Shown: piece after piece, positions 1 to 64,000 of the stretch
Numbering within the stretch: the first letter of the stretch is position 1
Layout: each line of letters begins with the position of its first letter
Source of the DNA: a virus
Taxonomy: Duplodnaviria > Caudoviricetes
Reading direction: 5' to 3' (one strand)
DNA: 64,000 nucleotides
Virus record (IMG/VR): IMGVR_UViG_3300033068_001747
The notes under the pieces: generated by a model
What the model was told of the DNA's origin: nothing
Databases searched by the model: none
Seen by the model: the letters and a program-made list of their open reading frames with translations, nothing else
Program-made: the position numbers and the translations under genes

Positions 1-3000
1 CCTTAAATAATTTTAAAAAGTTTGTAGCATTAGGGTCTATATTTCTATAATATTCGTTTAATTGTAAATCGTTATAACCAAAAAAGTTAATTGCATTTAT
101 AATTGACTTATAAGATCCAATATAAGGATAGATTAGATGTTTCATCATCATCATTTCCTTTCTTTTCTTGTTAAGGTATAACCAATCTATACCACCTTCT
201 TCTATATCATATTGTTTAAATATAAACACATCTTCTGGTGCAATTAGTTTACCAACATTACCCAATTCAATCTTAAATCTAATATCCTCTTCTTCTGTCT
301 GACCATAAGTAAAGAATCTACCAATCTCTTTATCCACAACCTCAATACTAAAGTCTAAATAAGTCAAGTCACCACTTTTTGGATAATCTGTAATCACAGA
401 ACTTTCGGTATCTATAAAGTCAGTAGAATTAAAGAAATCTACTACTATCTGACCAGTATAAACCTCCCTAATTTTGAATAATGATCCATTATTATCAGAA
501 ATATATTGATTTCTCTGATTTTGATTATCTTTAAGATAAATTGCTATGTGTTGACCCGGTTTTAAACCTTTATCAACGAATGACTCTGTTGAATACTGCC
601 CTAATGAAATTAAACCTCTTTTATCAGGACCATTTACATCTAATGTTTGTAAATAAACTTGATTAAACTCAGAAGATTTGATAGTAAAAGAAATATCTTC
701 TTTCTTATATAATTGAAGTAATGAACGTAAAGCACCTTCATTATCAGATCTAAATCCTATAAATAGTTGTAAAGGTTCAACATCTGTTGAAATATCAAGT
801 TGATCATCAATATAACTCAATGGATATTCGATTCTATCAAATATTGTTTGTTGATATTCAGGAAGTGCTACCTTACTAATATCTTTGTTTGGTTCTTTAT
901 TTAAAACAACTGTAGGTAAAGGAGTTTGACCAATATAAGAATATGAACCAGTTGTTGTTCTTAACAATTGTTCACCAGAAAAATCATACATGAAGAATTG
1001 AGGTATATTATCCGAAAACCATTTAAAATAATATTTAACTGGAAAGTCAGTATTAAAATTCTCTCTTGGTCTTCTAAAGTAATCTCTGGTTTTTAACCAC
1101 ATATCATCTCTTTCTTTAAATGAAGGATGTAATGTTCCATACATATTATCTAATATAACTTCAGTTACAATTGTCTCAGTTGTTACCTCATTTTTTATCT
1201 CAACTAAAATCTCAACCAATTGGTTAAGTGAAGGTTGTAAAACCCAAATCGATTTTCTGTCAGGATTATAACATAATTTTGTAGTTGGTGCAACCAAACT
1301 ATTCATATAAACTAATTGATTAGTAATAGAATCAACAACAATAACTGAATTAGTATTTTGAGATGATAGATATATAGCACCATCATATTGATTTAATGCC
1401 ATATAACCATGATTTGCAATATTCACATCATTGATTACTGTCCCATCTAAACTCAATTTTTTAACTTTATTAGATGAATCTGAAATAGCCATATCACCAG
1501 TTAAATTATTAAAGATAATATCATTAAATGACTCTGTTGTAACAGATATAGTAGTAACTAAACCATTATCTATTTTATACAAGTTAGAAGAACCATAAAC
1601 GTATATAGACTCATTTACTGGTTCATATACAATAGTATCTATTGCACCGGAAACACTATAAGTTGTAAGTAAAGTTCTATTAGTTCCATCAATTCTTAAA
1701 ACATTATCAACAGTAACAACATACATATCTTGTTCAAACTCATTAAAAGTCATCTTACCGGTAGAACCATATATTGATGATATACTCTCATCCAAAACAC
1801 CATTAAATGTAGTAGAATAAAATATATGTACTTCAGATAAGTTACTATAAGTAATATAAACATCACCATTATTAGGATTTATCTGTAAGTCAACCGCATC
1901 TGAACTTAGAGAAAATGAAGTAAGTAAAAGATTTGTAGAAGGATCAACTATCCAAACAATATTTTTAGATAAACAATAAACATAATTGTTTACTGGGTTA
2001 TATTCCATCTTAATACTATCCGTATTACCTAATAATTCAATAGTAATAATATAATTTCCGGTATAAGAATCATGAACTACTAAATTATCACCATAAGATA
2101 AAATAGTATTAGATAATTGTATATACTTAATATCCACCAAATTAGTAGTAGAAGTATAATCTGTTATATTGTAAGTATTTGGATAAAAAAGTATATTAAA
2201 TTGAGTGTCATCAAATTGATATTGATTAAACTGACCACTAACACCAGTAGAACTAATTGCACCACAACCTGTTTGACCAAATCCTAAATTAAATGCAATA
2301 GTAACAAAAGGAGATTTGTCACATATTGTGTTATTATAATCCCAAAAAGGTCCCTCATAACTTAAATTAAGTACTAAAGGATCTAAATATTGAATATTAT
2401 ACTCAACATTCATCAATGGCCAATTCGTATTATTTATAGAGAATACCATACCAGTTGCAAATCCTTCTTGTTCAAATGAATATGATGATGTTGCTGAAAG
2501 TATAACTTCATTAGAAGTAACTAAACCACCAAGATTTCCTTTCATCTTTTTAGTTATAACATAATCAGACAACCCAGGTAAATTAACTTTACCAGTTGTT
2601 ATAGTATAATCAAATGCAACATCGGTTTGTTTAACATCAAATTTTAAAACACTATTTATATTTGTAACGATAAAACCATATTCTAATAAATCAGTTGCAT
2701 ATAAATCAACCCAAGATTGTAATGTCTTTGGTATATCTATGACAGAATAAGTTGATGTAGATAAAGTAGATGATGTTACACCAACTACAATATGATCTTT
2801 ATTATTGATATTTACATTTAATGTAGGACCCATATTATTAAAAAGAACTCTTGAGTGTTCAATAAAATAATTTGCAGTCGTACCAACTAAAACGTCACTT
2901 ATATCAACTGGAACATTAGGATATTCAGTTCTTACAACAATTGAATTGTAAAATAACGAATTGATAGGTAAACCTGAATTTGGCACATAAGTATATGCTA

Positions 3001-4672
3001 ATTCAACATCTAAACCTAACTTGTATAACGTAAGATAATTTCTTGTCAACCAATTTCTAAGAGTCTTATCAATTGTTCTAGGCATATCTAAACCAATTCC
3101 ACTATAAACATATGAAATTTCTTCCTCATAAACCTGATTATTTATAATCAACTTTAATCCATATTCATCTAAGTCAGTAAGTACTATACTGTATTTAAAG
3201 TTCTCTGAGTAATCATAATTAAATTCTGTAGTAAGTGTTTCATTTACTTCTAAAAGTCGCTCAAATGTTCTGTATTCAGTTCCCAAAGAGTTTGAAGCAT
3301 CAACTTGAGTATGATAAAAATTAACTTTAGCATATCTACTTGGATAAACTAAATCAGCTTTTAAATAACCTTTGTTATAATAAAGATCAATATTGAATAT
3401 ACTTAAATCAGTTCTATACTTTTCTGCAGCAGAAGCTAATGTAACCGAAGCCGATTGGGTATAACCAAATTCATAGTAATATTTTTCCTTTGTTAGATAT
3501 AATTGTGCAAAAAGTAAGGGCTCAACTGTTGTAGTTTCATTTACTTTTATATAAGTTGGATTAGACCAGTGTGTAGTATCTACTTTAGGAGTCAAATATT
3601 TAGTAGTATCATCAGTATAACTATGCGTATAAGCTAAAATACATTGATATAATCTACCTTGAAAGTATATTTGTTCATCTAACTCATAATGTTTAGTCGT
3701 ATAAATTGATTCAAAATCATAAATATCTGCAACGGTTAAAAAGTTTTCATTCAGAACTGAACCAACTATTTTAAATTCTTGTCCTGGTCTTAATAATCTT
3801 GGATAATGTAGATAATCACTTACCAATATTCTATTATCACCAGTTATATCCAAACCACCATCATACAATTTAGGTAAATCAGTACCTAAAACAACTTCTA
3901 TGATTAGATTAGAATCTACTGGTAAAACAGCTTGACTAACTGAATATTCAAAGTGCATAATATCAGTAATCTCTGGACCTTTAATAGTATAAGTACCATC
4001 ATTAGATTTACTATTTACAACATTTAGTTTTTTACCTTTGTAAACTTTGTCATAAAAATTAGGTTCACTCCAAGGTGATAAATTATTAACATAATTTGTA
4101 TCAATATAATTATAAACACCAATTGCATCAATACCAGAAATTGTTTTTCCAGAATATAAATTGTTGTCTGAATAATCATTAAAATATGTTGTTTCAAATG
4201 TCGAGTTATCTACCGTAGAAATAATTAAAATAGCATTCTTTTTAGTTCCAACAACAACAAACGTTTGATTTATATTAGTAAACTCTAACAAACTTTGATT
4301 AAATACAATTAAAGTTCCAACTGGAAATTTAGCCTCAAAGTGTTCACCATAAATCCATTTAGAATAAAAATCAGGATCGTTATTTACTGGTTCTATTTTT
4401 GTTATTTGTTGTGGAGATGAATTTACACATCCATAGTAGTGTAATCCATACTCATTAAATAACTGAAACTTATTAGTTCCTAAATCACCAGGTGATTCAA
4501 ATTCAAATTCAGGCATTCTCTCTAATGTATAAAGAGCAAATGTTTTAAAAGTATCATTTGAGTTTTCATCAAATAGAATATCCCCTTGAAATAGTTGAGT
4601 TGTTTCATCATATCTAAAGTTTAAGGAGTCCCCTTGTTTGTTAAAGAAATATAAATTTTCGTGACTAGACAT
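1..4672 (-). CDS. Very large virion protein, probable baseplate wedge (gp7/P2 gpI-like segment) with a beta-propeller-like region; runs off the left edge
   Basis: ATG at 4672 (MSSHENLYFFNKQG). The same frame at the left edge reads ...YPYIGSYKSIINAINFFGYNDL..., a wedge-like G-S/T-x-x-x-I...FGY motif. No stop-terminated ORF is listed here, consistent with an open frame. TTAATATATA upstream. Confidence 0.6.
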   Translation of the reverse strand, partial: MSSHENLYFFNKQGDSLNFRYDETTQLFQGDILFDENSNDTFKTFALYTLERMPEFEFESPGDLGTNKFQLFNEYGLHYYGCVNSSPQQITKIEPVNNDPDFYSKWIYGEHFEAKFPVGTLIVFNQSLLEFTNINQTFVVVGTKKNAILIISTVDNSTFETTYFNDYSDNNLYSGKTISGIDAIGVYNYIDTNYVNNLSPWSEPNFYDKVYKGKKLNVVNSKSNDGTYTIKGPEITDIMHFEYSVSQAVLPVDSNLIIEVVLGTDLPKLYDGGLDITGDNRILVSDYLHYPRLLRPGQEFKIVGSVLNENFLTVADIYDFESIYTTKHYELDEQIYFQGRLYQCILAYTHSYTDDTTKYLTPKVDTTHWSNPTYIKVNETTTVEPLLFAQLYLTKEKYYYEFGYTQSASVTLASAAEKYRTDLSIFNIDLYYNKGYLKADLVYPSRYAKVNFYHTQVDASNSLGTEYRTFERLLEVNETLTTEFNYDYSENFKYSIVLTDLDEYGLKLIINNQVYEEEISYVYSGIGLDMPRTIDKTLRNWLTRNYLTLYKLGLDVELAYTYVPNSGLPINSLFYNSIVVRTEYPNVPVDISDVLVGTTANYFIEHSRVLFNNMGPTLNVNINNKDHIVVGVTSSTLSTSTYSVIDIPKTLQSWVDLYATDLLEYGFIVTNINSVLKFDVKQTDVAFDYTITTGKVNLPGLSDYVITKKMKGNLGGLVTSNEVILSATSSYSFEQEGFATGMVFSINNTNWPLMNVEYNIQYLDPLVLNLSYEGPFWDYNNTICDKSPFVTIAFNLGFGQTGCGAISSTGVSGQFNQYQFDDTQFNILFYPNTYNITDYTSTTNLVDIKYIQLSNTILSYGDNLVVHDSYTGNYIITIELLGNTDSIKMEYNPVNNYVYCLSKNIVWIVDPSTNLLLTSFSLSSDAVDLQINPNNGDVYITYSNLSEVHIFYSTTFNGVLDESISSIYGSTGKMTFNEFEQDMYVVTVDNVLRIDGTNRTLLTTYSVSGAIDTIVYEPVNESIYVYGSSNLYKIDNGLVTTISVTTESFNDIIFNNLTGDMAISDSSNKVKKLSLDGTVINDVNIANHGYMALNQYDGAIYLSSQNTNSVIVVDSITNQLVYMNSLVAPTTKLCYNPDRKSIWVLQPSLNQLVEILVEIKNEVTTETIVTEVILDNMYGTLHPSFKERDDMWLKTRDYFRRPRENFNTDFPVKYYFKWFSDNIPQFFMYDFSGEQLLRTTTGSYSYIGQTPLPTVVLNKEPNKDISKVALPEYQQTIFDRIEYPLSYIDDQLDISTDVEPLQLFIGFRSDNEGALRSLLQLYKKEDISFTIKSSEFNQVYLQTLDVNGPDKRGLISLGQYSTESFVDKGLKPGQHIAIYLKDNQNQRNQYISDNNGSLFKIREVYTGQIVVDFFNSTDFIDTESSVITDYPKSGDLTYLDFSIEVVDKEIGRFFTYGQTEEEDIRFKIELGNVGKLIAPEDVFIFKQYDIEEGGIDWLYLNKKRKEMMMMKHLIYPYIGSYKSIINAINFFGYNDLQLNEYYRNIDPNATNFLKLFK

Positions 4673-4693
4673 TTAATTTTATTAAGTTTTGAT

Positions 4694-4703
4694 TATATAT
4701 TAA
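4694..4703 (-). promoter_or_regulatory. Late-type promoter motif TTAATATATA
   Basis: Exact motif 21 nt before the ATG at 4672; back-to-back with a + strand copy at 4721-4730. Confidence 0.6.
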
Positions 4704-4720
4704 ATTTTGAGTTCTTGATA

Positions 4721-4730
4721 TTAATATATA
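4721..4730 (+). promoter_or_regulatory. Late-type promoter motif TTAATATATA
   Basis: Exact motif upstream of the 4754 operon; recurs about 15 times exactly, just upstream of genes. Confidence 0.6.
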
Positions 4731-4753
4731 ACTAAAATTGATTTTTATAAAAT

Positions 4754-5347
4754 ATGAAATACTTAAAATTATTTGAAAGATTCTCAACATTTGAACATGA
4801 TTTTGGACAATTCAAAATTAAAGTGATTGAAGCAAGTCCCAATAATTATGATGGTGGAATACAAGTAGATTCTGCAACTATTGCTTGTGGTGATAGTGAA
4901 TACTACTTTGAATTACATACACCAGTAGGTGGTGAAGGAGAAGTACATGTAAAATACTTGGCATGTGAAAATGGTAATTCTGAATTTATTAACCAATTTG
5001 GTTTAGAAGAAGATTCATTTCTTAATGAAAATGAATTAAGTGAGTTTCTACAAGTAAATTCACCTGATTGTGTTGGATATGATACTGAAATTGATGGTTA
5101 TGAATTAGAAATTACTGATTTTAATCATGATGGTGGAATGGAATTAGGTACTATAGAAACTATTATAAATGGTGAAGAAATTCAATTTGAAATGATACAA
5201 GATGCTACTACAGGTTTTGGATTTGGAGTTGAATTTGATAGTGATAGAGATGAGAAAAAAGCAAGAGAAATAGGTTTTGAACTCACTGATGAAATAAGAG
5301 AGTACTTATTCAATGAATATGATAGAATATGTGCAGAAAAAAGATAA
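4754..5347 (+). CDS. Acidic hypothetical protein with MKYLKLFE N-terminal tag and an internal two-domain repeat
   Basis: ORF; duplicated segments YDGGIQVDSA...YFEL and HDGGMELGTI...QFEM. Confidence 0.75.
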   Translation: MKYLKLFERFSTFEHDFGQFKIKVIEASPNNYDGGIQVDSATIACGDSEYYFELHTPVGGEGEVHVKYLACENGNSEFINQFGLEEDSFLNENELSEFLQVNSPDCVGYDTEIDGYELEITDFNHDGGMELGTIETIINGEEIQFEMIQDATTGFGFGVEFDSDRDEKKAREIGFELTDEIREYLFNEYDRICAEKR

Positions 5348-5353
5348 ATAAAT

Positions 5354-5932
5354 ATGAAATACTTAAAACTATTTGAAAACTTCTCTGGTAAAATATCTGA
5401 GAACTTACAATACCACATAGATAACAACAAACCAATTGTGGAAAATGTATTTAGACCAGGATCAAATAAATACCTTGACCTAATCAAAGAAGCAAGACAA
5501 TTATTTGATAATAATCAAATTGAATTATCAGAATTAGACACTGAATTATATGAATCAACTGATATAGGAAGATTTGCAGAATATGAAGGTCAGATAGTTG
5601 CACTTGATTTACCAATGGAAACTATTGAAGAGTTAAATGAAGCAGAATACAAAGGTAGAGAAGTAAAGTTAAACTATCCGATGAGAGGTGGTACTAAGAA
5701 ATATCATGTTTTTGTTAAAAATCCTAAAACAGGTAAAGTTAAGAAAATTGCATTTGGTGATGTACACGGTGGTTTAACTGCTAAAGTAAGTGATCCTAAA
5801 GCAAGAAAAGCTTTTGCAGCAAGACATAATTGTGATATGAAGAAAGATAAAACTAAAGCAGGTTATTGGGCTTGTAGAGTAAATAAATATGGACACCTTT
5901 GGGGTGGAAAAACTTATCCTGGTTATTGGTAA
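5354..5932 (+). CDS. Tagged protein with a C-terminal DUF6321-like basic domain
   Basis: MKYLKLFENF start; EAEYKGREVKLN...KKIAFGD...FAARHNC...GYWAC resembles a conserved T4-like phage domain. Confidence 0.65.
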   Translation: MKYLKLFENFSGKISENLQYHIDNNKPIVENVFRPGSNKYLDLIKEARQLFDNNQIELSELDTELYESTDIGRFAEYEGQIVALDLPMETIEELNEAEYKGREVKLNYPMRGGTKKYHVFVKNPKTGKVKKIAFGDVHGGLTAKVSDPKARKAFAARHNCDMKKDKTKAGYWACRVNKYGHLWGGKTYPGYW

Positions 5933-5933
5933 T

Positions 5934-6320
5934 ATGAAATATATAAAATTATTTGAAGAACATAGTGATAAACAATCAGTAGTATCATTCTTACTAGACT
6001 TTGGTATGTTTATAACTTTGAATTTATCTAAAGTAGAGAATGAATCCATAGATGAACAATCTAAATCCGAATTATCAAAAATGTTATCAGAGTTAAGAAA
6101 GCCTCTAATAAATGGGAAAACATTCAGTGAACTAACACTAGATATAAACTCAATAGTAAACAATCCAAAGATTTTATCAGGACTATTCTCTCAAGTAAGA
6201 ACTCTATTGATTTATATAGAACCTAGGATTCAAAAATTTGTAAAAGACAGTGATAAGAAAAATATATGGTTAGATAAAATCAATAACTTTAAAGAAAGAT
6301 ATAAAAATATAGTAAACTAA
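5934..6320 (+). CDS. Hypothetical protein with MKYIKLFEE tag
   Basis: Start re-assigned to ATG 5934, 1 nt after the previous stop. Confidence 0.7.
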   Translation: MKYIKLFEEHSDKQSVVSFLLDFGMFITLNLSKVENESIDEQSKSELSKMLSELRKPLINGKTFSELTLDINSIVNNPKILSGLFSQVRTLLIYIEPRIQKFVKDSDKKNIWLDKINNFKERYKNIVN

Positions 6321-6589
6321 TGTTACCATTTAAAGAGGAAGTAATATCAACTAATGTATTCATTAGAGAGTTTAGTCAAGACACTGACTCTGGAGAGTTT
6401 ATGTGGCATCGTGATAGGGAAGATAGAATAATTGAATCTATTAGTGATACAGATTGGCAAGTACAATTAGACAATGAACTACCTAAAATTATTAAAGGTG
6501 AAGTATTTATACCAATGGGTGTTTACCACAGAGTTATAAAAGGAACTGGAGATTTAAAAATAAAACTAATAAAAAACCCTATTATCTAA
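6320..6589 (+). CDS. Small cupin-like protein
   Basis: WHRDRE...FIPMGVYHRVIKG cupin-type motifs. Confidence 0.6.
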   Translation: MLPFKEEVISTNVFIREFSQDTDSGEFMWHRDREDRIIESISDTDWQVQLDNELPKIIKGEVFIPMGVYHRVIKGTGDLKIKLIKNPII

Positions 6590-6600
6590 TAGGGTTTTTA
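6571..6600. terminator. Bidirectional intrinsic terminator
   Basis: aaaaaaccctatta-tc-taatagggttttt between convergent genes. Confidence 0.75.
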
Positions 6601-6782
6601 TAATTTAGTTCGTGACTAAATCTCTTACTTATAAAATCATTAAGTTTTATACACTTCTCAAATTGCTCTTGCGATTCAAGTTCTTTTACAATTCCTTGTA
6701 AGTATTCTTTAGTATAAACTTTTAAATTACGATTGTATAGTATTCCATTTGTAATTCTCTCAAATACGTTTTCTGCTCTCAT
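6582..6782 (-). CDS. Small hypothetical protein (UVR-like helical motif)
   Basis: Start re-assigned to MRAENV at 6782, directly after the gp47 stop; ELESQEQFEKCIKL. Confidence 0.55.
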   Translation of the reverse strand: MRAENVFERITNGILYNRNLKVYTKEYLQGIVKELESQEQFEKCIKLNDFISKRFSHELNYKNPIR

Positions 6783-6783
6783 A

Positions 6784-7911
6784 TTATTCTTTTTTAGAAC
6801 TATAGTTCTCGTTATAAATTCTAATAACCTCATCATACTCAGTTACTACTCCTTCTCTAAAAGTATCATTTTCATACTTTTGTTTGTTTATATACTCTTT
6901 TATATAATCAGCATAGTCAAGTTGTATAGAAATGTCTAATTTTTCTTCATCAAAATTTTCATCAGGTGTAGTATCAACCGCTTCATCAACTTTAGTAACT
7001 ATATCATCAATATAATCAACTGATGCGAATCCACTATTTTCTAATAAAACTTCTAATTTTCTTCTTAGTTTTCTATTACTAATAAGCAAATTGTTTGAAA
7101 TAGATAAATCAATATAATCCTTTGAATTTCTTAAACTATCTAGCCTCTCAACATCATTCTCATCAATAACATTGAATTTCTTAAATACTGGAGATACTTT
7201 ATTTTCTATAAATTCTTCTTCTTCGTTTTCAACATCTATTACGAATATTCCTTTTTGATCATTATAATCATTTCTATCCATTTGAAATATAGAACCAACA
7301 AATGTAAAATTTTGTTCACGTTGAACTATATGATAATGACCAGAATAAACTTTTCTAAAGCCTTTAAAGTCCTCAATATCAATCTTATCTGCGTTTCTAT
7401 GACCGGCCGATGTAAGATGTAATTTTGCACCATTTAAGTCAGAATGACAAAATAAATATTCACAATCTTTATTATTATTAATAATAGAAATTTGTTCCTT
7501 TCGATTGTCAATATACGGAACCATTAGTATATTAATTCCTTCAAATTGAATTTTAGTTGGAGTATCATAAATAAATATATTATCAATATGTTTAAATGGT
7601 CTAACAGAGTTTATTTCACCGGTACTTTTTGAATAAAGATCATGATTACCAATAATTATATGAAAAGGTGCAATTTTACTAATTTCCTCAACAATATCTA
7701 ATGTATAATTCATTAAATTTATAGGAATAACATTTCTATTGTCAAATAAATCACCTAAGTGTACTATAATATCACCTGGTTGCACTCTACTTTTAAGTAA
7801 TGGTATTAAAAAATCACTAAAATATTCTCTATGTACTTTAAACCATTTATCTGCATTATTGGGGTAACCTAACCCAATATGGGTGTCACCAATTAAAAAA
7901 ATTTTACTCAT
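6784..7911 (-). CDS. Recombination nuclease subunit, T4 gp47/SbcD/Mre11-like metallophosphoesterase
   Basis: GDTH, GDLFD, GNHD, HSD and SGHYH motifs. Confidence 0.9.
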   Translation of the reverse strand: MSKIFLIGDTHIGLGYPNNADKWFKVHREYFSDFLIPLLKSRVQPGDIIVHLGDLFDNRNVIPINLMNYTLDIVEEISKIAPFHIIIGNHDLYSKSTGEINSVRPFKHIDNIFIYDTPTKIQFEGINILMVPYIDNRKEQISIINNNKDCEYLFCHSDLNGAKLHLTSAGHRNADKIDIEDFKGFRKVYSGHYHIVQREQNFTFVGSIFQMDRNDYNDQKGIFVIDVENEEEEFIENKVSPVFKKFNVIDENDVERLDSLRNSKDYIDLSISNNLLISNRKLRRKLEVLLENSGFASVDYIDDIVTKVDEAVDTTPDENFDEEKLDISIQLDYADYIKEYINKQKYENDTFREGVVTEYDEVIRIYNENYSSKKE

Positions 7912-7952
7912 ATGTATAAGGACACTATATAATTTTTATATATAGTATAAAT

Positions 7953-7980
7953 ATTATAGTTAAAAAAAAATAAATGTTTA
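7953..7980 (-). promoter_or_regulatory. TAAAC-N17-TATAAT promoter (third class)
   Basis: TAAAC at 7980-7976 and TATAAT at 7958-7953, upstream of gp47. Confidence 0.5.
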
Positions 7981-8158
7981 TGATAAAATATGATAAAAAC
8001 TTTGTGTACTATCTATAGAAGAATTGACTAATAAAATTGATTCTGGATTAAATATATTAGAGGTTGCAGAAATATTTGAGTGTCATTGGAGAAAGATATA
8101 TAATTGTTGTAAAAAGAATAGTATTCAATATAAAAAGGGATTTTTCAAAGGAGTATAA
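7974..8158 (+). pseudogene. Frameshifted small HTH-like ORF
   Basis: MFMIKYDKNFV joins LSIEELTNKIDSGLNILEVAEIFECHWRKIYNCCKK if 2 nt are removed at tgtgta (about 8003-8008). Confidence 0.4.
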
Positions 8159-8273
8159 TATAGAAAAAAATCATTTTTTTATTATAATATATAGATATAG
8201 AGAATACAGAAAAATAAATATATAATTTAATAATTTGTTATTCAAGTTAAACAAAAAATAATGAAAAAAAGAC

Positions 8274-8897
8274 ATGCCATTACCTCACTTTACCCAGTTA
8301 CAAGGAGTAGGTTCACCTGGGGGACCGGGTACACTACCAGATGAAGTAGTATACTTAAACCTATTTGAGATAACATTTATATTACCTGTTATCTTACAAG
8401 CACAAGGTAGAGACCCAATCTTGTTGTTACAAAATGCAACTAAAATTTCTTTAAACTTAACAGAGTTTGAAGGTGTTGGTACTAAACAACAAAGATTCAA
8501 ATACTCTACAAGAGAGTTTGTTACAACTCCTACCAAAACTTCTGGTACGATTGCAATTCCTATTCAAGTAAATGTTAATCAACAAGGATCTATGGAGAAT
8601 TGGAATACTATGAAAGCTTGGTATGATTTAGTATTTAACTCACAAAATGGTGCTCTTCACTATAAAAGTGATATTATTGGTACTATTATTGTTAATCAAC
8701 ACGATAAAAAAGGTGTTGTTTTAAGAAGAGTAACATTCCAAAACTGTCAAATAACTAAATTACAAGGTTATGATCTAGACTGGTCAGCAAATAACATCAT
8801 TGAAACTGTGTTAGCAGATTTCACATATGATTACTTCATTGACGAGTACATTGATAATAACTTTACAATCAACCCACCGTTGGTTTCAGGTTACTAA
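8274..8897 (+). CDS. Tail tube protein (T4 gp19-like)
   Basis: FEITF, WYDLVFNSQNG..YK, NCQIT...LDWS, FTYDY tube-like pattern; adjacent to sheath and hub genes. Confidence 0.8.
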   Translation: MPLPHFTQLQGVGSPGGPGTLPDEVVYLNLFEITFILPVILQAQGRDPILLLQNATKISLNLTEFEGVGTKQQRFKYSTREFVTTPTKTSGTIAIPIQVNVNQQGSMENWNTMKAWYDLVFNSQNGALHYKSDIIGTIIVNQHDKKGVVLRRVTFQNCQITKLQGYDLDWSANNIIETVLADFTYDYFIDEYIDNNFTINPPLVSGY

Positions 8898-8915
8898 TAA
8901 CAACTATACAAAAAC

Positions 8916-8944
8916 AAAAAACTCATCTTTCGATGAGTTTTTTT
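8916..8944. terminator. Bidirectional intrinsic terminator
   Basis: aaaaactcatc-tttc-gatgagttttttt. Confidence 0.8.
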
Positions 8945-9037
8945 ATTTAAAGTAACAATGAGTGGAAACCCTCATCTGAACAACTACTAGTCTTGGTAAG
9001 CTGTTACCTCACCAACTAACTAATAACTGGTTTTACT

Positions 9038-9292
9038 TTAGAATTTTGGCATTTGCATATTGTTTGTCATATTTTGTGCATTTCGCATCATTGAACTTGT
9101 ATCCGGCATTGAACCTCTCTGAGATTCTTCTTCTTTCTTCTTATTACTATCTTCTTCTTCAAGAATTTCATTAACTAATTTAATATTTTCTTCAAGCATC
9201 CAAAATGGCCATAAATCCATTGCAGCTTCTTGTGTATGGAAGTGTTTCTGAAGTAATAATTTATTCTTTAATATATGCTTCAAAGGCATCAT
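9038..9292 (-). CDS. Small hub-assembly/tail-chaperone partner (gp51-like or GT-like C-terminal part)
   Basis: LQKHFH...MDLWPFWMLEENIKLVNE pattern; overlaps the end of the gp26-like gene. Confidence 0.55.
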   Translation of the reverse strand: MMPLKHILKNKLLLQKHFHTQEAAMDLWPFWMLEENIKLVNEILEEEDSNKKKEEESQRGSMPDTSSMMRNAQNMTNNMQMPKF

Positions 9293-10205
9293 GAATAACG
9301 AAAATACCTGACGTTCCGTTGGGAAATTGCATGTCTGTGGTAACCTCCTCACCACAACTACAAACTTTACCTAATTTTTCAATTCCGAATGTCATTTTAC
9401 CAATCGCAGCGTTTAAGAACTGGAATGAAATATCATCCATTTGTTCAAACTCTGTAAGTTTAGCTTTAATACCATCCATTGTAATAGATGTTCTTCCATT
9501 TAACATAAAAGGAATAATCTTTAAGAATGATAAGTTAGGAGCTTTCTTTTCATTATTTTCTTTAATGATATAATCAGTAAATGCTTTTTGTAATCCAATA
9601 TTTGGTGGTGTAACTTCAAATTGATGACCATTGATAGTCTTAAACGAGAATGAATTTGATGCAGGAGAATAAAATCTGTCTAACTTCTCATCTATTTTAT
9701 GAAATCTAAAGTTCTCTCTTTTTAGTTCAATTGCAACATCTTGACCACAAGTACATTTTGCATTAGCAGATAATGAATTACCTTGTTGGAATGTCAATTC
9801 TCTAATTAAGAAAATTAAATAGATTCTATCTTGGTCTTTTACTTCTAAGAAGGATCCTACTCTACCATCAGTATATTTAATTCTAACACATGCTTGTAAC
9901 ATATCATTCATTTTCTCAACAACATCATAAAAGTTATTATCATCAACCATTGAATAAGCTTGAATTTCTCTAACTTGTGCCGCTCTAACCATAAACATAG
10001 TTCCAACAGGATAGAATTTCCCACAAGGAAAGTCTCTAACATCAAAAGTTAAATACTGTAGATCACTTGTTCGATTACTTTCAATAACAGGTTCTACCAC
10101 GTTATCAGTAAATGTATTTTGAGTATTTTTTTTACCAGCTTCTAAATCACCTAAGTGTCTCATTAAGTAATCTTCTTCACTCATATCTTTATTTTTATCC
10201 GACAT
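9261..10205 (-). CDS. Baseplate hub / tail assembly chaperone (T4 gp26-like)
   Basis: PCGKFYP...DRIYLIFLIRELT...CTCG...CSCG Zn motifs; immediately downstream of the sheath. Confidence 0.7.
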   Translation of the reverse strand: MSDKNKDMSEEDYLMRHLGDLEAGKKNTQNTFTDNVVEPVIESNRTSDLQYLTFDVRDFPCGKFYPVGTMFMVRAAQVREIQAYSMVDDNNFYDVVEKMNDMLQACVRIKYTDGRVGSFLEVKDQDRIYLIFLIRELTFQQGNSLSANAKCTCGQDVAIELKRENFRFHKIDEKLDRFYSPASNSFSFKTINGHQFEVTPPNIGLQKAFTDYIIKENNEKKAPNLSFLKIIPFMLNGRTSITMDGIKAKLTEFEQMDDISFQFLNAAIGKMTFGIEKLGKVCSCGEEVTTDMQFPNGTSGIFVIHDAFEAYIKE

Positions 10206-10286
10206 AATTTAATTATTATTTTTTATTATATATTGACATAATCAATGTCTCTATTATATTAAATAATAACAATTTGGTTTAAAATA

Positions 10287-10316
10287 AAAAAAACCCTATA
10301 TTTCTATAGGGTTTTT
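10287..10316. terminator. Intrinsic terminator after the sheath gene
   Basis: aaaaaaccctata-tttc-tatagggttttt. Confidence 0.8.
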
Positions 10317-10333
10317 ATTATTTATTTAAGTGA

Positions 10334-13300
10334 TTATGCGTTGATGAAACCACCAGCAGCAATAGCACCAGTTCTTAAAATTGTAACATTATTTACAATG
10401 ATACCCATACCTTTGATTGGCTCTACATAAGTATCAAGAACTCCAATTTGACTATCGATAATATCAACAGTATTATTCTCATCATCCATTTTGTTGAAGT
10501 AGTTATATAAACCATTTTTGTTTACATAAGTTTCACAAATAACGTCAGCTCTTAATTTAATTTCAGCTCTAACATCAGGAGTATTGAATTTCCATTGGTA
10601 ATCAAGTAACATAGCAGCAAGTTCTCTTTCTAACTCAACTAATACTTCTCTCACGTGGATTAAAGATAATGCTGATTTATAGATAGTCAATGCAGTGTTT
10701 TCAGTCTCAATTACATATCCTCTGTTTCTTTTCAATACAATTGGATTCATTTGTGCACCATTTAAGAATTCAATATCAGTTGGATTGAAATCGTGTTCAA
10801 CACCAGCAATATTAGTAACTCTACCATTTGTAACACCAGCAGCAATTGTCCAAGGTGTAACAGAACTCACAATAGAAGTATGTTTTCTCATATAAGTTGT
10901 CGCAACATATGCAGCAGGTGGGAAATCTAATGGTCTACCATTATCATTTACTGTTACATAAGGAGTGAAATAACCTACTGATGATACTCCATTTCCATCA
11001 CCGAATGAGTAAAGGAATGCAGGATTACTTTCTGGATCACCACCTTTAGCAATAAATTCAGCTTGTAATACACCCTCAGAGTTTACGAAACTTGGAGAAG
11101 ATGAATTCTTGAATGATTTTAATGATGGCATATTGATGAAACCAAATACATTTAATCTCTCACCACAAATATCTACTAATTGTTGTTTTGATCTTTCTGT
11201 TAAACCTAAACCAAATCCGTCAACTAAATATCTAAAGTCAAATGCTTCTTTATTGACTAAAGATTTGAACAATGGTGTTCCTTTTGCAACCAAGTTTAAG
11301 ATTTGATTTTGTTTAGTTTCTGTACCATCAGGTAAAGAAGCTTGTCTAATTCTAAATCCTTTTAATGCAATACCTTTATAAGTAGTTGCATACTGATCAA
11401 CTGATGAATATCTTGTTGTTTGATAATCTAAGGCACCTGTTTCAGTATTAGTGTAAGGTGTTTTTAAGATTTTAGCATCACAAGTAATTTCAGCTAAACT
11501 TGTATCACCAGCATATTGTCTCTTGCTTAAGATTCTTGTATAATTTCTCATAAATGTTTGTCCTGGAGAAGCAGTAAAATCACTATTATCTGCCAATAAG
11601 AAATCACCAACTTTTACTTCAGTATATCTTGAACCATTTACTAAAATTTTATTAGGTACTTCAGTATATCCAGAAGGTCTTTCAATTTCAACTGTTTGTT
11701 TTAAATTAGCCAATTGAGATTGGACATTTAATTTATAGTTAGCAATTGTCTGAATTTCATTAGTCGAAACTAATTCAGAGTCTTTAAAACCAACTTCTAA
11801 ATTACCATCTAAATCTATAAACATTTGTAAGTAAGATTTCATTGCAGCATTTTCTAATGTATTGTACATAACTGTCACATTAGATAATTGCTCATAAGTA
11901 ACATTTTGAGAAACTGGATAAGCAAAACAGAATCCATTATCAAATCCTAAAGCATCAGCCAATTCAGCAGGACTTAGTGCAGGGTTTGGAGTATCTTGAC
12001 TTACTGTTAAAGCAGTAGTATTATTTACTGATTCAGGAAATAATATTTGATCTAAATCTTGTAAGTCTAAACTTGTCGAAGCAGTGTCTGCATCAATACT
12101 AGGTGTTTCAAACACAACATAATTATATCCAGCGTAAGGACTATTAAGATTGACTATTGTAGGATCAGGAGTAGCTTCACCATTTACAAATGTAACATTT
12201 ATAGTAGTCGTAGTACCAGTCTGAGCATCATAAAAATCATTTAAAGTATCGTTAGCAGCAGTAGTGTATAATCTATTTGAATAGAAATAATCACCATCAT
12301 TGATTAAACCATTATAGTATTTTTGGTAGAATGTTGAATATTTACCAACTACACCATCACTACTATTAGCTACACCATCTTGAGTAAATAACTTCTCACT
12401 ACCAAGGATAAACTCATTATCTACTTGATAGATTTTTAAAACACCACCATTTGGTCCAGAGATATAAGAAACGTCAGATAATCCAGTTTTTAATACTAAA
12501 GATTTATTTTGTGTTGCAGAAGTTACTACTTCAGTAACTGTCATAGTAGACAAGCTTTTCTTAGTACCAACACCATCAATAATCATTGTTCCTTGATCCT
12601 TATAAACTCCTAAGAATTCTTTAATCTTATTAAACATTTTGATTTTTCTCCATTGTTGATAGTTCTTAACATCAGAACCCGCAGTTCCCCAGAATGTCAA
12701 TCTAACATCACCTTGAGAATAACCAACAGTATTACTTAAATCCTCTACATAATAATCATGCACTAATGAATTAGTACCATAAGTAAAATCTAGATACGGA
12801 TGAACACCTTCTATATAAACACCATCAACATAACCAGAATCAACATATTCAATTAAATCTTCGTCTGGACTTATACAAACTCCGGTAAATGATGCAGTAC
12901 CAAAGAATGCTTGTTCTAGAACATTATATGTAATATAACCTAATACTAAATCAGATGATGCTACAGTAGGTAAAACATTATTTGCATAACTTGTAACACT
13001 TGAGATAACACCACTAGTATTTACTGTAAAAACAGTTGAATAAGTTGCCACTGAAGTTAAATATTTAAAATCAATTGATTTTACATTAAATGAATAAGTA
13101 CCTGCTGTTATAGGAACATATTGTCCACCAATAACCGCATAAGGATCAAAACTATCTATTGTACCTGCAAAATATTTAACATTCAATATAGACTGAGTAC
13201 CAGAACCTGTTATTGTATGATTATTATTCCCATGAATATCAGCAGTTTCACCAGTAGCAGTTTTAACATTTAGCAAAGCACCTTCAGTAAACCAAGCTGT

Positions 13301-14452
13301 TCTATATTGAGGTAATGAAACAATACCTGAAGTTTTTGGAGAACCAAATGCGTGACCATCTTGCTCAGCCAATCCATTAGTATCATTTGATGCAGTACCA
13401 AATAATGCCACAACATTTCCTGGTAAATCCAAAGGAGTTGCAGTAAACGGTACAGATTCAACAATAGTTTCTTTATATGATAAGAAATCAATTTCTTTTT
13501 GTTCAGAATCAACTAAAGTACCACCAATAAGGTCAACTAAACCAGTGTAGTAATCTTCTTCTACTAAGTCTGCATTAAATGCACAGTATAAACCAGTTGT
13601 ATCAGTACCTCTGTTTATTGTTGTTTCAATGAATATATTTCTTCCTTCTAAATCTCTAAAGTAAGGAATTAATGATAATCCTTCGTAGTATGCTAACAAA
13701 GTAACATTTCTGTCATTTGCAAAATTTCTCAATTGCTCTTTAATTAAACCATCAGAATTAAAATATTGACCCCATCTGTTATCAACCGCCAAGTTTTTGT
13801 AATCTGACCAGTCACCTGCGATCACAACAACATCAACCATATAATCAGATGCGTAATCTGATGCGTTAACGTAAGGTGGCATTTTTTCAACAGAACCATA
13901 CCATTCAAGTAATGTTCTATCAAATCCAGTAACTTGTGTTTTAATTGCAAATACTGTAATGTATCTGTCTGACAAGTTAGTAAAGCTTAAAGCTCTTTCT
14001 GAATAACCAGCGTTATTTTTTGTTAGATTAATGAAAGCCTCAGTATCTCTCTTCCAGAAACCAGTTGTATCAAAGAATCTTCTGTAAGGACCTTCTCTCT
14101 TAATATCATTAAGATTGTGTGCAGAAGAAGATAATGATTTATACTCAATAACATCTAATGTATCATCTGTCAACAATAAATTCATTGCATAAACAGGAGA
14201 TGATTCTAACATTTTTGAAACAGTTCTGTGGAAAAAAGATCCTTTTCTTTCCAAGTTTCTATCTAATTGACCATAAACCGTTTCTAAATCATTAACAGTT
14301 GTTAATCTAATCGGTGTATTAACAGGTCCTTTTTTAGAAACTCCTATTACAAGGTTAGTTATTCCTTCTACAGTAGGTGTGCTGAATACTGACTTGTCAA
14401 TTTCTTCGATGAAGATACCAGGTCTTTTGTATTTTCCAATTTGAATTGCCAT
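10334..14452 (-). CDS. Tail sheath protein (gp18-like), 1372 aa with large insertions
   Basis: N-terminal RPGIFIEEIDKS, GVSKKGPVNTP; C-terminal PWTIAAGVTNG, NPI, IHVRE, DDENNT..IID, VEPIKG. Confidence 0.92.
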   Translation of the reverse strand: MAIQIGKYKRPGIFIEEIDKSVFSTPTVEGITNLVIGVSKKGPVNTPIRLTTVNDLETVYGQLDRNLERKGSFFHRTVSKMLESSPVYAMNLLLTDDTLDVIEYKSLSSSAHNLNDIKREGPYRRFFDTTGFWKRDTEAFINLTKNNAGYSERALSFTNLSDRYITVFAIKTQVTGFDRTLLEWYGSVEKMPPYVNASDYASDYMVDVVVIAGDWSDYKNLAVDNRWGQYFNSDGLIKEQLRNFANDRNVTLLAYYEGLSLIPYFRDLEGRNIFIETTINRGTDTTGLYCAFNADLVEEDYYTGLVDLIGGTLVDSEQKEIDFLSYKETIVESVPFTATPLDLPGNVVALFGTASNDTNGLAEQDGHAFGSPKTSGIVSLPQYRTAWFTEGALLNVKTATGETADIHGNNNHTITGSGTQSILNVKYFAGTIDSFDPYAVIGGQYVPITAGTYSFNVKSIDFKYLTSVATYSTVFTVNTSGVISSVTSYANNVLPTVASSDLVLGYITYNVLEQAFFGTASFTGVCISPDEDLIEYVDSGYVDGVYIEGVHPYLDFTYGTNSLVHDYYVEDLSNTVGYSQGDVRLTFWGTAGSDVKNYQQWRKIKMFNKIKEFLGVYKDQGTMIIDGVGTKKSLSTMTVTEVVTSATQNKSLVLKTGLSDVSYISGPNGGVLKIYQVDNEFILGSEKLFTQDGVANSSDGVVGKYSTFYQKYYNGLINDGDYFYSNRLYTTAANDTLNDFYDAQTGTTTTINVTFVNGEATPDPTIVNLNSPYAGYNYVVFETPSIDADTASTSLDLQDLDQILFPESVNNTTALTVSQDTPNPALSPAELADALGFDNGFCFAYPVSQNVTYEQLSNVTVMYNTLENAAMKSYLQMFIDLDGNLEVGFKDSELVSTNEIQTIANYKLNVQSQLANLKQTVEIERPSGYTEVPNKILVNGSRYTEVKVGDFLLADNSDFTASPGQTFMRNYTRILSKRQYAGDTSLAEITCDAKILKTPYTNTETGALDYQTTRYSSVDQYATTYKGIALKGFRIRQASLPDGTETKQNQILNLVAKGTPLFKSLVNKEAFDFRYLVDGFGLGLTERSKQQLVDICGERLNVFGFINMPSLKSFKNSSSPSFVNSEGVLQAEFIAKGGDPESNPAFLYSFGDGNGVSSVGYFTPYVTVNDNGRPLDFPPAAYVATTYMRKHTSIVSSVTPWTIAAGVTNGRVTNIAGVEHDFNPTDIEFLNGAQMNPIVLKRNRGYVIETENTALTIYKSALSLIHVREVLVELERELAAMLLDYQWKFNTPDVRAEIKLRADVICETYVNKNGLYNYFNKMDDENNTVDIIDSQIGVLDTYVEPIKGMGIIVNNVTILRTGAIAAGGFINA

Positions 14453-14481
14453 ATTTTTTATTTTAATTTTTTAGTTTAATG

Positions 14482-14491
14482 TATATATTAA
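14482..14491 (-). promoter_or_regulatory. Late-type promoter TTAATATATA for the sheath
   Basis: Exact motif 29 nt before the sheath ATG. Confidence 0.6.
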
Positions 14492-14512
14492 AAGAAAAAA
14501 ATCATATTTTCT

Positions 14513-15043
14513 CTATTTTTGATTAACATTAGATATTTTTGTGATATTTTCCTTCATATCCTTTTCTATTCTCGCCAAATTATCTTTGTGTTTCTTCTCT
14601 GCAAATGTAAAATCAGTTTGTGTTTTAGTAACTTTCTTCAATAACTCTTGAATTTTCACATTGACTGCTTGTTTCGTAGTAGCATCTGTAGATAACTTTA
14701 ATTCCTCTTGATAATTTTTATTTTCTTGATCCATTTTTAACAAATCACTTTGCATTCTAGCCAAAGTTGAATATTCCACAAGAAATGGATTTCGATCTGG
14801 TCCGTTTTGAACTGCTTGATCTCCTAATATTCTAACTAATTCTCTTTCAAGTTGAACAGAATCTTTAATATTCTTATAAGCATTATCAATCTGAGGTCGT
14901 TTAGTTTTATAATCAGCTAGTTGTTTACTAAGATTTTCCATACTTTGTTTATTCATCTTAATATCAACTGGATCAGTTTCTTCAACCGGTATAGCAATAC
15001 CATCTGCTTCTAAAAATAATTTATAATTTTTTAAATGTTTCAT
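14513..15043 (-). CDS. Coiled-coil protein with MKHLKNYKLFLE tag
   Basis: ORF, heptad-rich. Confidence 0.7.
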   Translation of the reverse strand: MKHLKNYKLFLEADGIAIPVEETDPVDIKMNKQSMENLSKQLADYKTKRPQIDNAYKNIKDSVQLERELVRILGDQAVQNGPDRNPFLVEYSTLARMQSDLLKMDQENKNYQEELKLSTDATTKQAVNVKIQELLKKVTKTQTDFTFAEKKHKDNLARIEKDMKENITKISNVNQK

Positions 15044-17679
15044 TATTGTTTTTTAATTTGGATTCCTGTTTTAGATCTTACCTGTGTTTTTGCAGGTTTA
15101 TTACCTGCTTGTAAAATAACAGCATCTAATTTTGGTTCAGTAGTATTATCAATAGTATAAACTTTTTTATCTTTACTATAAACTAACCAATAAATGTCAG
15201 AAATGTCTTTAAATATAGGTTCAGTTACTTTACCATCATTATCAACAGAAGAAACTTTTATTGTATTATTTAACTTGAAAATATCATTAAACTCATTTAC
15301 TTTAATCATAGTATATTTAGGAGGTAAAGTACCATCTATAGCCAATCCCATTTCAAATGTACCCTTAGCTATATCTTTTTGAGTACCATTCATCTTATTC
15401 AAGTATTTATTTCTATAATAAGGAATTAAAGTATATGACATATAGATTTCACCATTTGAAACCTCATGAATTAAAAATGTTCTTTGTCTTCTCTTACCTT
15501 CCTCATTTGTATAAGCAATTGTAAAAAATGTATTAGGTTTTAAATCAACTCCTTTAATAGGAGGAGCAACTTTACCTAATTCTAACTCTAATTTCTGTTT
15601 AGAACTCTCTAATGTTGCAGCATCTGCTAAATCTTTCTCATCTAATACTGCCATTGCAGTTTGATTATTAGTTCCTGCACCATCACCGAAATATGAATCA
15701 ACAAAGCCAGCAACTTTACCTCTCTCATTACCAGATTTATACAGTTTCTCACCATCTAATATATCATTTATAAATTTATTAAATTGAAGACCTGCGTTAG
15801 GTCTGATTTCCCAATCTCCAGGATTAGAATAATCAGGATTAGTTACCTTTGGTAATCTTAGATTAGCATTCTTAGTAAACAATACCTGATATTTACGATT
15901 CTTTCTTATATCATTAACTGCTTCTTCCCAAGCATCAAACAATTTATTATTTCTATAAGGACCATTTCTACCACTATCACCATCAGAACCACCACCAAAT
16001 GAAGTATATTCAGATAATGTATTTGTATCAACCTTCTCACTTCTTTTAGTAATTGTTTGAACAGTATATAACTTATAAGCTTTTATGAAAAGATTCATTA
16101 TTTCAATGATAGGGTCTAAACTCATAGTTATACCCTCAGGATTTTCCTTTTTCTTAGCTTCTAATTCATCTCTTAACTTAGTAGTTTCCTCTTCTGAGAT
16201 AGTAAATGCTCTAACCTCTTTACAATTTTCATTAAAGAAGTCTAATATTTTCTTAGTAGAATCGGTACTATCACCTTGTACTTCTTGCTCATCATTTGTA
16301 GTTTGATTCTCAACTGGCTTCTCATCAGGTTTACCGGAAGGTAAAATATTTTGTGCTTCTAAAAACGTAAAATAAGAAAGTACCGACTCTTTTTTAACAG
16401 TAACAATAGGCACTTTATTTATCTCTTTTAAAGTAGATACAAATGTTTGTAAAGGAACTTTTAAATCTCCTAAACCACCATATAAGTTCTCTTTTTCAAA
16501 TTGAGATGCTCTTTTAGAAAATCTCGCAATTTTCTCAGCAATAATAACTACTTTATTTCTATCTGATAAAACCTCAATACCTTCATTATAAAGTCTATCC
16601 TTTTCTTGTATTGTTGCCTTTTTATCACCAACCAAATATCTATTTATCTCATTATAAAGATTTTTTATAAGTTCTTTATTTTTACTATCGTTAGAATTTG
16701 TTGCAATATCATTAATTAAATTATAATCAACTGAAATACCTTTTTCCTTAGGTGAAATTAATACTTCAATATCTTTTCTCAATTTATTAAAAGCTTGTGT
16801 TAAGTGATCTTCACCAACAACTGTTTTACCTCTATCTGCAGCACCACCAGTACCAAATGAGTCAGCACCTTCCATAAGAAGAACCATTCCTGAAGGAAGT
16901 GATTGATCATTATTGGTAAATTTAGCTAACTTAGTATTTTTGGTTCTTATTGTGTCAATATCTAATCGATTAGGGTTTTTAGTATTATCACTTTGAATTA
17001 AACTTAATTTATCACCATTCACGGTAGTATATGTTTTCTTTGTTTTACCGTTAGCACCTGTTGATGAACCAGTACTAACTTTCTTATAATTTGCTAATAC
17101 CAAAGCAAGTGCTTTTAGATTTTTAACCATTAAACCATACGAATTAATGTTACCATCTGTACCTTTTTCTTCAGTAGTTTCTGTAGAATTTTGATCTTTA
17201 AATTGGTTTAAGAAATCTCTAAACTTTTTAAGTTCCTCTAGTAAAATCTCTTTTTTATCTAGATTTTTCACATCATTAACTGCTTTAATTGCACCATCTG
17301 TTAATCCTATCAACTCAGATACAGGATGACCATTTTCCACCGCAAATATCAACTCCTTAAAGAAAGAGGATAAAGTTATTCTAAGTAATAATAACTGTTG
17401 ATCACCATCTAGAGAGAATACAACAGATTGGTCTAAAAGATAATCAAATTGCTCTCTTAACCTTTCTGTCAATTTTTTAATTTGCCCAACTTTTCTAGCA
17501 ATTCTTGCTTTTCTAATGATATGATTGATTAGACGTCCTAATAAAGAGTCATTCCAACCAACATCATTTGCAAATGGACCACTATTAAATTCAGCTTCTT
17601 CGTTTATTGACTTGATTTTATTTATAGAGTTAGAGTTTTTCTCTCTAAGAAAATCCTCTCTTTTATTCAAATATCTCAT
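15043..17679 (-). CDS. Large tagged virion-associated protein with a LysM-like insert
   Basis: MRYLNKREDFLRE start; KTYTTVNGDKLSLI...IRTKN...LPSGMVLL is LysM-like. Confidence 0.6.
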   Translation of the reverse strand: MRYLNKREDFLREKNSNSINKIKSINEEAEFNSGPFANDVGWNDSLLGRLINHIIRKARIARKVGQIKKLTERLREQFDYLLDQSVVFSLDGDQQLLLLRITLSSFFKELIFAVENGHPVSELIGLTDGAIKAVNDVKNLDKKEILLEELKKFRDFLNQFKDQNSTETTEEKGTDGNINSYGLMVKNLKALALVLANYKKVSTGSSTGANGKTKKTYTTVNGDKLSLIQSDNTKNPNRLDIDTIRTKNTKLAKFTNNDQSLPSGMVLLMEGADSFGTGGAADRGKTVVGEDHLTQAFNKLRKDIEVLISPKEKGISVDYNLINDIATNSNDSKNKELIKNLYNEINRYLVGDKKATIQEKDRLYNEGIEVLSDRNKVVIIAEKIARFSKRASQFEKENLYGGLGDLKVPLQTFVSTLKEINKVPIVTVKKESVLSYFTFLEAQNILPSGKPDEKPVENQTTNDEQEVQGDSTDSTKKILDFFNENCKEVRAFTISEEETTKLRDELEAKKKENPEGITMSLDPIIEIMNLFIKAYKLYTVQTITKRSEKVDTNTLSEYTSFGGGSDGDSGRNGPYRNNKLFDAWEEAVNDIRKNRKYQVLFTKNANLRLPKVTNPDYSNPGDWEIRPNAGLQFNKFINDILDGEKLYKSGNERGKVAGFVDSYFGDGAGTNNQTAMAVLDEKDLADAATLESSKQKLELELGKVAPPIKGVDLKPNTFFTIAYTNEEGKRRQRTFLIHEVSNGEIYMSYTLIPYYRNKYLNKMNGTQKDIAKGTFEMGLAIDGTLPPKYTMIKVNEFNDIFKLNNTIKVSSVDNDGKVTEPIFKDISDIYWLVYSKDKKVYTIDNTTEPKLDAVILQAGNKPAKTQVRSKTGIQIKKQ

Positions 17680-17728
17680 TATGATATAAAAAATTTTTTA
17701 GTATATATATAAAATAATAAGTATCATT

Positions 17729-17759
17729 TTTGTTATTTCAAAAATTATAAGTATATTTG
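17729..17759 (+). promoter_or_regulatory. Bacteroidetes primary-sigma promoter TTTG-N19-TATATTTG
   Basis: TTTG at 17729-32 and TATATTTG at 17752-59, upstream of 17776. Confidence 0.7.
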
Positions 17760-17775
17760 TAAAAAGAAATAAAGT

Positions 17776-18348
17776 ATGAGTTTATTCAATATCAATAAAG
17801 TAATATGTCTTAATCTAAAATCAATGGATCAAAGACAACTGTTTATTGCATCAAGATCGTTTTCAATCGATTTTGAAGCTCTTTTGACTTACAAGAAACA
17901 AAGATGTTTAAAATTGTGGATTTGTCAAGAGATTGGAATGACTATTGCTGTTGAACAACAAGATGTAAATAAGTTTACAGGTGAGTTACTTGAAAAAGAG
18001 TTCTACTTCTTTCCAGAAGTTTGTCCTGTAACAAAAAAAGAATGGGATAGAGTATTTAAAATGAAACCTATGGTACCTACTAAGATTTCTAGAGATATAG
18101 ATACTTTAAATTTTTATCTACACTACCTTGAACAAGGATACGATATTAGAATGCCTTCTTTAGATAGAAAAATAGAACATATAAGAAATAATCAAGAAGA
18201 AACCAAAGAAGATAAGGTTAAATCAAAAAGTAAAAAAGAAATTACTTTAGAAATCGATAAAATCTTAGATAAAGTAAATGAAAGTGGTTTAAACTCTTTA
18301 ACAAAAGAGGAAAAGAATTTTCTAGACGATGTATCAAAAACCAGGTAA
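17776..18348 (+). CDS. Hypothetical protein with C-terminal DUF6576-like domain
   Basis: EIDKILDKVNESGLNSLTKEEKNFL. Confidence 0.7.
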   Translation: MSLFNINKVICLNLKSMDQRQLFIASRSFSIDFEALLTYKKQRCLKLWICQEIGMTIAVEQQDVNKFTGELLEKEFYFFPEVCPVTKKEWDRVFKMKPMVPTKISRDIDTLNFYLHYLEQGYDIRMPSLDRKIEHIRNNQEETKEDKVKSKSKKEITLEIDKILDKVNESGLNSLTKEEKNFLDDVSKTR

Positions 18349-18365
18349 ATCACCTGGTTTTTTTT
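18336..18365. terminator. Intrinsic terminator
   Basis: aaaaaccaggt-aaatc-acctggttttttt. Confidence 0.75.
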
Positions 18366-18377
18366 ATATATACTCAT

Positions 18378-18875
18378 ATGAAAAACTTAAAATTATATGA
18401 GAATTTTTCCGGTAAAATAAAATATACTAAACCCGAAGATCTTGATACACAAGAAGTTGTTGAGTTAGTTGGAATTTTATTTGAATTAAAACCTACTCTA
18501 CCAGATGAATTTCCTAACAAAGATTTATCACCTTTAATCAAAAATGAGGTATCTTATCTATCTGATGATGATAGATTTAATATCGTAGTTGGGTTCAGTG
18601 AAAATGATGTTTATGTAAACAAGGAAGGTGAACTGGTCTCTGGTAAATATAAAACAATATTTAAGGTAAATATCAGTAGAACCGAAAAAGAAAGTTTTAA
18701 ATTATCAGAAGTTAAAGAATACATTCTTTTAACATCACAATTAGTTGAAAAAACTTATGATAAAGTTAAAATGTTAGTTAAGATAAATGAAGAGAAGTTA
18801 TCGATGGAAGATTTTGAGAAATTATCAGATAATGATGAAATAGAAGAAATAACATTTCTTATAAAAATATACTAG
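18378..18875 (+). CDS. Tagged hypothetical protein (paralog family A)
   Basis: MKNLKLYENF; SYLSDD...FKLSEVKEYIL. Confidence 0.7.
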   Translation: MKNLKLYENFSGKIKYTKPEDLDTQEVVELVGILFELKPTLPDEFPNKDLSPLIKNEVSYLSDDDRFNIVVGFSENDVYVNKEGELVSGKYKTIFKVNISRTEKESFKLSEVKEYILLTSQLVEKTYDKVKMLVKINEEKLSMEDFEKLSDNDEIEEITFLIKIY

Positions 18876-18878
18876 TTT

Positions 18879-19457
18879 ATGAAGTATTTACAAACACATG
18901 AGGGGTTTATCAATAAAGTTAAAACATTTATTAAAGATAAACTTAAAGAACAAGAACCAAATACAGAAAATAATATAACTGGTTCTAATGAAAAAAAAGA
19001 TAAATTTAGAGAATTTGTAATGGATTGTATTACTTATCTACAAGATGATTTTAATATAGATATTAAATTTGTTGAAAATTCAGTTGAAAGAGGATATAAA
19101 GGTGAAACAATATTTGGTGAATTAAAAACCGAATCCAGAGTTAAAATACTAAAACAAGTTAGACAAGGTGACCAGAATAAAATAGAGGAAAATCAATTCA
19201 TTATTGATGATGTTAGAGATCAACTTTTATCTATGGTAGAACTGGCTTTAAGACATTATAATATATTAGATGTTTATTTTGTTTACAGAGGTGAATTAGA
19301 AACAATTGAAAATGATAACCCATTTACTGTAGCCACAGGTATTGCATTAGATATGCTTAAACCGGGAGAACCTCAAAAAGTAAATAAAAAAGATTTTGAA
19401 AAATTACCTTATGATACAATAACTTCCGAAGTAAATGTCATATTCAAACTATTATAA
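18879..19457 (+). CDS. Tagged hypothetical protein (paralog family A)
   Basis: MKYLQTHEGF; DCITYLQDD...FIIDDVRDQL. Confidence 0.7.
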   Translation: MKYLQTHEGFINKVKTFIKDKLKEQEPNTENNITGSNEKKDKFREFVMDCITYLQDDFNIDIKFVENSVERGYKGETIFGELKTESRVKILKQVRQGDQNKIEENQFIIDDVRDQLLSMVELALRHYNILDVYFVYRGELETIENDNPFTVATGIALDMLKPGEPQKVNKKDFEKLPYDTITSEVNVIFKLL

Positions 19458-19484
19458 AAAACCGAGATTTATCTTGGTTTTTTT
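19456..19484. terminator. Intrinsic terminator
   Basis: aaaaaccgaga-ttta-tcttggttttttt. Confidence 0.7.
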
Positions 19485-19598
19485 ATTTATTTTCATTTTT
19501 TTAAAATCATAATCTCTATTTTTTTAGAAAAATTAAAGAAAAAGAAAAACAATGTCAGAAGCTAAAAAATATATATACTCGTAAAAAGATCATTCAAA

Positions 19599-19889
19599 AT
19601 GGGAATTAAAGAATTAAAGTATAACGATAAATCTATCACAACAAAATCAGAAATTTTAAAGAAGTTAAAAGAGTTTGGATTCAATTGGCTAATTGATTCT
19701 GAAGTTGAAGATGCTATTGTAGAAATTAAGAAAGATACTTTAATTTGGCATGAAGGTATTTATAAATTCGGAAATTGGCACTACGGCATATTTAAAAATG
19801 GAGGATTCTATGGAACGTGGGAAAATGGTATTTGGGAGAAAGGAGTCTTTAAGGGAACTTGGAAGAGCGGTTTGAACAAACCTATCTAG
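19599..19889 (+). CDS. Small protein with G-x-W/F repeats (beta-solenoid-like)
   Basis: WHEGIYKFGNWHYGIFKNGGFYGTWENGIWEKGVFKGTWKSG. Confidence 0.65.
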   Translation: MGIKELKYNDKSITTKSEILKKLKEFGFNWLIDSEVEDAIVEIKKDTLIWHEGIYKFGNWHYGIFKNGGFYGTWENGIWEKGVFKGTWKSGLNKPI

Positions 19890-19909
19890 ATAAAAATAAT
19901 TACTTAACT

Positions 19910-20365
19910 ATGAAAAGAAAAAAAACTTTACTGAAAGAAATTGGAACTAAAATTATTTATGACAACAATACAATTATAATTAGCAGAGAAGGAAATGAAT
20001 GGTTCTTTGAAATAGGAAAAGAGTTAACGACAGATTTAGGAGAGGCAGTTTCATTATTATTAAGAAATTGTGATGCAAATGACCCAATTTGGCAACTTGA
20101 AATTAGAGATATAGATACTAGTAATTTATCACCAGAAAAAAGTTTATATTGGCTAACAGGTGGTGAAAGAGAATGGAAAACTTTAGAACATTATAATAAA
20201 CCTTGGTGTGATTGTTATTTAGATTTTCAAGAAGAATTTGGATTTTTAATAGTAAGTATTATAAATAAATCCAGAACTTTAGAAGAAATGAGAAAACACT
20301 TTATAGAATACTTAAATCTACCAGTACTATATGATTTTGCACTCAGTAAAAAGTTATTAAGATAA
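19910..20365 (+). CDS. Hypothetical protein
   Basis: Start re-assigned to MKRKK at 19910. Confidence 0.6.
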   Translation: MKRKKTLLKEIGTKIIYDNNTIIISREGNEWFFEIGKELTTDLGEAVSLLLRNCDANDPIWQLEIRDIDTSNLSPEKSLYWLTGGEREWKTLEHYNKPWCDCYLDFQEEFGFLIVSIINKSRTLEEMRKHFIEYLNLPVLYDFALSKKLLR

Positions 20366-20370
20366 AAATT

Positions 20371-20401
20371 AAAAACCTATCATAAAAGATAGGTTTTTTT
20401 T
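20371..20401. terminator. Intrinsic terminator
   Basis: aaaaacctatc-ataaaa-gataggtttttttt. Confidence 0.75.
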
Positions 20402-20417
20402 ATTTATATATAGTACT

Positions 20418-21272
20418 ATGAGAGCACATTTCTTTGACCTTAACAGTTTAATTACTATGAATAGTAAAGTTTGGATAGTTAGTAAACTAGATCCTAATAA
20501 ACCCTTACTAAGAATATCTAAATCAGAATTTAACCTTTTAAGAAAAGGTGTTTATAGAAAAGATAATATCAAATTTGATATGGCTGGTGAATCTTATTGG
20601 TTCAGTGAAGAACTTTTAAATAGAATTAAAATCAAAGCAAAAAATGCTAATGTAGATGTATCTCAATTGGCATTCTCAATGCAAGAATTTATGAGTAAAG
20701 ATATTATTGATAATAATGACTTCACAATTCACTTAGAAAATATAAGACATCTTAAAAATAGTCAAGACGATATATATGTTATTTGTTCCAAAAACTCTAA
20801 AAGAAGTTATGAGTCACTAATTGAAAAATTAGAGGAAAAACTATTAGAGTTTGGTTTAAAAATTAAAAACTTCTATTACATATCAGAAACATTCTATAAC
20901 AGAGATAGAGACGATATAATAAACAAAAAAGTAAAATTAGTACTCCAACACATAATTGGTTTAAAAACCGATAATATGAAGTTCACAGAAGAAGAAATAA
21001 CTAAATATGATGAAGTTTCTTTATACGATGATGATACTAACACAATTAAATTAGCAAAAGGTGTAAATGATATACTCCAATTCTTAGTAAAAAATAGTGA
21101 AGATAGTGTTAAAGACAAGGTAAAAGAAATCCTTAAACAAAATGAGTGTGAACTAATCATAAATCAGGTTACCTTTAATAAAGTAAATACATTTATAAAA
21201 ACAAAAATAGAGTTAAGTCTTTCTAAAATTATCAAAACATTTGAAAGTTTCAATTACAAAAATAATATATAA
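20418..21272 (+). CDS. Degenerate HAD-superfamily protein
   Basis: FFDLNSL (motif I variant), VICSK, K, LYDDD; ends in KIIKTFESF. Confidence 0.55.
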   Translation: MRAHFFDLNSLITMNSKVWIVSKLDPNKPLLRISKSEFNLLRKGVYRKDNIKFDMAGESYWFSEELLNRIKIKAKNANVDVSQLAFSMQEFMSKDIIDNNDFTIHLENIRHLKNSQDDIYVICSKNSKRSYESLIEKLEEKLLEFGLKIKNFYYISETFYNRDRDDIINKKVKLVLQHIIGLKTDNMKFTEEEITKYDEVSLYDDDTNTIKLAKGVNDILQFLVKNSEDSVKDKVKEILKQNECELIINQVTFNKVNTFIKTKIELSLSKIIKTFESFNYKNNI

Positions 21273-21275
21273 TAT

Positions 21276-21863
21276 ATGAAAAATATTAAAACATTTGAAT
21301 CATTCTCCGAAGGAGAAGAAATAAACGAATCTTTAGGAGGAATAATAAAATCAGTAATAACATTTCCATTTACAGTAATTGCCCTACTAGGAATGCAATT
21401 TGTAAATGGTAGAACAATATCAAAAGTAATTAGAGAAAGACTTTTAGATATTTATGCAAATATTGATACACTAATAGCAACTTTAGAAAATATTCTAAGA
21501 AAAACTGATATTACTGATGTTGAAAAACGAAAAGTTCTTTCTAAATTAAAAGACTTAAAGAAAGTTAAAGAGAAATACCCAACTTTACAAAGTTACAAAC
21601 AAGAGGTAAGTAAAAAAGTAATTTTTTATAACTTTAAAAATAGAGATTATTTGAGAAATCAAATTTGGGAATATGAACCTAGACAAATGAGTGCAATGCA
21701 AGTAGCAGCAGAACTAACAAAAGTTTATAAACTTATAGAAAGAGGTGATGTAACTGGAGAGGTTGCTGCACGTGAACCTATTAGAAATAGATTTCAAGAA
21801 CGTTTAAATGGTCTGATAGGGGGAAATGCACCCGAAGAACAAAATCCAGACGGACAAAGATAA
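21276..21863 (+). CDS. Tagged protein with a hydrophobic segment
   Basis: MKNIKTFESF...INESLGGIIKSVITFPFTVIALLG. Confidence 0.7.
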   Translation: MKNIKTFESFSEGEEINESLGGIIKSVITFPFTVIALLGMQFVNGRTISKVIRERLLDIYANIDTLIATLENILRKTDITDVEKRKVLSKLKDLKKVKEKYPTLQSYKQEVSKKVIFYNFKNRDYLRNQIWEYEPRQMSAMQVAAELTKVYKLIERGDVTGEVAAREPIRNRFQERLNGLIGGNAPEEQNPDGQR

Positions 21864-21894
21864 AAAAAAGACTAACAAATGTTAGTCTTTTTTT
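21862..21894. terminator. Bidirectional intrinsic terminator
   Basis: aaaaaaaagactaac-aaat-gttagtctttttt. Confidence 0.8.
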
Positions 21895-22519
21895 ATTTTT
21901 CATCTTTCCTACTCATCGCATTCTTAATCAATTCGTTTAGATCTCGATTGTTTGTAACTAAACCATCTGAAGATGTATTATCAACTTGACTCTCTGCTTC
22001 AGCTTGTTTAACTTCAGGATTTTCAATTTCATTATACCCTAAATCCTTTCTTAATGTTTTATAGAATTTCTCTAATTCAGTTCTTTGATTTGATAAAAAT
22101 TTACCATTCTCTCTAATCTGACCAATTGTTTGATTGACAACTTCATGCATTCTTGCTGCATTATCACCATTATCAACTTGTCTTAATTGAGATAAGAAGT
22201 TTTTTCTAGTCATCTTTGATAAGAAAATTGCTTCTGCATAAACCATAGCATCTTCTCTCATCTTATTTCTAATATAAGAATGTTCTTTTAATTTTGGTAT
22301 ATCACTTAGATATAAATCAACCAAAGACTCTAATACATCCATTGATTGTTGTGTAGCAACAGTTAAGTCAGCATCATAATCATATATCTCGATTTCACCT
22401 AAATCAGGTAAATCTTCTGGCTTTGCTAAGTGTAGAGAAATGTCAAATTCCGAGTTTTCTGACTGGATTTGATCGAATTCATCTTGTAGTCTAATTCTTT
22501 GTTCTTCACTTTTTGACAT
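21893..22519 (-). CDS. Probable terminase small subunit (gp16-like)
   Basis: ARMHEVVNQTIGQI and C-terminal VTNNRDLNELIK resemble T4-like TerS motifs; head-to-head with TerL; start re-assigned to 22519. Confidence 0.55.
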   Translation of the reverse strand: MSKSEEQRIRLQDEFDQIQSENSEFDISLHLAKPEDLPDLGEIEIYDYDADLTVATQQSMDVLESLVDLYLSDIPKLKEHSYIRNKMREDAMVYAEAIFLSKMTRKNFLSQLRQVDNGDNAARMHEVVNQTIGQIRENGKFLSNQRTELEKFYKTLRKDLGYNEIENPEVKQAEAESQVDNTSSDGLVTNNRDLNELIKNAMSRKDEK

Positions 22520-22539
22520 AAGTAAACGGTTTTTTACAA

Positions 22540-22547
22540 TATATATA
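22540..22547. promoter_or_regulatory. Palindromic TATATATA late-type element between TerS and TerL
   Basis: Only candidate promoter in the 51 nt divergent gap. Confidence 0.5.
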
Positions 22548-22570
22548 AAAAAAGTAAAGTCCAATTTATC

Positions 22571-24715
22571 ATGGCAAAAGAAATATTAGAAAAACAGATG
22601 ATATTTACCACTAGATTGGTAGATGAAGCATCAGATAAATTAAATGATGGTATCGTTATAAAGAGATTCCAGAACCCTTGGTTAAAATCTGAAGTAGGTC
22701 TAAGAAGAGCAGGGGTTTCATTTAGAATGTCTCCTGAAGAACAGGAAGAATATATTAAATGTGCACTTGACATTGATTACTTTGTTGAAAAATATTGTAG
22801 AGTGAAGAGAGAAGACGGTTCAATTGGTGAAATATTTCTTAGAGACTACCAAAAAGAAATACTACACAATTTTATCAATAGTAGATTTAATATCTTAATG
22901 GCATCTCGTCAGGTTGGTAAAACAATCTCTGCATCAATTTTCATGTTGCATACTATTCTATTTAGCAATGACAAAAATATAATGATTGTTGCAAATAAAG
23001 GTGATACTGCAGTTGAGATTGTAGATAAAATCAAATCTATTTACACATTATTACCATTCTTCTTAAAACCAGGTATTAAAACTTGGAATCAAAAATCACT
23101 AACATTTGAAAATGGTTGTAGAATAAAAACATCTGCAAGATCTAAAACGCCTGCAATCGGTTTTACCATTGACGTACTTTATCTTGATGAGTTTGCACAT
23201 ATCCCTTCAAATATTATAGAACCTTACTATACTGCTGCTTATCCAACAACCGCCGCTGTACAAAACTCAAAAATCATTATTACATCAACACCAAATGGTA
23301 TGAATCTATTTCATAAGTTACTAACTGATGCAGAAAGACCAGAAGGAGACCCACTTAAAAATAACTATAAAGCAATGAGGGTTTACTGGCATCAAGTACC
23401 AGGTAGATTTGTTACTTATCTAAGATTAAACAATCATAGATTATATGATCATGGAGTGACTAAAGAACAAATATTTGAACAAATTAGAAGTATATTCCCA
23501 GAAGAAGTAACAAAATCAAAAATGTATTGGAACATCGACTTTCAAAAAGATATTATTGAGGTTTATAATAATGAAAGATGTACTGATGAAGATGTTAAAA
23601 ATCTAACCTTTATTGATTCCAAAGGGTTTGAAGTTCCTTTAAGAGCAGTTGGTGAGATGACAACTTGGAAAGAAGAAGCAGTAAAAGATATTGGTGGAGA
23701 AGATGCATTCAACCAAGAATATGGTTTAAGATTTATCAACTCAAGTAAATCGTTATTAAATGAAGCAATTATCGATAATCTTTTGAACAATAAAAAGAAT
23801 TATAAATTTGAAGAAATATTTGAGTTTGAATCAAAACTTAGATTTAGTTATAAAGATTTAAGATGGGTTGACGATGATGACGTATTTATACCAATCAATA
23901 GAAAAGATGATAAAATTGTTATATCAGTCGATATATCAGAAGGTTTAGGACAAGATTATTCTATTATGAACATATTTAAAATCGCTAAAAAAGATATGGA
24001 TTTAATCGAAGCACAAAAAGCTAGTTATAAATCTGTTACAGATTTTATCAGATTAGAACAAATTGGTTTATTTAGAAGTAATCTAATTTCAGTTAAACAA
24101 TTGGCAGAAATACTTTATATACTAGCATTTGAATATTTTAATCCAGATAATGTTAAGATTGTTTTAGAGTTAAATAACTACGGAAATACTTTACTAGCAG
24201 AATTACCACATGTTTTTGATGGGAATAATCAGTATGGATCATCTATATTCTTTAGATACAAACATAGAGCAGATGCAACTGAAGAAAAAGTAGGTTTAAA
24301 GGTTGGTGAGAATAAAAATATGATGGTTAAAGATTATCAGGATTTAATGATTTCTAAAGGTTTCACAATCAATAATGAGGAGACTGTTAGAGAAATAACA
24401 ACATTTGTTAAACACACTACAACATCAGGAAATACAAGATATGCTGCAGACGTTGGACATGACGACTGTGTAATGACTATTGTAAATGCAAGTAGTGTTT
24501 TTACAAAAAATGATTTTAAAGAAATGGTTGAAGACACTATACAAAAAGATCCTACATTTAAAAATTATGTTGAGGATTGTTTAAAAAACTTAGAATATAC
24601 AGAAACAGTTGATTATTCTCAATTATTAAGTGTTAGAAGAAAAATTCTAAATAGAAATAAAATAGTTAGTGATAGTAATACAACCGGTGTAAATTGGTTT
24701 AATGCACCAAAATAA
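22571..24715 (+). CDS. Terminase large subunit (T4 gp17-like)
   Basis: LRDYQ, ASRQVGKT (Walker A), LYLDEFAH (Walker B), TSTPNG, VDISEGLGQDYS, GHDDCVM. Confidence 0.95.
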   Translation: MAKEILEKQMIFTTRLVDEASDKLNDGIVIKRFQNPWLKSEVGLRRAGVSFRMSPEEQEEYIKCALDIDYFVEKYCRVKREDGSIGEIFLRDYQKEILHNFINSRFNILMASRQVGKTISASIFMLHTILFSNDKNIMIVANKGDTAVEIVDKIKSIYTLLPFFLKPGIKTWNQKSLTFENGCRIKTSARSKTPAIGFTIDVLYLDEFAHIPSNIIEPYYTAAYPTTAAVQNSKIIITSTPNGMNLFHKLLTDAERPEGDPLKNNYKAMRVYWHQVPGRFVTYLRLNNHRLYDHGVTKEQIFEQIRSIFPEEVTKSKMYWNIDFQKDIIEVYNNERCTDEDVKNLTFIDSKGFEVPLRAVGEMTTWKEEAVKDIGGEDAFNQEYGLRFINSSKSLLNEAIIDNLLNNKKNYKFEEIFEFESKLRFSYKDLRWVDDDDVFIPINRKDDKIVISVDISEGLGQDYSIMNIFKIAKKDMDLIEAQKASYKSVTDFIRLEQIGLFRSNLISVKQLAEILYILAFEYFNPDNVKIVLELNNYGNTLLAELPHVFDGNNQYGSSIFFRYKHRADATEEKVGLKVGENKNMMVKDYQDLMISKGFTINNEETVREITTFVKHTTTSGNTRYAADVGHDDCVMTIVNASSVFTKNDFKEMVEDTIQKDPTFKNYVEDCLKNLEYTETVDYSQLLSVRRKILNRNKIVSDSNTTGVNWFNAPK

Positions 24716-24764
24716 AAATATATTTTTTTATTCTTAATATATAAATCATAAAAAAATATAAACA

Positions 24765-24902
24765 ATGGAACATCCAACTTTTAAAACTAAAAGTAGTACT
24801 GATGGTGTAAATTATATTTTAATGAAAATGATTGAAGATCATTATGCAGAAAGAGGATTTAGAACTAGTAAATCATATGATGGAAGAGTATTGCAAACAT
24901 GA
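24765..24902 (+). CDS. Small hypothetical protein (45 aa)
   Basis: MEHPTFKTK...VLQT; TTAATATATA at 24734 and a terminator downstream. Confidence 0.45.
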   Translation: MEHPTFKTKSSTDGVNYILMKMIEDHYAERGFRTSKSYDGRVLQT

Positions 24903-24928
24903 TTGGTTTAGAATAATCGTAGACTAAT

Positions 24929-24964
24929 AAAAAAAAAAGACATCTTTAAGATGTCTTTTTTTTT
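24929..24964. terminator. Bidirectional intrinsic terminator
   Basis: aaaaaaaaagacatc-ttaa-gatgtctttttttt-type hairpin. Confidence 0.8.
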
Positions 24965-25247
24965 ATTCATTCACTTCCATAGTGACTGAGAGTCCCGCCG
25001 ATTTTAGTAAATTCTTCATTTCTGAAATGGTTTCTAAATCACCATACTTAACATCACATTTACCATTATTATGAACAATATGAGCACATTGTGTTGCTTG
25101 TTCGTATTCATGTTTACAAACTTTCATAAGACATTCAATAACCCAATCAAATGAGTTATAATCGTCATTATGAAGTATTAGTTTGTAAGGTTTAGATAAA
25201 ATCTCCTGTACTTTAGACTGTGTTTTCTTCTTAGTAATAGTTGGCAT
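24963..25247 (-). CDS. clpS: ATP-dependent Clp protease adaptor ClpS
   Basis: LILHNDDYNSFDWVI...QCAHIVHNNGKCDVKYG, Bacteroidetes-type ClpS. Confidence 0.85.
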   Translation of the reverse strand: MPTITKKKTQSKVQEILSKPYKLILHNDDYNSFDWVIECLMKVCKHEYEQATQCAHIVHNNGKCDVKYGDLETISEMKNLLKSAGLSVTMEVNE

Positions 25248-25250
25248 ATC

Positions 25251-25763
25251 TTATTTGAATATTTTTGTTGTTTTGTTCTTTACGTCTATTATAGTAATTC
25301 GACAGTCAATTGTTTTAGCCCATTTTTCAAATTCTTCTAAATGTTCATATCTATCATCATACATAATAAACTCTTGAGGATCAATTTTTGAAATCAATTT
25401 CTCAAATAATCTTCTTTTAAATGTAAAAGTATCACCACCAGTGTTTAAATAAACTGCATCAAATGCCAAGTTTAAATCATCTAAAATAACTTCTACTTCA
25501 GGTCTCAACTTTTCAACACGACCGGTTGCCAAAATAACATAGTTATCTGGATCAGAAACTACTTTTAAATATTCTTGATAAACATAAGGGTTTACTGTAA
25601 CTGGGAAAATATCCATATCTAAACTTTCTGGTTTAGACCACCAACCTCTATGTGGATACTCTACACCAAACTTCTCTCTCCATATAATTTTTCCGTCTTC
25701 ATGTTTTACTGTGTTACATAAAGTATCATCAAAGTCAAAACATACTAATTTCTTTATTCCCAT
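25251..25763 (-). CDS. HAD phosphatase, Swiss-Army-Knife RNA-repair type (HAD_SAK_1-like)
   Basis: FDFDDTL, GWW, LATGR, FK, YDDR..H. Confidence 0.75.
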   Translation of the reverse strand: MGIKKLVCFDFDDTLCNTVKHEDGKIIWREKFGVEYPHRGWWSKPESLDMDIFPVTVNPYVYQEYLKVVSDPDNYVILATGRVEKLRPEVEVILDDLNLAFDAVYLNTGGDTFTFKRRLFEKLISKIDPQEFIMYDDRYEHLEEFEKWAKTIDCRITIIDVKNKTTKIFK

Positions 25764-25780
25764 ACTTGTATTTATTTTTA

Positions 25781-25788
25781 CAAAGATA
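25781..25788 (-). promoter_or_regulatory. TAnnTTTG (TATCTTTG) host-sigma promoter
   Basis: Upstream of the HAD-clpS operon. Confidence 0.6.
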
Positions 25789-25828
25789 TATATAATTTTT
25801 TAATATATAATAAAAAATAAATAAAAAT

Positions 25829-26242
25829 ATGAAAATTGATTTTAGAAAAATTGCTATTTTATTTTTACTAATATCTTCTACCGGATTTGGACTTACCTGG
25901 TATCTAGGTGGTTATGATTCATCTAAACAAAAAGTTAAGCAACTTGAAGAAGAATATAAAAAATTAGAGCGAGAAAAAGCCGCAGCGGATGCTAAGGTAG
26001 CAGCTTGGAAAGAAATATACGAACAAAAAGATGCTAAAGATAAAAAATTAGCAATTGAAGTAGGTAATGCAAAAGCAGCCGCTAGAATAGCCAAAGAAAA
26101 TGCAGAGAAAGCTAAACAAGATCTATCTAAACTTCAAGGTGGTATGGAACAAACTAGAAAAGAAATTGAAGAACTAAAAAATAATCCAAAGGTTCTAACT
26201 GATGATGAACTTTTAGAAGAACTAATAAAAAATACAAAATAA
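25829..26242 (+). CDS. N-anchored coiled-coil membrane protein (i-spanin-like topology)
   Basis: N-terminal hydrophobic helix then an Ala/Lys-rich coiled coil; TTAATATATA at 25800. Confidence 0.55.
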   Translation: MKIDFRKIAILFLLISSTGFGLTWYLGGYDSSKQKVKQLEEEYKKLEREKAAADAKVAAWKEIYEQKDAKDKKLAIEVGNAKAAARIAKENAEKAKQDLSKLQGGMEQTRKEIEELKNNPKVLTDDELLEELIKNTK

Positions 26243-26245
26243 GAT

Positions 26246-26755
26246 ATGAGAAAATTATTCACAATATTACTAACATTGATTTCTATGACAATGTTTTCAC
26301 AGCTTACACAACCAATTAAATATCCAAGATTTGAAATAGATTCACTTGGACAAAAAGTTGTAACAATGACTATACCACAAGCAATGAAACTTAATAATAA
26401 CTCAAACATACTAGAGAAGTTTGAGAAGTTACAAGCCGAAATGAAGGATTATGAAGATATTTGTATAAAAGTAATCAATGATAAAGAACAAGTAATTGCA
26501 AAATTAGATGTTGTTATTACTAAACAAGATGGTCAGTTAGTTGCAAAAGATGAAAAGATTAAAGCCTTACAAGGAGAAATACTTGCATGGATGGAAAAAA
26601 ATCATGTTTTGGAAACACAATTAGCCAATAGACAACAAGTAATTGATGAAAAAGATAAACAACTAAAAAGACTTAAAACTAAGATGGTTATCACTGGAGT
26701 AGGTGGTTCAGTAGTAATAGTTGGATTATTATTAGGAGTTTTAGGAGTTTTTTAA
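26246..26755 (+). CDS. Exported coiled-coil protein with a C-terminal hydrophobic anchor
   Basis: Signal peptide ...TMFS/Q; coiled coil; C-terminal MVITGVGGSVVIVGLLLGVLGVF. Confidence 0.6.
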   Translation: MRKLFTILLTLISMTMFSQLTQPIKYPRFEIDSLGQKVVTMTIPQAMKLNNNSNILEKFEKLQAEMKDYEDICIKVINDKEQVIAKLDVVITKQDGQLVAKDEKIKALQGEILAWMEKNHVLETQLANRQQVIDEKDKQLKRLKTKMVITGVGGSVVIVGLLLGVLGVF

Positions 26756-26816
26756 AAAAGTAAAAAAATGGCTTTTTATTCTTAATATATAAATCATATA
26801 AAAAATAAATATAAAC

Positions 26817-27347
26817 ATGAAACACGTTAAAGCATTTGAAAGATTTCGTATTCAAAAAAATAGAGAAGAGATTATTAAAGAGTCTGTTTTCCAAGTTAAC
26901 GATCTTTATAAAGTAAAAACTATGATTGATTTACCTCAGTCTTTAATCAACGCTTATGTTAAAAAAGTAAAAGATACTACAGGTAAAAATTTACGTCAAT
27001 TCTTTGGAGACGTGGATATTGCAGAAGAAATCATTAAATATGTAACTACAACATTTTTAGATGTAGATAAAATCCCTGGTGGTGCAATAATGGGTGGACA
27101 AACTCAAGCACAAACTCAAGGTCAAGGACAAGTTCAAGTTCAAACTGAACCTCAAGGACAACCTCAGGCACAAACTGAACCTCAGGCACAAGCTCAAGTA
27201 CCTGCACAAGGTGAAGTTCAACCACAAGGACAACCAGAAGGAGAATTTGAAGAGCCACAAGCACAAACTCCAGTTCAAGGTCAAGCACAAGCTCCTGCAC
27301 AAGGTGAAGAGGGAGAAAATGAAGAAGAAGAGGAATTACCACTTTAA
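26817..27347 (+). CDS. Tagged protein with Q/P/E low-complexity tail
   Basis: MKHVKAFERF; QAQTEPQ/QGQ repeats; TTAATATATA at 26782. Confidence 0.75.
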   Translation: MKHVKAFERFRIQKNREEIIKESVFQVNDLYKVKTMIDLPQSLINAYVKKVKDTTGKNLRQFFGDVDIAEEIIKYVTTTFLDVDKIPGGAIMGGQTQAQTQGQGQVQVQTEPQGQPQAQTEPQAQAQVPAQGEVQPQGQPEGEFEEPQAQTPVQGQAQAPAQGEEGENEEEEELPL

Positions 27348-27355
27348 TCATAATT

Positions 27356-27384
27356 AAAAAACCACTCAAATGAGTGGTTTTTTT
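27356..27384. terminator. Bidirectional intrinsic terminator
   Basis: aaaaaccactca-aa-tgagtggtttttt. Confidence 0.75.
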
Positions 27385-27724
27385 ATTTTACATACTTTGT
27401 AAGTATAAAGTCTCTTCGTATTGTCATTAGTAAATTAAACATATCTTCATCATCAGTTTTATAATACTTAATATGTTTATTGATAATATCTAAAGTTAAA
27501 TCATGCTTGTTATAATTTATCCAATCTTCTTTTATATAAAGTGGCATATTAGAAATATCACTAATCTTTTCTTTTTCTTCCTGAATGAAATAATAAAATT
27601 CGTCCTTTTCTAATATAATAGAGGTTAAACCCAAAATCCAATGATTTCCATAATCACTTAAAATAGATATGATTTTAAAATCACCAAAATTTGAACTAAA
27701 AGAATTTAATTCTAAATTATTCAT
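27383..27724 (-). CDS. Hypothetical protein with C-terminal RD-motif
   Basis: Ends IRRDFILTKYVK. Confidence 0.6.
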   Translation of the reverse strand: MNNLELNSFSSNFGDFKIISILSDYGNHWILGLTSIILEKDEFYYFIQEEKEKISDISNMPLYIKEDWINYNKHDLTLDIINKHIKYYKTDDEDMFNLLMTIRRDFILTKYVK

Positions 27725-28334
27725 TATTATAATTATCTAAAAATTTTCTTTCCTCTGGTGTAAGATTTTCAATCCCAACAGAACTAATTCTATCTAAAAT
27801 TTCATCAATATTGAATTTAACCGAATTTCTTTTCTTAATCTTTTCAATATCAGACATTTCTTCTTTCAATCCACCAAAATTACCTTTCTTTAGATCTTCT
27901 ACTTTAAGACCAAATTTTTTCTCAAACTCTTCACGAGAAAAAATCATACCCATTACATTCACAACATCATTTATTTCATGTTTATAGAAAATCTCTACAC
28001 CCATAATAATATCCTCAATCAATGTCTTCTCAGCAGAATCTGATGTATAAATACACTTATCACCTTTAAATACGGCAATATCCTTTCTATCCATCAAATA
28101 AACAATATTTATCGAACCAAGATTATCTAATTCAGTCATAACACTAACAGTGTTATTGATACGACTATTAAAACTAGTCTTATGTGTATAAATATTATCC
28201 AATATTCCTTGGAAAATATCATTTATTTCCTTTTTGTAATTTTTTTCTTGATAAATATCTAGAACCTTTCTTACTAAATTATTAAGAATATAACCTAAAC
28301 AAATACCACCAAGTAATATCATACTATATACCAT
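27717..28334 (-). CDS. Membrane-anchored protein with C-terminal DUF6576-like domain
   Basis: N-terminal TM; NIDEILDRISSVGIENLTPEERKFL. Confidence 0.7.
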   Translation of the reverse strand: MVYSMILLGGICLGYILNNLVRKVLDIYQEKNYKKEINDIFQGILDNIYTHKTSFNSRINNTVSVMTELDNLGSINIVYLMDRKDIAVFKGDKCIYTSDSAEKTLIEDIIMGVEIFYKHEINDVVNVMGMIFSREEFEKKFGLKVEDLKKGNFGGLKEEMSDIEKIKKRNSVKFNIDEILDRISSVGIENLTPEERKFLDNYNNE

Positions 28335-29478
28335 AAACTGATTTTCTAATTTTTACTAATAAACTATTTATAAACTTTTCATCTACCTTTTCTGGTAAAT
28401 TTGAAGCTTTAAACAAAGCATCTACTTCTTTAATTTCTTTCTCAACGTGATCGATCAAGGTTTGTAAATCTACTTCACCTCTTCTAATTGCAAGAAGTTC
28501 TTGTGCATTTGGTCTTTTAACTATAATACCTTTACCCTCTGCAATTTCTCGTGCCATATCCATCAATCTTCGACAATGTAACATGTTTTTACCATCAATT
28601 TGTTGACCGTGTGATTTAACATCAACCCATCTTTGAAGATTTCTCTTTTCTAACCATTCTTCATACTCTCTGTAGTCTTTACAGTGTTCAGAGTAACCAT
28701 CTTTGTTATAAACAATATTACACAATGATACTTCTCCTTTTGGAATTGAGGACAATCTTAATTGATTTGATATACCATAATTAGGAGTTTCTAAACCTTC
28801 ATCACCTACCTTAACTAAACCTTTGTAAAATCCTGGTTTATCATTGTAATAAAGTGCATAAACATCTTTGGCATGTGGAACATTGGCTAAACCAAACATC
28901 CTAACATCATATTTGATACCAAATAATTTATATAAAAATCCACCTTTATATTCAGAACCATATTTTGACTTCTTAAAAGGAATTGTTTTTTCACCGTCAA
29001 TAACATAACAGAAATCAAGTAAATCTTTACGAGTTACTTTATCTCTCTCCCAGTTTTGTTTTTTATTCTGACCTTTGGCTTTACCAATTTGAGCTCTAGC
29101 ATATCCACCAAATGAATTTGCACAGATTTTAGTAATAAACTTATCTTTATTCTCTAAGATTAAATCAAAGATAGGATCTTTATAAATAATACAATCTTCT
29201 GGAGTATTAAGTAATTCTAAAACTGTTGGATTATTACTAGCCAATAATTCTAAAAACCTACGTATCTCATAGATAACAATATCATTATTATCATCATTTA
29301 TTTGTTGTTTGTATTTAAAACCTAAAATATCATCCATTGGTTGTATAAATACACCAGCAAAGTCAGTATCGGATGTCTCTATATTAGTTCCATAAGCATG
29401 TGAACCCCTAATCACTAAGAAAAGTGGTATCGCACCTGGAGACCGTTCATTTATAAGTTGTAGTAATTGTTCTTTCAT
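28324..29478 (-). CDS. Pol-beta-family nucleotidyltransferase (RlaP/YcgL-like, RNA repair)
   Basis: GSHAYG...SDTDFAGVF, YEIRRF..L...NP..LELL, GKNMLHCRRL, LLAIRRG. Confidence 0.85.
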   Translation of the reverse strand: MKEQLLQLINERSPGAIPLFLVIRGSHAYGTNIETSDTDFAGVFIQPMDDILGFKYKQQINDDNNDIVIYEIRRFLELLASNNPTVLELLNTPEDCIIYKDPIFDLILENKDKFITKICANSFGGYARAQIGKAKGQNKKQNWERDKVTRKDLLDFCYVIDGEKTIPFKKSKYGSEYKGGFLYKLFGIKYDVRMFGLANVPHAKDVYALYYNDKPGFYKGLVKVGDEGLETPNYGISNQLRLSSIPKGEVSLCNIVYNKDGYSEHCKDYREYEEWLEKRNLQRWVDVKSHGQQIDGKNMLHCRRLMDMAREIAEGKGIIVKRPNAQELLAIRRGEVDLQTLIDHVEKEIKEVDALFKASNLPEKVDEKFINSLLVKIRKSVYGI

Positions 29479-29499
29479 CTTTATTATATAATTTTTTTA

Positions 29500-29507
29500 C
29501 AAATATA
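29500..29507 (-). promoter_or_regulatory. TAnnTTTG (TATATTTG) host-sigma promoter
   Basis: 21 nt upstream of the nucleotidyltransferase ATG. Confidence 0.6.
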
Positions 29508-29529
29508 GTGAAAAAAACCAAATGTTCAA

Positions 29530-30873
29530 CTATTTAAACTTCTTTTTTAATTCACTTAAATCTAATAGATACATATCCTTTGGATCAGTATCTTCTAATA
29601 TTTTAATTTCTTCTTTTTTAGCAGTGAAGTCTTGCTTCATTTTTTCAAATAATTCTTTTGTTAAAGAATAAATTGGCATTCTTAATAAATAATCAAATGA
29701 GTCATCTATTTTTTCTAACCCTAAATTTTCAATACCAACAACAATTTCTGTTTTAGATACATTATTTATCTTTAACTTCTCATCAAGAATCGCTTTAATA
29801 AATCTACCTCTATTACTTAGTATCTTTAAGTCTTTATTAAGTTTATCTAATGTATGTTGCTTTCTCACATTGTAATAAGCTAGTCTAAACTTAGTAAAAT
29901 ATTCAATAATCTCTTCGGATGTTTCAAATATCTTCAATTTACCATACTCATCAAGTGTTGTAAATATCTCAGTTGATGATTCTTCTAGTTTTAAAAGCTT
30001 TATTAAAGCAGTATCATCTAAACTTTCTAACGAAGCTCTATTAAACTTTATTGTATAGTCAACATTATCTTTACAATTATCATCATAAGAAACAATATCC
30101 TTATTATCAACTAGTTTATCCAATATTTCTTCATACTTTTCATATGTCATAGAAGGTGGTAATTCACTTATCTTAACAGTTGAAGTATTTACTTTTTGAA
30201 ATCTACCTCTTATAATCCATCTTTTAGGATTTTCTTTATCTTGTATGAATTCACCTGTAAACTCATTTAGAGAAGGTTTAATACTAGATAATTTTTTTCC
30301 CTCAATAACTCTCACACAACTATCAATAATGCTTTTAATGTCTCTATTTAACACATTAGAAGCAAATCCAACCGCAATTCCTGAGGAACCATTTAATAAT
30401 ACCGTTGGAATAATTGGTAAAAAGTATTTTGGTTCTATTGATTCACCTTCTTCTTCCTTATAATCAAGTAAGTCAAAATCTTTGTAAATCAATCTAAAGT
30501 TCTCACTTAATTTTGTCCCAATATATCTTGCCGCACCAGGTTGTGGAGAACGCAATGAACCAAATTGTCCGTCTTCTTCTAAAAGTGGTGCATTATTCTT
30601 AAATTTTTGTGCCATTGTAACAATAGCATTTTCTAATGAAGTATTACCGTGATGATAAAAAGCATCAGATGCAACTTTACCCGCTAACTGGAATACTTTT
30701 ATATTTTTCTCAGTACCATTTCTCCAAATTTGATTAGAGATATGAATGATTTTTCTCTGTGTTGGTTTGAATCCATCAACAACAGATGGTATTGCTCTTC
30801 CTTCAATTGAGTACATTGCGAACTCTTTATACTCATTTGATAAGAAATCGGAAATCGTTTTTTCTGTCATCAT
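29530..30873 (-). CDS. Type IIA topoisomerase subunit A (T4 gp52-like)
   Basis: RAIPSVVDGFKPTQRK, YHHG, GQFG, AARY (catalytic Tyr), NGSSGIAVGF; start re-assigned to 30873. Confidence 0.93.
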   Translation of the reverse strand: MMTEKTISDFLSNEYKEFAMYSIEGRAIPSVVDGFKPTQRKIIHISNQIWRNGTEKNIKVFQLAGKVASDAFYHHGNTSLENAIVTMAQKFKNNAPLLEEDGQFGSLRSPQPGAARYIGTKLSENFRLIYKDFDLLDYKEEEGESIEPKYFLPIIPTVLLNGSSGIAVGFASNVLNRDIKSIIDSCVRVIEGKKLSSIKPSLNEFTGEFIQDKENPKRWIIRGRFQKVNTSTVKISELPPSMTYEKYEEILDKLVDNKDIVSYDDNCKDNVDYTIKFNRASLESLDDTALIKLLKLEESSTEIFTTLDEYGKLKIFETSEEIIEYFTKFRLAYYNVRKQHTLDKLNKDLKILSNRGRFIKAILDEKLKINNVSKTEIVVGIENLGLEKIDDSFDYLLRMPIYSLTKELFEKMKQDFTAKKEEIKILEDTDPKDMYLLDLSELKKKFK

Positions 30874-30914
30874 AATTTTATATATAGTAAAAAATAATCT
30901 TTGTTTTTTCCACA

Positions 30915-31586
30915 ATGAATAAACTTAAAAAATATAATGACTTTCTAATCTTAGAAAAATATGATAAAAACATCACAAACTATCTAAAAAGTATTGGTGT
31001 AACAGATAAAGAAGAACTTAAAAAACAAGTTTCTTTATCTAAACAAGGTCACTTAGGTACTTACCTACACTCTAAAGGTGATAAATTTACTTTTGGTATA
31101 CTTAAAGCTATCTTTAAAGATGCAATAGATGCAAAAAAGAAAACCGCATTAAAGAAAAATATCTTTAATTTATTACCTGTTGCAATTCCTTTATCGTTAG
31201 CACCATATTTCCCTATTTTAGCACTTGTTGGTACAGTATTTGGTTCATCTAGATTTGTACATAAGATATTTGATACAATATTTGATTATTTAGAACCACA
31301 ATCTAAATATGTAGATTTCCTAAAGAAAACTATCGATACTTATATGATGTTACCAGAAGGTAATGTCCCTTTAAAAGATAGATTCTCTAGAGCATTTGTA
31401 GTATCAGATAGATTGATTGAAGCACTTAAACCTGAAGTAGTAAATTCATTTACAACTTTTATAAGTGAGAAGATGGATAAAGAGGATGATGATAAACTAG
31501 TACCCGATCACTATATTGAAAACGAACTAAAGATGTATCTTAATGATAACTTTGATATAGATCCGGAAATACCTTTAAAGAAATAG
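30915..31586 (+). CDS. Tagged hypothetical membrane protein
   Basis: MNKLKKYNDFLILE; central hydrophobic hairpin. Confidence 0.7.
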   Translation: MNKLKKYNDFLILEKYDKNITNYLKSIGVTDKEELKKQVSLSKQGHLGTYLHSKGDKFTFGILKAIFKDAIDAKKKTALKKNIFNLLPVAIPLSLAPYFPILALVGTVFGSSRFVHKIFDTIFDYLEPQSKYVDFLKKTIDTYMMLPEGNVPLKDRFSRAFVVSDRLIEALKPEVVNSFTTFISEKMDKEDDDKLVPDHYIENELKMYLNDNFDIDPEIPLKK

Positions 31587-31595
31587 AAATAAATT

Positions 31596-31766
31596 ATGGA
31601 ATTATTATTAAAAAAACTAGGAATTGAAAAAGTCAAAGTTATAGATAATAGTTTTGACGAAATCTACGAGAAATATACCCAGAAAGCAAAAGAGCAAGGG
31701 TTTTATGGCGAACTTAAATTCATTAAAGAACACTCAAAGGTTATGATCTACGTAGTTGTTAGTTAG
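31596..31766 (+). CDS. Small hypothetical protein (56 aa)
   Basis: MELLLKKLGI...YVVVS, read directly from the sequence. Confidence 0.5.
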   Translation: MELLLKKLGIEKVKVIDNSFDEIYEKYTQKAKEQGFYGELKFIKEHSKVMIYVVVS

Positions 31767-31914
31767 ATTTTTTAACACATAAAATAAAAATACCTGTTAA
31801 AAATATTATAAACGAACTAAATACAGTAAGCTGTACTTCCTCAAAATAATTCATATCAACCAATACACCTATTAGTAAAGAAACCACCATTAAAATATAA
31901 CCAAATACCTTCAT
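31759..31914 (-). CDS. Small two-TM membrane protein (51 aa)
   Basis: MKVFGYILMVVSLLIGVLV...VFSSFIIFLTGIFILCVKK; TTAATATATA at 31920-29. Confidence 0.55.
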   Translation of the reverse strand: MKVFGYILMVVSLLIGVLVDMNYFEEVQLTVFSSFIIFLTGIFILCVKKSN

Positions 31915-31966
31915 ACTTTTATATATTAAGTTTAATATATAACTAAGTTAAAAAAATATTAAACCA

Positions 31967-32551
31967 ATGAAGAAACTATTATCATTTTTTTTATTTATGA
32001 CAACAATAATTAGTTATTGTCAAGTTGTTAGAGATAGTGTATTAGTTAAAACTGACATTTTTGAGGTAAGTTACTCAGAAAAATTTGAACAACCATTGAG
32101 AGTTAAGTATCGTGTACTTTGCCAAGACGGTAAAGCATCAAGACAAGGTATGGACTTCTATACAGAAAAAGATTATATAACTTCAGATGAAAAAGATTAT
32201 GAAAATAATATTTATGACAAAGGACATTGTGCACCTGCAGCTGATTTCAATTGTGATAAAATAATGTTATTAAAAACATTTACTTACTTAAATTGTGCAC
32301 TACAAGATCAATTTTTAAACAGAGGAACTTGGAGATTACTAGAAGTACACGAAAGAGAGTTAGCAAAAAAATTCATAGTAGATGTTGAAATAAAACTTAT
32401 ATTCTCGGATAAATCAATTAAGTTACCAACTGGTGCAACCGTACCAGATGCGTTTATTAAAACCATAAAGTATGATGGTAAGGTTGAAAAGTATTACTTT
32501 ATCAACGAAAAACCAAAATCTAATAACTATACCCTTTACTTAGTAAAATAA
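31967..32551 (+). CDS. Exported DNA/RNA non-specific endonuclease (NucA/Serratia type)
   Basis: Signal peptide; YDKGHCAPAADF, TFTYLNCALQ...LNRGTW..LE, VPDAF.K. Confidence 0.9.
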   Translation: MKKLLSFFLFMTTIISYCQVVRDSVLVKTDIFEVSYSEKFEQPLRVKYRVLCQDGKASRQGMDFYTEKDYITSDEKDYENNIYDKGHCAPAADFNCDKIMLLKTFTYLNCALQDQFLNRGTWRLLEVHERELAKKFIVDVEIKLIFSDKSIKLPTGATVPDAFIKTIKYDGKVEKYYFINEKPKSNNYTLYLVK

Positions 32552-32580
32552 AAAGAGACTCAATTGAGTCTCTTTTTTTT
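32550..32580. terminator. Bidirectional intrinsic terminator
   Basis: aaaaagagactc-aatt-gagtctctttttttt. Confidence 0.8.
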
Positions 32581-33811
32581 ATTCAAATTCAGATTGTAAT
32601 ATCTTAACTACTTCTCTTATTGTTTCTTCTTCTAAATCAGTTTGTTTAACAATTAAATTAAAGTCTGCTTTTAAAACACTTTTTGCAGTATCATAACCAA
32701 CTTTTTTAAATTCATCAATAATCCAACCATCAATTTCATCGGAGAAATCTTCTAGTAAAACATCTTCATTGTGTTCAACATCAGAAAAGACATTTATTTT
32801 ATAACCAGTTAGTTTGCTTGCCAATTTAATGTTTAAACCACCTTTACCAATAGCCAAAGAAATTCCTTCAGAAGGAACTACAACATTTGCAGTTTTTTTC
32901 TCTTCGTTTATCTCTGCATTTGGTTTACTTTGTCCTAATGCTCTCATTATATACAATGATTTATTAGTAGTATAAGTGATAACATCAATATTCTCATTAT
33001 TAAGTTCTCTTACAATAGAGTGAATTCTACTTCCCTTAACACCTACACAAGTACCAACAGGATCAATTCTATCATCATAAGACTCAACAGCAACTTTTGC
33101 TTTATATCCAGGTTCTCTAACAACTGCTTTAACAGTAATTAAACCATCGAATACCTCAGGTATTTCAAGTTCAAATAATTTCTCTAAAAATTTATTTGAT
33201 GTTCTTGATAAAGTCATATAAAGTTTACCATTTTCAATAGAAACATTTTGTAAGATTGCTCTAATTGAATCTCCTTTTCTAAAGAAGTCACCAGGTATCT
33301 GTTCTGTTTTAGGTAAAACAAATTCATTACCTTCATCATCTGTTACGATAACTTCTTTTCTTAAAATTTGGTAAACTTCACAAGTGAAAATCTCACCTTC
33401 TCTATCTTTATATTTTTTGTATAAGTTTTCTTTACCTAAATCCAAAATTTTAGATTTAAGTACTTGACGAATTGATGAAATTGAACGTCTACCAAAATCA
33501 CCAATTTTAATTTCATCAGCAAATTCTTCACCAACTTCAAAACCAGATTCAATTTTATTTACATCAGTAAATCTAATATGAATATTCTCATCAAATTCAT
33601 CATAACTGTCTTCAACTACAAGTCTATTTCTCCAAATTTCTAAATCTCCTTTATTAGGGTTCACAATAATATCAAAGTTTTCAGATGAACCATATTTTTT
33701 AACAATAATAGTTTTAAAAACTTCTTGCATTACTTTAATCATTGACTCTTTGTCAATACTTTTTACGTCTTTTAACTCAGAAAAAGACTCTATTAGATTT
33801 ATATTATCCAT
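32579..33811 (-). CDS. nusA: Transcription termination/antitermination factor NusA (Bacteroidetes type)
   Basis: FGRR, S1 domain, REPGYKAKVAV, DPVGTCVGVKGSRI, AIGKGGLNIKLA; C-terminal DTAKSVL...TDLEEETI. Confidence 0.95.
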   Translation of the reverse strand: MDNINLIESFSELKDVKSIDKESMIKVMQEVFKTIIVKKYGSSENFDIIVNPNKGDLEIWRNRLVVEDSYDEFDENIHIRFTDVNKIESGFEVGEEFADEIKIGDFGRRSISSIRQVLKSKILDLGKENLYKKYKDREGEIFTCEVYQILRKEVIVTDDEGNEFVLPKTEQIPGDFFRKGDSIRAILQNVSIENGKLYMTLSRTSNKFLEKLFELEIPEVFDGLITVKAVVREPGYKAKVAVESYDDRIDPVGTCVGVKGSRIHSIVRELNNENIDVITYTTNKSLYIMRALGQSKPNAEINEEKKTANVVVPSEGISLAIGKGGLNIKLASKLTGYKINVFSDVEHNEDVLLEDFSDEIDGWIIDEFKKVGYDTAKSVLKADFNLIVKQTDLEEETIREVVKILQSEFE

Positions 33812-33878
33812 AGTATTTATATTATATTTTTATTTGTATTCAAATAATACAATTATGTTTAAAATAAAAAAAGATGTA

Positions 33879-34700
33879 CTAAACATCTTTTTCTTCTTTT
33901 TTTCTCTTCCACAACAACCAAAGCCACTGAAAAAGAGGGATAAAAATCACACCCATAAACCACTCCCAGTTGCCGAGCATAAAGTCTTTGACACTGGAAC
34001 CCAGGTTAGACTTGACTTTTATCTTTCGTTCAAAGACGGTAATATCTTTAAAATAATCATTACCATCTTCTTTTATTCTAATTTTTACATTAAGTTTTAA
34101 ATTATTTTCACCTCCTTGTAAAGGACTTACACTCCAAGCCCATTCCGTATATCCTTCATCATCTATATTTTGAATATCCGTTGATAATGGAGTTATTTCA
34201 AAATCTTTTTTACTTGATAATAAACTAGCCGACATTATTGGCGAAACCGTTATTGACTCTACTTTAACAGAATCTAAATTATCAGATATAGGAATCTCTC
34301 TATCACCTACTAATAAAACTGTTTTATCATTTTGTTTTGTTATTCTAACTTTTACAGAGTATTCTTGACCAACTTCCATTTCACTTGGAACTGAATAAGC
34401 AATTAAACCCTTTGGTCTGACTTCTTTAACCGGTTCAGATTTAGTAATTTGTTTAGTTTGTTTCTTTTTATCTGAAACTTTCCTAGTTTCATTTTTTTGT
34501 GGTATAAAATCAGGTTGAACTAATTTAGCTTCACTGACAATAATTTCATCTTTAGAAACCACATAATTAAGACTATCTTCGACAGTACTTTCATCAACAA
34601 CTTTTACTACAGGTGGTTCAGATTTTGGGTTTTCACTAGTTACATTTGTAGATTTACAAGAAAATAGTATAAATAAAAAAAGAAAGAATATATATCTCAT
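33879..34700 (-). CDS. Lipoprotein with a beta-rich domain and C-terminal TM helix
   Basis: Lipobox ILFSC; C-terminal WEWFMGVIFIPLFQWLWLLWKRKK. Confidence 0.7.
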   Translation of the reverse strand: MRYIFFLFLFILFSCKSTNVTSENPKSEPPVVKVVDESTVEDSLNYVVSKDEIIVSEAKLVQPDFIPQKNETRKVSDKKKQTKQITKSEPVKEVRPKGLIAYSVPSEMEVGQEYSVKVRITKQNDKTVLLVGDREIPISDNLDSVKVESITVSPIMSASLLSSKKDFEITPLSTDIQNIDDEGYTEWAWSVSPLQGGENNLKLNVKIRIKEDGNDYFKDITVFERKIKVKSNLGSSVKDFMLGNWEWFMGVIFIPLFQWLWLLWKRKKEEKDV

Positions 34701-34726
34701 AATCTATATATTCTTTCTTATATCTT

Positions 34727-35149
34727 CTATTTTAGAACTTCACTAATTTTATAATCTCTAAAACTCTGAACATCAATGTCTGTAGGTTTTACTTCGTAAA
34801 ATGTTAAAGAAATCATTTTCATATACTTTTCAGTTTCTTCTTCATTTGCATCTGGATGTAGAATGTTTTCAGTATCACCCCAACCACTTTTTTTAATAGG
34901 TCCATACTTTTCAACTAAAGACTCATTAAACTTCTCATACTCTTCAATATCAACATTTAATATGTCTTCTAAATCATATGAATAATAACTAAGTGAACTT
35001 GTTTTAAACTCCTGTTTATTCAACTCCTTTACCTTTGCTTCTGCATCTTCTTTTGAGAAACAAATCAATTCTGGATTTCCTCCTTCTGATTCTGAATAGA
35101 TATTATCATCATATTCATACCCTTTTTTTACAATTACGTGTGCTTTCAT
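34727..35149 (-). CDS. Hypothetical protein with C-terminal RD-motif
   Basis: Ends FRDYKISEVLK. Confidence 0.65.
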   Translation of the reverse strand: MKAHVIVKKGYEYDDNIYSESEGGNPELICFSKEDAEAKVKELNKQEFKTSSLSYYSYDLEDILNVDIEEYEKFNESLVEKYGPIKKSGWGDTENILHPDANEEETEKYMKMISLTFYEVKPTDIDVQSFRDYKISEVLK

Positions 35150-35152
35150 ATT

Positions 35153-35653
35153 TTATTTTAATAAATCGTTAATTTTTTTATCTCTAATGTATTGTGTTTT
35201 TAAATCTGCTAATGACATATCCCAGTCATTTTTAATGTCATTTATTCTTGATAAATTTAAGAATTGTTCTTGATAGTTTTTCAAATCCAAACTCTGAGTG
35301 TCCTCTTTATATAATCGATAAACATAATCAAAATCTTTCTCATTATAGTAATTACCATCAATAATAAATATAATTGGTAAGTCTGTTACTTCACGAATTG
35401 AACTTAATAAATATTTTATATGACCATCAGGAACTACTGTTAGTAATAAATCAACTCTAAATAAAAAGTTTGGCAATATTTCAGATATATCTGTTGATGT
35501 GATGGCAATTTTTGAGCATTTAACATGAATATTACTATTTACACCATCTAGAAATAAACAATTATGACCCATAAGATCATAATAATCTATTAGTTTACTA
35601 ACTACATAATTATTTTCATTTAGAAATAAATTTACTTTACCAATGTCTAACAT
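35153..35653 (-). CDS. Hypothetical protein with C-terminal RD-motif
   Basis: Ends IRDKKINDLLK. Confidence 0.65.
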   Translation of the reverse strand: MLDIGKVNLFLNENNYVVSKLIDYYDLMGHNCLFLDGVNSNIHVKCSKIAITSTDISEILPNFLFRVDLLLTVVPDGHIKYLLSSIREVTDLPIIFIIDGNYYNEKDFDYVYRLYKEDTQSLDLKNYQEQFLNLSRINDIKNDWDMSLADLKTQYIRDKKINDLLK

Positions 35654-35654
35654 T

Positions 35655-36257
35655 TTAATACTTTTGAACTATTTCCTTATATGACATAAAAATGAATAAG
35701 GCAGAAAATAATGCCATAATTATACTAGATGTCATAAGTGATACTATTAAAAGTAATGAACTTGCAACAATAGAAATATATCCATTGATTTTTCTACCTA
35801 AAGAAGGTTTAGTCAACCATTGACAAATTGCCTTACAAATTCGACCACCATCCATTGGGTAAATAGGTAAGATGTTAAAGATAAATAAAAACATATTTAT
35901 TTGTGCAAATACATCTAACCCTAAATAATGCCCTATAAGATAAAGTGCTAAGTTCGATAAAGGACCTGCAGCAACAATTAAAATTGTCTGATTATAAGGA
36001 GAATAAGTAGTATCAATTGCAGCGGCACCATTTAGTAAGTCTAAATAAACATGCTCTACATAATGATTAAATTTCTTAGCAACTGCGGTATGTGCTAATT
36101 CGTGTACCAAAACTGCGGCAAAAATAGATAAAAAGTAATCTAATGCAGTAGTAAGATTACCAAATTGTAGTAAGAATAAAGGAAGTAAAATAAAGAACCA
36201 ATACTTTAAGTAAACAGGGGTTCCCATAAAATCAAATAATTTGAACGAGTTTTTCAT
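35655..36257 (-). CDS. Site-2 protease (peptidase M50)
   Basis: HELAH, AAGPLSN, FNILPIYPMDGGRI; start re-assigned to 36257 behind TATCTTTG (36279-86). Confidence 0.88.
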   Translation of the reverse strand: MKNSFKLFDFMGTPVYLKYWFFILLPLFLLQFGNLTTALDYFLSIFAAVLVHELAHTAVAKKFNHYVEHVYLDLLNGAAAIDTTYSPYNQTILIVAAGPLSNLALYLIGHYLGLDVFAQINMFLFIFNILPIYPMDGGRICKAICQWLTKPSLGRKINGYISIVASSLLLIVSLMTSSIIMALFSALFIFMSYKEIVQKY

Positions 36258-36374
36258 ATATATTTTTAGTTTAAAAAGCAAAGATATGGAAAAGTAAATG
36301 ATATTAAAAAATTATTTTAAATAAACTTTTATACACTTTATTTATATCAACTTAATAACTTTTAAATTAAAATT

Positions 36375-37112
36375 ATGGATTTTGGAAAAGATTTTAGAAA
36401 ATATGCTTTAAGTGAGGGTATTTCTTCTATGAATTTACATTACTTTGAAAAAGGATTAGTAGAGAATAGTATGACACCATACATTCTTGAAGAAAGAGAA
36501 ATGAGGGTAACGCAGATGGATATTTTTAGTAGACTTATGCGAGATCGTATCCTATGGGTTGCTGGTGTTGTAAACACACAAATGTCAACTGTAGTTCAAG
36601 CTCAATTGATGTATTTAGATTCAGTTGAAAATAAAGACATCACAATGCACGTTGATTCACCAGGTGGTTCAGTATTAGCTGGATTAGGTATGGTTGATGT
36701 TATGAGATATATCAACTCCGATGTTGCAACAATCAATACTGGTATGGCCGCATCAATGGGTTCTATTCTTTTATCATCAGGAACTAAAGGGAAACGTTCT
36801 TCTTTGAACTTCTCTAAAGTAATGATTCACCAAGTTTCTTCAGGTGCATCAGGACACGTTGAAGATAATCGTATTTCTCAAATGGAATCAGAAAAATACA
36901 ACTACGTTCTTTTCAAAATGTTAGCTGAAAATAGTGGTAGACCTTTTGATGAAGTTTTAGAAAGTGCTAGAAGAGATAAATGGTTAAACTCACAAGAAGC
37001 TTTAGACTTTGGATTTATTGACGAAATTATCATCACTGATAAAGCAACACCAATTTCAACTTATCTTGAAGGCTTTGATGATTACTACACAAAAGAAATC
37101 TTAAAGAAATAA
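36375..37112 (+). CDS. clpP: ATP-dependent Clp protease proteolytic subunit
   Basis: DIFSRLMRDRI, DSPGGSV, AASMG (Ser), MIHQ (His), RDKW; Bacteroidetes-like N-terminus. Confidence 0.95.
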   Translation: MDFGKDFRKYALSEGISSMNLHYFEKGLVENSMTPYILEEREMRVTQMDIFSRLMRDRILWVAGVVNTQMSTVVQAQLMYLDSVENKDITMHVDSPGGSVLAGLGMVDVMRYINSDVATINTGMAASMGSILLSSGTKGKRSSLNFSKVMIHQVSSGASGHVEDNRISQMESEKYNYVLFKMLAENSGRPFDEVLESARRDKWLNSQEALDFGFIDEIIITDKATPISTYLEGFDDYYTKEILKK

Positions 37113-37115
37113 ATT

Positions 37116-37141
37116 AAAACCCACTGAAAAGTGGGTTTTTT
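37116..37141. terminator. Bidirectional intrinsic terminator
   Basis: aaaacccact-gaaa-agtgggtttttt. Confidence 0.8.
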
Positions 37142-37142
37142 A

Positions 37143-38534
37143 TTATGAACATTCTGGACAATCAACTTGACCACCATCACATACATCACAAAAGACTGAA
37201 CCACCACCGTGACATACAGGACAAGGCTCACTACTAGCATCCCCACCAGAACCATCACAATTAGGACAATCAATTTCCGAAGCCCCATTACATTCTGGAC
37301 AATCAACTTGACCTTCACCTGAACACACAGGACAAGGTTCATCATCATCATAAGGACCACCATCAGTATCAGTTAGTTCAATATAACCACTAAAAGTACG
37401 ATTAGATATAACACCAGTTTTTGGATTATAATACTTCATAGTATCCATATAAGGATAAGGACTATATTCACCTTTCTTTAAAGTAATAACTACCTCTGAT
37501 TCTCCATGATCTAATTCTACACCGTCTTGAACCAATGGGGTTGTTGAACTGTAATTCTGAGATTCTTTATGATAATATCCTTTAGAATCACAATACTCTA
37601 TAAATAAAAGTATATCTGGTGTTCTAATTATATAAATTCTATCCATAATACGTCTACCTTCATCATCTAACCAAAGAATTGCTCTACCAGCAATCTTTGA
37701 AGAATCTTCTTCACTCAATAAAATTACCATTGATACTCTTTCTGGATTATTGACATAAATATCAAAGAAATCTTGACATCTATCATAACGCATACAAGAT
37801 CCGCCTAAAGATCCAGACTCTGCCTCATAATTATCTACCAAATAACAATGTTTTATATCCTCTCCTTTAATTTCTTTAAATCTTGAGAAGACATCAGTTT
37901 CCATTTGTAAAACCTTCTTATATTGATCAACAAATTTTTCAATTTCTACATCAGTAAACTTTTCACCTAATTTTGTTAGAAATGCTCTAATAAATCTTCC
38001 AACATTCACATCAGTATTTCTTATTGATGCGAAATCTTTAACCAAATTACTCTTAGGTGTAATACAATCAAAAGTATTTGAACCTGAACCAAATTGGAAA
38101 ACAACCATTGTTTCCCCATTATTATACATATACTCCCAAACACCACTAGGAGATATTTCAGATAGTTCTTCTAAAGTAAAAATTTTTGTAATCTTACCTC
38201 TTTCCCCATTTCTAGGTTCTCCAAAATTGTGTATAAATCCTCTTGCTGCCTTGGATAAGTTATCATAAATAGCACCCTTACTCAAAACCTTATATTCTAC
38301 TTTATCAATCTTATCTTGTGGTTTAAAAAACACACTGTCAATTTTATCTTTATTTACATCAATATAGTTTCTATCAATGTCTTTATCTTCACCTCTAAGT
38401 GAAATAAGTTTATTTGCAATAGGAGAATCTATTTTATTTAAGACTTCCATAAAATTAGTAGTAAATACAATTTTAGCTTCTAAAATCAATTCTAATTTAC
38501 TTTCTGTTATATAATCATAGTAGTTTGTAATCAT
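37143..38534 (-). CDS. Paralog family B: conserved SCM/GRAILW/MDRIY/PYMDT domain plus 6 CxxC DnaJ-type Zn motifs
   Basis: GSCMRY, GRAILW, MDRIY, YPYMDTMKYY; CxxCxGxG repeats. Confidence 0.75.
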   Translation of the reverse strand: MITNYYDYITESKLELILEAKIVFTTNFMEVLNKIDSPIANKLISLRGEDKDIDRNYIDVNKDKIDSVFFKPQDKIDKVEYKVLSKGAIYDNLSKAARGFIHNFGEPRNGERGKITKIFTLEELSEISPSGVWEYMYNNGETMVVFQFGSGSNTFDCITPKSNLVKDFASIRNTDVNVGRFIRAFLTKLGEKFTDVEIEKFVDQYKKVLQMETDVFSRFKEIKGEDIKHCYLVDNYEAESGSLGGSCMRYDRCQDFFDIYVNNPERVSMVILLSEEDSSKIAGRAILWLDDEGRRIMDRIYIIRTPDILLFIEYCDSKGYYHKESQNYSSTTPLVQDGVELDHGESEVVITLKKGEYSPYPYMDTMKYYNPKTGVISNRTFSGYIELTDTDGGPYDDDEPCPVCSGEGQVDCPECNGASEIDCPNCDGSGGDASSEPCPVCHGGGSVFCDVCDGGQVDCPECS

Positions 38535-38560
38535 TACTTATATATTAAATTAGTATCATG

Positions 38561-38587
38561 AAAAAATCCCTCATTTGAGGGATTTTA
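38561..38587. terminator. Intrinsic terminator
   Basis: aaaaaatccctc-attt-gagggatttt. Confidence 0.7.
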
Positions 38588-40018
38588 TTATCTAAATTCT
38601 TCACAATCTGGACAAGTGATTTCCTCATCACCATCACATTTTGAACAGGTTTTCTTACCTTCTCCACCACAAGTTGTGCATTCACTACCATCAATCTCTC
38701 CATCTCCATTACATTCGATACAAACTTCTTCACCGTCACCGTTACAAGTAGGACATTCTATAACTTCTCTATCATTACAAGTTCTACAATCTGAATGACT
38801 CCACTCACCATCTGTATCTTCTAAATAATAAAAGAATCCAGTATCTTGTCTATTATTTGTTATAATTCCAGTTGCAGGATAGTAATACTTCATTGTGTCC
38901 ATATAAGGAAAGTTTTCATGACCTTTTCTCAATTGTATTTGACAATATAATCTTTCTTCTTTACCATCAGGTCCAACACCATTATAAGCAGAACCACTAT
39001 TATTATTTCCTTTATACCACCAACCATTATCTGAAGCATATTGTCTAAATAACTCAACATCAGAATCATTATTAGTATAAACTCTATCCATTACTTTTTT
39101 ACCGTCTAAACACTCCCAAAGAATAGCACGACCAACAATCATATCCTCATCTTCTACTGCTTTAAAAATAACTAATGAAACAGTATCATTATCTGTATAA
39201 GGTTCTAACCAACTTGAGTCGGCTTCAGCCATACAAGAGTTAGATAAAGTACCACTAGGATCATAATAATTATCATATTGATATTTATCATATATTTCTC
39301 TACCAGTAACCTCAGCAAATAAAGAGAATTTATCATTAAATTTATCTACTTGTGCTTTATATAAGTTTACAAAGATTTCAATATCTCTAGCAGTAAATTT
39401 TGCAGTATCATCATCTTTAGCAGCTAACGCTAAAAGCGCATTCATTGATCTACCAACTCTAACATCTTGACGATTTTTTGACCAAACTAATTTGTGTCTA
39501 TCATCTACTGGTCTTAATTTTTCTAAATTGAAAACACCTTGACCACCACTAGGGAATTTTAACCAAACCCAAGTTTTACCAGATTTTTCAGAAACTATTT
39601 TTTCAACAACCTCACCAACTTCTGTTGATGCTGGTCTGTAAACATCTCCTTCTGGAACATATCCTAATCTTGCAAATATTTTAGTATTAGCCTCACCGTG
39701 TGTTAGCCAACCACCATTATTACCAACAAAACGATATAGTTCTTTTGGATCATTTAAAATTTCTTGTGCTTTTCTATCTGGTGTAAAGAAAACATAATCA
39801 TTTCTCTTTGGATCTATATCAAAGTAGTTAGCAACTACAGGTAAATCTTTTTTCTCTAAATCTAAAATCTTCTTAGCAACTGGATTATCTATCTTACCTA
39901 ATACTTTTTTAAAGTTATCCGAAAACATAACATCAGATTCCAAAAGCATTTCAATCAACTGAGACTCTGTTATCAAATCATGTGATTCTGTTATAAAATC
40001 AATATATTTTTTTAACAT
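38588..40018 (-). CDS. Paralog family B, 6 CxxC motifs
   Basis: NSCMA, GRAILW, MDRVY, FPYMDTMKYY; CxxCxGxG repeats. Confidence 0.75.
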   Translation of the reverse strand: MLKKYIDFITESHDLITESQLIEMLLESDVMFSDNFKKVLGKIDNPVAKKILDLEKKDLPVVANYFDIDPKRNDYVFFTPDRKAQEILNDPKELYRFVGNNGGWLTHGEANTKIFARLGYVPEGDVYRPASTEVGEVVEKIVSEKSGKTWVWLKFPSGGQGVFNLEKLRPVDDRHKLVWSKNRQDVRVGRSMNALLALAAKDDDTAKFTARDIEIFVNLYKAQVDKFNDKFSLFAEVTGREIYDKYQYDNYYDPSGTLSNSCMAEADSSWLEPYTDNDTVSLVIFKAVEDEDMIVGRAILWECLDGKKVMDRVYTNNDSDVELFRQYASDNGWWYKGNNNSGSAYNGVGPDGKEERLYCQIQLRKGHENFPYMDTMKYYYPATGIITNNRQDTGFFYYLEDTDGEWSHSDCRTCNDREVIECPTCNGDGEEVCIECNGDGEIDGSECTTCGGEGKKTCSKCDGDEEITCPDCEEFR

Positions 40019-40079
40019 TATTATAATATAATTTTTTAGTATATATTATTATTTCATTCTCAAAAATCTACTTTTAACG

Positions 40080-40106
40080 AAAAACCCATCTATTAAGATG
40101 GGTTTG
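40080..40106. terminator. Intrinsic terminator
   Basis: aaaacccatct-atta-agatgggttt. Confidence 0.65.
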
Positions 40107-40335
40107 TAAATATTGCTCTTATTTTTCTCTTTCTAATAACTTGCCTAGAAAGTTTATAGTAATTTTTCTGAATACCAGAATATAAAGAAGTAAAGTCCAA
40201 ATTGATAGGTTCAACACCGGATGAATAACCACCAGATACTAAACTTCCAGTAAGACGAGGTTTCTGAGTGGTAACTACTCTGTTACGACGAGCTTCTAAT
40301 AAATCCTGATATATCTTTTCTAATTCTTCTTCCAT
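40093..40335 (-). CDS. Small hypothetical protein, variant C-terminal motif
   Basis: IRKRKIRAIF near the C-terminus. Confidence 0.55.
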   Translation of the reverse strand: MEEELEKIYQDLLEARRNRVVTTQKPRLTGSLVSGGYSSGVEPINLDFTSLYSGIQKNYYKLSRQVIRKRKIRAIFTNPS

Positions 40336-41045
40336 TACTTCGTAGTTGCTCTTCTAAATAAACTTAACATTAAGTTATATGTTATTTTAAATTCTAAGTT
40401 TAAAGAGTCCCAATCCCACTTACAATCTTTTCTTTGATAAGCAGGTAATGCTTGATATGTTAGTTTACTCCAAATAAAATTAGCCGCAGTAAAGTCAGTT
40501 ATTCTACCATATCTTGCGATTTGTGCAGCAAACATAGGTATTCTGATTGAATGATAAAATGATTTAATCGCAGTACGATATTCATCTTCAATCAATAATT
40601 TTTTCTTACATTTTACCCAAGAGTTAGAACTAACGTGTGAGGTTGCATGTCTTAACTTAGCTAAATTTATTTTGAAATCAAACTTTTTATCTTCTTTTAA
40701 CTTAGCCCAATCTGGTGCAAAAATACACTCAAGATTATTCATACGATGCCATTCTAAATCTTTCTTAAATCTATCTGGAGTATAAATGTGAATATTATAT
40801 CGAATAGTACGAGTCTGTAAATTATATGAAAACTCGTCTTGTACGGTCTTCTTTAATTCAATTGCTTCAACCGAATTATTAGCAACCATTATAATATCCC
40901 AATCAGATGCAGCGTCATAAGTACCATATACTTGTGAACCAAAGATATAAACATTGAATACACGACTTGGATGTATCTCAGCAATTTTTATAATATCTTC
41001 TACTTTAGGAACCCATCTAAAGGTTGCGGGTAATAACTTTACCAT
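40335..41045 (-). CDS. Pol-beta-family (minimal-type) nucleotidyltransferase with helical C-domain
   Basis: IFGSQVYGT...SDWDII; KSFYHSIRI. Confidence 0.75.
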   Translation of the reverse strand: MVKLLPATFRWVPKVEDIIKIAEIHPSRVFNVYIFGSQVYGTYDAASDWDIIMVANNSVEAIELKKTVQDEFSYNLQTRTIRYNIHIYTPDRFKKDLEWHRMNNLECIFAPDWAKLKEDKKFDFKINLAKLRHATSHVSSNSWVKCKKKLLIEDEYRTAIKSFYHSIRIPMFAAQIARYGRITDFTAANFIWSKLTYQALPAYQRKDCKWDWDSLNLEFKITYNLMLSLFRRATTK

Positions 41046-41050
41046 ATTTT

Positions 41051-41584
41051 TTATTTTAATAATTTATTTAATTTTTCTTCTCTTATTTGTGATACTGTCA
41101 TAAAGTAATCTTTAACATCTAACCAAAATACTTGTATAATAACAGTCCCGAAGTCTTCAATATCATTTAACTTTAATTTAATTATCCAATCATCATTTAA
41201 CTCTTCTATACCAATTACATCAAACTCAGATCCTTTATCAATATTTTGAACAAATTTTTGATGTATGTAATTTTTACTATTTACAACTTTATTAAAATCA
41301 TACTTGAAATCTTTCTGTGCTATAATAATTTCACCTATAATTGGTAGTGTATATAAGCTTTTATCAAATTTCCATTGACCACCCAAAATTTTTGTCTTTA
41401 CAAAAACTACCCACATAAAAATTAAAAATATTCCACCAATACCAAAAAATATCGTTGAGGTAAATTGTATCATAACGGCAGATAGTCCTACTAGTAAAAG
41501 AACTAATAGAACTCTATTATCTTTAGATAACCACCTATCAAATAAATATATTTTGTTTTTTAACATGCTAGATATAAAGTACAT
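41051..41584 (-). CDS. Two-TM membrane protein with C-terminal RD-motif
   Basis: Two hydrophobic helices; ends IREEKLNKLLK. Confidence 0.65.
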   Translation of the reverse strand: MYFISSMLKNKIYLFDRWLSKDNRVLLVLLLVGLSAVMIQFTSTIFFGIGGIFLIFMWVVFVKTKILGGQWKFDKSLYTLPIIGEIIIAQKDFKYDFNKVVNSKNYIHQKFVQNIDKGSEFDVIGIEELNDDWIIKLKLNDIEDFGTVIIQVFWLDVKDYFMTVSQIREEKLNKLLK

Positions 41585-41937
41585 TCGTTACTATTTAAAA
41601 CCTTATTTATTTGTTCTTCTCTCCTATAAGCTCTCATTTTATCAATAATCATTTGATAATATGAAAGTAATTCACTTCTTAAATCTTCACTTCTAAATCT
41701 ACTACGTTTAATATAACCTAATTCATCAATTATATCTTGATAGGTCATAATAGGTTTAGTAGGATTATCAGTAAGTAAAACTATACTACGACTGTTTGGG
41801 TCTGAATATATTGTAGTTAAATCTTCACATAATATATCATTCACCACTTTCGACTGTCGTAAACGTGGTCTATCATAAGGGGGTACTATCTCTTCTAATA
41901 ACTTAAAGGCGGAGCCATGTCGATGTATAATTTCCAT
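41560..41937 (-). CDS. Hypothetical protein with C-terminal RD-motif
   Basis: RREEQINKVLN; TATCTTTG ends 4 nt before the ATG. Confidence 0.65.
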   Translation of the reverse strand: MEIIHRHGSAFKLLEEIVPPYDRPRLRQSKVVNDILCEDLTTIYSDPNSRSIVLLTDNPTKPIMTYQDIIDELGYIKRSRFRSEDLRSELLSYYQMIIDKMRAYRREEQINKVLNSNECTLYLAC

Positions 41938-41941
41938 TTAA

Positions 41942-41949
41942 CAAAGATA
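41942..41949 (-). promoter_or_regulatory. TAnnTTTG promoter, likely leaderless mRNA
   Basis: TATCTTTG followed by 4 nt and then ATG. Confidence 0.6.
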
Positions 41950-41996
41950 GTGTATTTTTTTTTATTTATTTAATTTTTTGTTTCAATTATTTTTTG

Positions 41997-42004
41997 TACT
42001 TTTG
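41997..42004 (+). promoter_or_regulatory. TAnnTTTG (TACTTTTG) promoter for the tRNA
   Basis: Upstream of the tRNA; a TATATA element also lies at about 42027. Confidence 0.5.
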
Positions 42005-42041
42005 TAAAACAAATAAGAAATCTACTATATATAGTAGTAAC

Positions 42042-42117
42042 GGTCTCATAGCTCAGGGGTCAGAGCGTCGGTCTCATAAACCGGGGGTCGTAGGTTCAAA
42101 TCCTACTGGGACCACCA
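42042..42117 (+). tRNA. tRNA with CAU anticodon (elongator Met or Ile2), CCA encoded
   Basis: GGTCTCA/TGGGACC acceptor, GCTC/GAGC D stem, TCGGT-CTCATAA-ACCGG anticodon arm, GTAGG-TTCAAAT-CCTAC T arm, ACCA end. Confidence 0.93.
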
Positions 42118-42138
42118 ATAAAAAATAAAAATGTTACA

Positions 42139-42477
42139 ATGGAATTAAATGATATTAAAAAAGATTTGTATAAATCTAAAGCAATGGCAAAATTTTCGCA
42201 CTATGTTAGTGGTAACCTTTACTATACAGTAGAGTTATCTGACGGTGTTTACCAATTTCCTATTGCAACAGTTGAAACTTCATTAGAGTATATACACCCT
42301 GAAAATCAAGGTGTATATGACGATGAACCAACAATCGAAACATTACAGTTATCTTCTGACTTAGGTACAACTACTTTTGAAGTTGAAATGAAAGGTTCTG
42401 ATTTAAACAGGTGGATCGCCAAAGCTGTAAGTAATGGTGAATTTACTAAAATTCGTGAAGTTGTGGTTACTGAGTAA
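42139..42477 (+). CDS. Hypothetical protein
   Basis: ORF between the tRNA and a terminator. Confidence 0.65.
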   Translation: MELNDIKKDLYKSKAMAKFSHYVSGNLYYTVELSDGVYQFPIATVETSLEYIHPENQGVYDDEPTIETLQLSSDLGTTTFEVEMKGSDLNRWIAKAVSNGEFTKIREVVVTE

Positions 42478-42500
42478 TACAACTTTACTTATTGTATATG

Positions 42501-42529
42501 ACCCTTACTTGAAAAAGTAAGGGTTTTTT
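42501..42529 (+). terminator. Intrinsic terminator
   Basis: acccttactt-gaaa-aagtaagggtttttt. Confidence 0.8.
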
Positions 42530-42555
42530 AATAACAAAAAATTAAATCAGAAAAA

Positions 42556-43734
42556 ATGAAAATAGATATAAATAAAATAAAAACAACACCATCAGAATTA
42601 GGATTCAACTTCTGTGTATTCGGAAAACCATCTGATGAAATTATAAATTGGTGCAATCACTGGAATTTAAAAATGGAAGATTCTGGTAAATACACAAATA
42701 TTATCTTAAATGATGATACTAAAATCTCTGAAATATTTAATCAACCTAATAAATATGATTATATAGATGGTTTTAGTCCAAACTTAAATAAGCATTTACA
42801 CGTTGGACATTTCTCTAACCTTGTACTAGCTAATGCTTTTCAAAAATTAGGACTAGGAAGTAAGTTTATTGCAATTTTTGGAGATACATTAGAAGGTTCA
42901 GTTCAAAAAGATGATGCTTTAAAATCATATTTTGAATATTGTAAAAACTTTAACTATAATGTAGATGAAATATTCTTTGCATCAGAAATGAAATTAAAAG
43001 ATGAAAGTTTATTAAAAGAAGGTGAAGGTACATACGAAGGTTCTAAAATATTCGATTTAGCAGACGAAAAATTAGTTGGTATAAAAAGTACTGGTTCTAC
43101 ATCTTACTTTTATCAAGATGTTGCTTTAGCAAGTAAATTAAACTCTTCTACATTGTATTTGACCGGTGCAGAACAAGATAATCATTTTAAATCGTTGAAG
43201 AAATTATTCCCAAAAACAAATCACATTGGTTTAGGTTTAGTTCAATTAGACGGTAAAAAAATGTCAAGTAGTGAAGGTAATGTTATTTACATGACCGAAT
43301 TTATAAATAGTTTACTACCATTATTCAATAATGATATAAAGTTAGTTTATAATATTATTGCTGGTCAAATACTTAAATCCAACACAACTTCAAGTAAGTC
43401 AATAGATACAAAGTTGATTGGTAATCCAAAATTATCTTTAGGTTTATATTTAAGTTATACTATGGCACATATTAAAAGCTGTGGTGTTGAAGTACAAGAA
43501 AAACAAGATTTTTATTCTAAACAACTAGAGTTTGCAGAGTTAAAAGCTAAATCTAATTTATCACCAAATATATTATTTGATGCTCTAATAAATCACTGTA
43601 AAAATATAAACAAGTTGTACGAAGTTTTGTACATAAAAGATAATGAAACAAATAAAAAGTTATTCTCTGACTTATTGACAGATTTACATATAGGTATGAA
43701 GAAAATTGGATTATTTCCAGTTGATAAAGTATAA
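42556..43734 (+). CDS. argS: Shortened arginyl-tRNA synthetase-like protein
   Basis: SPNLNKHLHVGH, KSTGSTSYFYQD, YLTGAEQDNHF, GKKMSSSEGNVI, GLYLSYTMAHIKS. Confidence 0.8.
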   Translation: MKIDINKIKTTPSELGFNFCVFGKPSDEIINWCNHWNLKMEDSGKYTNIILNDDTKISEIFNQPNKYDYIDGFSPNLNKHLHVGHFSNLVLANAFQKLGLGSKFIAIFGDTLEGSVQKDDALKSYFEYCKNFNYNVDEIFFASEMKLKDESLLKEGEGTYEGSKIFDLADEKLVGIKSTGSTSYFYQDVALASKLNSSTLYLTGAEQDNHFKSLKKLFPKTNHIGLGLVQLDGKKMSSSEGNVIYMTEFINSLLPLFNNDIKLVYNIIAGQILKSNTTSSKSIDTKLIGNPKLSLGLYLSYTMAHIKSCGVEVQEKQDFYSKQLEFAELKAKSNLSPNILFDALINHCKNINKLYEVLYIKDNETNKKLFSDLLTDLHIGMKKIGLFPVDKV

Positions 43735-43761
43735 AAAAAGTCCTTGAAAAAGGACTTTTTT
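43733..43761. terminator. Bidirectional intrinsic terminator
   Basis: aaaaaaagtcctt-gaaa-aaggactttttt. Confidence 0.8.
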
Positions 43762-44266
43762 ATTTTATTTTTATATTTTCAAGGTCTTTGATAATATCAT
43801 CAATATACTTATTGTATTTTGTTGCATTTACATTTCTTTTTATAGAACTCTCAAAGAAATCTATTATACCTTCAACTTGTGAAGATATTTCTTCTGTTTT
43901 TTCTGATATATAAGGCATTCTAATATCTTCTCTTTCATAACTATCAAAAAATTCAGGGAATCTTTCAATAACTTTTTTTGCTGTTTCTTCTTCTTTACCT
44001 GGTTCACACTTAACTAAAAATCCTCTATCATAAGGTTCACCTATCAATTTAAGACCTAATCTTCTTAGTAATTTTTCAGCAAAGTCATAATCAACATCAC
44101 GACCTTCAGACCAGATAATTATTTCACCTTTTTGATATATTGGTGATCTTAATGACATAGTTTCTAAATTAGTAACGTCAATTGTTTCATCAGTATTTCG
44201 GGTTCTATAATCTGAACCACTTTGGTGAGCCGGAACGATACCTTCAAATAATTTTATGTATTTCAT
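43760..44266 (-). CDS. Tagged protein with a subtilase-prodomain/I9-like segment
   Basis: MKYIKLFEG; YQKGEIIIW...FLVKCEPGKEEE...YERE. Confidence 0.55.
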   Translation of the reverse strand: MKYIKLFEGIVPAHQSGSDYRTRNTDETIDVTNLETMSLRSPIYQKGEIIIWSEGRDVDYDFAEKLLRRLGLKLIGEPYDRGFLVKCEPGKEEETAKKVIERFPEFFDSYEREDIRMPYISEKTEEISSQVEGIIDFFESSIKRNVNATKYNKYIDDIIKDLENIKIK

Positions 44267-44352
44267 AACTTATATATTAAATTAAATTTCTCAAAATATA
44301 TATTATTAGTTGTTATATATCATGATGTTGCATGAAAATCAATATATAAGTA

Positions 44353-44595
44353 ATGTGGTATGTTTATATAGTAGAATGTAATGACTCAACTCTTTATACG
44401 GGTATTTCCAACAACGTGGAAAAAAGAATTGAAACTCATAATAAAAAGAAAGGTGCTAAGTACACAAAAACAAGAACACCTGTAAAATTAGTTTATCAAC
44501 AATCTTTTGAAACAAAATCTTTAGCATCAAAAGAAGAATGGAGAATCAAACAACTAACAAGAAATCAAAAAATTCTTTTAATAAACCAAAAATAG
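44353..44595 (+). CDS. Stand-alone GIY-YIG nuclease (UPF0213/YhbQ-like)
   Basis: WYVYIVEC.D.TLYTGIS...R...HN..KGAKYT. Confidence 0.88.
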   Translation: MWYVYIVECNDSTLYTGISNNVEKRIETHNKKKGAKYTKTRTPVKLVYQQSFETKSLASKEEWRIKQLTRNQKILLINQK

Positions 44596-44599
44596 TTTG

Positions 44600-44607
44600 T
44601 ATATTTG
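44600..44607 (+). promoter_or_regulatory. TATATTTG promoter, likely leaderless mRNA
   Basis: Ends 5 nt before ATG 44613. Confidence 0.6.
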
Positions 44608-44612
44608 CCATT

Positions 44613-45473
44613 ATGAAAACAATATTTCTGGACATAGATGGTGTATTAAACGTAGATTATGCAGATAGAGACCAATTTGGTCATATCTTCAGAGACGAGT
44701 ATGTCCAAAATTTAAAAGAAATTATTGAAAAAACTGGAGCCAAACTTGTTATATCTTCTACTTGGAAAGATAAAGGAATAGAACGAATGTTAGATTTATG
44801 GAAAGAACGTAATTTACCTGGTGAAATTATTGATATAACACCAGATTGTGTAGAAGTATGTGAGAACACTAACATAGTTTATTACGACCAAGTAAAACGA
44901 GGACATGAAATAAAACTTTGGTTAGATAGACACCCAGAAGTAACTCAGTATGTTATACTAGATGATATACAAGACTTTTTAGATGAACAACAAGTACATT
45001 TTGTAAATTGTTCAACAGGAGAACCTGTAAAACCTTGGAAATTAGGAATACCAGGATTAAAAGAAGAATGTAAAATTAAAGCAATAAATATATTAAACAT
45101 GAAAGATAAAATCGAATTCGCAGAATTTTTAGATATCCAATCAAAATTGGAAATCAAAGTAGGTGTTATTAAAACAGTAACAGATGTACCTAAATCAGAT
45201 AAACTTATCAAATTAGAAGTTGATTTTGGGGAAGATGAATTAAGAACTGTTGTAACAAACATTAAACCTTCATTAGGTGAATACTACGTAGAACAACTAA
45301 CTGGTGCAAGTTTACCATTCGTAACTAACTTAAAACCTGCTAAAATGATGGGTATTGAGTCAACTGCTATGATTATGCCAGGATTTTACGAAAATACAAG
45401 TAAGGTACTTGACTGGACAGGTAAATTATCTTTATCTACTATTGATTCTAAACCAGGAACTTCAATTCTATAA
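44613..45473 (+). CDS. HAD_SAK_2-like phosphatase fused to a Trbp111/CsaA-type tRNA-binding OB domain
   Basis: FLDIDGVL, ISSTW, RGHEI..WL, YVILDD; then LEIKVG...SDKLIKLEVDFGE...NLKPAKMMGIESTAM. Confidence 0.8.
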   Translation: MKTIFLDIDGVLNVDYADRDQFGHIFRDEYVQNLKEIIEKTGAKLVISSTWKDKGIERMLDLWKERNLPGEIIDITPDCVEVCENTNIVYYDQVKRGHEIKLWLDRHPEVTQYVILDDIQDFLDEQQVHFVNCSTGEPVKPWKLGIPGLKEECKIKAINILNMKDKIEFAEFLDIQSKLEIKVGVIKTVTDVPKSDKLIKLEVDFGEDELRTVVTNIKPSLGEYYVEQLTGASLPFVTNLKPAKMMGIESTAMIMPGFYENTSKVLDWTGKLSLSTIDSKPGTSIL

Positions 45474-45838
45474 TGAAATTAGTTAAAGTAGGAGATTTAA
45501 TTCATAATCACCTCGGTAGAAAGCCTACCGAGGTTTCCTATGTTATGGTAGATACAGAAAATAAATACTATAAAAAAATACTAAATAATAAAGAATTTGT
45601 AGATAAATATTCTATACAGAAATGTAAAGGTATTGTAAATCAAGAACCAGCTACTGTAGATTTATTAGAAATAGATCAAATAGTTACAAGCAACCAAAAT
45701 GCAGGATTTATATCTTTACAAAAGACATCAAAAATTATTGAGATTATTGATAATCTAATTATTACAGACACAAACCTTTTTATAGTTGATGATATAAGTT
45801 TCTATAGAGATAAAATTTTAACTAAATTAGGAATATGA
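45473..45838 (+). CDS. Hypothetical protein with C-terminal RD-motif
   Basis: Ends YRDKILTKLGI. Confidence 0.65.
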   Translation: MKLVKVGDLIHNHLGRKPTEVSYVMVDTENKYYKKILNNKEFVDKYSIQKCKGIVNQEPATVDLLEIDQIVTSNQNAGFISLQKTSKIIEIIDNLIITDTNLFIVDDISFYRDKILTKLGI

Positions 45839-46224
45839 TAAAAACACAAACAGGGTATATAAGTTATGACCAGGTATCATTTATTGTACCGGCATATAGT
45901 AAACTCTTAAATATACTATATGCAAATTCACAATATACAATTTTATATGAATATGACCCAGAACAAACTGAAACTAAAACATTTGTAATACAACCTTGGG
46001 TAGATCATGATGGTACAAGTATGTACTATCCACCATATGGATTTAATTATTGGGGAACTATAACATATACAGAACCAATACTATCTTCACACACACAAGG
46101 TATGGGTTCAAATACAAATATGACATTAAATTTGATCAATAATACAAATTTTTTTCATATCTTTGTACAAGAAATTTTATCTACTGCAGAAATGAGAGAT
46201 AAAAAAATTGAAGAAATAATTTAA
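45835..46224 (+). CDS. Hypothetical protein with C-terminal RD-motif
   Basis: Ends MRDKKIEEII. Confidence 0.65.
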   Translation: MIKTQTGYISYDQVSFIVPAYSKLLNILYANSQYTILYEYDPEQTETKTFVIQPWVDHDGTSMYYPPYGFNYWGTITYTEPILSSHTQGMGSNTNMTLNLINNTNFFHIFVQEILSTAEMRDKKIEEII

Positions 46225-46255
46225 AGGTAGATATGTTACTTTTATATATAGTAGT

Positions 46256-47032
46256 ATGAAAGAAAATATCAAAATTGATATAAACAATAAATACTTTTGT
46301 TATATATTAGGATTACTATGGGGAGATGGATACCTCTACAAAGGAAGAGTTGGTATATCAATGATTTCAGAAGATTTAGACCCTCTAGTAAGCATTTTTA
46401 GTCATATAGGAGATTGGAAAATATGTAAGTCTTCAAGAAAAGACTATAAAGAACAAACAACTCTTAGAGTCTCAGATAAGAAACTGTATACTTTTTTAAC
46501 TAGTATGGATTTTGATATAAAGTCAAAAACATCACCAAATAAAATTTTAAATATAATAGAAGAACATAACTTTAAATATTTTTTAAGGGGATTTTTTGAT
46601 GCAGATGGTTGTTTCTATATAAACAAGAATACTAGACAATGTATAATTACATCAAACTATTCACAAAACTGGGACTTTTTATCTAATTTTTACTCTAGTA
46701 AAGGATGGAAACACTCAATAGGTAAACAAATTAGTAAAACAGGAAGCAGATCATTTATTAGAATAACAAATAAAGATATATTAAAATTTGGAAACTTTAT
46801 ATATAATGGTGACCCCTTTGGAATAGAAAGAAAATATAACAAGTTTATAGATATAGAAAAATCATATATTAAAAAAAATAGAGTAGGACATAATAAAAAA
46901 TCTATTTATATAGAGGATATTCAATATGATAGTATATCAGAGGCAGTCTTACTAACAGGTATAAATAGAGAAGTTATAAGATATAGATTAAAATCAAAAA
47001 AATTTAATTATAGATACAATGAAGAAATTTAG
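46256..47032 (+). mobile_element. Free-standing double-motif LAGLIDADG homing endonuclease with C-terminal HTH
   Basis: YILGLLWGDG and FLRGFFDADG; C-terminal YDSISEAVLLTGI...IRYRL. Confidence 0.85.
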
Positions 47033-47483
47033 TTTAATAAATGAATCAAAATCAAAATTTAGCATAGGTATTGACATACACGGTGTTATCGATGCACTTC
47101 CAGAATTCTTTGCCTTTTTAGCAGACTCTGTTATAAAAAATGGTGGCGATGTACACATCATAACTGGAGGCGAGTGGAACGATAAACTTGAAAAACAATT
47201 AGGTAATATAAACTATACACATAAATTTTCAGTTTATGATCACTTATTAAAAACAGCAGAAACTTTAGGTGAAATCGAATTTCCTGATGGAACAATTCAA
47301 AAGAAATTTGATGATGTTCTATGGGATTCTACAAAAGCCGAATACTGTAAAGAAAATAATATCAATCTTCATATTGATGATACATTATGTTATAATGACT
47401 ACTTTACTACACCATTCGCTAGATTTTGGTCACATAATGGTAAACAAAAAGCATCACACAAAGATATTAGACATTTAGACTAA
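47019..47483 (+). CDS. HAD-like protein
   Basis: IGIDIHGVI, IITG, KAEYC, HIDD. Confidence 0.6.
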   Translation: MKKFSLINESKSKFSIGIDIHGVIDALPEFFAFLADSVIKNGGDVHIITGGEWNDKLEKQLGNINYTHKFSVYDHLLKTAETLGEIEFPDGTIQKKFDDVLWDSTKAEYCKENNINLHIDDTLCYNDYFTTPFARFWSHNGKQKASHKDIRHLD

Positions 47484-47508
47484 ACATTTTTTAATTCTTC
47501 TATATAAT
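47481..47508 (+). promoter_or_regulatory. TAAAC-N17-TATAAT promoter
   Basis: TAAAC at 47481-85, TATAAT at 47503-08, ATG at 47513. Confidence 0.5.
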
Positions 47509-47512
47509 TCAC

Positions 47513-48481
47513 ATGGAAGAATTAAAAATTATAAGTCTATTCTCTGGATATGGTACCCAAGAATTAGCATTAAAGTATAGTGGTATTAAATACCGTAATG
47601 TTGCAAACTGTGACATTCTTAAATCAGCAAACGAAGCTTATGACTCTTTACACACTACCGAAGAAGGTAATTTAGGAGACATTTCAAAAGTTGATGAAAA
47701 AACATTTCCTCATTGTGATTTTTTAACATACTCTTTCCCTTGTCAAGATATATCTATATCTGGTGTACAACGTGGTATTGAAAGAGGAACTCGAAGTGGT
47801 TTGTTATACGAAGTTGAAAGAATCGTAGAACATAATAAGCCAAAATTCCTTTTAATGGAAAATGTTAAAAATCTAGTTTCAAAAAATCATATCAAAAAAT
47901 TTAATGATTATATTGACAAACTTAACTCTTTAGGTTATGGTTCTGCTTGGATGGTACTTAACGGTGCTGACTTTGGATGTCCTCAAAACCGTGAGAGAGT
48001 TTTTATGTTTTCAGTATTAGGTGAAACCTCTTTAGAAGTTTCTAATAAAATGATGGGAGTTCACAATCATAAAAAATCTAGAGTTTCAATGAGACCATAT
48101 GTTGAAGAAACGGTAGATAATAGTTTATTTATCACACCACCTTATGAGATAAATACTCCTAAAGTAAGTTCTGTTTGTAAAATGGTGGCTAGAAGAAGTG
48201 ACTTAAAATACGACCAAGCTAGAAGAATTTACTCTATTGACGGTTGTTCACCTTGTTTAACTACATCAGGCTCACCACAAATTATGTTAGATGATAAAAG
48301 AATTAGAACTCTAACAGCTAGAGAAGGTTATCGTTTTATGGGAGTTAAAGATAATGATATAGATAAACTACTAACTACAAGTTTAACAACTAAACAACAT
48401 GTAGCTTTAGCAGGAAACTCAATATGTGTTCCAGTAATGCAAGCAATTTTTGAACAATTTTTCACAGATTATATGAATTAA
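47513..48481 (+). CDS. DNA (cytosine-5) methyltransferase
   Basis: LFSGYG, FPCQD, ENV, PQNRERVF, R.LT.RE..R.MG, AGNSI. Confidence 0.93.
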   Translation: MEELKIISLFSGYGTQELALKYSGIKYRNVANCDILKSANEAYDSLHTTEEGNLGDISKVDEKTFPHCDFLTYSFPCQDISISGVQRGIERGTRSGLLYEVERIVEHNKPKFLLMENVKNLVSKNHIKKFNDYIDKLNSLGYGSAWMVLNGADFGCPQNRERVFMFSVLGETSLEVSNKMMGVHNHKKSRVSMRPYVEETVDNSLFITPPYEINTPKVSSVCKMVARRSDLKYDQARRIYSIDGCSPCLTTSGSPQIMLDDKRIRTLTAREGYRFMGVKDNDIDKLLTTSLTTKQHVALAGNSICVPVMQAIFEQFFTDYMN

Positions 48482-48505
48482 AAAAACCCACTTTCGAGTG
48501 GGTTC
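48479..48505. terminator. Intrinsic terminator
   Basis: aaaaaacccact-ttcg-agtgggtt. Confidence 0.75.
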
Positions 48506-48506
48506 T

Positions 48507-48716
48507 TCATTTTCCGATATTTAATACTAGTTTCCATTCACCAGCAGTTGTTTGACCTATAACTTTATAACTTCTAATAGATTCCATTCTGACAAATCTA
48601 AGTATTTTACTCAATTTATCATGAAACATTTCTTGTGACTCTCCATTTTCGAACCACTCAAGTTTGTATTCTATAAATACATCTTTATTTTCATTAAATT
48701 TTTTCAAGTACCTCAT
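48507..48716 (-). CDS. Small tagged protein
   Basis: MRYLKKFNEN. Confidence 0.65.
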   Translation of the reverse strand: MRYLKKFNENKDVFIEYKLEWFENGESQEMFHDKLSKILRFVRMESIRSYKVIGQTTAGEWKLVLNIGK

Positions 48717-48767
48717 ATTATTTTAGTTATCCTATATATAAATAAAATATATGAAAAATATTACTTT

Positions 48768-48914
48768 TTAAGATTCTACATCATTTTTCTTTAAAAAATC
48801 AACAATTATTCTTTCAAATAACTTATTTTTATCGTAACCAACTAGATCAAGATGTTCTTTATAACGCTCTATTATTTCGTTATCTAATGTTAGATATAAA
48901 TTTGCTCTTTCCAT
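48768..48914 (-). CDS. Small ribbon-helix-helix-like protein (48 aa)
   Basis: MERANLYLTLDNEIIERYKEHLDLVGYDKNKLFERIIVDFL. Confidence 0.55.
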   Translation of the reverse strand: MERANLYLTLDNEIIERYKEHLDLVGYDKNKLFERIIVDFLKKNDVES

Positions 48915-48948
48915 ATATTTATATATATAATAAAATTAGATAAAAGTT

Positions 48949-49242
48949 ATGATGTTTAAAATAGTTAATCAATCATTATATTTATGTGATAATATAGGTA
49001 ATCTTGGAAGAAGAATAGCAGAGAATGTTGCCTTTGGTACTTATGACGATTCACAAAAGATTTTTTTAATAACTAACATAGATGGTAAATTAGAAACCAA
49101 AGATATAATGGGTAATAACATTAGAGTTTTATCTCAAGGAGTATTAGAAGCAAGATTCTCAGGAACAGACATTTTAGTTCGTAAAAGAGACGGTAAAAAC
49201 GTTCTAATAGATAAAATGGGTAATATCAAAAGATATTTTTAA
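48949..49242 (+). CDS. Small beta-repeat hypothetical protein
   Basis: Repeated D-x-[IM]-G-N units. Confidence 0.6.
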   Translation: MMFKIVNQSLYLCDNIGNLGRRIAENVAFGTYDDSQKIFLITNIDGKLETKDIMGNNIRVLSQGVLEARFSGTDILVRKRDGKNVLIDKMGNIKRYF

Positions 49243-50852
49243 ATTATTCTTAAATACCTTGGTGTAGAATCAAAAAGATCCGTTTGAATAGAAAGTGCAT
49301 ATCTCATAATACCAGTAATCGCAATATTTGCATCAGTTGGCTCTTCTGACTGAAGAATTGCAAGTGCAACCAATAATTGAATTGATTGTAATTTAGATAT
49401 TAATCTATTCTTAATATTATTTACCTCACTACCTTCTTCTAAGTTACTATACATTTTACTAGCAGCACCACTTTTATTTTTTGTAGATAATTGATCTATA
49501 AGATTGGGTACTAGATCTAATAAATCATTATGTGCTGATAAAATCATATCTCTCAACTCATCTTCAGACTTTGTAACTAATCTAGAATATAGATCAATAT
49601 TTAAGCCATATCTAGTAATAAATCCATTTCTTTCAAAAGATGAAATAATAGAATTAAGTGTTATTTTACCGTGTCTTGAAGATCTTCCTAAAATATCACC
49701 ATCAATATTTCTAGCTTTTCCAGTATCAGAAGAATCAAAAACTATATCTCTGGATGAACTTTCTACTTCTCCTACATCATTAGTTCCTTCAGACATCCAA
49801 ACAGATTTAACTCTTAATTTAGATGCAATACCTTTTAACGGATCATCAGTTATAATAAACCTATCAATTGTAAAATCAGGTAGTTTTTTATTTAACTCTT
49901 TATTAACAATAATCCTATCACCTTCTTTAAATTTTTTAAGTGATACAGGAATAAGTTGATTACTATCAAAATAATGGTCTAATAACTTAACTAAACCACC
50001 TATAGAAGTTTGAGATTTTATTTGTCTATTGATTTCGGATAACGATCTTTCAACAACGATATAAACATCTGCTGGACAAAATTTAGAGAAATTAACTTTA
50101 GAGTTAGATAATTTTTTTAATTCATTATACTTTTTAACAATGTTAACAACAGGTGAAATAGGGTCATTATTAGATTCAAGAAAAACTAAATACTTTCTAT
50201 TATTATTTACTCTTGGAAATATTCCTTTAAAATCAATTAAAATATCAGGGACTCTAATAAAAGTATTTAACCAATCTCTATTAGTTGATAAACTATCTAT
50301 CATCTCACGTGTTAAAGTAAACTTTGGATCTAAATAAATACCAATTCTTTTAAATACTTCATCATTTTTATTAACGTAATTTTCCCAAAAATCAATAACT
50401 CTTTCCTTATCCATTATCTCACCAGGATATCTTAATCTAAATGCAATAAATAAACATTGTATCGCCTCATACTTTCTTGTCAAAACACCAGGTCCTACTG
50501 CACCAAACTCAGAAGTTTTTGTTACTTGATTTAGTTTAAATCCTTTACTACCAGAAAATAAAACATCATCATATTTCGTATGACCAGGTGGCTTAGTAAA
50601 TACTTTCCTTGCCTTATCAGAAGAATAATGATTATTTGTACTAATTGCATCAGCTGCTTTGGCAGGTGTAATCTTTTTACCATCCACCTTCACAGTAGTT
50701 ATGTTTTTTTCACCTTCACCTTTAATTGAAAGTTTTGCTGGCTTTTCTTTTAGTTTTTTAACTAATATATCTCCACGTTTTTCACCACCTCGATCTTTAT
50801 CTAACTCGGTTAAATTAAGCTCAACTTCTTCAAATAATTTTAAGTATTTCAT
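49239..50852 (-). CDS. Tagged protein with a PD-(D/E)xK restriction-endonuclease-like motif
   Basis: MKYLKLFEE at 50852; YE..QC, KFCPADVYIV...LIPVSLKK. Confidence 0.55.
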   Translation of the reverse strand: MKYLKLFEEVELNLTELDKDRGGEKRGDILVKKLKEKPAKLSIKGEGEKNITTVKVDGKKITPAKAADAISTNNHYSSDKARKVFTKPPGHTKYDDVLFSGSKGFKLNQVTKTSEFGAVGPGVLTRKYEAIQCLFIAFRLRYPGEIMDKERVIDFWENYVNKNDEVFKRIGIYLDPKFTLTREMIDSLSTNRDWLNTFIRVPDILIDFKGIFPRVNNNRKYLVFLESNNDPISPVVNIVKKYNELKKLSNSKVNFSKFCPADVYIVVERSLSEINRQIKSQTSIGGLVKLLDHYFDSNQLIPVSLKKFKEGDRIIVNKELNKKLPDFTIDRFIITDDPLKGIASKLRVKSVWMSEGTNDVGEVESSSRDIVFDSSDTGKARNIDGDILGRSSRHGKITLNSIISSFERNGFITRYGLNIDLYSRLVTKSEDELRDMILSAHNDLLDLVPNLIDQLSTKNKSGAASKMYSNLEEGSEVNNIKNRLISKLQSIQLLVALAILQSEEPTDANIAITGIMRYALSIQTDLFDSTPRYLRII

Positions 50853-50900
50853 ATTTGTATATATTAAGTTTTTCACACTAAAAAAATAATATATACAAAT

Positions 50901-52298
50901 ATGAACAATAAATTATCAAAATACGAACAATATCTTTTAGAACAAGATATACAAATGTTATCAGAAGCAAAAATTGTATTCGACGACAAATTTAATGCAC
51001 TCCTTAAAAGAATAAAAACACCAATTTCTAAAAATTTAAGAATGTTAAATGGAACTGAAGTTGATACAAATTATAATTATATCACATTTGATGTAGATAA
51101 AGAAGATAAAGTTTTCTTTATTCCAGATGATAAAGCCAAAAAAGTAGATGATCCATACACATTAAAAAAATCAGATATGAATATTGGTAGATTTGTAAGA
51201 GCAATTCTAACTAAAGCAGGACACGAAGTTAATAATAAAGAACTAGAAGAATTTGTAAGTAAATATAAAGCATCTATTCTAGTAGAAAAAGAATCTTTTA
51301 AAAGATTTGAAATAGTTAAAGGTGATGATATAAAATACTGGTATAATCTTAATCAGTATTATAGAGGAGATGGTACATTAGGTTCTTCTTGTATGAGATA
51401 TGCAAAATGTAGAGACTTTTTAGACATATACTCAAGAAATCCTGAAAGATGTTCTTTGATAATCTTAAAATCAAAAGGAGACGATTATAAAATAACCGGT
51501 AGAGCTTTACTTTGGTTAGATGATAAAGACAGAAAATTTATGGATAGAGTATATATTGAAGATTCTTCAGATACTCAACTATTTATTGATTATGCAATTG
51601 ATAACGGATTCTATTATAAGAAAAATCAAACTTATCAAATAGGTGATCCTATCATGTTTAATGGACAAGAACTAACTAAAGAAGATAGTTGGATTTACAT
51701 TACTTTAGAAAACGGTGGAGAATTTAGCAAATATCCTTATATGGATACTGTCAAATATTATACTCCTTATAGAAATCTACTAACAAATAACTGGACAGAT
51801 TCATACGAATATGAACTAACCGATACCGAAGGTGGTAATGGTTCTTGTTCTAACTGCGGTGGTTCGGGAGAAGTAGAATGTGAAGATTGTTGTGGTTCAG
51901 GAGAATACAGATGTTGGAGATGTGAAGGTGAAGGTGAAGTAGAATGTAGAGAATGTGATGGTTATGGAGAAGTAGATTGCCATGTTTGTGATGGTCATGG
52001 AGAAGTCGAATGTCCAGTTTGTGATGGTTATGCAGAAGTAACTTGTCCTCAATGTGATGGATCTGGTGAGTTTGAAGAAGGTCCTTGTGACAATTGTGAC
52101 TCATCAGGTAAAATACCTTGTTATAATTGTGAAACTGGTCAACTTACTTGCCCAGAATGTGAAGGAAGTTGTAAAGAAGAATGTGAAGATTGTGAAGGTA
52201 AAGGACTAGAAGAATGTACCTCTTGTGACGGAGATGGAACAACAGAGTGTCAAGAGTGTGGTGGAGATGGAAGAATAATATGTTATGAATGTAGTTAA
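50901..52298 (+). CDS. Paralog family B with 14 CxxC Zn motifs
   Basis: GSSCMRY, GRALLW, MDRVY, YPYMDT; 14 CxxC. Confidence 0.75.
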   Translation: MNNKLSKYEQYLLEQDIQMLSEAKIVFDDKFNALLKRIKTPISKNLRMLNGTEVDTNYNYITFDVDKEDKVFFIPDDKAKKVDDPYTLKKSDMNIGRFVRAILTKAGHEVNNKELEEFVSKYKASILVEKESFKRFEIVKGDDIKYWYNLNQYYRGDGTLGSSCMRYAKCRDFLDIYSRNPERCSLIILKSKGDDYKITGRALLWLDDKDRKFMDRVYIEDSSDTQLFIDYAIDNGFYYKKNQTYQIGDPIMFNGQELTKEDSWIYITLENGGEFSKYPYMDTVKYYTPYRNLLTNNWTDSYEYELTDTEGGNGSCSNCGGSGEVECEDCCGSGEYRCWRCEGEGEVECRECDGYGEVDCHVCDGHGEVECPVCDGYAEVTCPQCDGSGEFEEGPCDNCDSSGKIPCYNCETGQLTCPECEGSCKEECEDCEGKGLEECTSCDGDGTTECQECGGDGRIICYECS

Positions 52299-52303
52299 AT
52301 TAT

Positions 52304-52822
52304 ATGATATACTTAAAAAAATTTAATGAGTCTAAAAAGCTCACAGAAGATGATATTACTTATTCAGTATTAGAAATATTGGATGAGGGGTTTACTTTTA
52401 ATGGAAATGCTTCTACATTTAACTTTAATTCTCAAATGAACATGATTTCATTTGTTAGAAGATGTGATACTAATAAAAATGAAATATTACCAGGTGAACG
52501 TAAATATGCAGATCCTCGTGATAAAGGAAGATGGATTTTAGCAGTAACAGGAATTCAAAGAAATGGTGACTATTCGGGATTTCAATATGGTAATGTTTGG
52601 AGAAAAAGAAACTATGAAATTCCTAAAGAACAAGAATACCTACGTAATATAGGATTTGAATCTGCAATTAAATTATTAAGACTAACTGATTATAAATACG
52701 TAACCTTATCAATACATTCAATACCAGGTGGATCTTGGAAAGAACCATTTTTTACAACAACAGAGTGTATTAAGTTTCAATTCAGTAATAATTTTGATGT
52801 TTCACCAATATCAGAAGATTAA
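52304..52822 (+). CDS. Tagged hypothetical protein (family A-like N-terminus)
   Basis: MIYLKKFNES...EILDEGF. Confidence 0.65.
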   Translation: MIYLKKFNESKKLTEDDITYSVLEILDEGFTFNGNASTFNFNSQMNMISFVRRCDTNKNEILPGERKYADPRDKGRWILAVTGIQRNGDYSGFQYGNVWRKRNYEIPKEQEYLRNIGFESAIKLLRLTDYKYVTLSIHSIPGGSWKEPFFTTTECIKFQFSNNFDVSPISED

Positions 52823-52847
52823 ACTTTTTAACTTTTTTTCATAAAAT
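52820..52847 (+). promoter_or_regulatory. TAAAC-N17-TAAAAT promoter
   Basis: Ends 4 nt before the DHFR ATG. Confidence 0.5.
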
Positions 52848-52851
52848 CTTT

Positions 52852-53358
52852 ATGATAACAATAATAGCTGCAGCAGGAGAAAATAACTCTCTAGGTAAAG
52901 ACAACGACTTAGTTTGGCACTTACCAGACGACTTTAAAAGATTTAAACAACTTACATCAGGTAATTATATACTTATGGGTAGAAAAACATTTGAAAGTTT
53001 TCCTAAACCATTACCTAATAGAAAACATTTAATTATAACAAGACAGGAAAACTATTCTGTACCTGAAAATTGTTTTGTTTTTGATAGTATTTCTAAAGCA
53101 TTAGATTTTATTCCATTTACTGGAACTATTGAAAAACCAACTACAGATGTTTGGATAATTGGTGGTGGAGAAATCTATAAACAATCAATGGAAATAGCAG
53201 ATAGAATTGAACTAACAAGAGTACATTCCGAATTTGAAGCAGATACTTTCTTTCCAGAAATTGGTAAAGAATGGGAATTAGTAAATGAAGAACATCATAG
53301 TTCTGATGAAAAACACAAATACAATTTTACATATTTAACTTATGACAAAAGAATATAA
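52852..53358 (+). CDS. folA: Dihydrofolate reductase
   Basis: LVWHLPDDFKRFK, MGRKTFES, PLPNR, IIGGGEIY, ADTFFP. Confidence 0.95.
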   Translation: MITIIAAAGENNSLGKDNDLVWHLPDDFKRFKQLTSGNYILMGRKTFESFPKPLPNRKHLIITRQENYSVPENCFVFDSISKALDFIPFTGTIEKPTTDVWIIGGGEIYKQSMEIADRIELTRVHSEFEADTFFPEIGKEWELVNEEHHSSDEKHKYNFTYLTYDKRI

Positions 53359-53602
53359 AAAACAAATTGTAAAGGATTATCTTATCAAGCTAGAAAAGAA
53401 TCAAGCTAGAATTATAATAAATGGAATTGATGATTTTAGTGATCATCCTTTTAGACCTTGGGTTAAAATATTTTATAGTGTTATAAAAAGAAAAAATAAA
53501 TTATACACTAAAGTAAATAAAGTATGGTCTGAATATGGGACTTTTGATAGTTTATTTATCTCTGAAATTAGAGACCAACGATTAAATGATTTAGGTGTTT
53601 AA
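53342..53602 (+). CDS. Small protein with C-terminal RD-motif
   Basis: Ends IRDQRLNDLGV. Confidence 0.6.
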   Translation: MTKEYKKQIVKDYLIKLEKNQARIIINGIDDFSDHPFRPWVKIFYSVIKRKNKLYTKVNKVWSEYGTFDSLFISEIRDQRLNDLGV

Positions 53603-54291
53603 CGACGACCGTAATTTTTCACTTGTTGTTGAGTTCTATTATCTTTATCAGATGCTGCAAAATATTTAATTACATTTGGATCTTTAAAATTATCCATCAG
53701 TTTACTATTTCTTAGACTATGATCTCTAAGATCTAATCTTTTCATATGATGATAATCTCCAACGATTCTTTTAATATTCAATTCTGGATTTTCTTTATAT
53801 AACCAATAAGGAACTTTAACATAGAAAAACCCTTCTTTTTCAGGAACTTCTCCTAAAATAGCAATTTGTGAAGTTGGCAAAGTACCTTTATGAAAAGTAA
53901 CAGAGTAAGGTCTAGCATTATCTATAAAAGTTGCAGTATCTGCAGCAAATTCTTTAATATTTAAAATTTCAATTGACTTTTCATTTTGTTTAGTAATAAA
54001 GTAAGCTGCAATTATTGCTCTTTCATCTGCCAAATAAGTAGCTTTATTAAAATCAAACTCTATATCGTCTCTATAGATATGTTTATCCAATGGTTTATAC
54101 TCTGCATAAAACTCGGTAGGTTTTGTATACCACTTATGTTCTGGCTTATCAATTCTATAATAGGAAATATAACCTGGCTTATCAGGATTTAATATAAATA
54201 TTTTCTGACCTTTATCATTGATCCATTTTGTACCAAATTCTGGTAACTCCTGTGTTGATTCAAATATCTTAAACTTTTTTAGAAACTGCAT
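53599..54291 (-). CDS. Tagged hypothetical protein
   Basis: MQFLKKFKIFES at 54291; TTAATATATA at 54311-20. Confidence 0.65.
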   Translation of the reverse strand: MQFLKKFKIFESTQELPEFGTKWINDKGQKIFILNPDKPGYISYYRIDKPEHKWYTKPTEFYAEYKPLDKHIYRDDIEFDFNKATYLADERAIIAAYFITKQNEKSIEILNIKEFAADTATFIDNARPYSVTFHKGTLPTSQIAILGEVPEKEGFFYVKVPYWLYKENPELNIKRIVGDYHHMKRLDLRDHSLRNSKLMDNFKDPNVIKYFAASDKDNRTQQQVKNYGRR

Positions 54292-54342
54292 TATAAAAAT
54301 TACTTTTTTGTATATATTAAAAATTAAATGTAACTTTGTAAA

Positions 54343-54624
54343 ATGAGAAATAAATTTGACCTTAATAAACCTGTTTATCATAAATCTTATGGTAAAATGA
54401 CTATCGAACGATACTTAGAAGCCAATTTAGATGAACCAGATACAGAAAATCAATATGATTGTGAGTATGGTTATGAAAATATCTGGGTAGGTGATAGACC
54501 AAAATTTAAAAGAAATACATCACTTTTTAAAGAATCAGATTTAATGTCAGAAGAAGATTACAACGCTTGGTTACTATCAAATAAAAGAGAAGAAACATTG
54601 AAAAATATATTAAAAGATACCTAA
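54343..54624 (+). CDS. Small protein with C-terminal RD-motif
   Basis: KREETLKNILK; TAACTTTG at 54331-38 ends 4 nt before the ATG. Confidence 0.65.
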   Translation: MRNKFDLNKPVYHKSYGKMTIERYLEANLDEPDTENQYDCEYGYENIWVGDRPKFKRNTSLFKESDLMSEEDYNAWLLSNKREETLKNILKDT

Positions 54625-54656
54625 TTTTAATATATAATGAAAAATAAATTCCTACG

Positions 54657-55040
54657 ATGAAAAAAACACTAATCAATTGCAAGATTACTTATCAACAAGA
54701 ATCACTTAAAAACACTTTAACTGCAATTTTTTATGAACATTCGAGGAATAAATTTATTAAACTTCATGGTAAAATCTCAACAGAACTAACTCAAGATTTA
54801 CATCACAGAAGTTCACACATTTCACAACTAGATTTTACCAACTTCAAAGAAGATGTAGAACCAACAGAAGAAGAATTAGTAAAAATTTATCAAGAACTAC
54901 TTTCAAAGAAAAATTCTGGTAACTCTTTAAGATATAAAGTATCTAAACTTGAAGACTTTGAAATAAAAGCATTTGAACTTTTATCAGAAAAATTAACTTC
55001 ATATTTTAGAAATGAAAAATTAAATTCTATTGGAGTTTAA
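54657..55040 (+). CDS. Hypothetical protein with C-terminal RD-motif
   Basis: Ends FRNEKLNSIGV. Confidence 0.65.
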   Translation: MKKTLINCKITYQQESLKNTLTAIFYEHSRNKFIKLHGKISTELTQDLHHRSSHISQLDFTNFKEDVEPTEEELVKIYQELLSKKNSGNSLRYKVSKLEDFEIKAFELLSEKLTSYFRNEKLNSIGV

Positions 55041-55066
55041 ATTTTTTATTTCGTATATTTGTTATT

Positions 55067-55444
55067 ATGGAAGAAATAATAGGAAATATGGAACATACAG
55101 AAGTGAGTAGAACACTTATTGACCGAATACTTGGTCGAAAAAAAGACATTGATAAGATTGTTAAAGTTAGAAAACAAATCATTACAATTAAAAAAAGTTT
55201 TAATGATGCTAAACTAACTAGACGTGTAGGTACATTTGATAATGTATATTATAAAATGTTTACCTTAATGAACGAAAGTGTAATGGATGAAAAATTAGTT
55301 TATATGAACTTAGGCGGTGAAATACTATTAAAGAAACTAACTGATACAAGAGACGAACTTGTCGAACTTTTGAAGAGTGTCATCGATATATCAGATATAC
55401 AGAAAGAGATTAGAGAAGATAAACTTAAATCAATTGGAATATAA
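55067..55444 (+). CDS. Hypothetical protein with C-terminal RD-motif
   Basis: Ends IREDKLKSIGI; TATATTTG at 55054-61. Confidence 0.65.
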   Translation: MEEIIGNMEHTEVSRTLIDRILGRKKDIDKIVKVRKQIITIKKSFNDAKLTRRVGTFDNVYYKMFTLMNESVMDEKLVYMNLGGEILLKKLTDTRDELVELLKSVIDISDIQKEIREDKLKSIGI

Positions 55445-55773
55445 TGGATAAAACAAGTGAAATAGTTTTCAACGGAAAGTTTGAAAAAGGTATGATCTTT
55501 CAAGAAATGTTGACATTTTGGCTAGGTATATTAGATATAACCGATGATGGTGTAATAATTACATTACAAGGTAATCGTATTAAGGAAATGAAACTAAAGA
55601 AATATACCAAAGATGAACTTATTACTTTTATGAAGTACGAAACAATTGATAATAAGTGTTGGTTAGATTATAGAAGTACTGAACCTGATAGAGTACGAGA
55701 TTGGTTTATACAAAAAGTAGAACACGATTCAATAGAAAATCGAAGAGATATAAAAATTGATTTATTGACATAA
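55444..55773 (+). CDS. Hypothetical protein with C-terminal RD-motif
   Basis: Ends RRDIKIDLLT. Confidence 0.6.
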   Translation: MDKTSEIVFNGKFEKGMIFQEMLTFWLGILDITDDGVIITLQGNRIKEMKLKKYTKDELITFMKYETIDNKCWLDYRSTEPDRVRDWFIQKVEHDSIENRRDIKIDLLT

Positions 55774-55875
55774 AAAAATAAAATCCACTAAACAAAAGTG
55801 GATTTTTTTATATATATCAAGAACAAATTAAAAATATGGACTGAATTAGCTTTCGGTTCAAAAAAAAAATTCTTT

Positions 55876-56751
55876 ATGCAAAACACTTTAATGTACAATT
55901 CTCTAGTTCAAAAACTAAGAGAATTTTTTTTGGAAAAAAACTTCGTAGAAGTTCCAACACAACCTAGATTATCAATCTTAGCAGCTTGTGAAAACCCTCA
56001 CTCTGTTGCTACCTATGAATGGAATGGCTTAGTATGGCCTTTACCACAAACAGGACAAATGCACTTAGAAGTAGAACTTCTTAAAAATCCACAATGGGAC
56101 GGTGTATTCTGTATAACAACTTCTTACCGTGCTGAGAAAAATCCAATCCCTGGAAGACACGAAACAATTTTCCCAATGTTTGAATTTGAATCAAAAGGTG
56201 GAATCGAAGAATTGAAAAAACTTGAAGCTGAACTTTTAGTTTACTTAGGATTCGGAGAACCAGTTGAAAGAAAATATGACGATTTATGTGAAGAGTACGG
56301 TGGTGTACAAATCTTAGAAGACGAACATGAATCAAGAATGTGGAAAGAATTAGGACATTGTGTTTCTTTACAACAATTTCCACTAAGAACAAATCCTTTC
56401 TGGAATATGCTACCAGTTGGTGACGGTACATTCAACAAAATTGACATTATCTTATTCGGTCAAGAAACAATAGGATCTGCAGAAAGAAGTTGTGATGTTG
56501 CTAGAATGAGAGAACTTTTCCATACAATTGAAAATGGTGCTTATGCTGCTAAATTATTTGAATTATTTGGTCAAGAAAGAGTAGAGAAGGAATTAGAAGA
56601 CTTCTTTAGTTTAGATTTCATACCAAGATATGGTGCAGGAATCGGTCTAACAAGATTAGCAAGAGCAATGGAACTTCTAATCGAAGATAATCAAAAAGTA
56701 GCAGAAGAGTTAAATCTTCTAAATAAAAAAGTTACAGAAGTATATTCATAA
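55876..56751 (+). CDS. Class IIb aaRS catalytic-core protein lacking the anticodon-binding domain (AsnRS-like)
   Basis: LREFF...FVEVPT (motif 1), QTGQMHLE, YRAE...RH...F..FEFE (motif 2), ETIGSAER, GAGIGLTRL (motif 3). Confidence 0.8.
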   Translation: MQNTLMYNSLVQKLREFFLEKNFVEVPTQPRLSILAACENPHSVATYEWNGLVWPLPQTGQMHLEVELLKNPQWDGVFCITTSYRAEKNPIPGRHETIFPMFEFESKGGIEELKKLEAELLVYLGFGEPVERKYDDLCEEYGGVQILEDEHESRMWKELGHCVSLQQFPLRTNPFWNMLPVGDGTFNKIDIILFGQETIGSAERSCDVARMRELFHTIENGAYAAKLFELFGQERVEKELEDFFSLDFIPRYGAGIGLTRLARAMELLIEDNQKVAEELNLLNKKVTEVYS

Positions 56752-56753
56752 AA

Positions 56754-56781
56754 AAAAAGAGAGACGAAAGTCTCTCTTTTT
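56754..56781. terminator. Intrinsic terminator (copy 1 of a direct repeat)
   Basis: aaaaagagagac-gaaa-gtctctcttttt. Confidence 0.8.
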
Positions 56782-56826
56782 CATTTTTTAATAATAATAT
56801 ATAAGTTATAAAAAAAAAATGAAAAA

Positions 56827-57312
56827 ATGATTTATTTAAAAACTTTTGAAAAATATTCGGTTACTGAAGCAAATTTTAAAGATAAGCTTTACAATGCAAG
56901 TACCATTATAACTGGAAAGCCAATGACTTGGGAAATAAACAAAGAAAAAAATGAAAGACTTACTAGAGAAGTTGCACAAATTCTTATAGATAGAGGATAT
57001 AATCTAAATGAAGAAGGTGGAACTATGACAGATGGTTCAGAAATTTGGTCACTTCAAGATCAAGGAATGCAACCAATTGTCTTTAAAGCCAAACCTGATT
57101 ACTATGATAAAAGCATATTACAAATTGTAGTTAGTTTTTATTTCCCAAACAGAGAACATAGTGGTGAAAGTGAAATAATTGATATAGATGAAAATGACTT
57201 AGAAAGAACTGCAGATAAAGTATCAGAAGTTCTTGAAAGACTTAGAGCATTAGGTCATAGAGGTAATACATTTAGTAAACAAGGTAGTATTAAACTTCGA
57301 CTTGAAGACTAA
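56827..57312 (+). CDS. Tagged hypothetical protein
   Basis: MIYLKTFEKY. Confidence 0.7.
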   Translation: MIYLKTFEKYSVTEANFKDKLYNASTIITGKPMTWEINKEKNERLTREVAQILIDRGYNLNEEGGTMTDGSEIWSLQDQGMQPIVFKAKPDYYDKSILQIVVSFYFPNREHSGESEIIDIDENDLERTADKVSEVLERLRALGHRGNTFSKQGSIKLRLED

Positions 57313-57313
57313 T

Positions 57314-57341
57314 AAAAAGAGAGACGAAAGTCTCTTTTTTT
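57314..57341. terminator. Intrinsic terminator (copy 2 of a direct repeat)
   Basis: aaaaagagagac-gaaa-gtctctttttt. Confidence 0.8.
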
Positions 57342-57762
57342 ATTTTTTATAACTAATCATTAAACCTAATCCCCATAGACTAGTATTCTCAACATTATCT
57401 TTAATAACTTGTTCTAATTTATAAAATTTGAAACCATTATGACTATCATCAGTATTAAAAAAAACTTCACCAACTTGACCATTTCCCGAAAAATTATCCA
57501 ACTCATATCTTCTTTCTAACATCTGTAAAAATGGAATATAATAATTCTTTACATCATTCCAATAAAATAGATCATATTCTTCTTGCCTTGGTAAATTAAG
57601 ATTTATCTTAAAAACTCTGATGTCTTTTCTCCAAGTATCTTCATAAACATCAATCTCATATCCCTCATCCAAAAGATAAGCTAAAGAGCTATTACAGAAA
57701 TCTTTTAACTCTTCTACTTCATCAGGTTGTAAATCTTCATTAAATCTTTTTAAAAATCTCAT
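57340..57762 (-). CDS. Tagged protein (paralog family A)
   Basis: MRFLKRFNE; FCNSSLAYLLDEGY...FYWNDVKNYYIPFL. Confidence 0.7.
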   Translation of the reverse strand: MRFLKRFNEDLQPDEVEELKDFCNSSLAYLLDEGYEIDVYEDTWRKDIRVFKINLNLPRQEEYDLFYWNDVKNYYIPFLQMLERRYELDNFSGNGQVGEVFFNTDDSHNGFKFYKLEQVIKDNVENTSLWGLGLMISYKK

Positions 57763-57780
57763 ATACTATATATTAAGATT

Positions 57781-57963
57781 TTATTTTAATAACTTATCAA
57801 TCTTTTGATCCCTAATATAAGCTAAACTATTTCTATAAATTTTTTCAATTGTATTTTGTGGATCATAACCATACTTCTGTAAATCCATAATTTGTTCTCT
57901 TGTTAAAGGTAAAGTAATACCATTACAAACTACCATATGGTTATCATCAAACTCTATTTTCAC
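57781..57963 (-). CDS. Small protein with C-terminal RD-motif
   Basis: Ends IRDQKIDKLLK. Confidence 0.6.
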   Translation of the reverse strand: MKIEFDDNHMVVCNGITLPLTREQIMDLQKYGYDPQNTIEKIYRNSLAYIRDQKIDKLLK

Positions 57964-58763
57964 TATTTCTCTTTATTTTTATATATGGAATATGGATCCC
58001 ATTTCTCATCATACCAAAAAGTTCTACCTGTATTATCTTTACAAGATAAACCTTTCTGATAAAAAACCCACTTCTTAAATTCTTCATAATCAGAATCAAA
58101 TGGATTAGTCCAATCTGACAACTGACCACCATTTAAGGTATAAGCTTTAATCGGAATATCTCTACAAAAGTCTAATATATCTGGATTCTCCATAATAATA
58201 GTTCTAGCACATTCAAATGGGTTTACATTTATGTAATAAAGAATTGTAGAACGTAAATAATTACCAATTCCATTGAAATACTTTTGATCTAAAAGAGCTT
58301 CACAAATTGGTTTATCAAATGCTTTTAGTTTTAAGTTTACTAAAACATTTCTTTTAAATTCATCAAATTGTTTAGTAGGATCTGGTCCACGTTTTACACC
58401 AGTAAAAGCACCTAATCGGTATTTTGGTCCCATATATGAACCATAAAGTAATAAAGAATTACCATCATCTGTATCTAACCTCATTCTAACAAACTTGGTA
58501 TCATTCCAATTTTCAGTGGGAACAAATTTCCAATTTCCAGACATACCCATAAATACAGAGAAGTCTAATGTTTTTGTATCATTTTTAGTTTTTAACTGTA
58601 GTTCTTTACCAAAAGAATTGGCGACTACTTCAAAATTTTCAATCAACTCTGAGTCGATTGGGTTATTACCTTTTTCAACGTGATATAATTTTGTAAACTT
58701 TCTTTCTTTTGAATGATGATTTATATAATCACTCATAATTCGTAACTCAGGTCCTTCAGGCAT
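57963..58763 (-). CDS. Fpg/Nei DNA glycosylase, NEIL1-like (zincless finger)
   Basis: MPEGPE, GKEL, GMSG, H2TH LLDQKYFNGIGNYLR, GRTFWY, no C4 zinc finger. Confidence 0.9.
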   Translation of the reverse strand: MPEGPELRIMSDYINHHSKERKFTKLYHVEKGNNPIDSELIENFEVVANSFGKELQLKTKNDTKTLDFSVFMGMSGNWKFVPTENWNDTKFVRMRLDTDDGNSLLLYGSYMGPKYRLGAFTGVKRGPDPTKQFDEFKRNVLVNLKLKAFDKPICEALLDQKYFNGIGNYLRSTILYYINVNPFECARTIIMENPDILDFCRDIPIKAYTLNGGQLSDWTNPFDSDYEEFKKWVFYQKGLSCKDNTGRTFWYDEKWDPYSIYKNKEK

Positions 58764-58930
58764 ATTCTTTTTATTTTTTCTCTTCGTTTATTTTTTCTCA
58801 TATTTTTCTTAGCTAACTTCTTTAATCTATAAGCCATAACATGATAAGACGATAATGTTTCATCATCTAAATATGTTTTATCACCTATCAGATCAAGATG
58901 ATCAATTATTACTGGTTTATATTCTTTCAT
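58733..58930 (-). CDS. Small basic protein, variant C-terminal motif
   Basis: KRREKIKRICLK. Confidence 0.5.
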   Translation of the reverse strand: MKEYKPVIIDHLDLIGDKTYLDDETLSSYHVMAYRLKKLAKKNMRKNKRREKIKRICLKDLSYEL

Positions 58931-59373
58931 TTGAATAAATCTTTTATTATAAAATCTCTTTTAATACTTAATGGTAATAAGTTTATAATTTGTTTTTTAC
59001 TAACTATCTTAGCGGCTGTACCAAAACTACCATTAAAGTTATATAATTCGGTTAAATCATTTCTCAATGAGAATCCATATGCAGTTTTCTTAGTTTTATT
59101 AAAATTATCTTGTAAATAAACCTTATCAACTACATTATTTCTAACCATAATCCAAATTATATATTGTTCATTAAATACCAATTTCCAATGTGAATCTTGT
59201 TTTGGATGTATTTTTTTTTCTTTTACCTGAACATACCTACCTGTTTTATTATCAATTACATGCTTAGTAGTATGATCATCCAGTATCATAGCTTCTCCAT
59301 CATTATATGGATTTGGCTTATGAAAAGGTATTTTAGTAAATCCTAACTCTCGTAACTTTTTAGTTGCATTCAT
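58927..59373 (-). CDS. Hypothetical protein with C-terminal RD-motif
   Basis: Ends KRDFIIKDLFK; TATATTTG at 59378-85 ends 4 nt before the ATG. Confidence 0.65.
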   Translation of the reverse strand: MNATKKLRELGFTKIPFHKPNPYNDGEAMILDDHTTKHVIDNKTGRYVQVKEKKIHPKQDSHWKLVFNEQYIIWIMVRNNVVDKVYLQDNFNKTKKTAYGFSLRNDLTELYNFNGSFGTAAKIVSKKQIINLLPLSIKRDFIIKDLFK

Positions 59374-59392
59374 AAAACAAATATAGTAATAA

Positions 59393-60040
59393 TTATATAA
59401 AAATTAAATTATTTCGCTTAATATCTCTATTAATTTTACTACAAAGTGGACGTAAGTTTGTATAATGATTTAATTTAATTATATCTTCCTCTGTTTTAGC
59501 AGAGGATATGGGTATAATGTGATCTATATCCCAACCATAATTAAACTCTCCATTATATAAACCTCTATTTTCCCAAGTCATCCAACACTCAAATTTACCT
59601 TCTATATAAATCATAAATTCTGTAACACTACAACCTAATATAAATTCAGTCTTTGAATTTTTTCTAATACCTTTTCTCTTAAAAGAATTACTTACTAAAT
59701 TTCTAGCTAACTTATTAAATCTAAAAAAATCATCTTTAATTTTCTCTCTGTATTCAATTCTTCTTTTCTCTTTATTCTCTTCCTTTTCTCTATATTTTTT
59801 AAGATAAAGTATTTTCTCCTCTCTATTAATGATACTATACTCCTTTACTTTACTTAATTTATATTCTCTATTATTTCTATACTTCTCCTTCTCCTTCTCA
59901 CTATCATAGTACTTTTCTTTATTATATAGATTATGACAGGTTTTACAATTTGGTCTAATACCATCTTTATACTTTTTACCAATCGGAAATAAATCAAAAC
60001 TCTTTTCAATATTACATGTCTTACATACCTTTGTTAACAT
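59393..60040 (-). CDS. HNH endonuclease with N-terminal Zn finger
   Basis: CKTC...CKTC; WDIDHIIPIS...NHYTNLRPLC...N. Confidence 0.85.
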   Translation of the reverse strand: MLTKVCKTCNIEKSFDLFPIGKKYKDGIRPNCKTCHNLYNKEKYYDSEKEKEKYRNNREYKLSKVKEYSIINREEKILYLKKYREKEENKEKRRIEYREKIKDDFFRFNKLARNLVSNSFKRKGIRKNSKTEFILGCSVTEFMIYIEGKFECWMTWENRGLYNGEFNYGWDIDHIIPISSAKTEEDIIKLNHYTNLRPLCSKINRDIKRNNLIFI

Positions 60041-60170
60041 TTTCTAATTTTATTTTTTCTCTTCTAATATATTTTTTCTCACAAGATTTACAATTTCTAT
60101 TACAGAATTTTTTATTTGGTCTACCTATAATATTATTATAACAGTTTCTATACTCACACTTTCTATCCAT
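60021..60170 (-). CDS. Small Zn-finger protein (49 aa)
   Basis: MDRKCEYRNC...RPNKKFCNRNCK, overlapping the HNH start. Confidence 0.55.
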   Translation of the reverse strand: MDRKCEYRNCYNNIIGRPNKKFCNRNCKSCEKKYIRREKIKLENVNKGM

Positions 60171-60184
60171 ATACTATATATAAA

Positions 60185-60212
60185 TAAACTTGTCCTACCT
60201 TTTTAATATAAA
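60185..60212 (+). promoter_or_regulatory. TAAAC-N17-TATAAA promoter
   Basis: Upstream of trxB. Confidence 0.45.
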
Positions 60213-60226
60213 TTAAAAAAAGATGT

Positions 60227-61156
60227 ATGGAAAAAGTTAAATGTATTATTATAGGATCAGGACCTGCAGGGTATACCGCCGCAATTTATGCAGCAAGAGC
60301 AAATATGAAACCTGTTTTATATCAAGGGATGCAACCTGGTGGACAACTAACAACAACTAATGAAGTTGAAAATTATCCTGGATTTCCAAATGGAATAACA
60401 GGACCAGAAATGATGCAACAATTTGAGGAACAAGCTAAACGATTTGGAACAGATATAAGAGATGGTTTTGTAACTAAAGTAGATTTTAGTGGAGACATTA
60501 AAAAAGTCTTTGTAAACGAAAAAGAAATACATTGTGATACTGTTATCATATCTACAGGAGCCACTGCTAAGTACTTAGGATTAGAATCAGAACAAAAATA
60601 CCTTACTTTAGGTGGAGGTGTTAGTGCTTGTGCTATTTGTGATGGATTCTTTTACAAAGGTTTAGATGTAGTTGTAGTTGGAGCAGGGGATTCTGCTTGT
60701 GAAGAAGCTCACTACTTATCAAAAATCTGTAATAAAGTAACTATGTTAGTAAGAAGTGATTTTAGAGCTTCTAAGATTATGGTTGATAGAGTTAGAAATA
60801 CTGAGAATATAGAAATACTTTTAAATACTGAAACTATAGAAGTTTGTGGTGACGGTCAAGTAGTAAATAAAATCATTGTTAAGAATAGTAAAACTGAAGA
60901 AGTATCTGAAATACCTGCAGCTGGATTCTTTTTAGCGATTGGTCATAAACCAAACACAGATATATTTAAAGATTATTTAAAATTAGATTCTGTTGGATAT
61001 ATTGTTACTGAACCAGGAAGTACAAAAACAAATGTAGCAGGAGTATTTGCGGCAGGTGATGTTGCGGATCATGTTTATAGACAAGCTATTACTGCTGCAG
61101 GAACAGGTTGTATGGCCGCTTTAGATGCAGAAAGATACTTAGCAAGTTTGGAATAG
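60227..61156 (+). CDS. trxB: Thioredoxin reductase
   Basis: GSGPAGYTAA, GGQL, CAICDG, GAGDSA, GVFAAGDV, RQAITAAG.G. Confidence 0.96.
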   Translation: MEKVKCIIIGSGPAGYTAAIYAARANMKPVLYQGMQPGGQLTTTNEVENYPGFPNGITGPEMMQQFEEQAKRFGTDIRDGFVTKVDFSGDIKKVFVNEKEIHCDTVIISTGATAKYLGLESEQKYLTLGGGVSACAICDGFFYKGLDVVVVGAGDSACEEAHYLSKICNKVTMLVRSDFRASKIMVDRVRNTENIEILLNTETIEVCGDGQVVNKIIVKNSKTEEVSEIPAAGFFLAIGHKPNTDIFKDYLKLDSVGYIVTEPGSTKTNVAGVFAAGDVADHVYRQAITAAGTGCMAALDAERYLASLE

Positions 61157-61160
61157 TAAA

Positions 61161-61610
61161 ATATATTTTGTAATTTTACATAAAGGCTCGTTCGCACCCA
61201 TGCACATAGGCCACTTAAATATAATTGAAAAAGCTGAAAGAATTTTCGGTAAAGGAAATGTTATAGTTGCAATTGGAGTAAATCCCGATAAAAACTATTT
61301 AGAAAGACAAGATCCAAAAGAACTTGAAAAGACTATAAATCGTCCTGTTATTACTTATGCTAAGTTTCTACACGAACTTGTAGAAGATTATGAGAAAGAA
61401 GGTTTAAAAGTAGTTATAATCAGAGGATTAAGAAATGGTACTGATTTAGATTATGAAGTAAATCAATTTAGATTTATAAACGACTTTAAGAAAGATATAA
61501 ACGTAGTTTATATTACTTGTGACCAAGAATTTGAACATATTTCTTCTTCTGCAATTAGAAAGATTGAACAATTTGGTGGACCAGATATGGTAAAAAAATA
61601 TCTTTTATAA
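61161..61610 (+). CDS. coaD: Phosphopantetheine adenylyltransferase-like protein; start codon uncertain
   Basis: GSFAPMHIGH, IIRGLRN..D..YE, HISSSAIR; homology extends upstream of the first ATG (61200). Confidence 0.7.
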   Translation: MYFVILHKGSFAPMHIGHLNIIEKAERIFGKGNVIVAIGVNPDKNYLERQDPKELEKTINRPVITYAKFLHELVEDYEKEGLKVVIIRGLRNGTDLDYEVNQFRFINDFKKDINVVYITCDQEFEHISSSAIRKIEQFGGPDMVKKYLL

Positions 61611-61813
61611 TGGTAGATTATATCGGTTGGTGTGAAGAATGTGCGGAGTTTAAAACTATAGTGATAGATACTGAAAAAAATTATAAAACTTCATATCACG
61701 AAGCAACATTTATGTGTAGTGAATGTACACAAAAACAAATAATAGAGAAAAGAGATAAAAAATTAAACCAGTTACTAAAACGTAGCTGGTTTGATAAATT
61801 ATTTAGAAATTAG
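61610..61813 (+). CDS. Small Zn-ribbon protein with RD-motif
   Basis: CEEC...CSEC; KRDKKLNQLLK. Confidence 0.6.
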   Translation: MVDYIGWCEECAEFKTIVIDTEKNYKTSYHEATFMCSECTQKQIIEKRDKKLNQLLKRSWFDKLFRN

Positions 61814-62252
61814 CAAATCTTTTAATTCTTTTTAGAAGGGTATCAGGTGTTTTATCTGTAACAGTTATATCAATAACCCTAATCATACCTGGTTTTATTT
61901 TATCCTTAACTATAGAATTAAGTGAGTGACCAATCCAGGCTTGTTGTGTAGAATATGAACCATATTTGACTCCTTTCGAGTATTCATAGAAATAAATTCT
62001 TGAAACATCATAGTCTTTATCAAGCCTTTTAAGAAAAGGAATAATATAATCCTTTACATTATCCCAATTAAATAGTTTATCGTTAGTATGTAAAGGTAGA
62101 TTTCTTTCATTAGGATTATTAGAAATAATAACTGAAAACGTATTCTTTTTATCTTCACCTGTCATAACTACCTCAACTTGAAAGTCTTCTTGATCTAATA
62201 AATAAGCTAGATTTGTCTCACAATAATCTATAAGTTCATCCCATTTTCTCAC
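61803..62252 (-). CDS. Paralog family A protein lacking the N-terminal tag
   Basis: YCETNLAYLLDQ...FNWDNVKDYIIPFL; GTG start. Confidence 0.65.
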   Translation of the reverse strand: MRKWDELIDYCETNLAYLLDQEDFQVEVVMTGEDKKNTFSVIISNNPNERNLPLHTNDKLFNWDNVKDYIIPFLKRLDKDYDVSRIYFYEYSKGVKYGSYSTQQAWIGHSLNSIVKDKIKPGMIRVIDITVTDKTPDTLLKRIKRFANF

Positions 62253-62254
62253 AA

Positions 62255-63313
62255 TTAAACATTTCTTTTATTTGAAAGATAATCAGTATAATTTGCTACA
62301 ATTGAATTTACTTTTTTGAAGTCACGTGGAGTTTTACCAGTAAAATCAACATCTAAGTAAAATAAAAATTCAAAGAAATCTAAATTATATTTATTTATAT
62401 CTCTTACAAGATTTTTATTATTTAAAACCTGAATTATTTTTTCTTGTGTGATTTTATCATTCATATCTTTTAGATAACCGTTCTTGATCATCCATTTTTT
62501 TAGACCGTGAAATCTAACATAAACCTCCGCAGGTGAAGTTAAATACTTAGTATCTTTTTTATCATCAAACATTCCAGAAAACTGATTTTTGAAATCATCT
62601 TCTGCCTCTTTAAATACCTTTTTACCTTCTTCATCATGAACATCCTCATATTTAACATCCACTGCTAATTCAACTAATTTTCTAGAGTAAAAGTCAATTT
62701 TTTCTTGTAATCTTTTCTTACCTTCAGGAGTTCCTAATACAATGTCCTTATCTAAAATATCAACTATATTTGTAAGTTCACTATAATCTTGACTATCAAA
62801 TTCATCACCTCCTAAAATATCATCAACTAAATGTCTAAGTTCATGAATAATGATATGAGGTGCAGCAAATGAACTAAGTTTCTTCTCATCAATTATAATT
62901 GCAGTAACTAATTGCATTTTCTCATTAAAGTGTCTAAAGTAACAAGCCATAGTACCTTCATTCTCACCAATTATCTCCATTGTCTTACTATCAACACAAA
63001 CAAACTTTATATCTTTAACAATAGATATGACTTTTTGTTTTTTGATAGAGTCAATATTATTAGTTGTTTCAATATCTTTGATTAGTTCTGCTCTAATCTT
63101 TTCAATAAAAGCACTCTCACTTTTTGAAGGTTGATTATTTATATCGTTTATTGTAGCATCTATTTCCTTACCTGTCATATGAGGTAAAGTTTTCTTACCA
63201 AAATAATGATTTATCCCAATTGCAATAGCTAATCCAACAATAAGTTGTTTCCAGGTTACTTCAACCTCGTTTTTTTCATTGAGTAACTCCTCACTAGATT
63301 TAATATGCTTCAT
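62255..63313 (-). CDS. Tagged, membrane-anchored zincin metallopeptidase-like protein
   Basis: MKHIKSSEELLNE at 63313; TM LIVGLAIAIGI; HELRH; downstream PAEVYVR. Confidence 0.65.
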   Translation of the reverse strand: MKHIKSSEELLNEKNEVEVTWKQLIVGLAIAIGINHYFGKKTLPHMTGKEIDATINDINNQPSKSESAFIEKIRAELIKDIETTNNIDSIKKQKVISIVKDIKFVCVDSKTMEIIGENEGTMACYFRHFNEKMQLVTAIIIDEKKLSSFAAPHIIIHELRHLVDDILGGDEFDSQDYSELTNIVDILDKDIVLGTPEGKKRLQEKIDFYSRKLVELAVDVKYEDVHDEEGKKVFKEAEDDFKNQFSGMFDDKKDTKYLTSPAEVYVRFHGLKKWMIKNGYLKDMNDKITQEKIIQVLNNKNLVRDINKYNLDFFEFLFYLDVDFTGKTPRDFKKVNSIVANYTDYLSNKRNV

Positions 63314-63337
63314 AGTGTATATATTAAAATTTATTAT

Positions 63338-63345
63338 TATATTTG
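63338..63345 (+). promoter_or_regulatory. TATATTTG host-sigma promoter for leuS
   Basis: 31 nt upstream of ATG 63377. Confidence 0.55.
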
Positions 63346-63376
63346 CAACTAAACTTGAATTAAAAATATAAATAAA

Positions 63377-64000
63377 ATGAATGATAATTATAAATACGTA
63401 ACTGTTATGTTTCCCTACCCTTCTGGTAGTGGATTGCATTGTGGACACTGGTACAATTATGCAATTATAGATAGTTACTGTAGATACTTGAGATATAAAG
63501 GTGAACAAGTTTTTCAACCATTTGGTTATGACTCATTTGGTTTACCTGCAGAAAACTACGCGAAAAAAGTGGGTAGAGACCCACGAGAAGTTACTTACGA
63601 AAATATAGAAAACTTTAGAGGACAGATGAAAAACATGGACACTCAATATGAGGAAATGTTGATTACTTCTGATCCTAACTACATTGAATACACACAATGG
63701 TTGTTTAAACAATTGTATGATAAAGGATTGGCTTATAAAAAAGATGGTGAAGTTGACTTTTGTAATAGTTGTGAAACCGTATTGGCTAGAGAACAAGTAA
63801 AAGATGGTAAATGTGATAGATGTTCAAATGAAGTTGAAAAGAAAACATTGAACCAATGGTATTTTAAAATCACTGATTATAAAGAAAGATTGATTGCAGG
63901 TTTGGACCATATAGATTTCCCTGAATCTACCAAGAAAGCTCAAAGAAATTGGTTGGAAAACCAACATGATTGGTGTGTATCAAGACAAAGAAGTTGGGGT
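63377..64000 (+). CDS. leuS: Leucyl-tRNA synthetase lacking the CP1 editing domain (partial, runs off the right edge)
   Basis: Manual translation: MFPYPSGSGLHCGH, GYDSFGLPAENYA, TQWLF, CNSCETVLAREQV...CDRC, QWYFKITDY, QRNWLENQHDWCVSRQRSWG. Confidence 0.9.
   Translation, partial: MNDNYKYVTVMFPYPSGSGLHCGHWYNYAIIDSYCRYLRYKGEQVFQPFGYDSFGLPAENYAKKVGRDPREVTYENIENFRGQMKNMDTQYEEMLITSDPNYIEYTQWLFKQLYDKGLAYKKDGEVDFCNSCETVLAREQVKDGKCDRCSNEVEKKTLNQWYFKITDYKERLIAGLDHIDFPESTKKAQRNWLENQHDWCVSRQRSWG

Follow-up and report, generated by a model that had tools for sequence, protein, structure and literature searches.

Why would a phage place one of two short peptides at the ends of so many of its proteins, one kind at the amino terminus and the other at the carboxyl terminus? 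The question is raised by a window of 64,000 nucleotides (IMGVR_UViG_3300033068_001747; Caudoviricetes), the whole stretch of DNA analysed here, which belongs to a 132-kb contig likely derived from a very large, uncultured phage of Bacteroidota. Proteins of a clade of huge phages prove to bear short terminal peptides of two kinds, both portable and both under selection at the protein level. By analogy with known systems, the best explanation of the whole, to which we give a little less than an even chance, is that each tag serves as an address or as a docking label, with a separate partner to read it.

Two terminal tags and their promoter classes

On the contig, the N-terminal tag (N-tag) was counted as the 10-residue pattern M-[KRI]-[YHNFW]-[LIV]-K-x-[FY]-[END]-x-[FY]. 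The C-terminal tag (C-tag), a peptide of 10–12 residues, was counted as R-[DEN]-x-K-[IL]-x-x-[IL]-[LG] lying about 10 residues from the stop. With greedy, ATG-start gene calls behind all counts, 26 of the 177 genes on the whole 132-kb contig bear the N-tag and 22 bear the C-tag. The window contains 16 N-tag ORFs and, in a looser form, three Cys-rich paralogues; the C-terminal peptide is present on 15 of its ORFs (Table 1). A preliminary description had given approximately 20 and 15–17. Across the clade, the N-tag consensus is M-K-[YH]-[LI]-[KR]-x-[FY]-[ENK]-x-F, found on ~9–15% of genes, nearly all in units led by a AATATATA-type motif ([AT]ATATATA). The C-tag consensus is (S)-x-[IL]-R-[DE]-x-[KR]-[LI]-x-x-[IL]-[LG]-x followed by the stop, on ~12–13% of genes; its carriers are nearly all small orphans outside late units, enriched behind TAnnTTTG.

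Table 1. Positions of tagged genes and selected promoter motifs in the window (late motif: [AT]ATATATA type)
Feature	Coordinates	Strand	Details
N-tag gene, 197 aa	4754–5347	+	start MKYLKLFERF; late motif 4723–4730, 23 nt 5′ of ATG
N-tag gene, 192 aa	5354–5932	+	start MKYLKLFENF; no promoter motif immediately 5′
N-tag gene, 128 aa	5934–6320	+	start MKYIKLFEEH; preceding stop 1 nt away
Late motif	14482–14489	-	29 nt 5′ of tail sheath gene
N-tag variant, 176 aa	14513–15043	-	start MKHLKNYKLFLE; orthologue start MKYLKKYKIFLE; immediately 5′ of tail sheath gene
N-tag variant, 878 aa	15043–17679	-	start MRYLNKREDFL; late motif 17702–17711
N-tag gene, 165 aa	18378–18875	+	start MKNLKLYENF; late motif 18365–18372, 5 nt 5′ of ATG
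N-tag gene, 192 aa	18879–19457	+	start MKYLQTHEGF; weak paralogue 18378–18875
N-tag gene, 195 aa	21276–21863	+	start MKNIKTFESF; late motif 21264–21271, 4 nt 5′ of ATG
Late motif	22538–22547	+	23–25 nt 5′ of TerL
N-tag gene, 176 aa	26817–27347	+	start MKHVKAFERF; orthologue start MKHIRTYENY
C-tag gene, 113 aa	27383–27724	-	end IRRDFILTKYVK
N-tag gene, 223 aa	30915–31586	+	start MNKLKKYNDF
C-tag gene, 140 aa	34727–35149	-	end FRDYKISEVLK
C-tag gene, 166 aa	35153–35653	-	end IRDKKINDLLK
Cys-rich (CxxCxGxG-type) paralogue	37143–38534	-	looser N-tag-like start; late-motif unit
Cys-rich paralogue of 37143–38534	38588–40018	-	looser N-tag-like form
C-tag gene, 177 aa	41051–41584	-	end IREEKLNKLLK
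C-tag gene, 125 aa	41560–41937	-	RREEQINKVL, 20 residues from end; TAnnTTTG 41942–41949
N-tag gene, 168 aa	43760–44266	-	start MKYIKLFEGI; late motifs 44271–44278, 44297–44304
C-tag gene, 121 aa	45473–45838	+	end YRDKILTKLGI
C-tag gene, 129 aa	45835–46224	+	end MRDKKIEEII
N-tag gene, 69 aa	48507–48716	-	start MRYLKKFNEN
N-tag gene, 537 aa	49239–50852	-	start MKYLKLFEEV; late motif 50858–50865
Cys-rich paralogue of 37143–38534	50901–52298	+	looser N-tag-like form
N-tag gene, 172 aa	52304–52822	+	start MIYLKKFNES; no promoter motif immediately 5′
C-tag gene, 86 aa	53342–53602	+	end IRDQRLNDLGV
C-tag gene, 93 aa	54343–54624	+	end KREETLKNILKDT; TAnnTTTG 54331–54338, 4 nt 5′ of ATG
C-tag gene, 127 aa	54657–55040	+	end FRNEKLNSIGV; sole C-tag gene with upstream late-type motif
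C-tag gene, 125 aa	55067–55444	+	end IREDKLKSIGI
Looser C-tag gene, 109 aa	55444–55773	+	end NRRDIKIDLLT
N-tag gene, 161 aa	56827–57312	+	start MIYLKTFEKY
N-tag gene, 140 aa	57340–57762	-	start MRFLKRFNED; late motif 57767–57774, 4 nt 5′ of ATG
C-tag gene, 60 aa	57781–57963	-	end IRDQKIDKLLK
C-tag gene, 148 aa	58927–59373	-	end IKRDFIIKDLFK; TAnnTTTG 59378–59385
C-tag gene, 67 aa	61610–61813	+	KRDKKLNQLLK, 20 residues from end

Both motifs are tied to protein ends. The strict N core matched nine times in ~40,500 residues scanned, each time within the first five residues, and 778 internal methionines yielded one loose and no strict N match. For the C motif, 22 of 30 matches fell within the last 25 residues, against 11% expected, and the invariant Arg stands exactly 10 residues from the stop in 28 of 51 C-tag carriers. 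Observed matches far exceed those in shuffled termini, the control suggested at the outset: 14 against a mean of 0.006 (maximum 1) for the N motif, and 20 against 0.45 (maximum 4) for the C motif. An unbiased gapped-triplet scan of all termini returned the same two motifs as its top signals.

Tag and promoter class go together, as had been claimed, and the observation as a whole proves stronger than first stated. With classes assigned by motif and an operon heuristic, and with genes in one operon being non-independent, [AT]ATATATA units of the contig hold all 26 N-tag genes and one of the 22 C-tag genes (Fisher's exact test, p = 1e-12), and C-tag genes lie in TAnnTTTG units more often than the remaining genes do (odds ratio 5.2, p = 0.001). 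The [AT]ATATATA motif also lies 5′ of the portal, sheath and TerL genes, the phage encodes a gp55-type late sigma factor, and TAnnTTTG is the housekeeping −7 motif of Bacteroidota. For these reasons, late and early seem reasonable labels for the two promoter classes.

The same arrangement is present in LR745206, a complete relative of 635 kb, where the N-tag occurs on 83 and the C-tag on 121 of 929 genes. Late-motif units there hold 73 of the 83 N-tag genes versus 16 of the 121 C-tag genes (p = 5e-28), and none of those 16 has the late motif immediately 5′. This much of the two-address reading in the preliminary description stands: the peptides are portable, are each tied to one promoter class, genome-wide in the relative, and never meet on one protein (0 of 177 contig genes; 0 of 929 in the relative). 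The probability of zero overlap by chance is ~5e-6 unconditionally and ~0.004 given class, much of the mutual exclusivity being due to the separation of the promoter classes.

Conservation of the tags as peptides

The tags are conserved as peptides, not as DNA. Their codons vary synonymously, and codon identity at shared residues is near the codon-usage expectation (0.590 vs 0.550 for the C-tag; 0.612 vs 0.569 for the N-tag). The tag pattern is kept in orthologues at 30–70% identity. In the family of 55067–55444, 28 of 29 aligned homologues have an almost unchanged tag; the middle of the protein varies, but its final 17 residues hardly do. The structural model of this protein, the one carrier modelled for the C-tag, places the tag in a separate helix (residues 109–122) after a loop; the C-tag is, on this model, a terminal helix under strong purifying selection. 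The N-tag was modelled at pLDDT < 50. The closest cultured phages sampled, PTm1 and MaF61, showed neither tag in the genome parts covered.

These observations bear on whether the conserved gene ends might be DNA-level elements, either mobile cassettes resembling PeSLs or mRNA signals for leaderless late transcripts, with the peptides as by-products. PeSLs are mobile regulatory cassettes at gene borders that drive modular shuffling in T4-type phages (PMC2839356, PMC4122927), and they resemble the tags in marking the edges of variable genes in T4-related genomes and in their tie to promoters and gene turnover. Further, the exact 24-nt tag DNA occurs in 103 viral stretches, Tyr at position 3 prefers TAC, and promoter motifs often end 4–5 nt 5′ of the ATG, so that many transcripts may be leaderless. 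In PeSLs, however, it is intergenic DNA that is conserved, whereas the tags are coding, peptide-selected and also present on genes without an adjacent promoter; for nine of the 26 N-tag genes, the sequence immediately 5′ holds no promoter motif. Substitutions stay in residue class ([LIV], [FY], [END]), copies of the core motif also lie inside long forms and at the C-terminal end of 20418–21272, and the DNA contexts 3′ of C-tags differ. Together with the codon identities, these features already disfavour a DNA-level reading, which we consider very improbable.

Carrier proteins

Judged by their sequences, tag carriers are mostly unrelated orphans. After removal of the tag, 207 N-tag carriers fall into 112 clusters, and bodies in this wider set include BspA-type LRR, ankyrin, SET, zeta-toxin-like kinase, pterin dehydratase and metallopeptidase domains. 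N-tag bodies are acidic (median pI 4.8) and the tag is often followed by an acidic linker; the body of 5354–5932 is basic and conserved, with 3,497 homologues. In one N-tag family, the same body follows the tag variants immediately or after an acidic, Cys-rich insert of ~130 residues, and the long forms have an internal K-x-E-K-F-E-S-F copy ~55–73 residues in. Among C-tag carriers, 3 of 121 match Pfam and 10 of 121 match PHROGs, with almost no common families.

Recognisable housekeeping enzymes had been said to carry neither tag. This is true of DHFR, TrxB, ClpP, NusA, aaRS-like genes and TerL, but not of a ClpC-like unfoldase on the contig, with a VGF loop, in which the N-tag replaces the Clp N-domain; this N-tag is not retained in the relative. 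No tag is present on the major capsid protein or on the candidate protease.

Might the tags instead be the last traces of common ancestry, carried by fast-diverging paralogues from tandem duplication in which the terminal helices are parts of the fold rather than labels? Tandem arrays of carriers are common, some carriers are detectable paralogues (18378/18879, 78332/80878 and the 37143 trio), and small phage proteins diverge fast; tagged genes also have fewer homologues in the relative (13 of 26 with the N-tag and 5 of 22 with the C-tag, versus 78 of 129 other genes). Yet the bodies include unrelated known folds (AAA+ unfoldase, LRR, SET, kinase, pterin dehydratase, ACP-like), the ~130-residue insert can part tag from body, and the distance from C-tag to stop is fixed in proteins of 50 to 730 aa. 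The separate helix in the single model and a conservation of the tags greater than that of the protein middle likewise speak for labels, and we regard shared ancestry as an unlikely source of the pattern.

Candidate partners of the two tags

If helical, the N-tag would present residues 3, 4, 7 and 10 on a single hydrophobic face. It may bind the prohead or an assembly component, as the capsid-targeting sequence (CTS) of phage T4 does, and such binding would take a large, fast-changing set of late proteins into the particle. By analogy, loading of this kind is the most likely role of the N-tag, although we hold it tentatively, at clearly less than an even chance. The first 10 residues of T4 IPIII are sufficient for targeting, residues 4 and 7 direct it, and the CTS is the sole common part of otherwise diverse internal proteins (PMC9026906, PMC3012670). 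Like the N-tag, the CTS of IPI–III and Alt is an N-terminal peptide of ~10 residues on otherwise unrelated, fast-evolving proteins, and its two aromatic or hydrophobic targeting positions lie three residues apart (PMC9026906), a spacing the N-tag shares. The phage itself is T4-like in its gp20-family portal, T4-type TerL and late sigma factor, the relative has a gp23-family major capsid protein and a weak gp21-like match, and the N-tag carriers are of the late class. The preliminary description knew of nothing similar; for the N-tag the CTS is a clear precedent (PMC9026906, PMC3012670), while the literature searches made turned up nothing on the C-tag or on the pairing.

The likeness to T4 has its limits. 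The CTS has an L/I-x-E processing site that is not conserved in the N-tag; the T4-type cleavage motif occurs in the tag of 6 of the 83 N-tag genes of LR745206, and protease-type motifs after the N-tag showed no enrichment beyond composition. The CTS sits on a handful of proteins, the N-tag on tens per genome. T4 internal proteins are basic, whereas N-tag bodies are acidic and some very large. In sequence, the N-tag shares with the CTS only the M-K start and Phe at position 7. If all 83 carriers were packaged, some of them 700–880 aa long, they would make a large load for one head.

The N-tag could instead be a docking helix for another late process; it might lead to a chaperone or assembly factor common to the carriers, to a compartment of the late stage or to proteolytic control. 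Bodies that are acidic and often large enzymes, and the want of a conserved cleavage site, suit this alternative, as do some carriers within operons of tail genes (such as 14513 and 15043, 5′ of the sheath gene) and the encoding of Clp components and DnaJ-type Cys-rich proteins. The T4 precedent nevertheless matches in length, position, aromatic spacing, cargo diversity and late class (PMC9026906), and effector-like body domains suit ejected cargo, leaving another late process as an appreciable but lesser possibility.

For the C-tag, recognition near the free C-terminus by one shared reader is the most likely role, a proposal that we judge evenly balanced. The candidate reader may be a hub of host or phage origin, or else the ClpS, ClpC-like and ClpP machinery that the phage encodes. 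In the latter case the tag would be a degron or adaptor handle, which is doubtful even granting a shared reader. ClpS and ClpP are encoded in the window and the ClpC-like unfoldase on the contig, the relative has two ClpP and ClpS, and the Clp genes are spread over mixed promoter classes. Known C-terminal recognition peptides include ssrA-type and MuA-type Clp degrons, the ClpX-binding tail of SspB and encapsulin cargo-loading peptides. Like the C-tag, these occupy about the last 10 residues of a protein and recur on unrelated proteins; each is read by a single partner, as is proposed for the C-tag. We know of no degron or other C-terminal recognition peptide that the C-tag resembles in sequence, and it had no match among the known sequences searched. 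The C-tag carriers are of the early class, which fits capsid loading poorly.

The C-tag could also be an amphipathic helix for self-association or for membrane or nucleic-acid binding, a short C-terminal module of the SHOCT kind. In a helical-wheel reading, the hydrophobic positions −1, 4, 7 and 8 share a face with basic residues, and one of 15 carriers has a weak SHOCT_2 match (E 0.007). At E 0.001, however, SHOCT matches number 0 of 121 carriers, the invariant Arg-acid pair and fixed carboxyl-end distance better suit a specific reader, and promiscuous bundling of more than 100 different proteins would seem unhelpful; we therefore think this role unlikely. SHOCT (Pfam PF09851 / PF20612), found on diverse prokaryotic proteins, is likewise short, helical and C-terminal, but it forms a helical hairpin of ~28 residues, whereas the C-tag is predicted to be a single helix of ~14.

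Two terminal peptides and their promoter classes

Among the 177 genes that we called on the 132,473-bp IMG/VR contig (28% G+C, approximately 60% complete by CheckV), of which the window covers bases 32001-96000, 26 begin with M-[KRI]-[YHNFW]-[LIV]-K-x-[FY]-[END]-x-[FY] or a close variant, hereafter the N-tag, and 22 terminate in R-[DEN]-x(1-2)-[KR..]-[IL]-x-x-[IL]-[LG], hereafter the C-tag. A preliminary description, made from the sequence alone, had counted about 20 N-tags and 15-17 C-tags, nearly matching the 16 and 15 genes now found in the window. It had also held that no open reading frame carries both, which is true of all 177 contig genes and all 929 genes of LR745206, a complete 635-kb uncultured huge phage with 83 N-tag and 121 C-tag genes. 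The tags likewise outlasted the comparison with shuffled termini that it had proposed: over 20 terminal residues, 14 N-tags were observed against 0.006 expected, and 20 C-tags against 0.45.

Both peptides are tied to protein ends. All nine occurrences of the strict N-tag core lie at N-termini, a loose match follows only 1 of 778 internal methionines, and 22 of 30 C-motif matches fall within the final 25 residues. The distance from the C-tag arginine to the stop is exactly 10 residues in 28 of 51 carriers and 9-12 in 47. A scan of gapped residue triplets in LR745206, comparing all termini with interiors, returned K..K.F, KYL and K.FE as the top N-terminal signals and R..KI, RD.K and R...I...L as the top C-terminal ones. 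The two-tag observation is confirmed.

An unbiased search for 8-mers enriched upstream of genes ranked AATATATA / TAATATAT top, and the late motif was defined from this enrichment, covering the main TAATATATA form. It precedes the sheath, TerL and portal genes, a 1934-aa gene, topoisomerase IV subunit A and a metallophosphoesterase. The T4 late consensus is TATAAATA, and the contig encodes a T4-type set of portal (gp20), TerL, gp44-like clamp loader and gp55-type late sigma. Taken together with this sigma, the AATATATA-type motif is most plausibly interpreted as a late promoter in the T4 style. The sigma ends in ...GNGLHSI, which we take to differ from the tail by which T4 gp55 binds the clamp. 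The second motif, TAnnTTTG, is the housekeeping -7 motif of Bacteroidota.

Genes were assigned to classes by promoter motif and a simple operon rule. On the contig, late-motif units hold 26 of 26 N-tag genes against 1 of 22 C-tag genes (p = 1e-12), and TAnnTTTG units are enriched for C-tag genes (odds ratio 5.2, p = 0.001), bearing out the earlier suggestion that each tag is matched to its own promoter class. LR745206 was fetched whole and the contig script rerun unchanged. Its late-motif units hold 73 of 83 N-tag against 16 of 121 C-tag genes (p = 5e-28), none of these 16 having the late motif directly upstream, while its TAnnTTTG units hold 62 of 121 C-tag against 212 of 725 other genes (p = 3e-6). 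This motif-based link between tag and class is real and replicated, and by promoter motif the N-tag carriers are predicted to be made with the head proteins. Zero tag overlap would arise by chance with a probability of 5e-6 unconditionally, or of 0.004 once class is taken into account, so the class split explains most, though not all, of the mutual exclusivity.

The distance from either motif to the ATG is sharply bimodal, at 4-5 nt or approximately 19-25 nt. A start codon follows 88 late motifs and 29 TAnnTTTG motifs of LR745206 after a gap of 4-5 nt, so that many mRNAs in each class may have little or no leader. One TAnnTTTG-led operon opens with a gene for Peptidase M50 (site-2 protease family), followed by two C-tag genes, a 273-aa gene and a NusA homologue.

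Features discussed in the text (window positions unless marked)
Feature	Position	Strand	Remarks
N-tag gene with Lys-rich body	5354-5932	+	
Tail sheath protein	10334-14452		
DUF6576 tail gene	17776-18348	+	E 8e-10
Promoter motifs, examples of spacing	18365-18372, 21264-21271, 54331-54338, 59378-59385		
Gene with C-terminal tag-like end	20418-21272	+	284 aa
Gene directly after it	21276		
T4-type TerL	22571-24715		
ClpS	24963-25247	-	
DUF6576 tail gene	27717-28334	-	E 1e-6
NusA homologue	32579-33811		M50-led operon
273-aa gene	33879-34700		M50-led operon
C-tag gene	34727		M50-led operon
C-tag gene	35153		M50-led operon
Peptidase M50	35655-36257	-	first gene of operon
ClpP	36375-37112	+	
Cys-rich paralogue	37143-38534	-	
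Cys-rich paralogue	38588-40018	-	
Homing endonuclease-like gene and C-5 cytosine DNA methylase	46256-47032, 47513-48481	+, +	
Cys-rich paralogue	50901-52298	+	
C-tag protein, complex prediction	53342-53602		
C-tag gene with near-invariant end	55067-55444		
C-tag protein, complex prediction	57781-57963		
Third-tail gene	66067		contig gene, window coordinate
gp55-type late sigma	L104:5124-5498	-	outside window; 124 aa, PHROG 234
ClpC-type unfoldase	L106:6747-8795	-	outside window; 682 aa, two AAA+ modules, VGF ClpP-docking loop

Portable peptides on rapidly changing proteins

A conserved stretch at gene ends could be a DNA element or an mRNA signal rather than a peptide. T4-type phages carry PeSL cassettes, in which an intergenic promoter and stem-loop element is conserved at the DNA level (PMC2839356, PMC4122927). 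The tags are coding, and show no such DNA-level conservation. Codons vary at conserved tag positions (TAT/TAC, TTT/TTC, TTA/CTA/ATT/GTT, GAA/GAG), and codon identity at same-residue pairs in LR745206 is near that predicted by codon usage, at 0.590 against 0.550 for 120 C-tags and 0.612 against 0.569 for 51 strict N-tags. Further, for 9 of the 26 N-tags no promoter motif stands immediately before the gene, which simply lies behind another one. These observations speak against both a PeSL-like cassette and an mRNA signal; what is conserved is the peptide.

The tags recur among huge phages related to this one. The tail sheath protein is 57-60% identical to those of LR745206 and LR756502 (635-642-kb uncultured phages), and more distantly related to those of Lak phages and cultured Flavobacteriia phages; the hosts of the nearest cultured relatives are Flavobacteriia. 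Near-identical DNA is present in DNA metagenomes from wastewater, sludge and freshwater, and three metatranscriptome runs yielded only fragmentary contigs. In the window, a LAGLIDADG / I-TevI-type homing endonuclease-like gene adjoins a C-5 cytosine DNA methylase. The exact DNA of the N-tag was found in 103 stretches from IMG/VR contigs that range from 6 to 676 kb; these loci together contain 207 genes with the N-tag and 33 with the C-tag, and none with both. Among deposited phages, blastn with tag DNA gave gene-start matches only in huge uncultured phages, the remainder being chance-like. In Tenacibaculum phage PTm1, the first 50 kb hold no tags except one MKYIKFLE-like start, and 43 kb sampled from Flavobacterium phage MaF61 hold neither tag.

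Once the tag is excluded, most carriers share no BLAST similarity, and the 207 carriers of the N-tag group into 112 clusters. The few N-tag bodies with Pfam domains include BspA-type LRR, ankyrin, SET, zeta-toxin-like kinase, pterin-4a dehydratase and metallopeptidase. Among C-tag carriers in LR745206, 3 of 121 match Pfam and 10 of 121 match PHROGs, one being ACP-like. No family shared among carriers was found in Pfam and PHROGs. Turnover is faster for tagged genes than for the rest: 13 of 26 N-tag and 5 of 22 C-tag genes have a homologue in LR745206, against 78 of 129 other contig genes. Orthologues that survive retain their tags.

Two families illustrate how tag and body are joined. One N-tag gene has a highly conserved, Lys-rich body whose family numbers 3,497 proteins; the best 120 listed show 70-92% identity. 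Short forms fuse tag variants directly to the body, whereas long forms place between them an acidic insert of approximately 130 residues with a Cys-rich cluster and a second, internal K-x-E-K-F-E-S-F copy; the N-tag of the window gene is modelled at pLDDT <50. In one C-tag family the final 17 residues are almost invariant and the middle is variable. Its AlphaFold model (pLDDT 71) places the C-tag in its own helix, residues 109-122, after a loop, with the final three residues extended.

The N-tag core can also occupy a C-terminus, since a 284-aa protein ends in a tag-like K-x-x-K-T-F-E-S-F that is kept in its LR745206 orthologue. The gene directly after it begins MKNIKTFESF. Three paralogues of approximately 465 aa terminate in DnaJ-type CxxCxGxG zinc-finger repeats. 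All three belong to late-motif units and begin with a looser N-tag-like sequence; none matches Pfam or PHROGs.

The N-tag and the T4 capsid-targeting sequence

The closest known thing to the N-tag is the capsid-targeting sequence (CTS) of T4 internal proteins. In T4 IPIII, the first 10 residues suffice, with residues 4 and 7 directing targeting and residues 8 and 10 processing, and the protease gp21 cleaves after L/I-x-E (PMC9026906). The CTS is the sole element common to otherwise diverse T4 internal proteins (PMC3012670). The N-tag has the same length and position, similar aromatic spacing, equally diverse bodies and a late-class assignment in a phage with a putative T4-type head system.

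The likeness does not extend to the processing site. The CTS ends in a removable prohead-protease site, whereas [LI]-x-E stands at positions 6-8 in only 6 of the 83 LR745206 N-tags, and neither [LI]-x-E nor [SAG]-x-E is enriched downstream of the tag beyond composition. The IMG/VR count of L/I-F-E (128 of 184) was left unused, being biased because the DNA search pattern fixed Leu at position 6. Neither gp21 nor gp23 was detected on the contig, which stops just past the portal, before the head genes. LR745206 has a gp23-family major capsid protein, grouped at 193127-202434 with the portal and a 707-aa protease/scaffold candidate that is weakly gp21-like (20 bits, below the Pfam cut-off). As the protease site fails, and the bodies, unlike those in T4, are acidic and numerous, we call the N-tag CTS-like and do not file it as a CTS. 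That it works like one is probable by analogy, albeit tentatively so, and in that sense the N-tag reads as a new variant of the T4 principle. A ClpS N-degron was rejected as a reading: histidine is common at position 3, and a Met-Lys start should be retained.

The C-tag and its candidate readers

The C-tag combines an invariant arginine, an acidic residue beside it, a lysine three positions on, hydrophobic residues at 4, 7 and 8, and frequently serine at -3. Such a pattern, kept at constant spacing from the carboxyl end, suggests a specific reader that acts close to the C-terminus. The phage Clp machinery is a candidate. Like a Clp-type degron or adaptor tail, the C-tag is portable and holds a set distance to the free C-terminus. 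The contig encodes ClpS, ClpP and a ClpC-type unfoldase; the unfoldase is also present in LR745206, along with one ClpS and two paralogous ClpP. Jumbo-phage ClpP and ClpS are on record, presumed to act on host proteins (PMC7824862). The contig unfoldase lacks the Clp N-domain and carries in its place an N-tag, MKKLKVYEEF; its LR745206 orthologue has no clear tag. A degron or adaptor role for the C-tag would be attractive but is unsupported, the Clp genes being spread over mixed promoter classes.

Mimicry of the ClpP-docking IGF/IGL loop by an [IL]-G-[IV] ending would apply to only 14 of 51 tags and leaves the invariant Arg-acid-x-Lys unexplained. LR745206 has no PDZ or ClpX zinc-finger domain, both readers of C-terminal peptides. 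With the SHOCT Pfam models, a single carrier among 15 matched (E 0.007), and 121 carriers searched at E 0.001 gave no match. The cargo-loading peptide of encapsulins, which is C-terminal and attaches to the inside of an HK97-fold shell, is alike only in position and length, and C-tag carriers are early-class proteins by promoter motif. A complex prediction for two unrelated C-tag proteins scored 0.00, which is not evidence either way. The C-tag is a putative and apparently undescribed C-terminal handle.

In the literature searched we found no description of either tag in this clade; their function is inferred. In the 635-kb phage, more than one-fifth of genes bear one of the two peptides, and nearly all are orphans without other functional clue. 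If the tags are address labels, hundreds of huge-phage unknowns would fall into two bins, virion-cargo candidates and early proteins with a common fate or partner. They would also offer experimental handles, such as tag-reporter fusions and peptide pull-downs. We speculate, as a long shot, on a clade-wide temporal sorting code. Through the N-tag, the capsid would be loaded with approximately a tenth of the proteome, a fast-changing set of late proteins of effector-like character, to be delivered to the next cell. The C-tag would mark more than 100 early orphans for one reader, such as phage ClpS/ClpC/ClpP, that docks or clears them at the early-to-late switch. If the tags are indeed labels, the N-tag would take the T4 head-loading principle to a scale so far unreported, and the C-tag would be, as far as the literature was searched, a new kind of handle common to phage early proteins.

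A third common C-terminal tail, L-T-x-E-E-K-x-F-L-D, corresponds to DUF6576 (Pfam PF20216). It ends two genes in the window and one further gene on the contig.

What the first reader, a model, noticed from the sequence alone, without database searches (positions are those of the whole stretch)
4754..63313. MKYLKLFE N-terminal tag on about 20 late proteins: capsid-targeting-like signal
Seen, by start coordinate: MKYLKLFE (4754, 5354, 50852), MKYIKLFE (5934, 44266), MKNLKLYE (18378), MKYLQTHE (18879), MKNIKTFE (21276), MKHVKAFE (26817), MIYLKTFE (56827), MRYLKKFNE (48716), MIYLKKFNE (52304), MRFLKRFNE (57762), MQFLKKFKIFE (54291), MKHLKNYKLFLE (15043), MRYLNKREDFLRE (17679), MNKLKKYNDFLILE (30915), MLKKYIDFITE (40018), MITNYYDYITE (38534), MNNKLSKYEQYLLE (50901), MKHIKSSEELLNE (63313). 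Established: T4 internal proteins use a roughly 10 aa N-terminal capsid targeting sequence removed by gp21, which cuts after Glu. Inference: a large, diverse cargo of head-packaged, injected proteins, including a nuclease-like protein, a peptidase and membrane proteins.
Basis: partly seen in the sequence, partly recalled or inferred. Interest (0 to 1): 0.8.

Follow-up and report, generated by a model that had tools for sequence, protein, structure and literature searches.

The report
T4-like head-loading tag, hugely expanded
A quarter of the genes in this piece of an uncultured huge phage of Flavobacteria-type hosts start with the same short detachable peptide, which resembles the tag phage T4 uses to load three or four proteins into its head; the phage may therefore pre-pack a very large protein cargo, but nobody has measured this.

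Summary
All 21 listed N-termini exist on intact reading frames, which is 21 of about 84 genes in the window. The motif occurs only at gene starts. It is absent from the AT-rich phage PTm1, from T4 and from 549 kb of Flavobacteriales DNA.

The tag is a portable add-on:
- The tagged proteins are mostly unrelated to each other.
- Phage SET-domain proteins carry it, while 64 of 64 chromosomal bacterial homologues lack it.
- In phage ClpC-like ATPases it replaces the N-domain.
- AlphaFold2 leaves it outside the fold.

Every tagged gene sits behind a T[AT]ATATATA motif or directly follows a tagged gene that does. In close relatives this motif precedes the T4-type head protease and the major capsid gene. 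The relatives' protease-scaffold protein has 10-12 repeats whose core resembles the long-form tags and the T4 tag. Hydrophobic-x-Glu sites are twice as dense just after the tags.

The best reading (about 0.55) is a T4-style capsid-targeting propeptide, massively expanded. Packaging, cleavage and injection are not shown. The record itself lacks the head genes. "Nuclease-like" and "peptidase" found no support. A phage-encoded ClpCP protease keeps a degron reading alive.

This scan has noted the same tag on at least six other genomes. I found no paper describing it.

The parts
4754..5347 (+). tagged gene, 197 aa, short-form tag (8 aa ending L-F-E)
   Evidence: promoter-like motif ends 23 nt upstream; no Pfam family
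5354..5932 (+). tagged gene, 192 aa, short form; second gene of a tagged run
   Evidence: no motif of its own, follows 4754 on the same strand; the relative has three non-homologous tagged genes at this site
5934..6320 (+). tagged gene, 128 aa, short form; third gene of the run
   Evidence: starts 2 nt after the stop of the previous gene
14513..15043 (-). tagged gene, 176 aa, 12-aa tag; directly upstream of the tail sheath gene
   Evidence: the orthologue in LR745206 (42% id) keeps the tag
15043..17679 (-). tagged gene, 878 aa, 13-aa tag ending L-R-E; heads the run 878 aa - 176 aa - sheath
   Evidence: motif 24 nt upstream; the orthologue in LR745206 (about 30% id) keeps the first part of the tag but not the final Glu; no family
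18378..18875 (+). tagged gene, 165 aa, short form
   Evidence: motif 5 nt upstream; absent at the syntenic place in LR745206
18879..19457 (+). tagged gene, 192 aa, short form (T-H-E end)
   Evidence: weak paralogue of 18378; absent at the syntenic place in the relative
21276..21863 (+). tagged gene, 195 aa, short form, one predicted membrane segment
   Evidence: motif 4 nt upstream; absent in the relative; a tag-like scar lies in the C-end of the gene before it
26817..27347 (+). tagged gene, 176 aa; tag 1-8, variable basic spacer, near-invariant I-K-E at 20-22, fold from residue 23
   Evidence: 230 family representatives; E22 is one of five near-invariant columns
30915..31586 (+). tagged gene, 223 aa, 14-aa long-form tag ending I-L-E
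   Evidence: motif 28 nt upstream
37143..38534 (-). tagged gene, 463 aa, long-form tag closest to the T4 tag; paralogue trio; C-terminal DnaJ-type zinc finger
   Evidence: motif 4 nt upstream
38588..40018 (-). tagged gene, 476 aa, long-form tag, four hydrophobic-x-Glu sites in the first 28 residues; paralogue trio
   Evidence: motif 21 nt upstream
43760..44266 (-). tagged gene, 168 aa, short form
   Evidence: motif 4 nt upstream
48507..48716 (-). tagged gene, 69 aa, 9-aa form ending F-N-E
   Evidence: motif 16 nt upstream
49239..50852 (-). tagged gene, 537 aa, short form; divergent from 50901 across a 48-nt spacer with two back-to-back motifs
   Evidence: phrog_1462 of unknown function; no match in cultured phages
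50901..52298 (+). tagged gene, 465 aa, 14-aa long form; paralogue trio
   Evidence: motif 5 nt upstream
52304..52822 (+). tagged gene, 172 aa, 9-aa form; follows 50901
53599..54291 (-). tagged gene, 230 aa, 11-aa form ending I-F-E
   Evidence: motif 19 nt upstream supports this start over the upstream ATG at 54381
56827..57312 (+). tagged gene, 161 aa, short form
   Evidence: motif 23 nt upstream
57340..57762 (-). tagged gene, 140 aa, 9-aa form
   Evidence: motif 4 nt upstream
62255..63313 (-). tagged gene, 352 aa, 13-aa form ending L-N-E; hydrophobic stretch after the tag
   Evidence: motif 4 nt upstream supports 63313 as the start

Best explanation
The peptide is most likely a T4-style capsid-targeting propeptide.

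It is short (8-14 residues). It has Lys/Arg at positions 2 and 5, hydrophobic residues at about 4, 7 and 10, and an end of hydrophobic-x-Glu. It is bolted onto the N-terminus of many unrelated late proteins.

Inferred steps:
1. During head assembly the peptide docks on the scaffolding core. In this lineage the core is the repeat-bearing C-terminal part of the head protease protein.
2. The cargo is thereby enclosed in the prohead.
3. The T4-type (S77) head protease then cuts after the Glu, and often again at a second hydrophobic-x-Glu site at the edge of the folded domain.
4. The trimmed proteins stay with the DNA and may enter the host with it.

Shown here: the tag exists, is N-terminal only, is portable, lies outside the fold, and shares an upstream motif with virion genes. 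Relatives have a T4-type head module.

Inferred only: docking, cutting, packaging and ejection.
For: 1. The tag is portable.
- The tagged proteins are unrelated by BLAST, except one paralogue trio and one weak pair.
- Phage SET-domain proteins carry the tag plus 5-10 residues in front of a core that 64 of 64 chromosomal Flavobacteriales homologues start with directly.
- Among the 120 best ClpC-like homologues (54-96% id), nearly all full-length ones start with short or long tag forms, then a variable acidic spacer, in place of the Clp N-domain.

2. The tag lies outside the fold.
- In the SET model, residues 1-8 have pLDDT below 50 and the rest is confident.
- In window protein 26817 the fold starts at residue 23, just after the near-invariant E22.
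- Fused relatives of that protein align only from about residue 15-17.

3. Co-expression with virion genes.
- T[AT]ATATATA occurs 74 times in the record. 51 copies lie 50 nt or less upstream of a start on the same strand.
- It precedes 21 of 30 tagged genes against 29 of 148 untagged genes (p = 1.5e-7).
- The tagged genes without it directly follow a tagged gene that has it, or in one case outside the window an untagged one.
- Portal, sheath and the 1934-aa protein have it, and terminase has a close variant.
- In LR745206 and 80 relatives it precedes the head protease (39 of 80 against a 2.5% background) and the capsid gene (39 of 71).

4. T4-type head machinery in the lineage.
- TerL is 75% identical to huge phage LR745206.
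- LR745206 has a Gp23-family capsid protein and a weak Peptidase_S77 match, 20 bits, below the cut-off.
- Sheath and a gp19-like tail tube are present here.

5. Sequence likeness.
- The T4 tag (PMC8442874) fits the long-form pattern Y-x-acid-aromatic-I/L-x-E.
- The same heptad is repeated 10-12 times in the relatives' protease-scaffold protein.
- In this genome 4 of 7 such heptads are N-terminal (odds ratio 23).
- Real T4 substrates contain K-I-F-E-N, L-F-E-S and L-F-E-E, like the short tags.

6. [LIVM]-x-E is twice as dense in the 30 residues after the tags as in untagged N-termini or gene bodies (p = 0.005 and 0.0009).

7. Tail, portal, terminase and DNA or RNA enzymes are untagged.

8. Tagged genes turn over as cassettes at fixed sites, as the T-even internal-protein genes are said to do (PMC3012670 describes the T-even internal proteins as diverse apart from the tag).
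Against: - There are no virion or cleavage data of any kind.
- No capsid, scaffold or head-protease gene lies in this 132-kb record. That link rests on relatives at 75% TerL identity, and the S77 match there is below Pfam's cut-off.
- Only 13 of the 21 window tags have L or I at P3, as the T4 rule asks. T-F-E, A-F-E, T-H-E and F-N-E ends do not.
- Conservation runs past the Glu (Asn at +1, aromatic at +2), unlike the T4 tag.
- More distant members of the 26817 family keep the hydrophobic 4-7-10 pattern but lose Glu-8.
- A weight matrix built from the scaffold repeats does not pick out the tags (4 of the top 40 hits). Three of the four N-terminal heptad hits are paralogues.
- The cargo would be very large (17-25% of genes). 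It would include a 682-aa hexameric ClpC-type unfoldase and proteins with membrane segments.
- The nearest cultured phage, PTm1, has no such tags, so no published proteome can be consulted.
Confidence: 0.55

Rival explanations
1. The tag is a docking peptide for some late destination other than the head interior. Candidates are a viral factory, the membrane-bound assembly site, a chaperone, or the outside of the particle. It may not be removed at all.
For: The tag is portable, lies outside the fold and sits on late genes. All of this fits any common docking partner. The conserved hydrophobic 4-7-10 face extends past the Glu. Distant family members lose Glu-8 but keep that face. Some tagged proteins have membrane segments.
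Against: It does not explain the near-invariant acidic end. It does not explain the doubled density of hydrophobic-x-Glu sites behind the tag, nor the near-invariant Glu at the domain edge. It also leaves unexplained the likeness to the T4 tag and to the scaffold repeat.
Confidence: 0.17
2. The tag is an N-terminal degradation or recognition signal for the phage's own ClpCP protease. It would give timed turnover of a set of late or accessory proteins.
For: The phage encodes a true ClpP (window 36375-37112, 181 bits). It also encodes a ClpC-type ATPase with the ClpP-docking V-G-F loop. Both are highly conserved in the lineage. The start of the tag (polar, two hydrophobic residues, basic, hydrophobic) looks like the ClpX N-motif-1 as I recall it from Flynn et al. 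2003. That comparison is from memory and was not checked here.
Against: The ATPase itself carries the tag in place of its substrate- and adaptor-binding N-domain. A degron needs no terminal Glu and no downstream hydrophobic-x-Glu sites. Making a quarter of the genes from the same promoter type as the head genes only to destroy the products is not economical. The likeness to the T4 tag would be coincidence.
Confidence: 0.1
3. What is conserved is a DNA or mRNA cassette (late promoter plus start region) that drives expression or mediates recombination between gene cassettes. The peptide is a by-product.
For: In 12 or more genes the motif ends only 4-5 nt before the ATG. Those mRNAs may therefore be leaderless, and the first codons could matter for initiation. 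Tagged genes are swapped as cassettes at fixed sites, and a tag-like scar sits in the C-end of 20418-21272.
Against: Tags are equally present on genes with 16-31-nt leaders and on second or third genes without a promoter. Untagged genes also have the 4-5-nt spacing. Codon use in the tags is ordinary. Substitutions are conservative at the protein level (I/L/V, F/Y, K/R), and short and long forms interchange within one family. Recombination may still be a secondary effect.
Confidence: 0.07
4. It is a product of AT-rich composition, or the remnant N-terminus of one fast-diverging paralogous family.
For: K, Y, L, F, I and N are all AT-rich codons. Most tagged proteins have no known domain.
Against: AT-rich PTm1 has 0 matches, Flavobacteriales DNA has 0 and the reversed-pattern control has 0. 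There are no internal matches. The tag sits on SET, ClpC-like and other unrelated folds.
Confidence: 0.02

Closest known systems
Capsid targeting sequence (CTS) of phage T4 internal proteins IPI, IPII, IPIII and Alt, removed by prohead protease gp21 (Mullaney and Black 1996; PMC3012670, PMC5694885, PMC8442874)
   Same: It is an N-terminal peptide of about 10 residues on otherwise diverse proteins and ends in hydrophobic-x-Glu. The T4 tag fits the long-form pattern seen here. The carriers are variable accessory genes, and the lineage has a T4-type capsid protein, protease, terminase, sheath and tube.
   Different: T4 tags three or four proteins, while here the tag is on 21 of about 84 genes in the window and about 30 in 132 kb. 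A second, shorter consensus dominates. Its conservation runs two residues past the Glu, and P3 is L or I in only 13 of 21. Carriers include a ClpC-type ATPase and a host-derived SET enzyme. No packaging or cleavage has been measured.
Long N-terminal propeptides of head and ejection proteins of phiKZ-like giant phages (SPN3US, phiKZ, 201phi2-1), cut at A/S/G-x-Glu by an S80 protease related to gp21 (PMC5694885)
   Same: Many head-internal proteins (about 50 head proteins in SPN3US) are processed after Glu, often at several sites. One such protein has a predicted membrane helix.
   Different: Those propeptides are 20-130 residues long and share no common short consensus. The phage lineage and the protease family are different.
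Scaffold proteins cut to pieces by the head protease (T4 gp22, gp67, gp68)
   Same: The relatives' protease-scaffold protein carries 10-12 repeats, each holding an I/L-A-Glu site. T4 gp22 has 16 [LI]-x-Glu sites.
   Different: Here the scaffold part is fused to the protease and is built of exact 13-residue repeats. The likeness between repeat and tag is at pattern level only.
N-terminal degrons of Clp proteases (ClpX N-motifs; recalled from memory, not checked here)
   Same: They are short N-terminal signals with basic and hydrophobic residues, and the phage encodes ClpC and ClpP.
   Different: Degrons need no terminal Glu, and here the unfoldase itself carries the tag.
Mobile promoter cassettes (PeSL) that shuffle genes in T4-type phages (Arbiol et al. 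2010; recalled from memory, not checked here)
   Same: A short conserved unit at gene starts flanks variable genes in plastic regions.
   Different: PeSL are early promoters with stem-loops and encode no peptide.

Membership tests
T4-type capsid targeting sequence / gp21-removed propeptide | Short peptide at the extreme N-terminus only | tested here: met
   16 core matches at ORF starts and 0 internal. 1 of 749 internal Met scores 8 bits or more, and that one is a true start.
T4-type capsid targeting sequence / gp21-removed propeptide | Ends in the protease motif (L/I)-x-Glu | tested here: inconclusive
   The end is acidic in 15 of 16 unbiased matches. P3 is L or I in 13 of 21 window tags, and the others have T, A or F. 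Extra [LIVM]-x-E sites are enriched twofold behind the tag.
T4-type capsid targeting sequence / gp21-removed propeptide | Portable: fused to unrelated proteins and not part of their fold | tested here: met
   BLAST. SET proteins tagged in phages and untagged in 64 of 64 bacterial loci. ClpC-like family. AlphaFold2 models.
T4-type capsid targeting sequence / gp21-removed propeptide | The same genome encodes a T4-type (S77) prohead protease and a scaffolding core | tested here: inconclusive
   Not found in this 132-kb fragment. Relative LR745206 has a Gp23 capsid protein and a sub-threshold S77 match in a protease-scaffold ORF. 80 IMG/VR relatives have the same ORF, at least six on contigs that also carry the tag pattern.
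T4-type capsid targeting sequence / gp21-removed propeptide | Expressed with the head genes (late) | tested here: met
   The upstream motif is shared with portal and sheath here, with terminase as a close variant, and with the protease and capsid genes in relatives. This is inferred from sequence; no transcript data exist.
T4-type capsid targeting sequence / gp21-removed propeptide | Tagged proteins are present in virions with the tag removed | not testable with these tools
   The phage is uncultured. The nearest cultured phages lack the tag.
T4-type capsid targeting sequence / gp21-removed propeptide | The tag alone suffices to load a foreign protein into the head | not testable with these tools
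   This needs an experiment.
Sec/lipoprotein signal peptide | Hydrophobic core of 7-15 residues after a basic start | tested here: not met
   The tag is amphipathic and is followed by acidic or polar residues. True signal peptides in the same genome look quite different.
Clp N-terminal degron | Confers Clp-dependent degradation | not testable with these tools

The most novel reading that the evidence does not exclude
Huge T4-related phages of Bacteroidota use one scaffold-mimicking N-terminal tag to load on the order of 60-100 different proteins into the head. The load includes a ClpC-type unfoldase and a methyltransferase taken from the host, so a ready-made proteome is delivered with the DNA. 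New cargo is recruited simply by adding about 10 codons behind a late promoter.
Probability: 0.35. Interest if true: 0.85.

Novelty: new variant of a known kind. Interest (0 to 1): 0.66.

Why it matters
If the tag works as in T4, it gives a sequence-only way to list the pre-packaged, probably injected, proteins of a whole clade of uncultured huge phages. Most of those proteins have no known function and change quickly, as expected of host-takeover or anti-defence factors.

It would also show how a phage recruits host genes into its virion. The SET enzyme is a clean before-and-after example.

It would give a natural, very short loading tag for engineering large capsids.

The promoter-like motif found here also offers a first handle on late gene regulation in these phages.

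Tried and rejected
- Head genes in the record. Pfam Peptidase_S77 and Gp23 searches of the own record found nothing. The head module had to be studied in relatives.
- Cultured relatives for proteome data. The nearest (PTm1, PAU, about 32% TerL identity) are too far. PTm1 has no tags, so no published virion proteome could be used.
- Function of the tagged window proteins. Pfam, PHROGs, PDB sequences, the protein Atlas and Foldseek on one model gave no firm family. The 537-aa protein has no tblastn match in phage records.
- ClpC-like protein against phage records. The hits were mostly bacterial-type genes in poorly curated records and were of no use.
- Weight matrix from the scaffold repeats. 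It did not enrich for tags, so I claim only a pattern-level likeness.
- Complex prediction of the scaffold repeats (relative L204) with the first 45 residues of 38588-40018. The verdict was 'no answer', which is no evidence either way.
Bacterial context of the untagged SET genes was shown with the search for related loci instead.
- Composition artefact, a host-proteome habit, a signal peptide and a single paralogous family were each considered and rejected on the controls above.
- The RlaP-type protein at 28324-29478 matched my loose long-form pattern. Its N-terminus aligns with the Pfam domain itself, so I do not count it as tagged.

Full report
**What the window is.** The window is bases 32001-96000 of a 132,473-bp IMG/VR virus record with 28.6% G+C. 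It encodes a 1372-aa tail sheath, a large terminase and a weak gp19-like tail tube. A portal gene lies just outside the window. The terminase is 75% identical to that of the 634,780-bp uncultured huge phage LR745206. It is 72% identical to LR756502 and 41-44% identical to LR756504 and the 735-kb records. The nearest cultured phages (Tenacibaculum PTm1, Sphingomonas PAU) reach only about 32%. The record is therefore a fragment of a huge T4-related phage. Its SET gene points to Flavobacteriales hosts.

**Observation.** That is 21 of about 84 genes called in the window.
- A leave-one-out weight matrix at 8 bits or more finds 16 of 19 short-form members and 3 other gene starts.
- A core pattern that does not ask for the Glu hits 16 ORF starts and no internal site. 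15 of the 16 are acidic at position 8 or 9.
- The strict DNA pattern occurs 10 times here and 21 times in LR745206. It never occurs in PTm1 (225 kb, equally AT-rich) or T4, nor when the pattern is reversed.
- 549 kb of Flavobacteriales chromosome holds none.
- Codon use in the tags is ordinary.

**The tag is an add-on, not part of the proteins.**
- Apart from one paralogue trio (37143, 38588, 50901) and one weak pair, the tagged proteins share nothing detectable beyond the tag.
- Two tagged proteins outside the window have known domains.
- The SET-domain protein is the cleaner case. About 40 phage homologues carry the tag plus a few residues in front of a conserved core. The 64 chromosomal homologues checked start directly with that core and have no tag in frame upstream. 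They include Flavobacterium aquatile, F. gelidilacus and a complete Olleya chromosome, at 55-79% identity to the untagged query P0056.
- The ClpC-like ATPase is the second case. Nearly all full-length proteins among the 120 best homologues (54-96% identity) begin with short or long tag variants. A variable acidic spacer and the conserved start of the first AAA+ domain follow, so the tag stands where the Clp N-domain normally is.
- AlphaFold2 on the SET protein (50-row alignment, mean pLDDT 85) gives residues 1-8 pLDDT below 50, with a confident fold after them.
- In window protein 26817-27347 (72-row alignment) the tag is a low-confidence helix and residues 14-22 are coil. The fold starts at residue 23, directly after an I-K-E whose Glu is one of five near-invariant columns of the family. 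Longer relatives, in which this domain follows another region, align only from about residue 15-17.

**Expression.**
- A motif T[AT]ATATATA occurs 74 times in the record. 51 copies lie within 50 nt upstream of a gene start on the same strand.
- It precedes 21 of 30 tagged genes and 29 of 148 untagged genes (p = 1.5e-7).
- In the window 16 of 21 tagged genes have it. The other five directly follow a tagged gene that has it.
- Untagged genes with it include portal, sheath and the 1934-aa protein. Terminase has a close variant.
- In LR745206 it stands before the head protease, the capsid gene and terminase.
- In 80 IMG/VR relatives the strict form precedes the protease in 39 of 80, against a 2.5% background, at 16-36 nt. 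It precedes the capsid gene in 39 of 71.
- I read it as the late promoter of this lineage, the counterpart of the T4 late promoter TATAAATA (established knowledge). This is an inference from sequence alone.

**Link to head assembly.**
- LR745206 has a Gp23-family capsid protein (89 bits). Upstream of it is a long ORF whose N-terminal part gives a weak Peptidase_S77 match of 20 bits, below the cut-off.
- That ORF continues into 10-12 tandem 13-residue repeats and an acidic tail, in LR745206 and in 80 relatives.
- The repeat core (Tyr, any residue, acid, Tyr, Ile/Leu, Ala, Glu) has the same pattern as the long-form tags here and as the T4 tag quoted in PMC8442874.
- In this genome that heptad pattern occurs 7 times, 4 of them within the first 12 residues (odds ratio 23). 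Three of those four are paralogues.
- A weight matrix made from the repeats does not find the tags in general. The likeness is therefore at pattern level only.
- T4's own substrates, read from NC_000866, contain K-I-F-E-N in the gp23 propeptide. They also contain L-F-E-S and L-F-E-E in gp22, close to the short tags.
- [LIVM]-x-E is twice as frequent in the 30 residues behind the tags as elsewhere. This is expected of multi-site propeptides such as those of T4 and SPN3US (PMC5694885).

**Turnover.**
- Orthologues in LR745206 keep their tags (14513, 26817 and genome 10335). The 878-aa protein keeps the start of the tag but not the final Glu.
- Tagged genes 18378, 18879 and 21276 are absent at the syntenic place.
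- The site upstream of the SbcD-like gene holds three tagged genes in both phages, but they are not homologous.
- This resembles the diverse T-even internal proteins, which share only the tag (PMC3012670).

**Rivals.**
- The phage has a true ClpP (window 36375-37112) and a ClpC-type ATPase with the ClpP-docking loop. A degron reading therefore cannot be dismissed. Against it, the ATPase itself carries the tag, and that reading leaves the Glu features unexplained.
- A docking role for some other late structure explains portability and timing, but not the Glu features.
- A pure DNA or mRNA cassette is unlikely. Tags occur with 4-5-nt spacing, with 16-31-nt spacing and with no promoter at all. 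Untagged genes share the short spacing, and the variation is conservative at the protein level.

**What is not supported.** 'Nuclease-like' and 'peptidase' were not recovered by any search. Packaging, cleavage and injection remain untested.

**Literature and earlier notes.** Full-text searches found no paper with this tag or with a capsid-targeting sequence in huge phages. Earlier notes of this scan report the same tag on at least six other genomes and reach the same reading without experiments. I treated them as leads only.

Noticed in passing
whole record, e.g. window 50853-50900 (two back-to-back copies between the divergent genes 50852 and 50901): The promoter-like motif T[AT]ATATATA(C) has a bimodal spacing to the ATG. 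It is either 4-5 nt, which would give leaderless or nearly leaderless mRNAs, or 16-31 nt.
   Followed up: partly
window 36375-37112 (+), and G000 100747-102795 (-) outside the window: The phage encodes a full ClpCP system. ClpP (181 bits) has a conserved 35-residue N-terminal extension that holds three hydrophobic-x-Glu motifs. The ClpC-type ATPase has a V-G-F docking loop, its N-domain is replaced by the tag, and a tag-like stretch sits at its C-end. ClpP is 87-100% identical across contigs of up to 656 kb.
   Followed up: partly
window 21225-21251 (C-end of gene 20418-21272): A tag-like stretch (K-I-I-K-T-F-E-S-F) lies a few residues before the stop of an untagged gene. It shares 12 identical bases with the tag of the next gene, 21276. 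It looks like a scar of cassette insertion by recombination between tags.
   Followed up: no
L204-L283 and L006:40293-42122 (relatives, not this record): The T4-type head protease is fused in frame to a scaffold-like region of 10-12 exact 13-residue repeats followed by an acidic tail.
   Followed up: partly
G000 9875-10324 (-), outside the window: A tagged SET-domain methyltransferase is closest to chromosomal genes of Flavobacterium, Olleya, Lacinutrix and Winogradskyella. This is a host-to-phage transfer and a host clue.
   Followed up: yes
window 37143-38534, 38588-40018, 50901-52298: Three paralogues (35-45% id) have long-form tags and a C-terminal DnaJ-type CxxCxGxG zinc-finger region (PDB 1exk, E = 6e-5).
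   Followed up: partly
window 17776-18348, 27717-28334; G000 25351-25809, 98067-98255: Otherwise unrelated proteins share a stretch of about 30-45 residues, C-terminal in the two window proteins (38-68% id). It may be the second 'address' noted earlier for this genome.
   Followed up: no
window 32579-33811 (-): A phage-encoded NusA-like protein (NusA_N plus KH domains).
   Followed up: no
window 25829-26242, 31967-32551, 33879-34700: Genes with signal-peptide or lipoprotein-like N-termini stand behind the same late-type motif, or a close variant of it.
   Followed up: no
window 28324-29478, 44538-45473, 42556-43734, 55876-56751: A set of RNA-repair and tRNA-related genes: an RlaP nucleotidyltransferase, a HAD 'Swiss Army Knife' domain plus a tRNA-binding domain, and truncated aminoacyl-tRNA synthetase-like proteins. 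All are untagged.
   Followed up: no
P0361-P0510 (family of window 26817-27347): More distant members replace Glu-8 of the tag by Lys, Asn or Gly. They keep hydrophobic residues at 4, 7 and 10, a basic spacer and the later hydrophobic-x-Glu at the domain edge. The tag may therefore have separable docking and cutting parts.
   Followed up: partly

Follow-up and report, generated by a model that had tools for sequence, protein, structure and literature searches.

Described terminal peptides and their likeness to the helix

Several systems place a short address at the end of otherwise unrelated proteins. Many unrelated proteins have SHOCT, a short helical module without an enzymatic role, at their extreme C-terminus, and a role in oligomerization has been proposed for it. 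The ssrA tag, the ClpX-binding tail of SspB and the MuA tail are short C-terminal peptides on unrelated proteins that are read by an AAA+ protease; C-terminal Clp degrons of the ssrA type are non-polar and unstructured. Encapsulin cargo-loading peptides, Dot/Icm type IV secretion signals and poxvirus PRANC/F-box tails are C-terminal elements that hand unrelated accessory proteins to a single machine. The T4 CTS (internal proteins IPI-III and Alt) is N-terminal, marks a few late proteins and is removed by the prohead protease, and sliding-clamp clients carry the PIP-box, Q-x-x-[L/I/M]-x-x-[F/Y]-[F/Y].

The 64-kb stretch of phage DNA analyzed here (the window) encodes proteins that end in the consensus [hydrophobic]-[S/T/Q]-x-[E/hydrophobic]-[I/L/Y]-R-[D/E/N]-x-K-[I/L]-x-x-[I/L]-[L/G]-x, separated from the stop by 0-6 residues. 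This tag is a capped amphipathic helix placed after the last beta strand of the body. S/T-x-x-E forms the cap at its start, and a G-hydrophobic or N/D cap frequently closes it; the invariant Arg and the Lys lie on one face together with three aliphatic residues. No description of it was found in the literature searched, and it looks like a previously undescribed address label.

The tag shares with SHOCT its position, its spread over unrelated proteins, an S/T-x-x-E-aromatic start, a central Lys and a final aliphatic pair. It differs in having an invariant Arg, which SHOCT lacks, in being half as long (about 14 against 28 positions), and in occurring only in one huge-phage lineage, on up to one-fifth of its genes. 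At E<=10, the Pfam SHOCT model (PF09851) recovered a single true SHOCT protein in LR745206.1 and another in LR756502.1, none in this record, and no tagged C-terminus; a single SHOCT_2 match among 25 tagged proteins was sub-threshold (E 0.007). The aromatic-x3-K-x2-L-L spacing of SHOCT is also absent from the tag, in which one extra residue separates the Lys from the closing aliphatic pair, so that the helical phase is changed. These differences bear on the idea that the tag is a SHOCT-like self- or hetero-oligomerization helix, forming dimers, tetramers or tagged-tagged pairs with no separate reader. An amphipathic helix that is short, C-terminal and borne by diverse bodies would suit that role, tiny tagged proteins (35-60 aa) are unlikely to fold by themselves, and a sub-family reading F-I-T-L-E-D-aromatic-R-... 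resembles the I-L-T-x-E-E-F...K..L-L of the true LR745206.1 SHOCT domain. Fourteen residues are, however, short for a stand-alone coiled coil, and independent self-association would not keep Arg, Asp/Glu and Lys constant across about 200 unrelated families, so we consider oligomerization rather unlikely.

Likeness to the other systems is confined to general layout. As in the T4 CTS, a terminal peptide of about 10 residues on unrelated phage proteins would serve purely as an address, but the tag is C-terminal instead of N-terminal, occurs on hundreds of proteins rather than on a few late ones, and is found preferentially downstream of early-like promoter boxes of the host type (TAnnTTTG). The segment [D/E/N]-x-K-[I/L]-x-x-[I/L]-L reproduces the polar-x-x-aliphatic-x-x-hydrophobic-hydrophobic spacing of the PIP-box, and clamp-binding peptides also lie at the extreme C-terminus of many clients; the consensus itself is not matched, since Gln is replaced by D/E/N and the aromatics by I/L/G, and the invariant Arg falls outside the PIP pattern. 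The beta-clamp model DNA_pol3_beta, which matched its bacterial positive controls, detected nothing in five huge-phage records, the complete tagged genomes among them; the T4 gp45 model had no positive control. We know of no precedent for hundreds of clients of one clamp. Encapsulin, Dot/Icm and PRANC/F-box signals differ from the tag in sequence and length, and no shell, secretion coupling protein or ligase adaptor is linked to it.

The C-terminal helix in the 64-kb window

The tag lies at the end of all 17 ORFs in which a sequence-only reading had placed such a peptide at or near the C-terminus; every peptide listed there was found, the coordinates quoted being the low coordinate of the carrying ORF. 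The invariant Arg stands 9-12 residues before the stop in 13 of the 17, most commonly exactly 10. About one protein in seven on this piece of the phage genome is tagged, against about one in five in the complete 634-kb relative LR745206.1. The earlier tally of 15-17 proteins is an underestimate of the tag's scale, which is that of a lineage-wide set of hundreds.

Acidic-type tags on the minus strand end a 113-aa ORF (27383-27724; Arg codon 27413-27415, terminator-like hairpin downstream) and a 140-aa ORF (34727-35149; Arg codon 34757-34759), each with the Arg 10 residues before the stop, as in a 148-aa ORF (58927-59373) whose tag is kept in the LR745206.1 ortholog. A further acidic-type ORF on this strand (166 aa; 35153-35653) is modeled as a RecA/KaiC-like alpha/beta body, a beta hairpin and a C-terminal helix at residues 148-165, and its tag is nearly unchanged in 86 homologs. 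The acidic-type 177-aa ORF at 41051-41584 (minus) has a membrane-like hydrophobic segment around residue 44. In a 51-aa ORF (57781-57936, minus; 60 aa if begun at the GTG at 57963) about one-third of the protein consists of the tag, which persists in the LR745206.1 ortholog. Two ORFs continue for 10 residues beyond the motif: one of 125 aa at 41560-41937 (minus; Arg 20 residues before the stop) and a Zn-ribbon-like one of 67 aa at 61610-61813 (plus; CxxC at residues 8 and 36).

On the plus strand, four tags end in glycine-hydrophobic pairs. A 121-aa ORF (45473-45838; Arg codon at 45806) ends in L-G-I, a Schellman-type helix cap, and the others end in L-G-V (86 aa; 53342-53602; Arg codon at 53570), I-G-V (127 aa; 54657-55040; Arg codon at 55008) and I-G-I (125 aa; 55067-55444; Arg codon at 55412). 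The Arg lies 9 residues before the stop in a 129-aa ORF (45835-46224; Arg codon at 46195) and in a 109-aa ORF followed by a terminator-like hairpin (55444-55773), and 12 residues before it in a 93-aa ORF (54343-54624; Arg codon at 54586).

A basic subtype, R-[KR]-x-K-I-x-x-I-[FC], forms a separate class with two members in the window, both on the minus strand. An 80-aa ORF (40093-40335) has R-K-R-K-I-x-x-I-F and a 4-residue tail, and its LR745206.1 ortholog keeps the basic subtype. The other, a 65-aa ORF (58733-58930), carries the weak variant R-R-E-K-I-x-x-I-C plus 8 residues; its gene call is uncertain because the ORF overlaps the start of its neighbor.

Compared with internal helices, the motif is strongly enriched at C-termini, and it passes the refutation test that the sequence-only reading had set on this point. 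For the 84 genes wholly inside the window, matches to the strict pattern R-[DEN]-x-[KRQT]-[LI]-x-x-[LIV] occupy 10 of 336 slots at the C-terminus, where 0.06 are expected, and 2 of the 16,800 internal ones (p = 1.4e-19). The scan of related genomes that had been proposed alongside recovered the C-terminal tag in both directions, using an HMM built from one phage's instances only and searched against the other phage with reversed and shuffled controls. The HMM from the other phage gave 18 matches in this record; 15 fell no more than 8 residues from the C-terminus. Reversed proteins gave none and shuffled ones two, neither C-terminal. The converse HMM gave 81 matches in the other phage (72 C-terminal) and none in either control.

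Selection on the peptide and portability across folds

Conservation acts on the peptide. Codons vary synonymously at every conserved position of the tag (Asp as GAT or GAC; aliphatics as TTA, ATT, ATA, CTT, CTA or TTG), all three stop codons are in use and the downstream DNA is not conserved, from which selection on the peptide follows; that some tagged genes directly precede terminator hairpins instead of another gene likewise places the signal in the peptide. A nucleotide-level signal overlapping gene ends, whether promoter, downstream translation-initiation region, terminator or recombination site, could have been suspected from the A/T-rich tag codons and from the many tagged genes that abut the next gene. 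It is largely refuted by these tests and by reversed and shuffled controls empty of C-terminal matches, and we regard it as scarcely credible. Across 39 orthologs (down to 48% identity), the last 16 residues are 81% identical, compared with 57% for the body.

The bodies to which the tag is attached are unrelated, as first proposed. With the tag removed, 27 tagged ORFs of this record fall into 27 clusters and 209 of LR745206.1 into 207, and all-vs-all blastp found one paralogous pair among 25 tagged proteins. Tagged bodies are small and poorly conserved, range from about 25 to more than 700 residues, include membrane-like and Zn-ribbon proteins, and are nearly all ORFans with no Pfam or PHROG match. 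Two AlphaFold models differ in fold, the RecA/KaiC-like body and an SH3-like barrel. The helix predicted from the peptides is modeled in both (residues 148-165 and 66-82, respectively) at fair confidence (pLDDT about 74-89), values which, coming from monomer models, suggest that it may pack on its own body and not be free.

These data also bear on common ancestry, by which the tag would be an ancestral remnant or generic structural cap, the last helix that one vast, diverging paralog family keeps for folding, with no partner. Arrays of adjacent small tagged genes resemble tandem expansions, LR756504.1 has true paralog families of 5-9 tagged members, and the one paralogous pair of this record fits as well. 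The two different predicted folds and the spread of body lengths speak against it. Homologs gain and lose the tag and so occur both with and without it; some tagged mini-proteins align with internal parts of larger untagged proteins. The conserved positions are moreover surface-type residues (Arg, Asp/Glu, Lys), which no common body could constrain and which a folding cap would not need. We judge this explanation improbable.

The same residues make a membrane-targeting helix, of the kind at the C-termini of MinD and FtsA, very improbable. The tag is C-terminal and amphipathic with basic residues, as such a helix would be, but its aliphatic residues number just three, alongside two or three acidic ones, lipid binding needs no invariant Arg followed by Asp/Glu, and some of the tagged proteins contain a transmembrane-like segment of their own. 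MinD/FtsA-type helices combine a strong hydrophobic face and basic flanks with no conserved acidic residue; position 2 of the tag is mostly acidic or Asn.

Lineage distribution, expression context and a putative reader

The tag is restricted to a single lineage of Bacteroidota phages with huge genomes of about 630-640 kb. The 132-kb record contains about 25-27 tagged ORFs, 9 or 10 of them outside the window; LR745206.1 has 111 (strict) to about 210 (loose) among 988 ORFs, LR756502.1 has many, and LR756504.1 has a basic dialect (R-K-...) on 116 of 627. An HMM built from this record's own 25 instances matched 25 proteins in this record and 72 in LR745206.1 at E<=1, and at E<=0.1 it matched 38 in LR756502.1, 9 in LR756504.1 and one in Bacillus phage G, with none in LR756508.1 or Campylobacter phage CP220. 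Five Bacteroidota genomes gave 0-1 match each at E<=1, and 201 Bacteroidia genomes gave one at E<=0.05. The tag is accordingly not above chance in a 484-kb huge phage, phage G, CP220 or 206 Bacteroidia genomes.

Position 2 is acidic or Asn in 155 of 214 tags of LR745206.1 and 20 of 27 in this record, and basic in 74 of 116 in LR756504.1. Subtype is retained between orthologs. Both subtypes are found together within each genome, which weakens the argument from dialects for a single co-evolving reader.

A TAnnTTTG box (the host-type -7 box) lies upstream of tagged transcription units about three times as often as of untagged ones. This gives modest support to the earlier description of the tagged proteins as early, and most are probably made early from host-type promoters.

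We propose, at about even chances of being right, that the tag works as a docking helix or address, portable between proteins and read at their C-termini by one shared putative partner. The motif, its terminal position, selection on the peptide, portability and lineage restriction are what the data show; docking and a single reader are what we infer. The clients would be the lineage's accessory proteins, which number in the hundreds, are small, evolve fast and have no relation to one another. The Arg/Lys-flanked hydrophobic face would fit a groove of the shared partner, of which there might be one, or two given the acidic and basic subtypes, and which is probably phage-encoded or lineage-matched. 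Docking would bring many different proteins to the same place or machine, with localization, regulation or timed turnover as candidate effects. Self-BLAST of all proteins of at least 350 aa found no repeat-built scaffold protein.

A variant of docking would make the tag a degron or tether to the phage Clp machine, so that early accessory proteins would be removed on schedule. The ClpP and ClpS genes on which this idea had been built are confirmed by Pfam matches (CLP_protease, E 4e-53, at 36375-37112, plus; ClpS, E 5e-20, at 24963-25247, minus). The phage also encodes a two-ring ClpA/B-like ATPase without an N-domain, about 40 residues preceding the first ATPase (D1) ring. The ClpP gene sits amid tagged genes in the window, and host-type boxes are enriched in tagged units, as early genes would show. 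Confinement to about 6 residues from the C-terminus recalls threading degrons, and closeness to the free terminus is shared with ssrA and the SspB tail (Arg mostly 9-12 residues from the end, tail 0-6). There is, however, no sequence resemblance to ssrA, SspB or MuA, whose tails are floppy and non-polar whereas the tag is a capped, charged helix; its last residues, beyond the charged stretch, are L-L-K, I-L-D/N or L-G-I, not an ssrA-type L-A-A or a known tether consensus. Degrading one-fifth of the proteome would be costly, and the Clp kit does not track the tag, because the tag-free huge phage LR756508.1 has a Clp ATPase too. We hold a Clp degron to be decidedly unlikely.

A broader version of the docking proposal, unlikely as a whole, is that the largest known phages run a proteome-wide peptide code. 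The helix, in acidic and basic dialects on one-fifth of genes (early, fast-evolving and accessory), would address them to one phage-encoded reader, which would either collect them in one place or have them cleared on schedule through the N-domain-less Clp ATPase and ClpP, while a separate N-terminal tag would mark a second, mutually exclusive set.

In three huge phage genomes (634, 636 and 642 kb), about one-sixth to one-fifth of ORFs share nothing except this helix, so one reader protein would give a functional handle on hundreds of uncharacterized genes at once. The tag provides a plain sequence criterion by which the accessory or early proteome can be recognized in metagenomic huge-phage contigs. 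It is also a testable case of a short linear motif spread across unrelated proteins in a bacterial virus; such spread is well known in eukaryotic viruses and, to our knowledge, barely documented in phages. If docking or degradation were proven, the tag could become a compact orthogonal tag for Bacteroidota.

Separately, this genome has an N-terminal tag, M-K-x-L-K-x-F-E-x-F, which is a closer analogue of the T4 CTS.

A C-terminal helix on unrelated proteins

Six-frame pattern matching recovered all 17 peptides (15 and two variants, window 27383-61813) that a sequence-only reading had listed as a shared C-terminal helix, each listed coordinate being the low coordinate of the peptide-bearing ORF. 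The invariant Arg lies 9-12 residues ahead of the stop in 13 of the 17 ORFs, most commonly at a distance of exactly 10, and two of the 17 have the motif plus a 10-residue extension. Enrichment at C-termini relative to internal helices was borne out. Over the 84 genes entirely within the window, the strict pattern occurred in 10 of 336 C-terminal slots versus 2 of 16,800 internal slots (expected 0.06; p = 1.4e-19). Of the 187 ORFs in a simple gene call of the whole record (132,473 bp, with the window spanning bases 32001-96000), about 25-27 are tagged, including nine or ten that lie beyond the window's limits.

In Arg-anchored alignments, about 14 positions are informative. The core R-[D/E/N]-x-K-[I/L]-x-x-[I/L]-[L/G]-x is preceded by a hydrophobic residue at -4, a small residue (S/T/Q) at -3, and often Glu at -2, and is followed by 0-6 residues to the end; no conservation was found further upstream in these alignments. 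In our reading both ends of the motif are classical helix caps, S/T-x-x-E at the start and L-G-[I/V] or I-L-[N/D/K] at the end. When 25 instances were aligned by codon on the Arg, every conserved position displayed synonymous and conservative variation, with Asp encoded by GAT or GAC and the aliphatic positions by TTA, ATT, ATA, CTT, CTA, or TTG. The same 25 genes end in all three stop codons, the DNA downstream of them is not conserved, and in several cases a terminator-like hairpin, not another gene, comes immediately after the tagged gene. We conclude that the constraint acts on the peptide. A nucleotide signal is accordingly unlikely, and its candidate forms (promoter, translation-initiation region for a downstream gene, recombination site) were rejected on the codon, stop-codon, and downstream variation. 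For the 166-aa tagged protein (35153-35653), 86 homologues were found, some of them encoded on 620-650 kb contigs; all full-length homologues retain the tag nearly letter for letter, and their last 16 residues are 81% identical to those of the query, versus 57% for the remainder.

The bodies bearing the tag are unrelated, as had been proposed. All-vs-all BLASTp of 25 tagged proteins returned one significant pair, and the tag-stripped bodies of this record fell into 27 clusters from 27 proteins. A vestige of paralogy, with the helix as the last shared remnant of one protein family, is an unlikely origin. Two of the anticipated body types were also found, with membrane-like segments in two tagged proteins and a Zn ribbon in one, and searches of all 25 tagged proteins of the record against Pfam and PHROGs gave nothing above cut-offs. 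AlphaFold2 models of two families both place the C-terminal helix after a beta strand. The model of the 166-aa protein (39-sequence alignment, pLDDT 83.5) has a hairpin followed by a helix at residues 148-165, and its body matches RecA/KaiC-type alpha/beta domains by Foldseek. An 84-aa tagged protein from outside the window (12 sequences, pLDDT 76.9) was modeled as a five-stranded barrel followed by a helix at residues 66-82; the best structural matches of the barrel, though weak, are SH3 domains. On these predicted structures, the identical tag is carried by at least two different folds.

Distribution among phages and two sequence dialects

LR745206.1, an uncultured phage (634,780 bp, 29% GC), came to light through a weak match at the DNA level. 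Among its 988 ORFs, 111 carry the tag by the strict pattern, about 180 by an intermediate one, and 214 have the bare R-x3-aliphatic-x2-aliphatic skeleton near the C-terminal end, with the Arg distance peaking sharply at 10-11 residues ahead of the stop. Tag-stripped bodies again showed little redundancy in this phage (209 proteins, 207 clusters), and Pfam searches with 10 of the largest tagged proteins yielded no match above cut-offs. The motif HMM scan suggested by the earlier reading agreed: HMMs built from either this record or LR745206.1 recovered mainly C-terminal sites in the other genome, with zero matches in reversed proteins and almost zero in shuffled ones. In six-frame searches, a profile of the record's own 25 tags recovered those 25 and a further 72 in LR745206.1 at E<=1. 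At E<=0.1 it matched 38 sites in LR756502.1 (642 kb) and nine in LR756504.1 (636 kb); at that threshold LR756508.1 (484 kb) and Campylobacter phage CP220 gave no match and Bacillus phage G (498 kb) gave one. Five Bacteroidota genomes gave zero or one match each at E<=1, and a sample of 201 Bacteroidia genomes gave a single match at E<=0.05. As the phage and host controls are near zero, the tag cannot be put down to AT-rich coding, nor is it a host motif; mimicry of a host peptide was rejected because the tag HMM did not rise above chance in the 5 + 201 Bacteroidia genomes.

In length, the three tagged phage records match the 634-, 636-, and 642-kb genomes for which Al-Shayeb et al. (2020; PMC7162821) predicted Bacteroidetes hosts and which they assigned to the Mahaphage clade. 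The NusA encoded in the window (32579-33811, -) shares 57-60% identity with Bacteroidota NusA. Other phage genes there encode a topoisomerase IV/gyrase A-type subunit (29530-30873, -), a 1372-aa tail sheath (10334-14452, -), and a large terminase (22571-24715, +). Full-text literature searches did not find such a tag described.

The motif also emerged in this record and LR745206.1 when the last 16 residues were searched, without bias, for enriched gapped triplets of residue classes; 400 kb of LR756508.1 gave nothing comparable. In 400 kb of LR756504.1 the same search uncovered a variant in which the Arg is followed by a basic residue. The pattern F-x-T-x-x-E-[Y/H]-R-K-x-[I/K/R]-I-x-x-L-[L/I] is present on 116 of 627 ORFs of that phage, with the Arg usually 9 from the end. 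The bodies of these 116 proteins form 87 clusters, including a few families of 5-9 members. Position 2 of the tag is basic in 74 of them and acidic or Asn in 18, versus 22 and 155, respectively, in LR745206.1 and two and 20 in this record. In LR745206.1 the minority basic tag has Phe at position 9 and a short tail, and the proteins that carry it are very small (median 57 aa). Both peptides originally set apart as variants belong to this basic subtype, which is kept in their LR745206.1 orthologues. Orthologues of LR745206.1 and LR756504.1 include only one tagged pair, both acidic, too few for a dialect-swap comparison.

Tagged genes, their promoters, and gain and loss of the tag

Tagged proteins have a median length of 105-115 aa versus 141-165 aa for all ORFs, and their genes lie in arrays of short genes scattered genome-wide. 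They are conserved less than untagged proteins, with homologues in LR745206.1 for 8 of 27 tagged versus 89 of 160 untagged proteins of this record. The sequence TAnnTTTG, the Bacteroidota -7 promoter element, occurs within 90 nt upstream of 36% of tagged-gene transcription units versus 15% of untagged units in LR745206.1 (p = 2e-5), and of 44% versus 18% in this record (p = 0.04). The description of tagged genes as early thus gains modest support: they may be expressed early, by the host polymerase.

Gain and loss of the tag are indicated by some homologues of tagged proteins that lack it and by some tagged mini-proteins whose matches in another phage lie inside larger, untagged proteins. The products of two tagged LR745206.1 genes, 460435-460686 (-) and 207176-207907 (+), match inside larger untagged LR756504.1 proteins (83 aa vs 764 aa and 243 aa vs 563 aa, respectively); from these alignments, pieces of larger genes seem to have acquired the tag. 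DNA near-identical to window 53342-55773 is present in public wastewater, aquatic, and bioleaching metagenome runs from several studies, with no RNA runs listed among them.

Docking, association, and the Clp proteins

A 14-residue helix cannot, alone, constitute a domain. The conserved residues of the tag are charged surface residues and one aliphatic stripe; a membrane-binding helix is unlikely. The tag is in addition constant over about 200 unrelated families, lineage-specific, and written in genome-wide dialects. Docking into one shared partner would explain this most simply, and we give it about an even chance. Self- or hetero-association, as proposed for SHOCT, is the main rival, although a rather doubtful one: the Pfam SHOCT model matches none of the tags and, in two of the phages, a single genuine SHOCT protein each, and tag and SHOCT spacing differ by one residue. 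On the Pfam result, SHOCT membership was rejected. The sole genuine SHOCT proteins, both distinct from the tagged set, are at LR745206.1 274847-274927 (-, 342-aa open frame) and LR756502.1 299055-299132 (-, 374-aa open frame). Complex prediction for two unrelated tagged proteins scored 0.01, which speaks neither for nor against a contact between them.

Two candidate partners for docking gained no support. Self-BLAST of every protein of at least 350 aa in two genomes revealed none of the internal repeats that a scaffold with repeated docking domains would have, and a search for a phage-encoded clamp in five huge-phage records gave no beta-clamp match (the gp45 model had no positive control and is thus uninformative). 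A putative Clp degron or tether is a specific version of docking, and an improbable one. The phage ClpP (window 36375-37112, +) and ClpS (window 24963-25247, -) noted earlier were confirmed, and the phage also encodes, beyond the window, a two-ring ClpA/B-like ATPase of 682 aa (record bases 100747-102795, -). A homologue of this ATPase is present in the tag-free LR756508.1; the distribution of the Clp kit therefore does not follow that of the tag.

The D1 ring of the ATPase begins about 40 residues from the N-terminus, leaving no Clp_N domain, the normal docking site of ClpS. Alongside this ATPase the phage encodes ClpS and ClpP; the ClpS search gave no match in a Bacteroides control genome. 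Three proteins of about 465 aa, each with a terminal CxxC...CxxC zinc finger, are encoded at window 37143-38534 (-), 38588-40018 (-), and 50901-52298 (+), two of them adjoining ClpP. None matches Pfam, and their Atlas look-alikes are virus-only clusters, in one of which 30% of members carry the DnaJ-like zinc finger BSD2_CRD.

A second, N-terminal tag, M-K-x-[L/I]-K-x-[F/Y]-[E/D]-x-F, which resembles the T4 capsid targeting sequence, is present on 15 genes in this record and 38 in LR745206.1, mostly encoding larger proteins, the Clp ATPase included. Window genes 4754-5347, 5354-5932, 14513-15043, 15043-17679, 18378-18875, 18879-19457, 21276-21863, and 30915-31586 are among them. Both tags occur together on no gene of this record and on three of LR745206.1, and ATAAGGAA is enriched upstream of N-terminal-tag genes.
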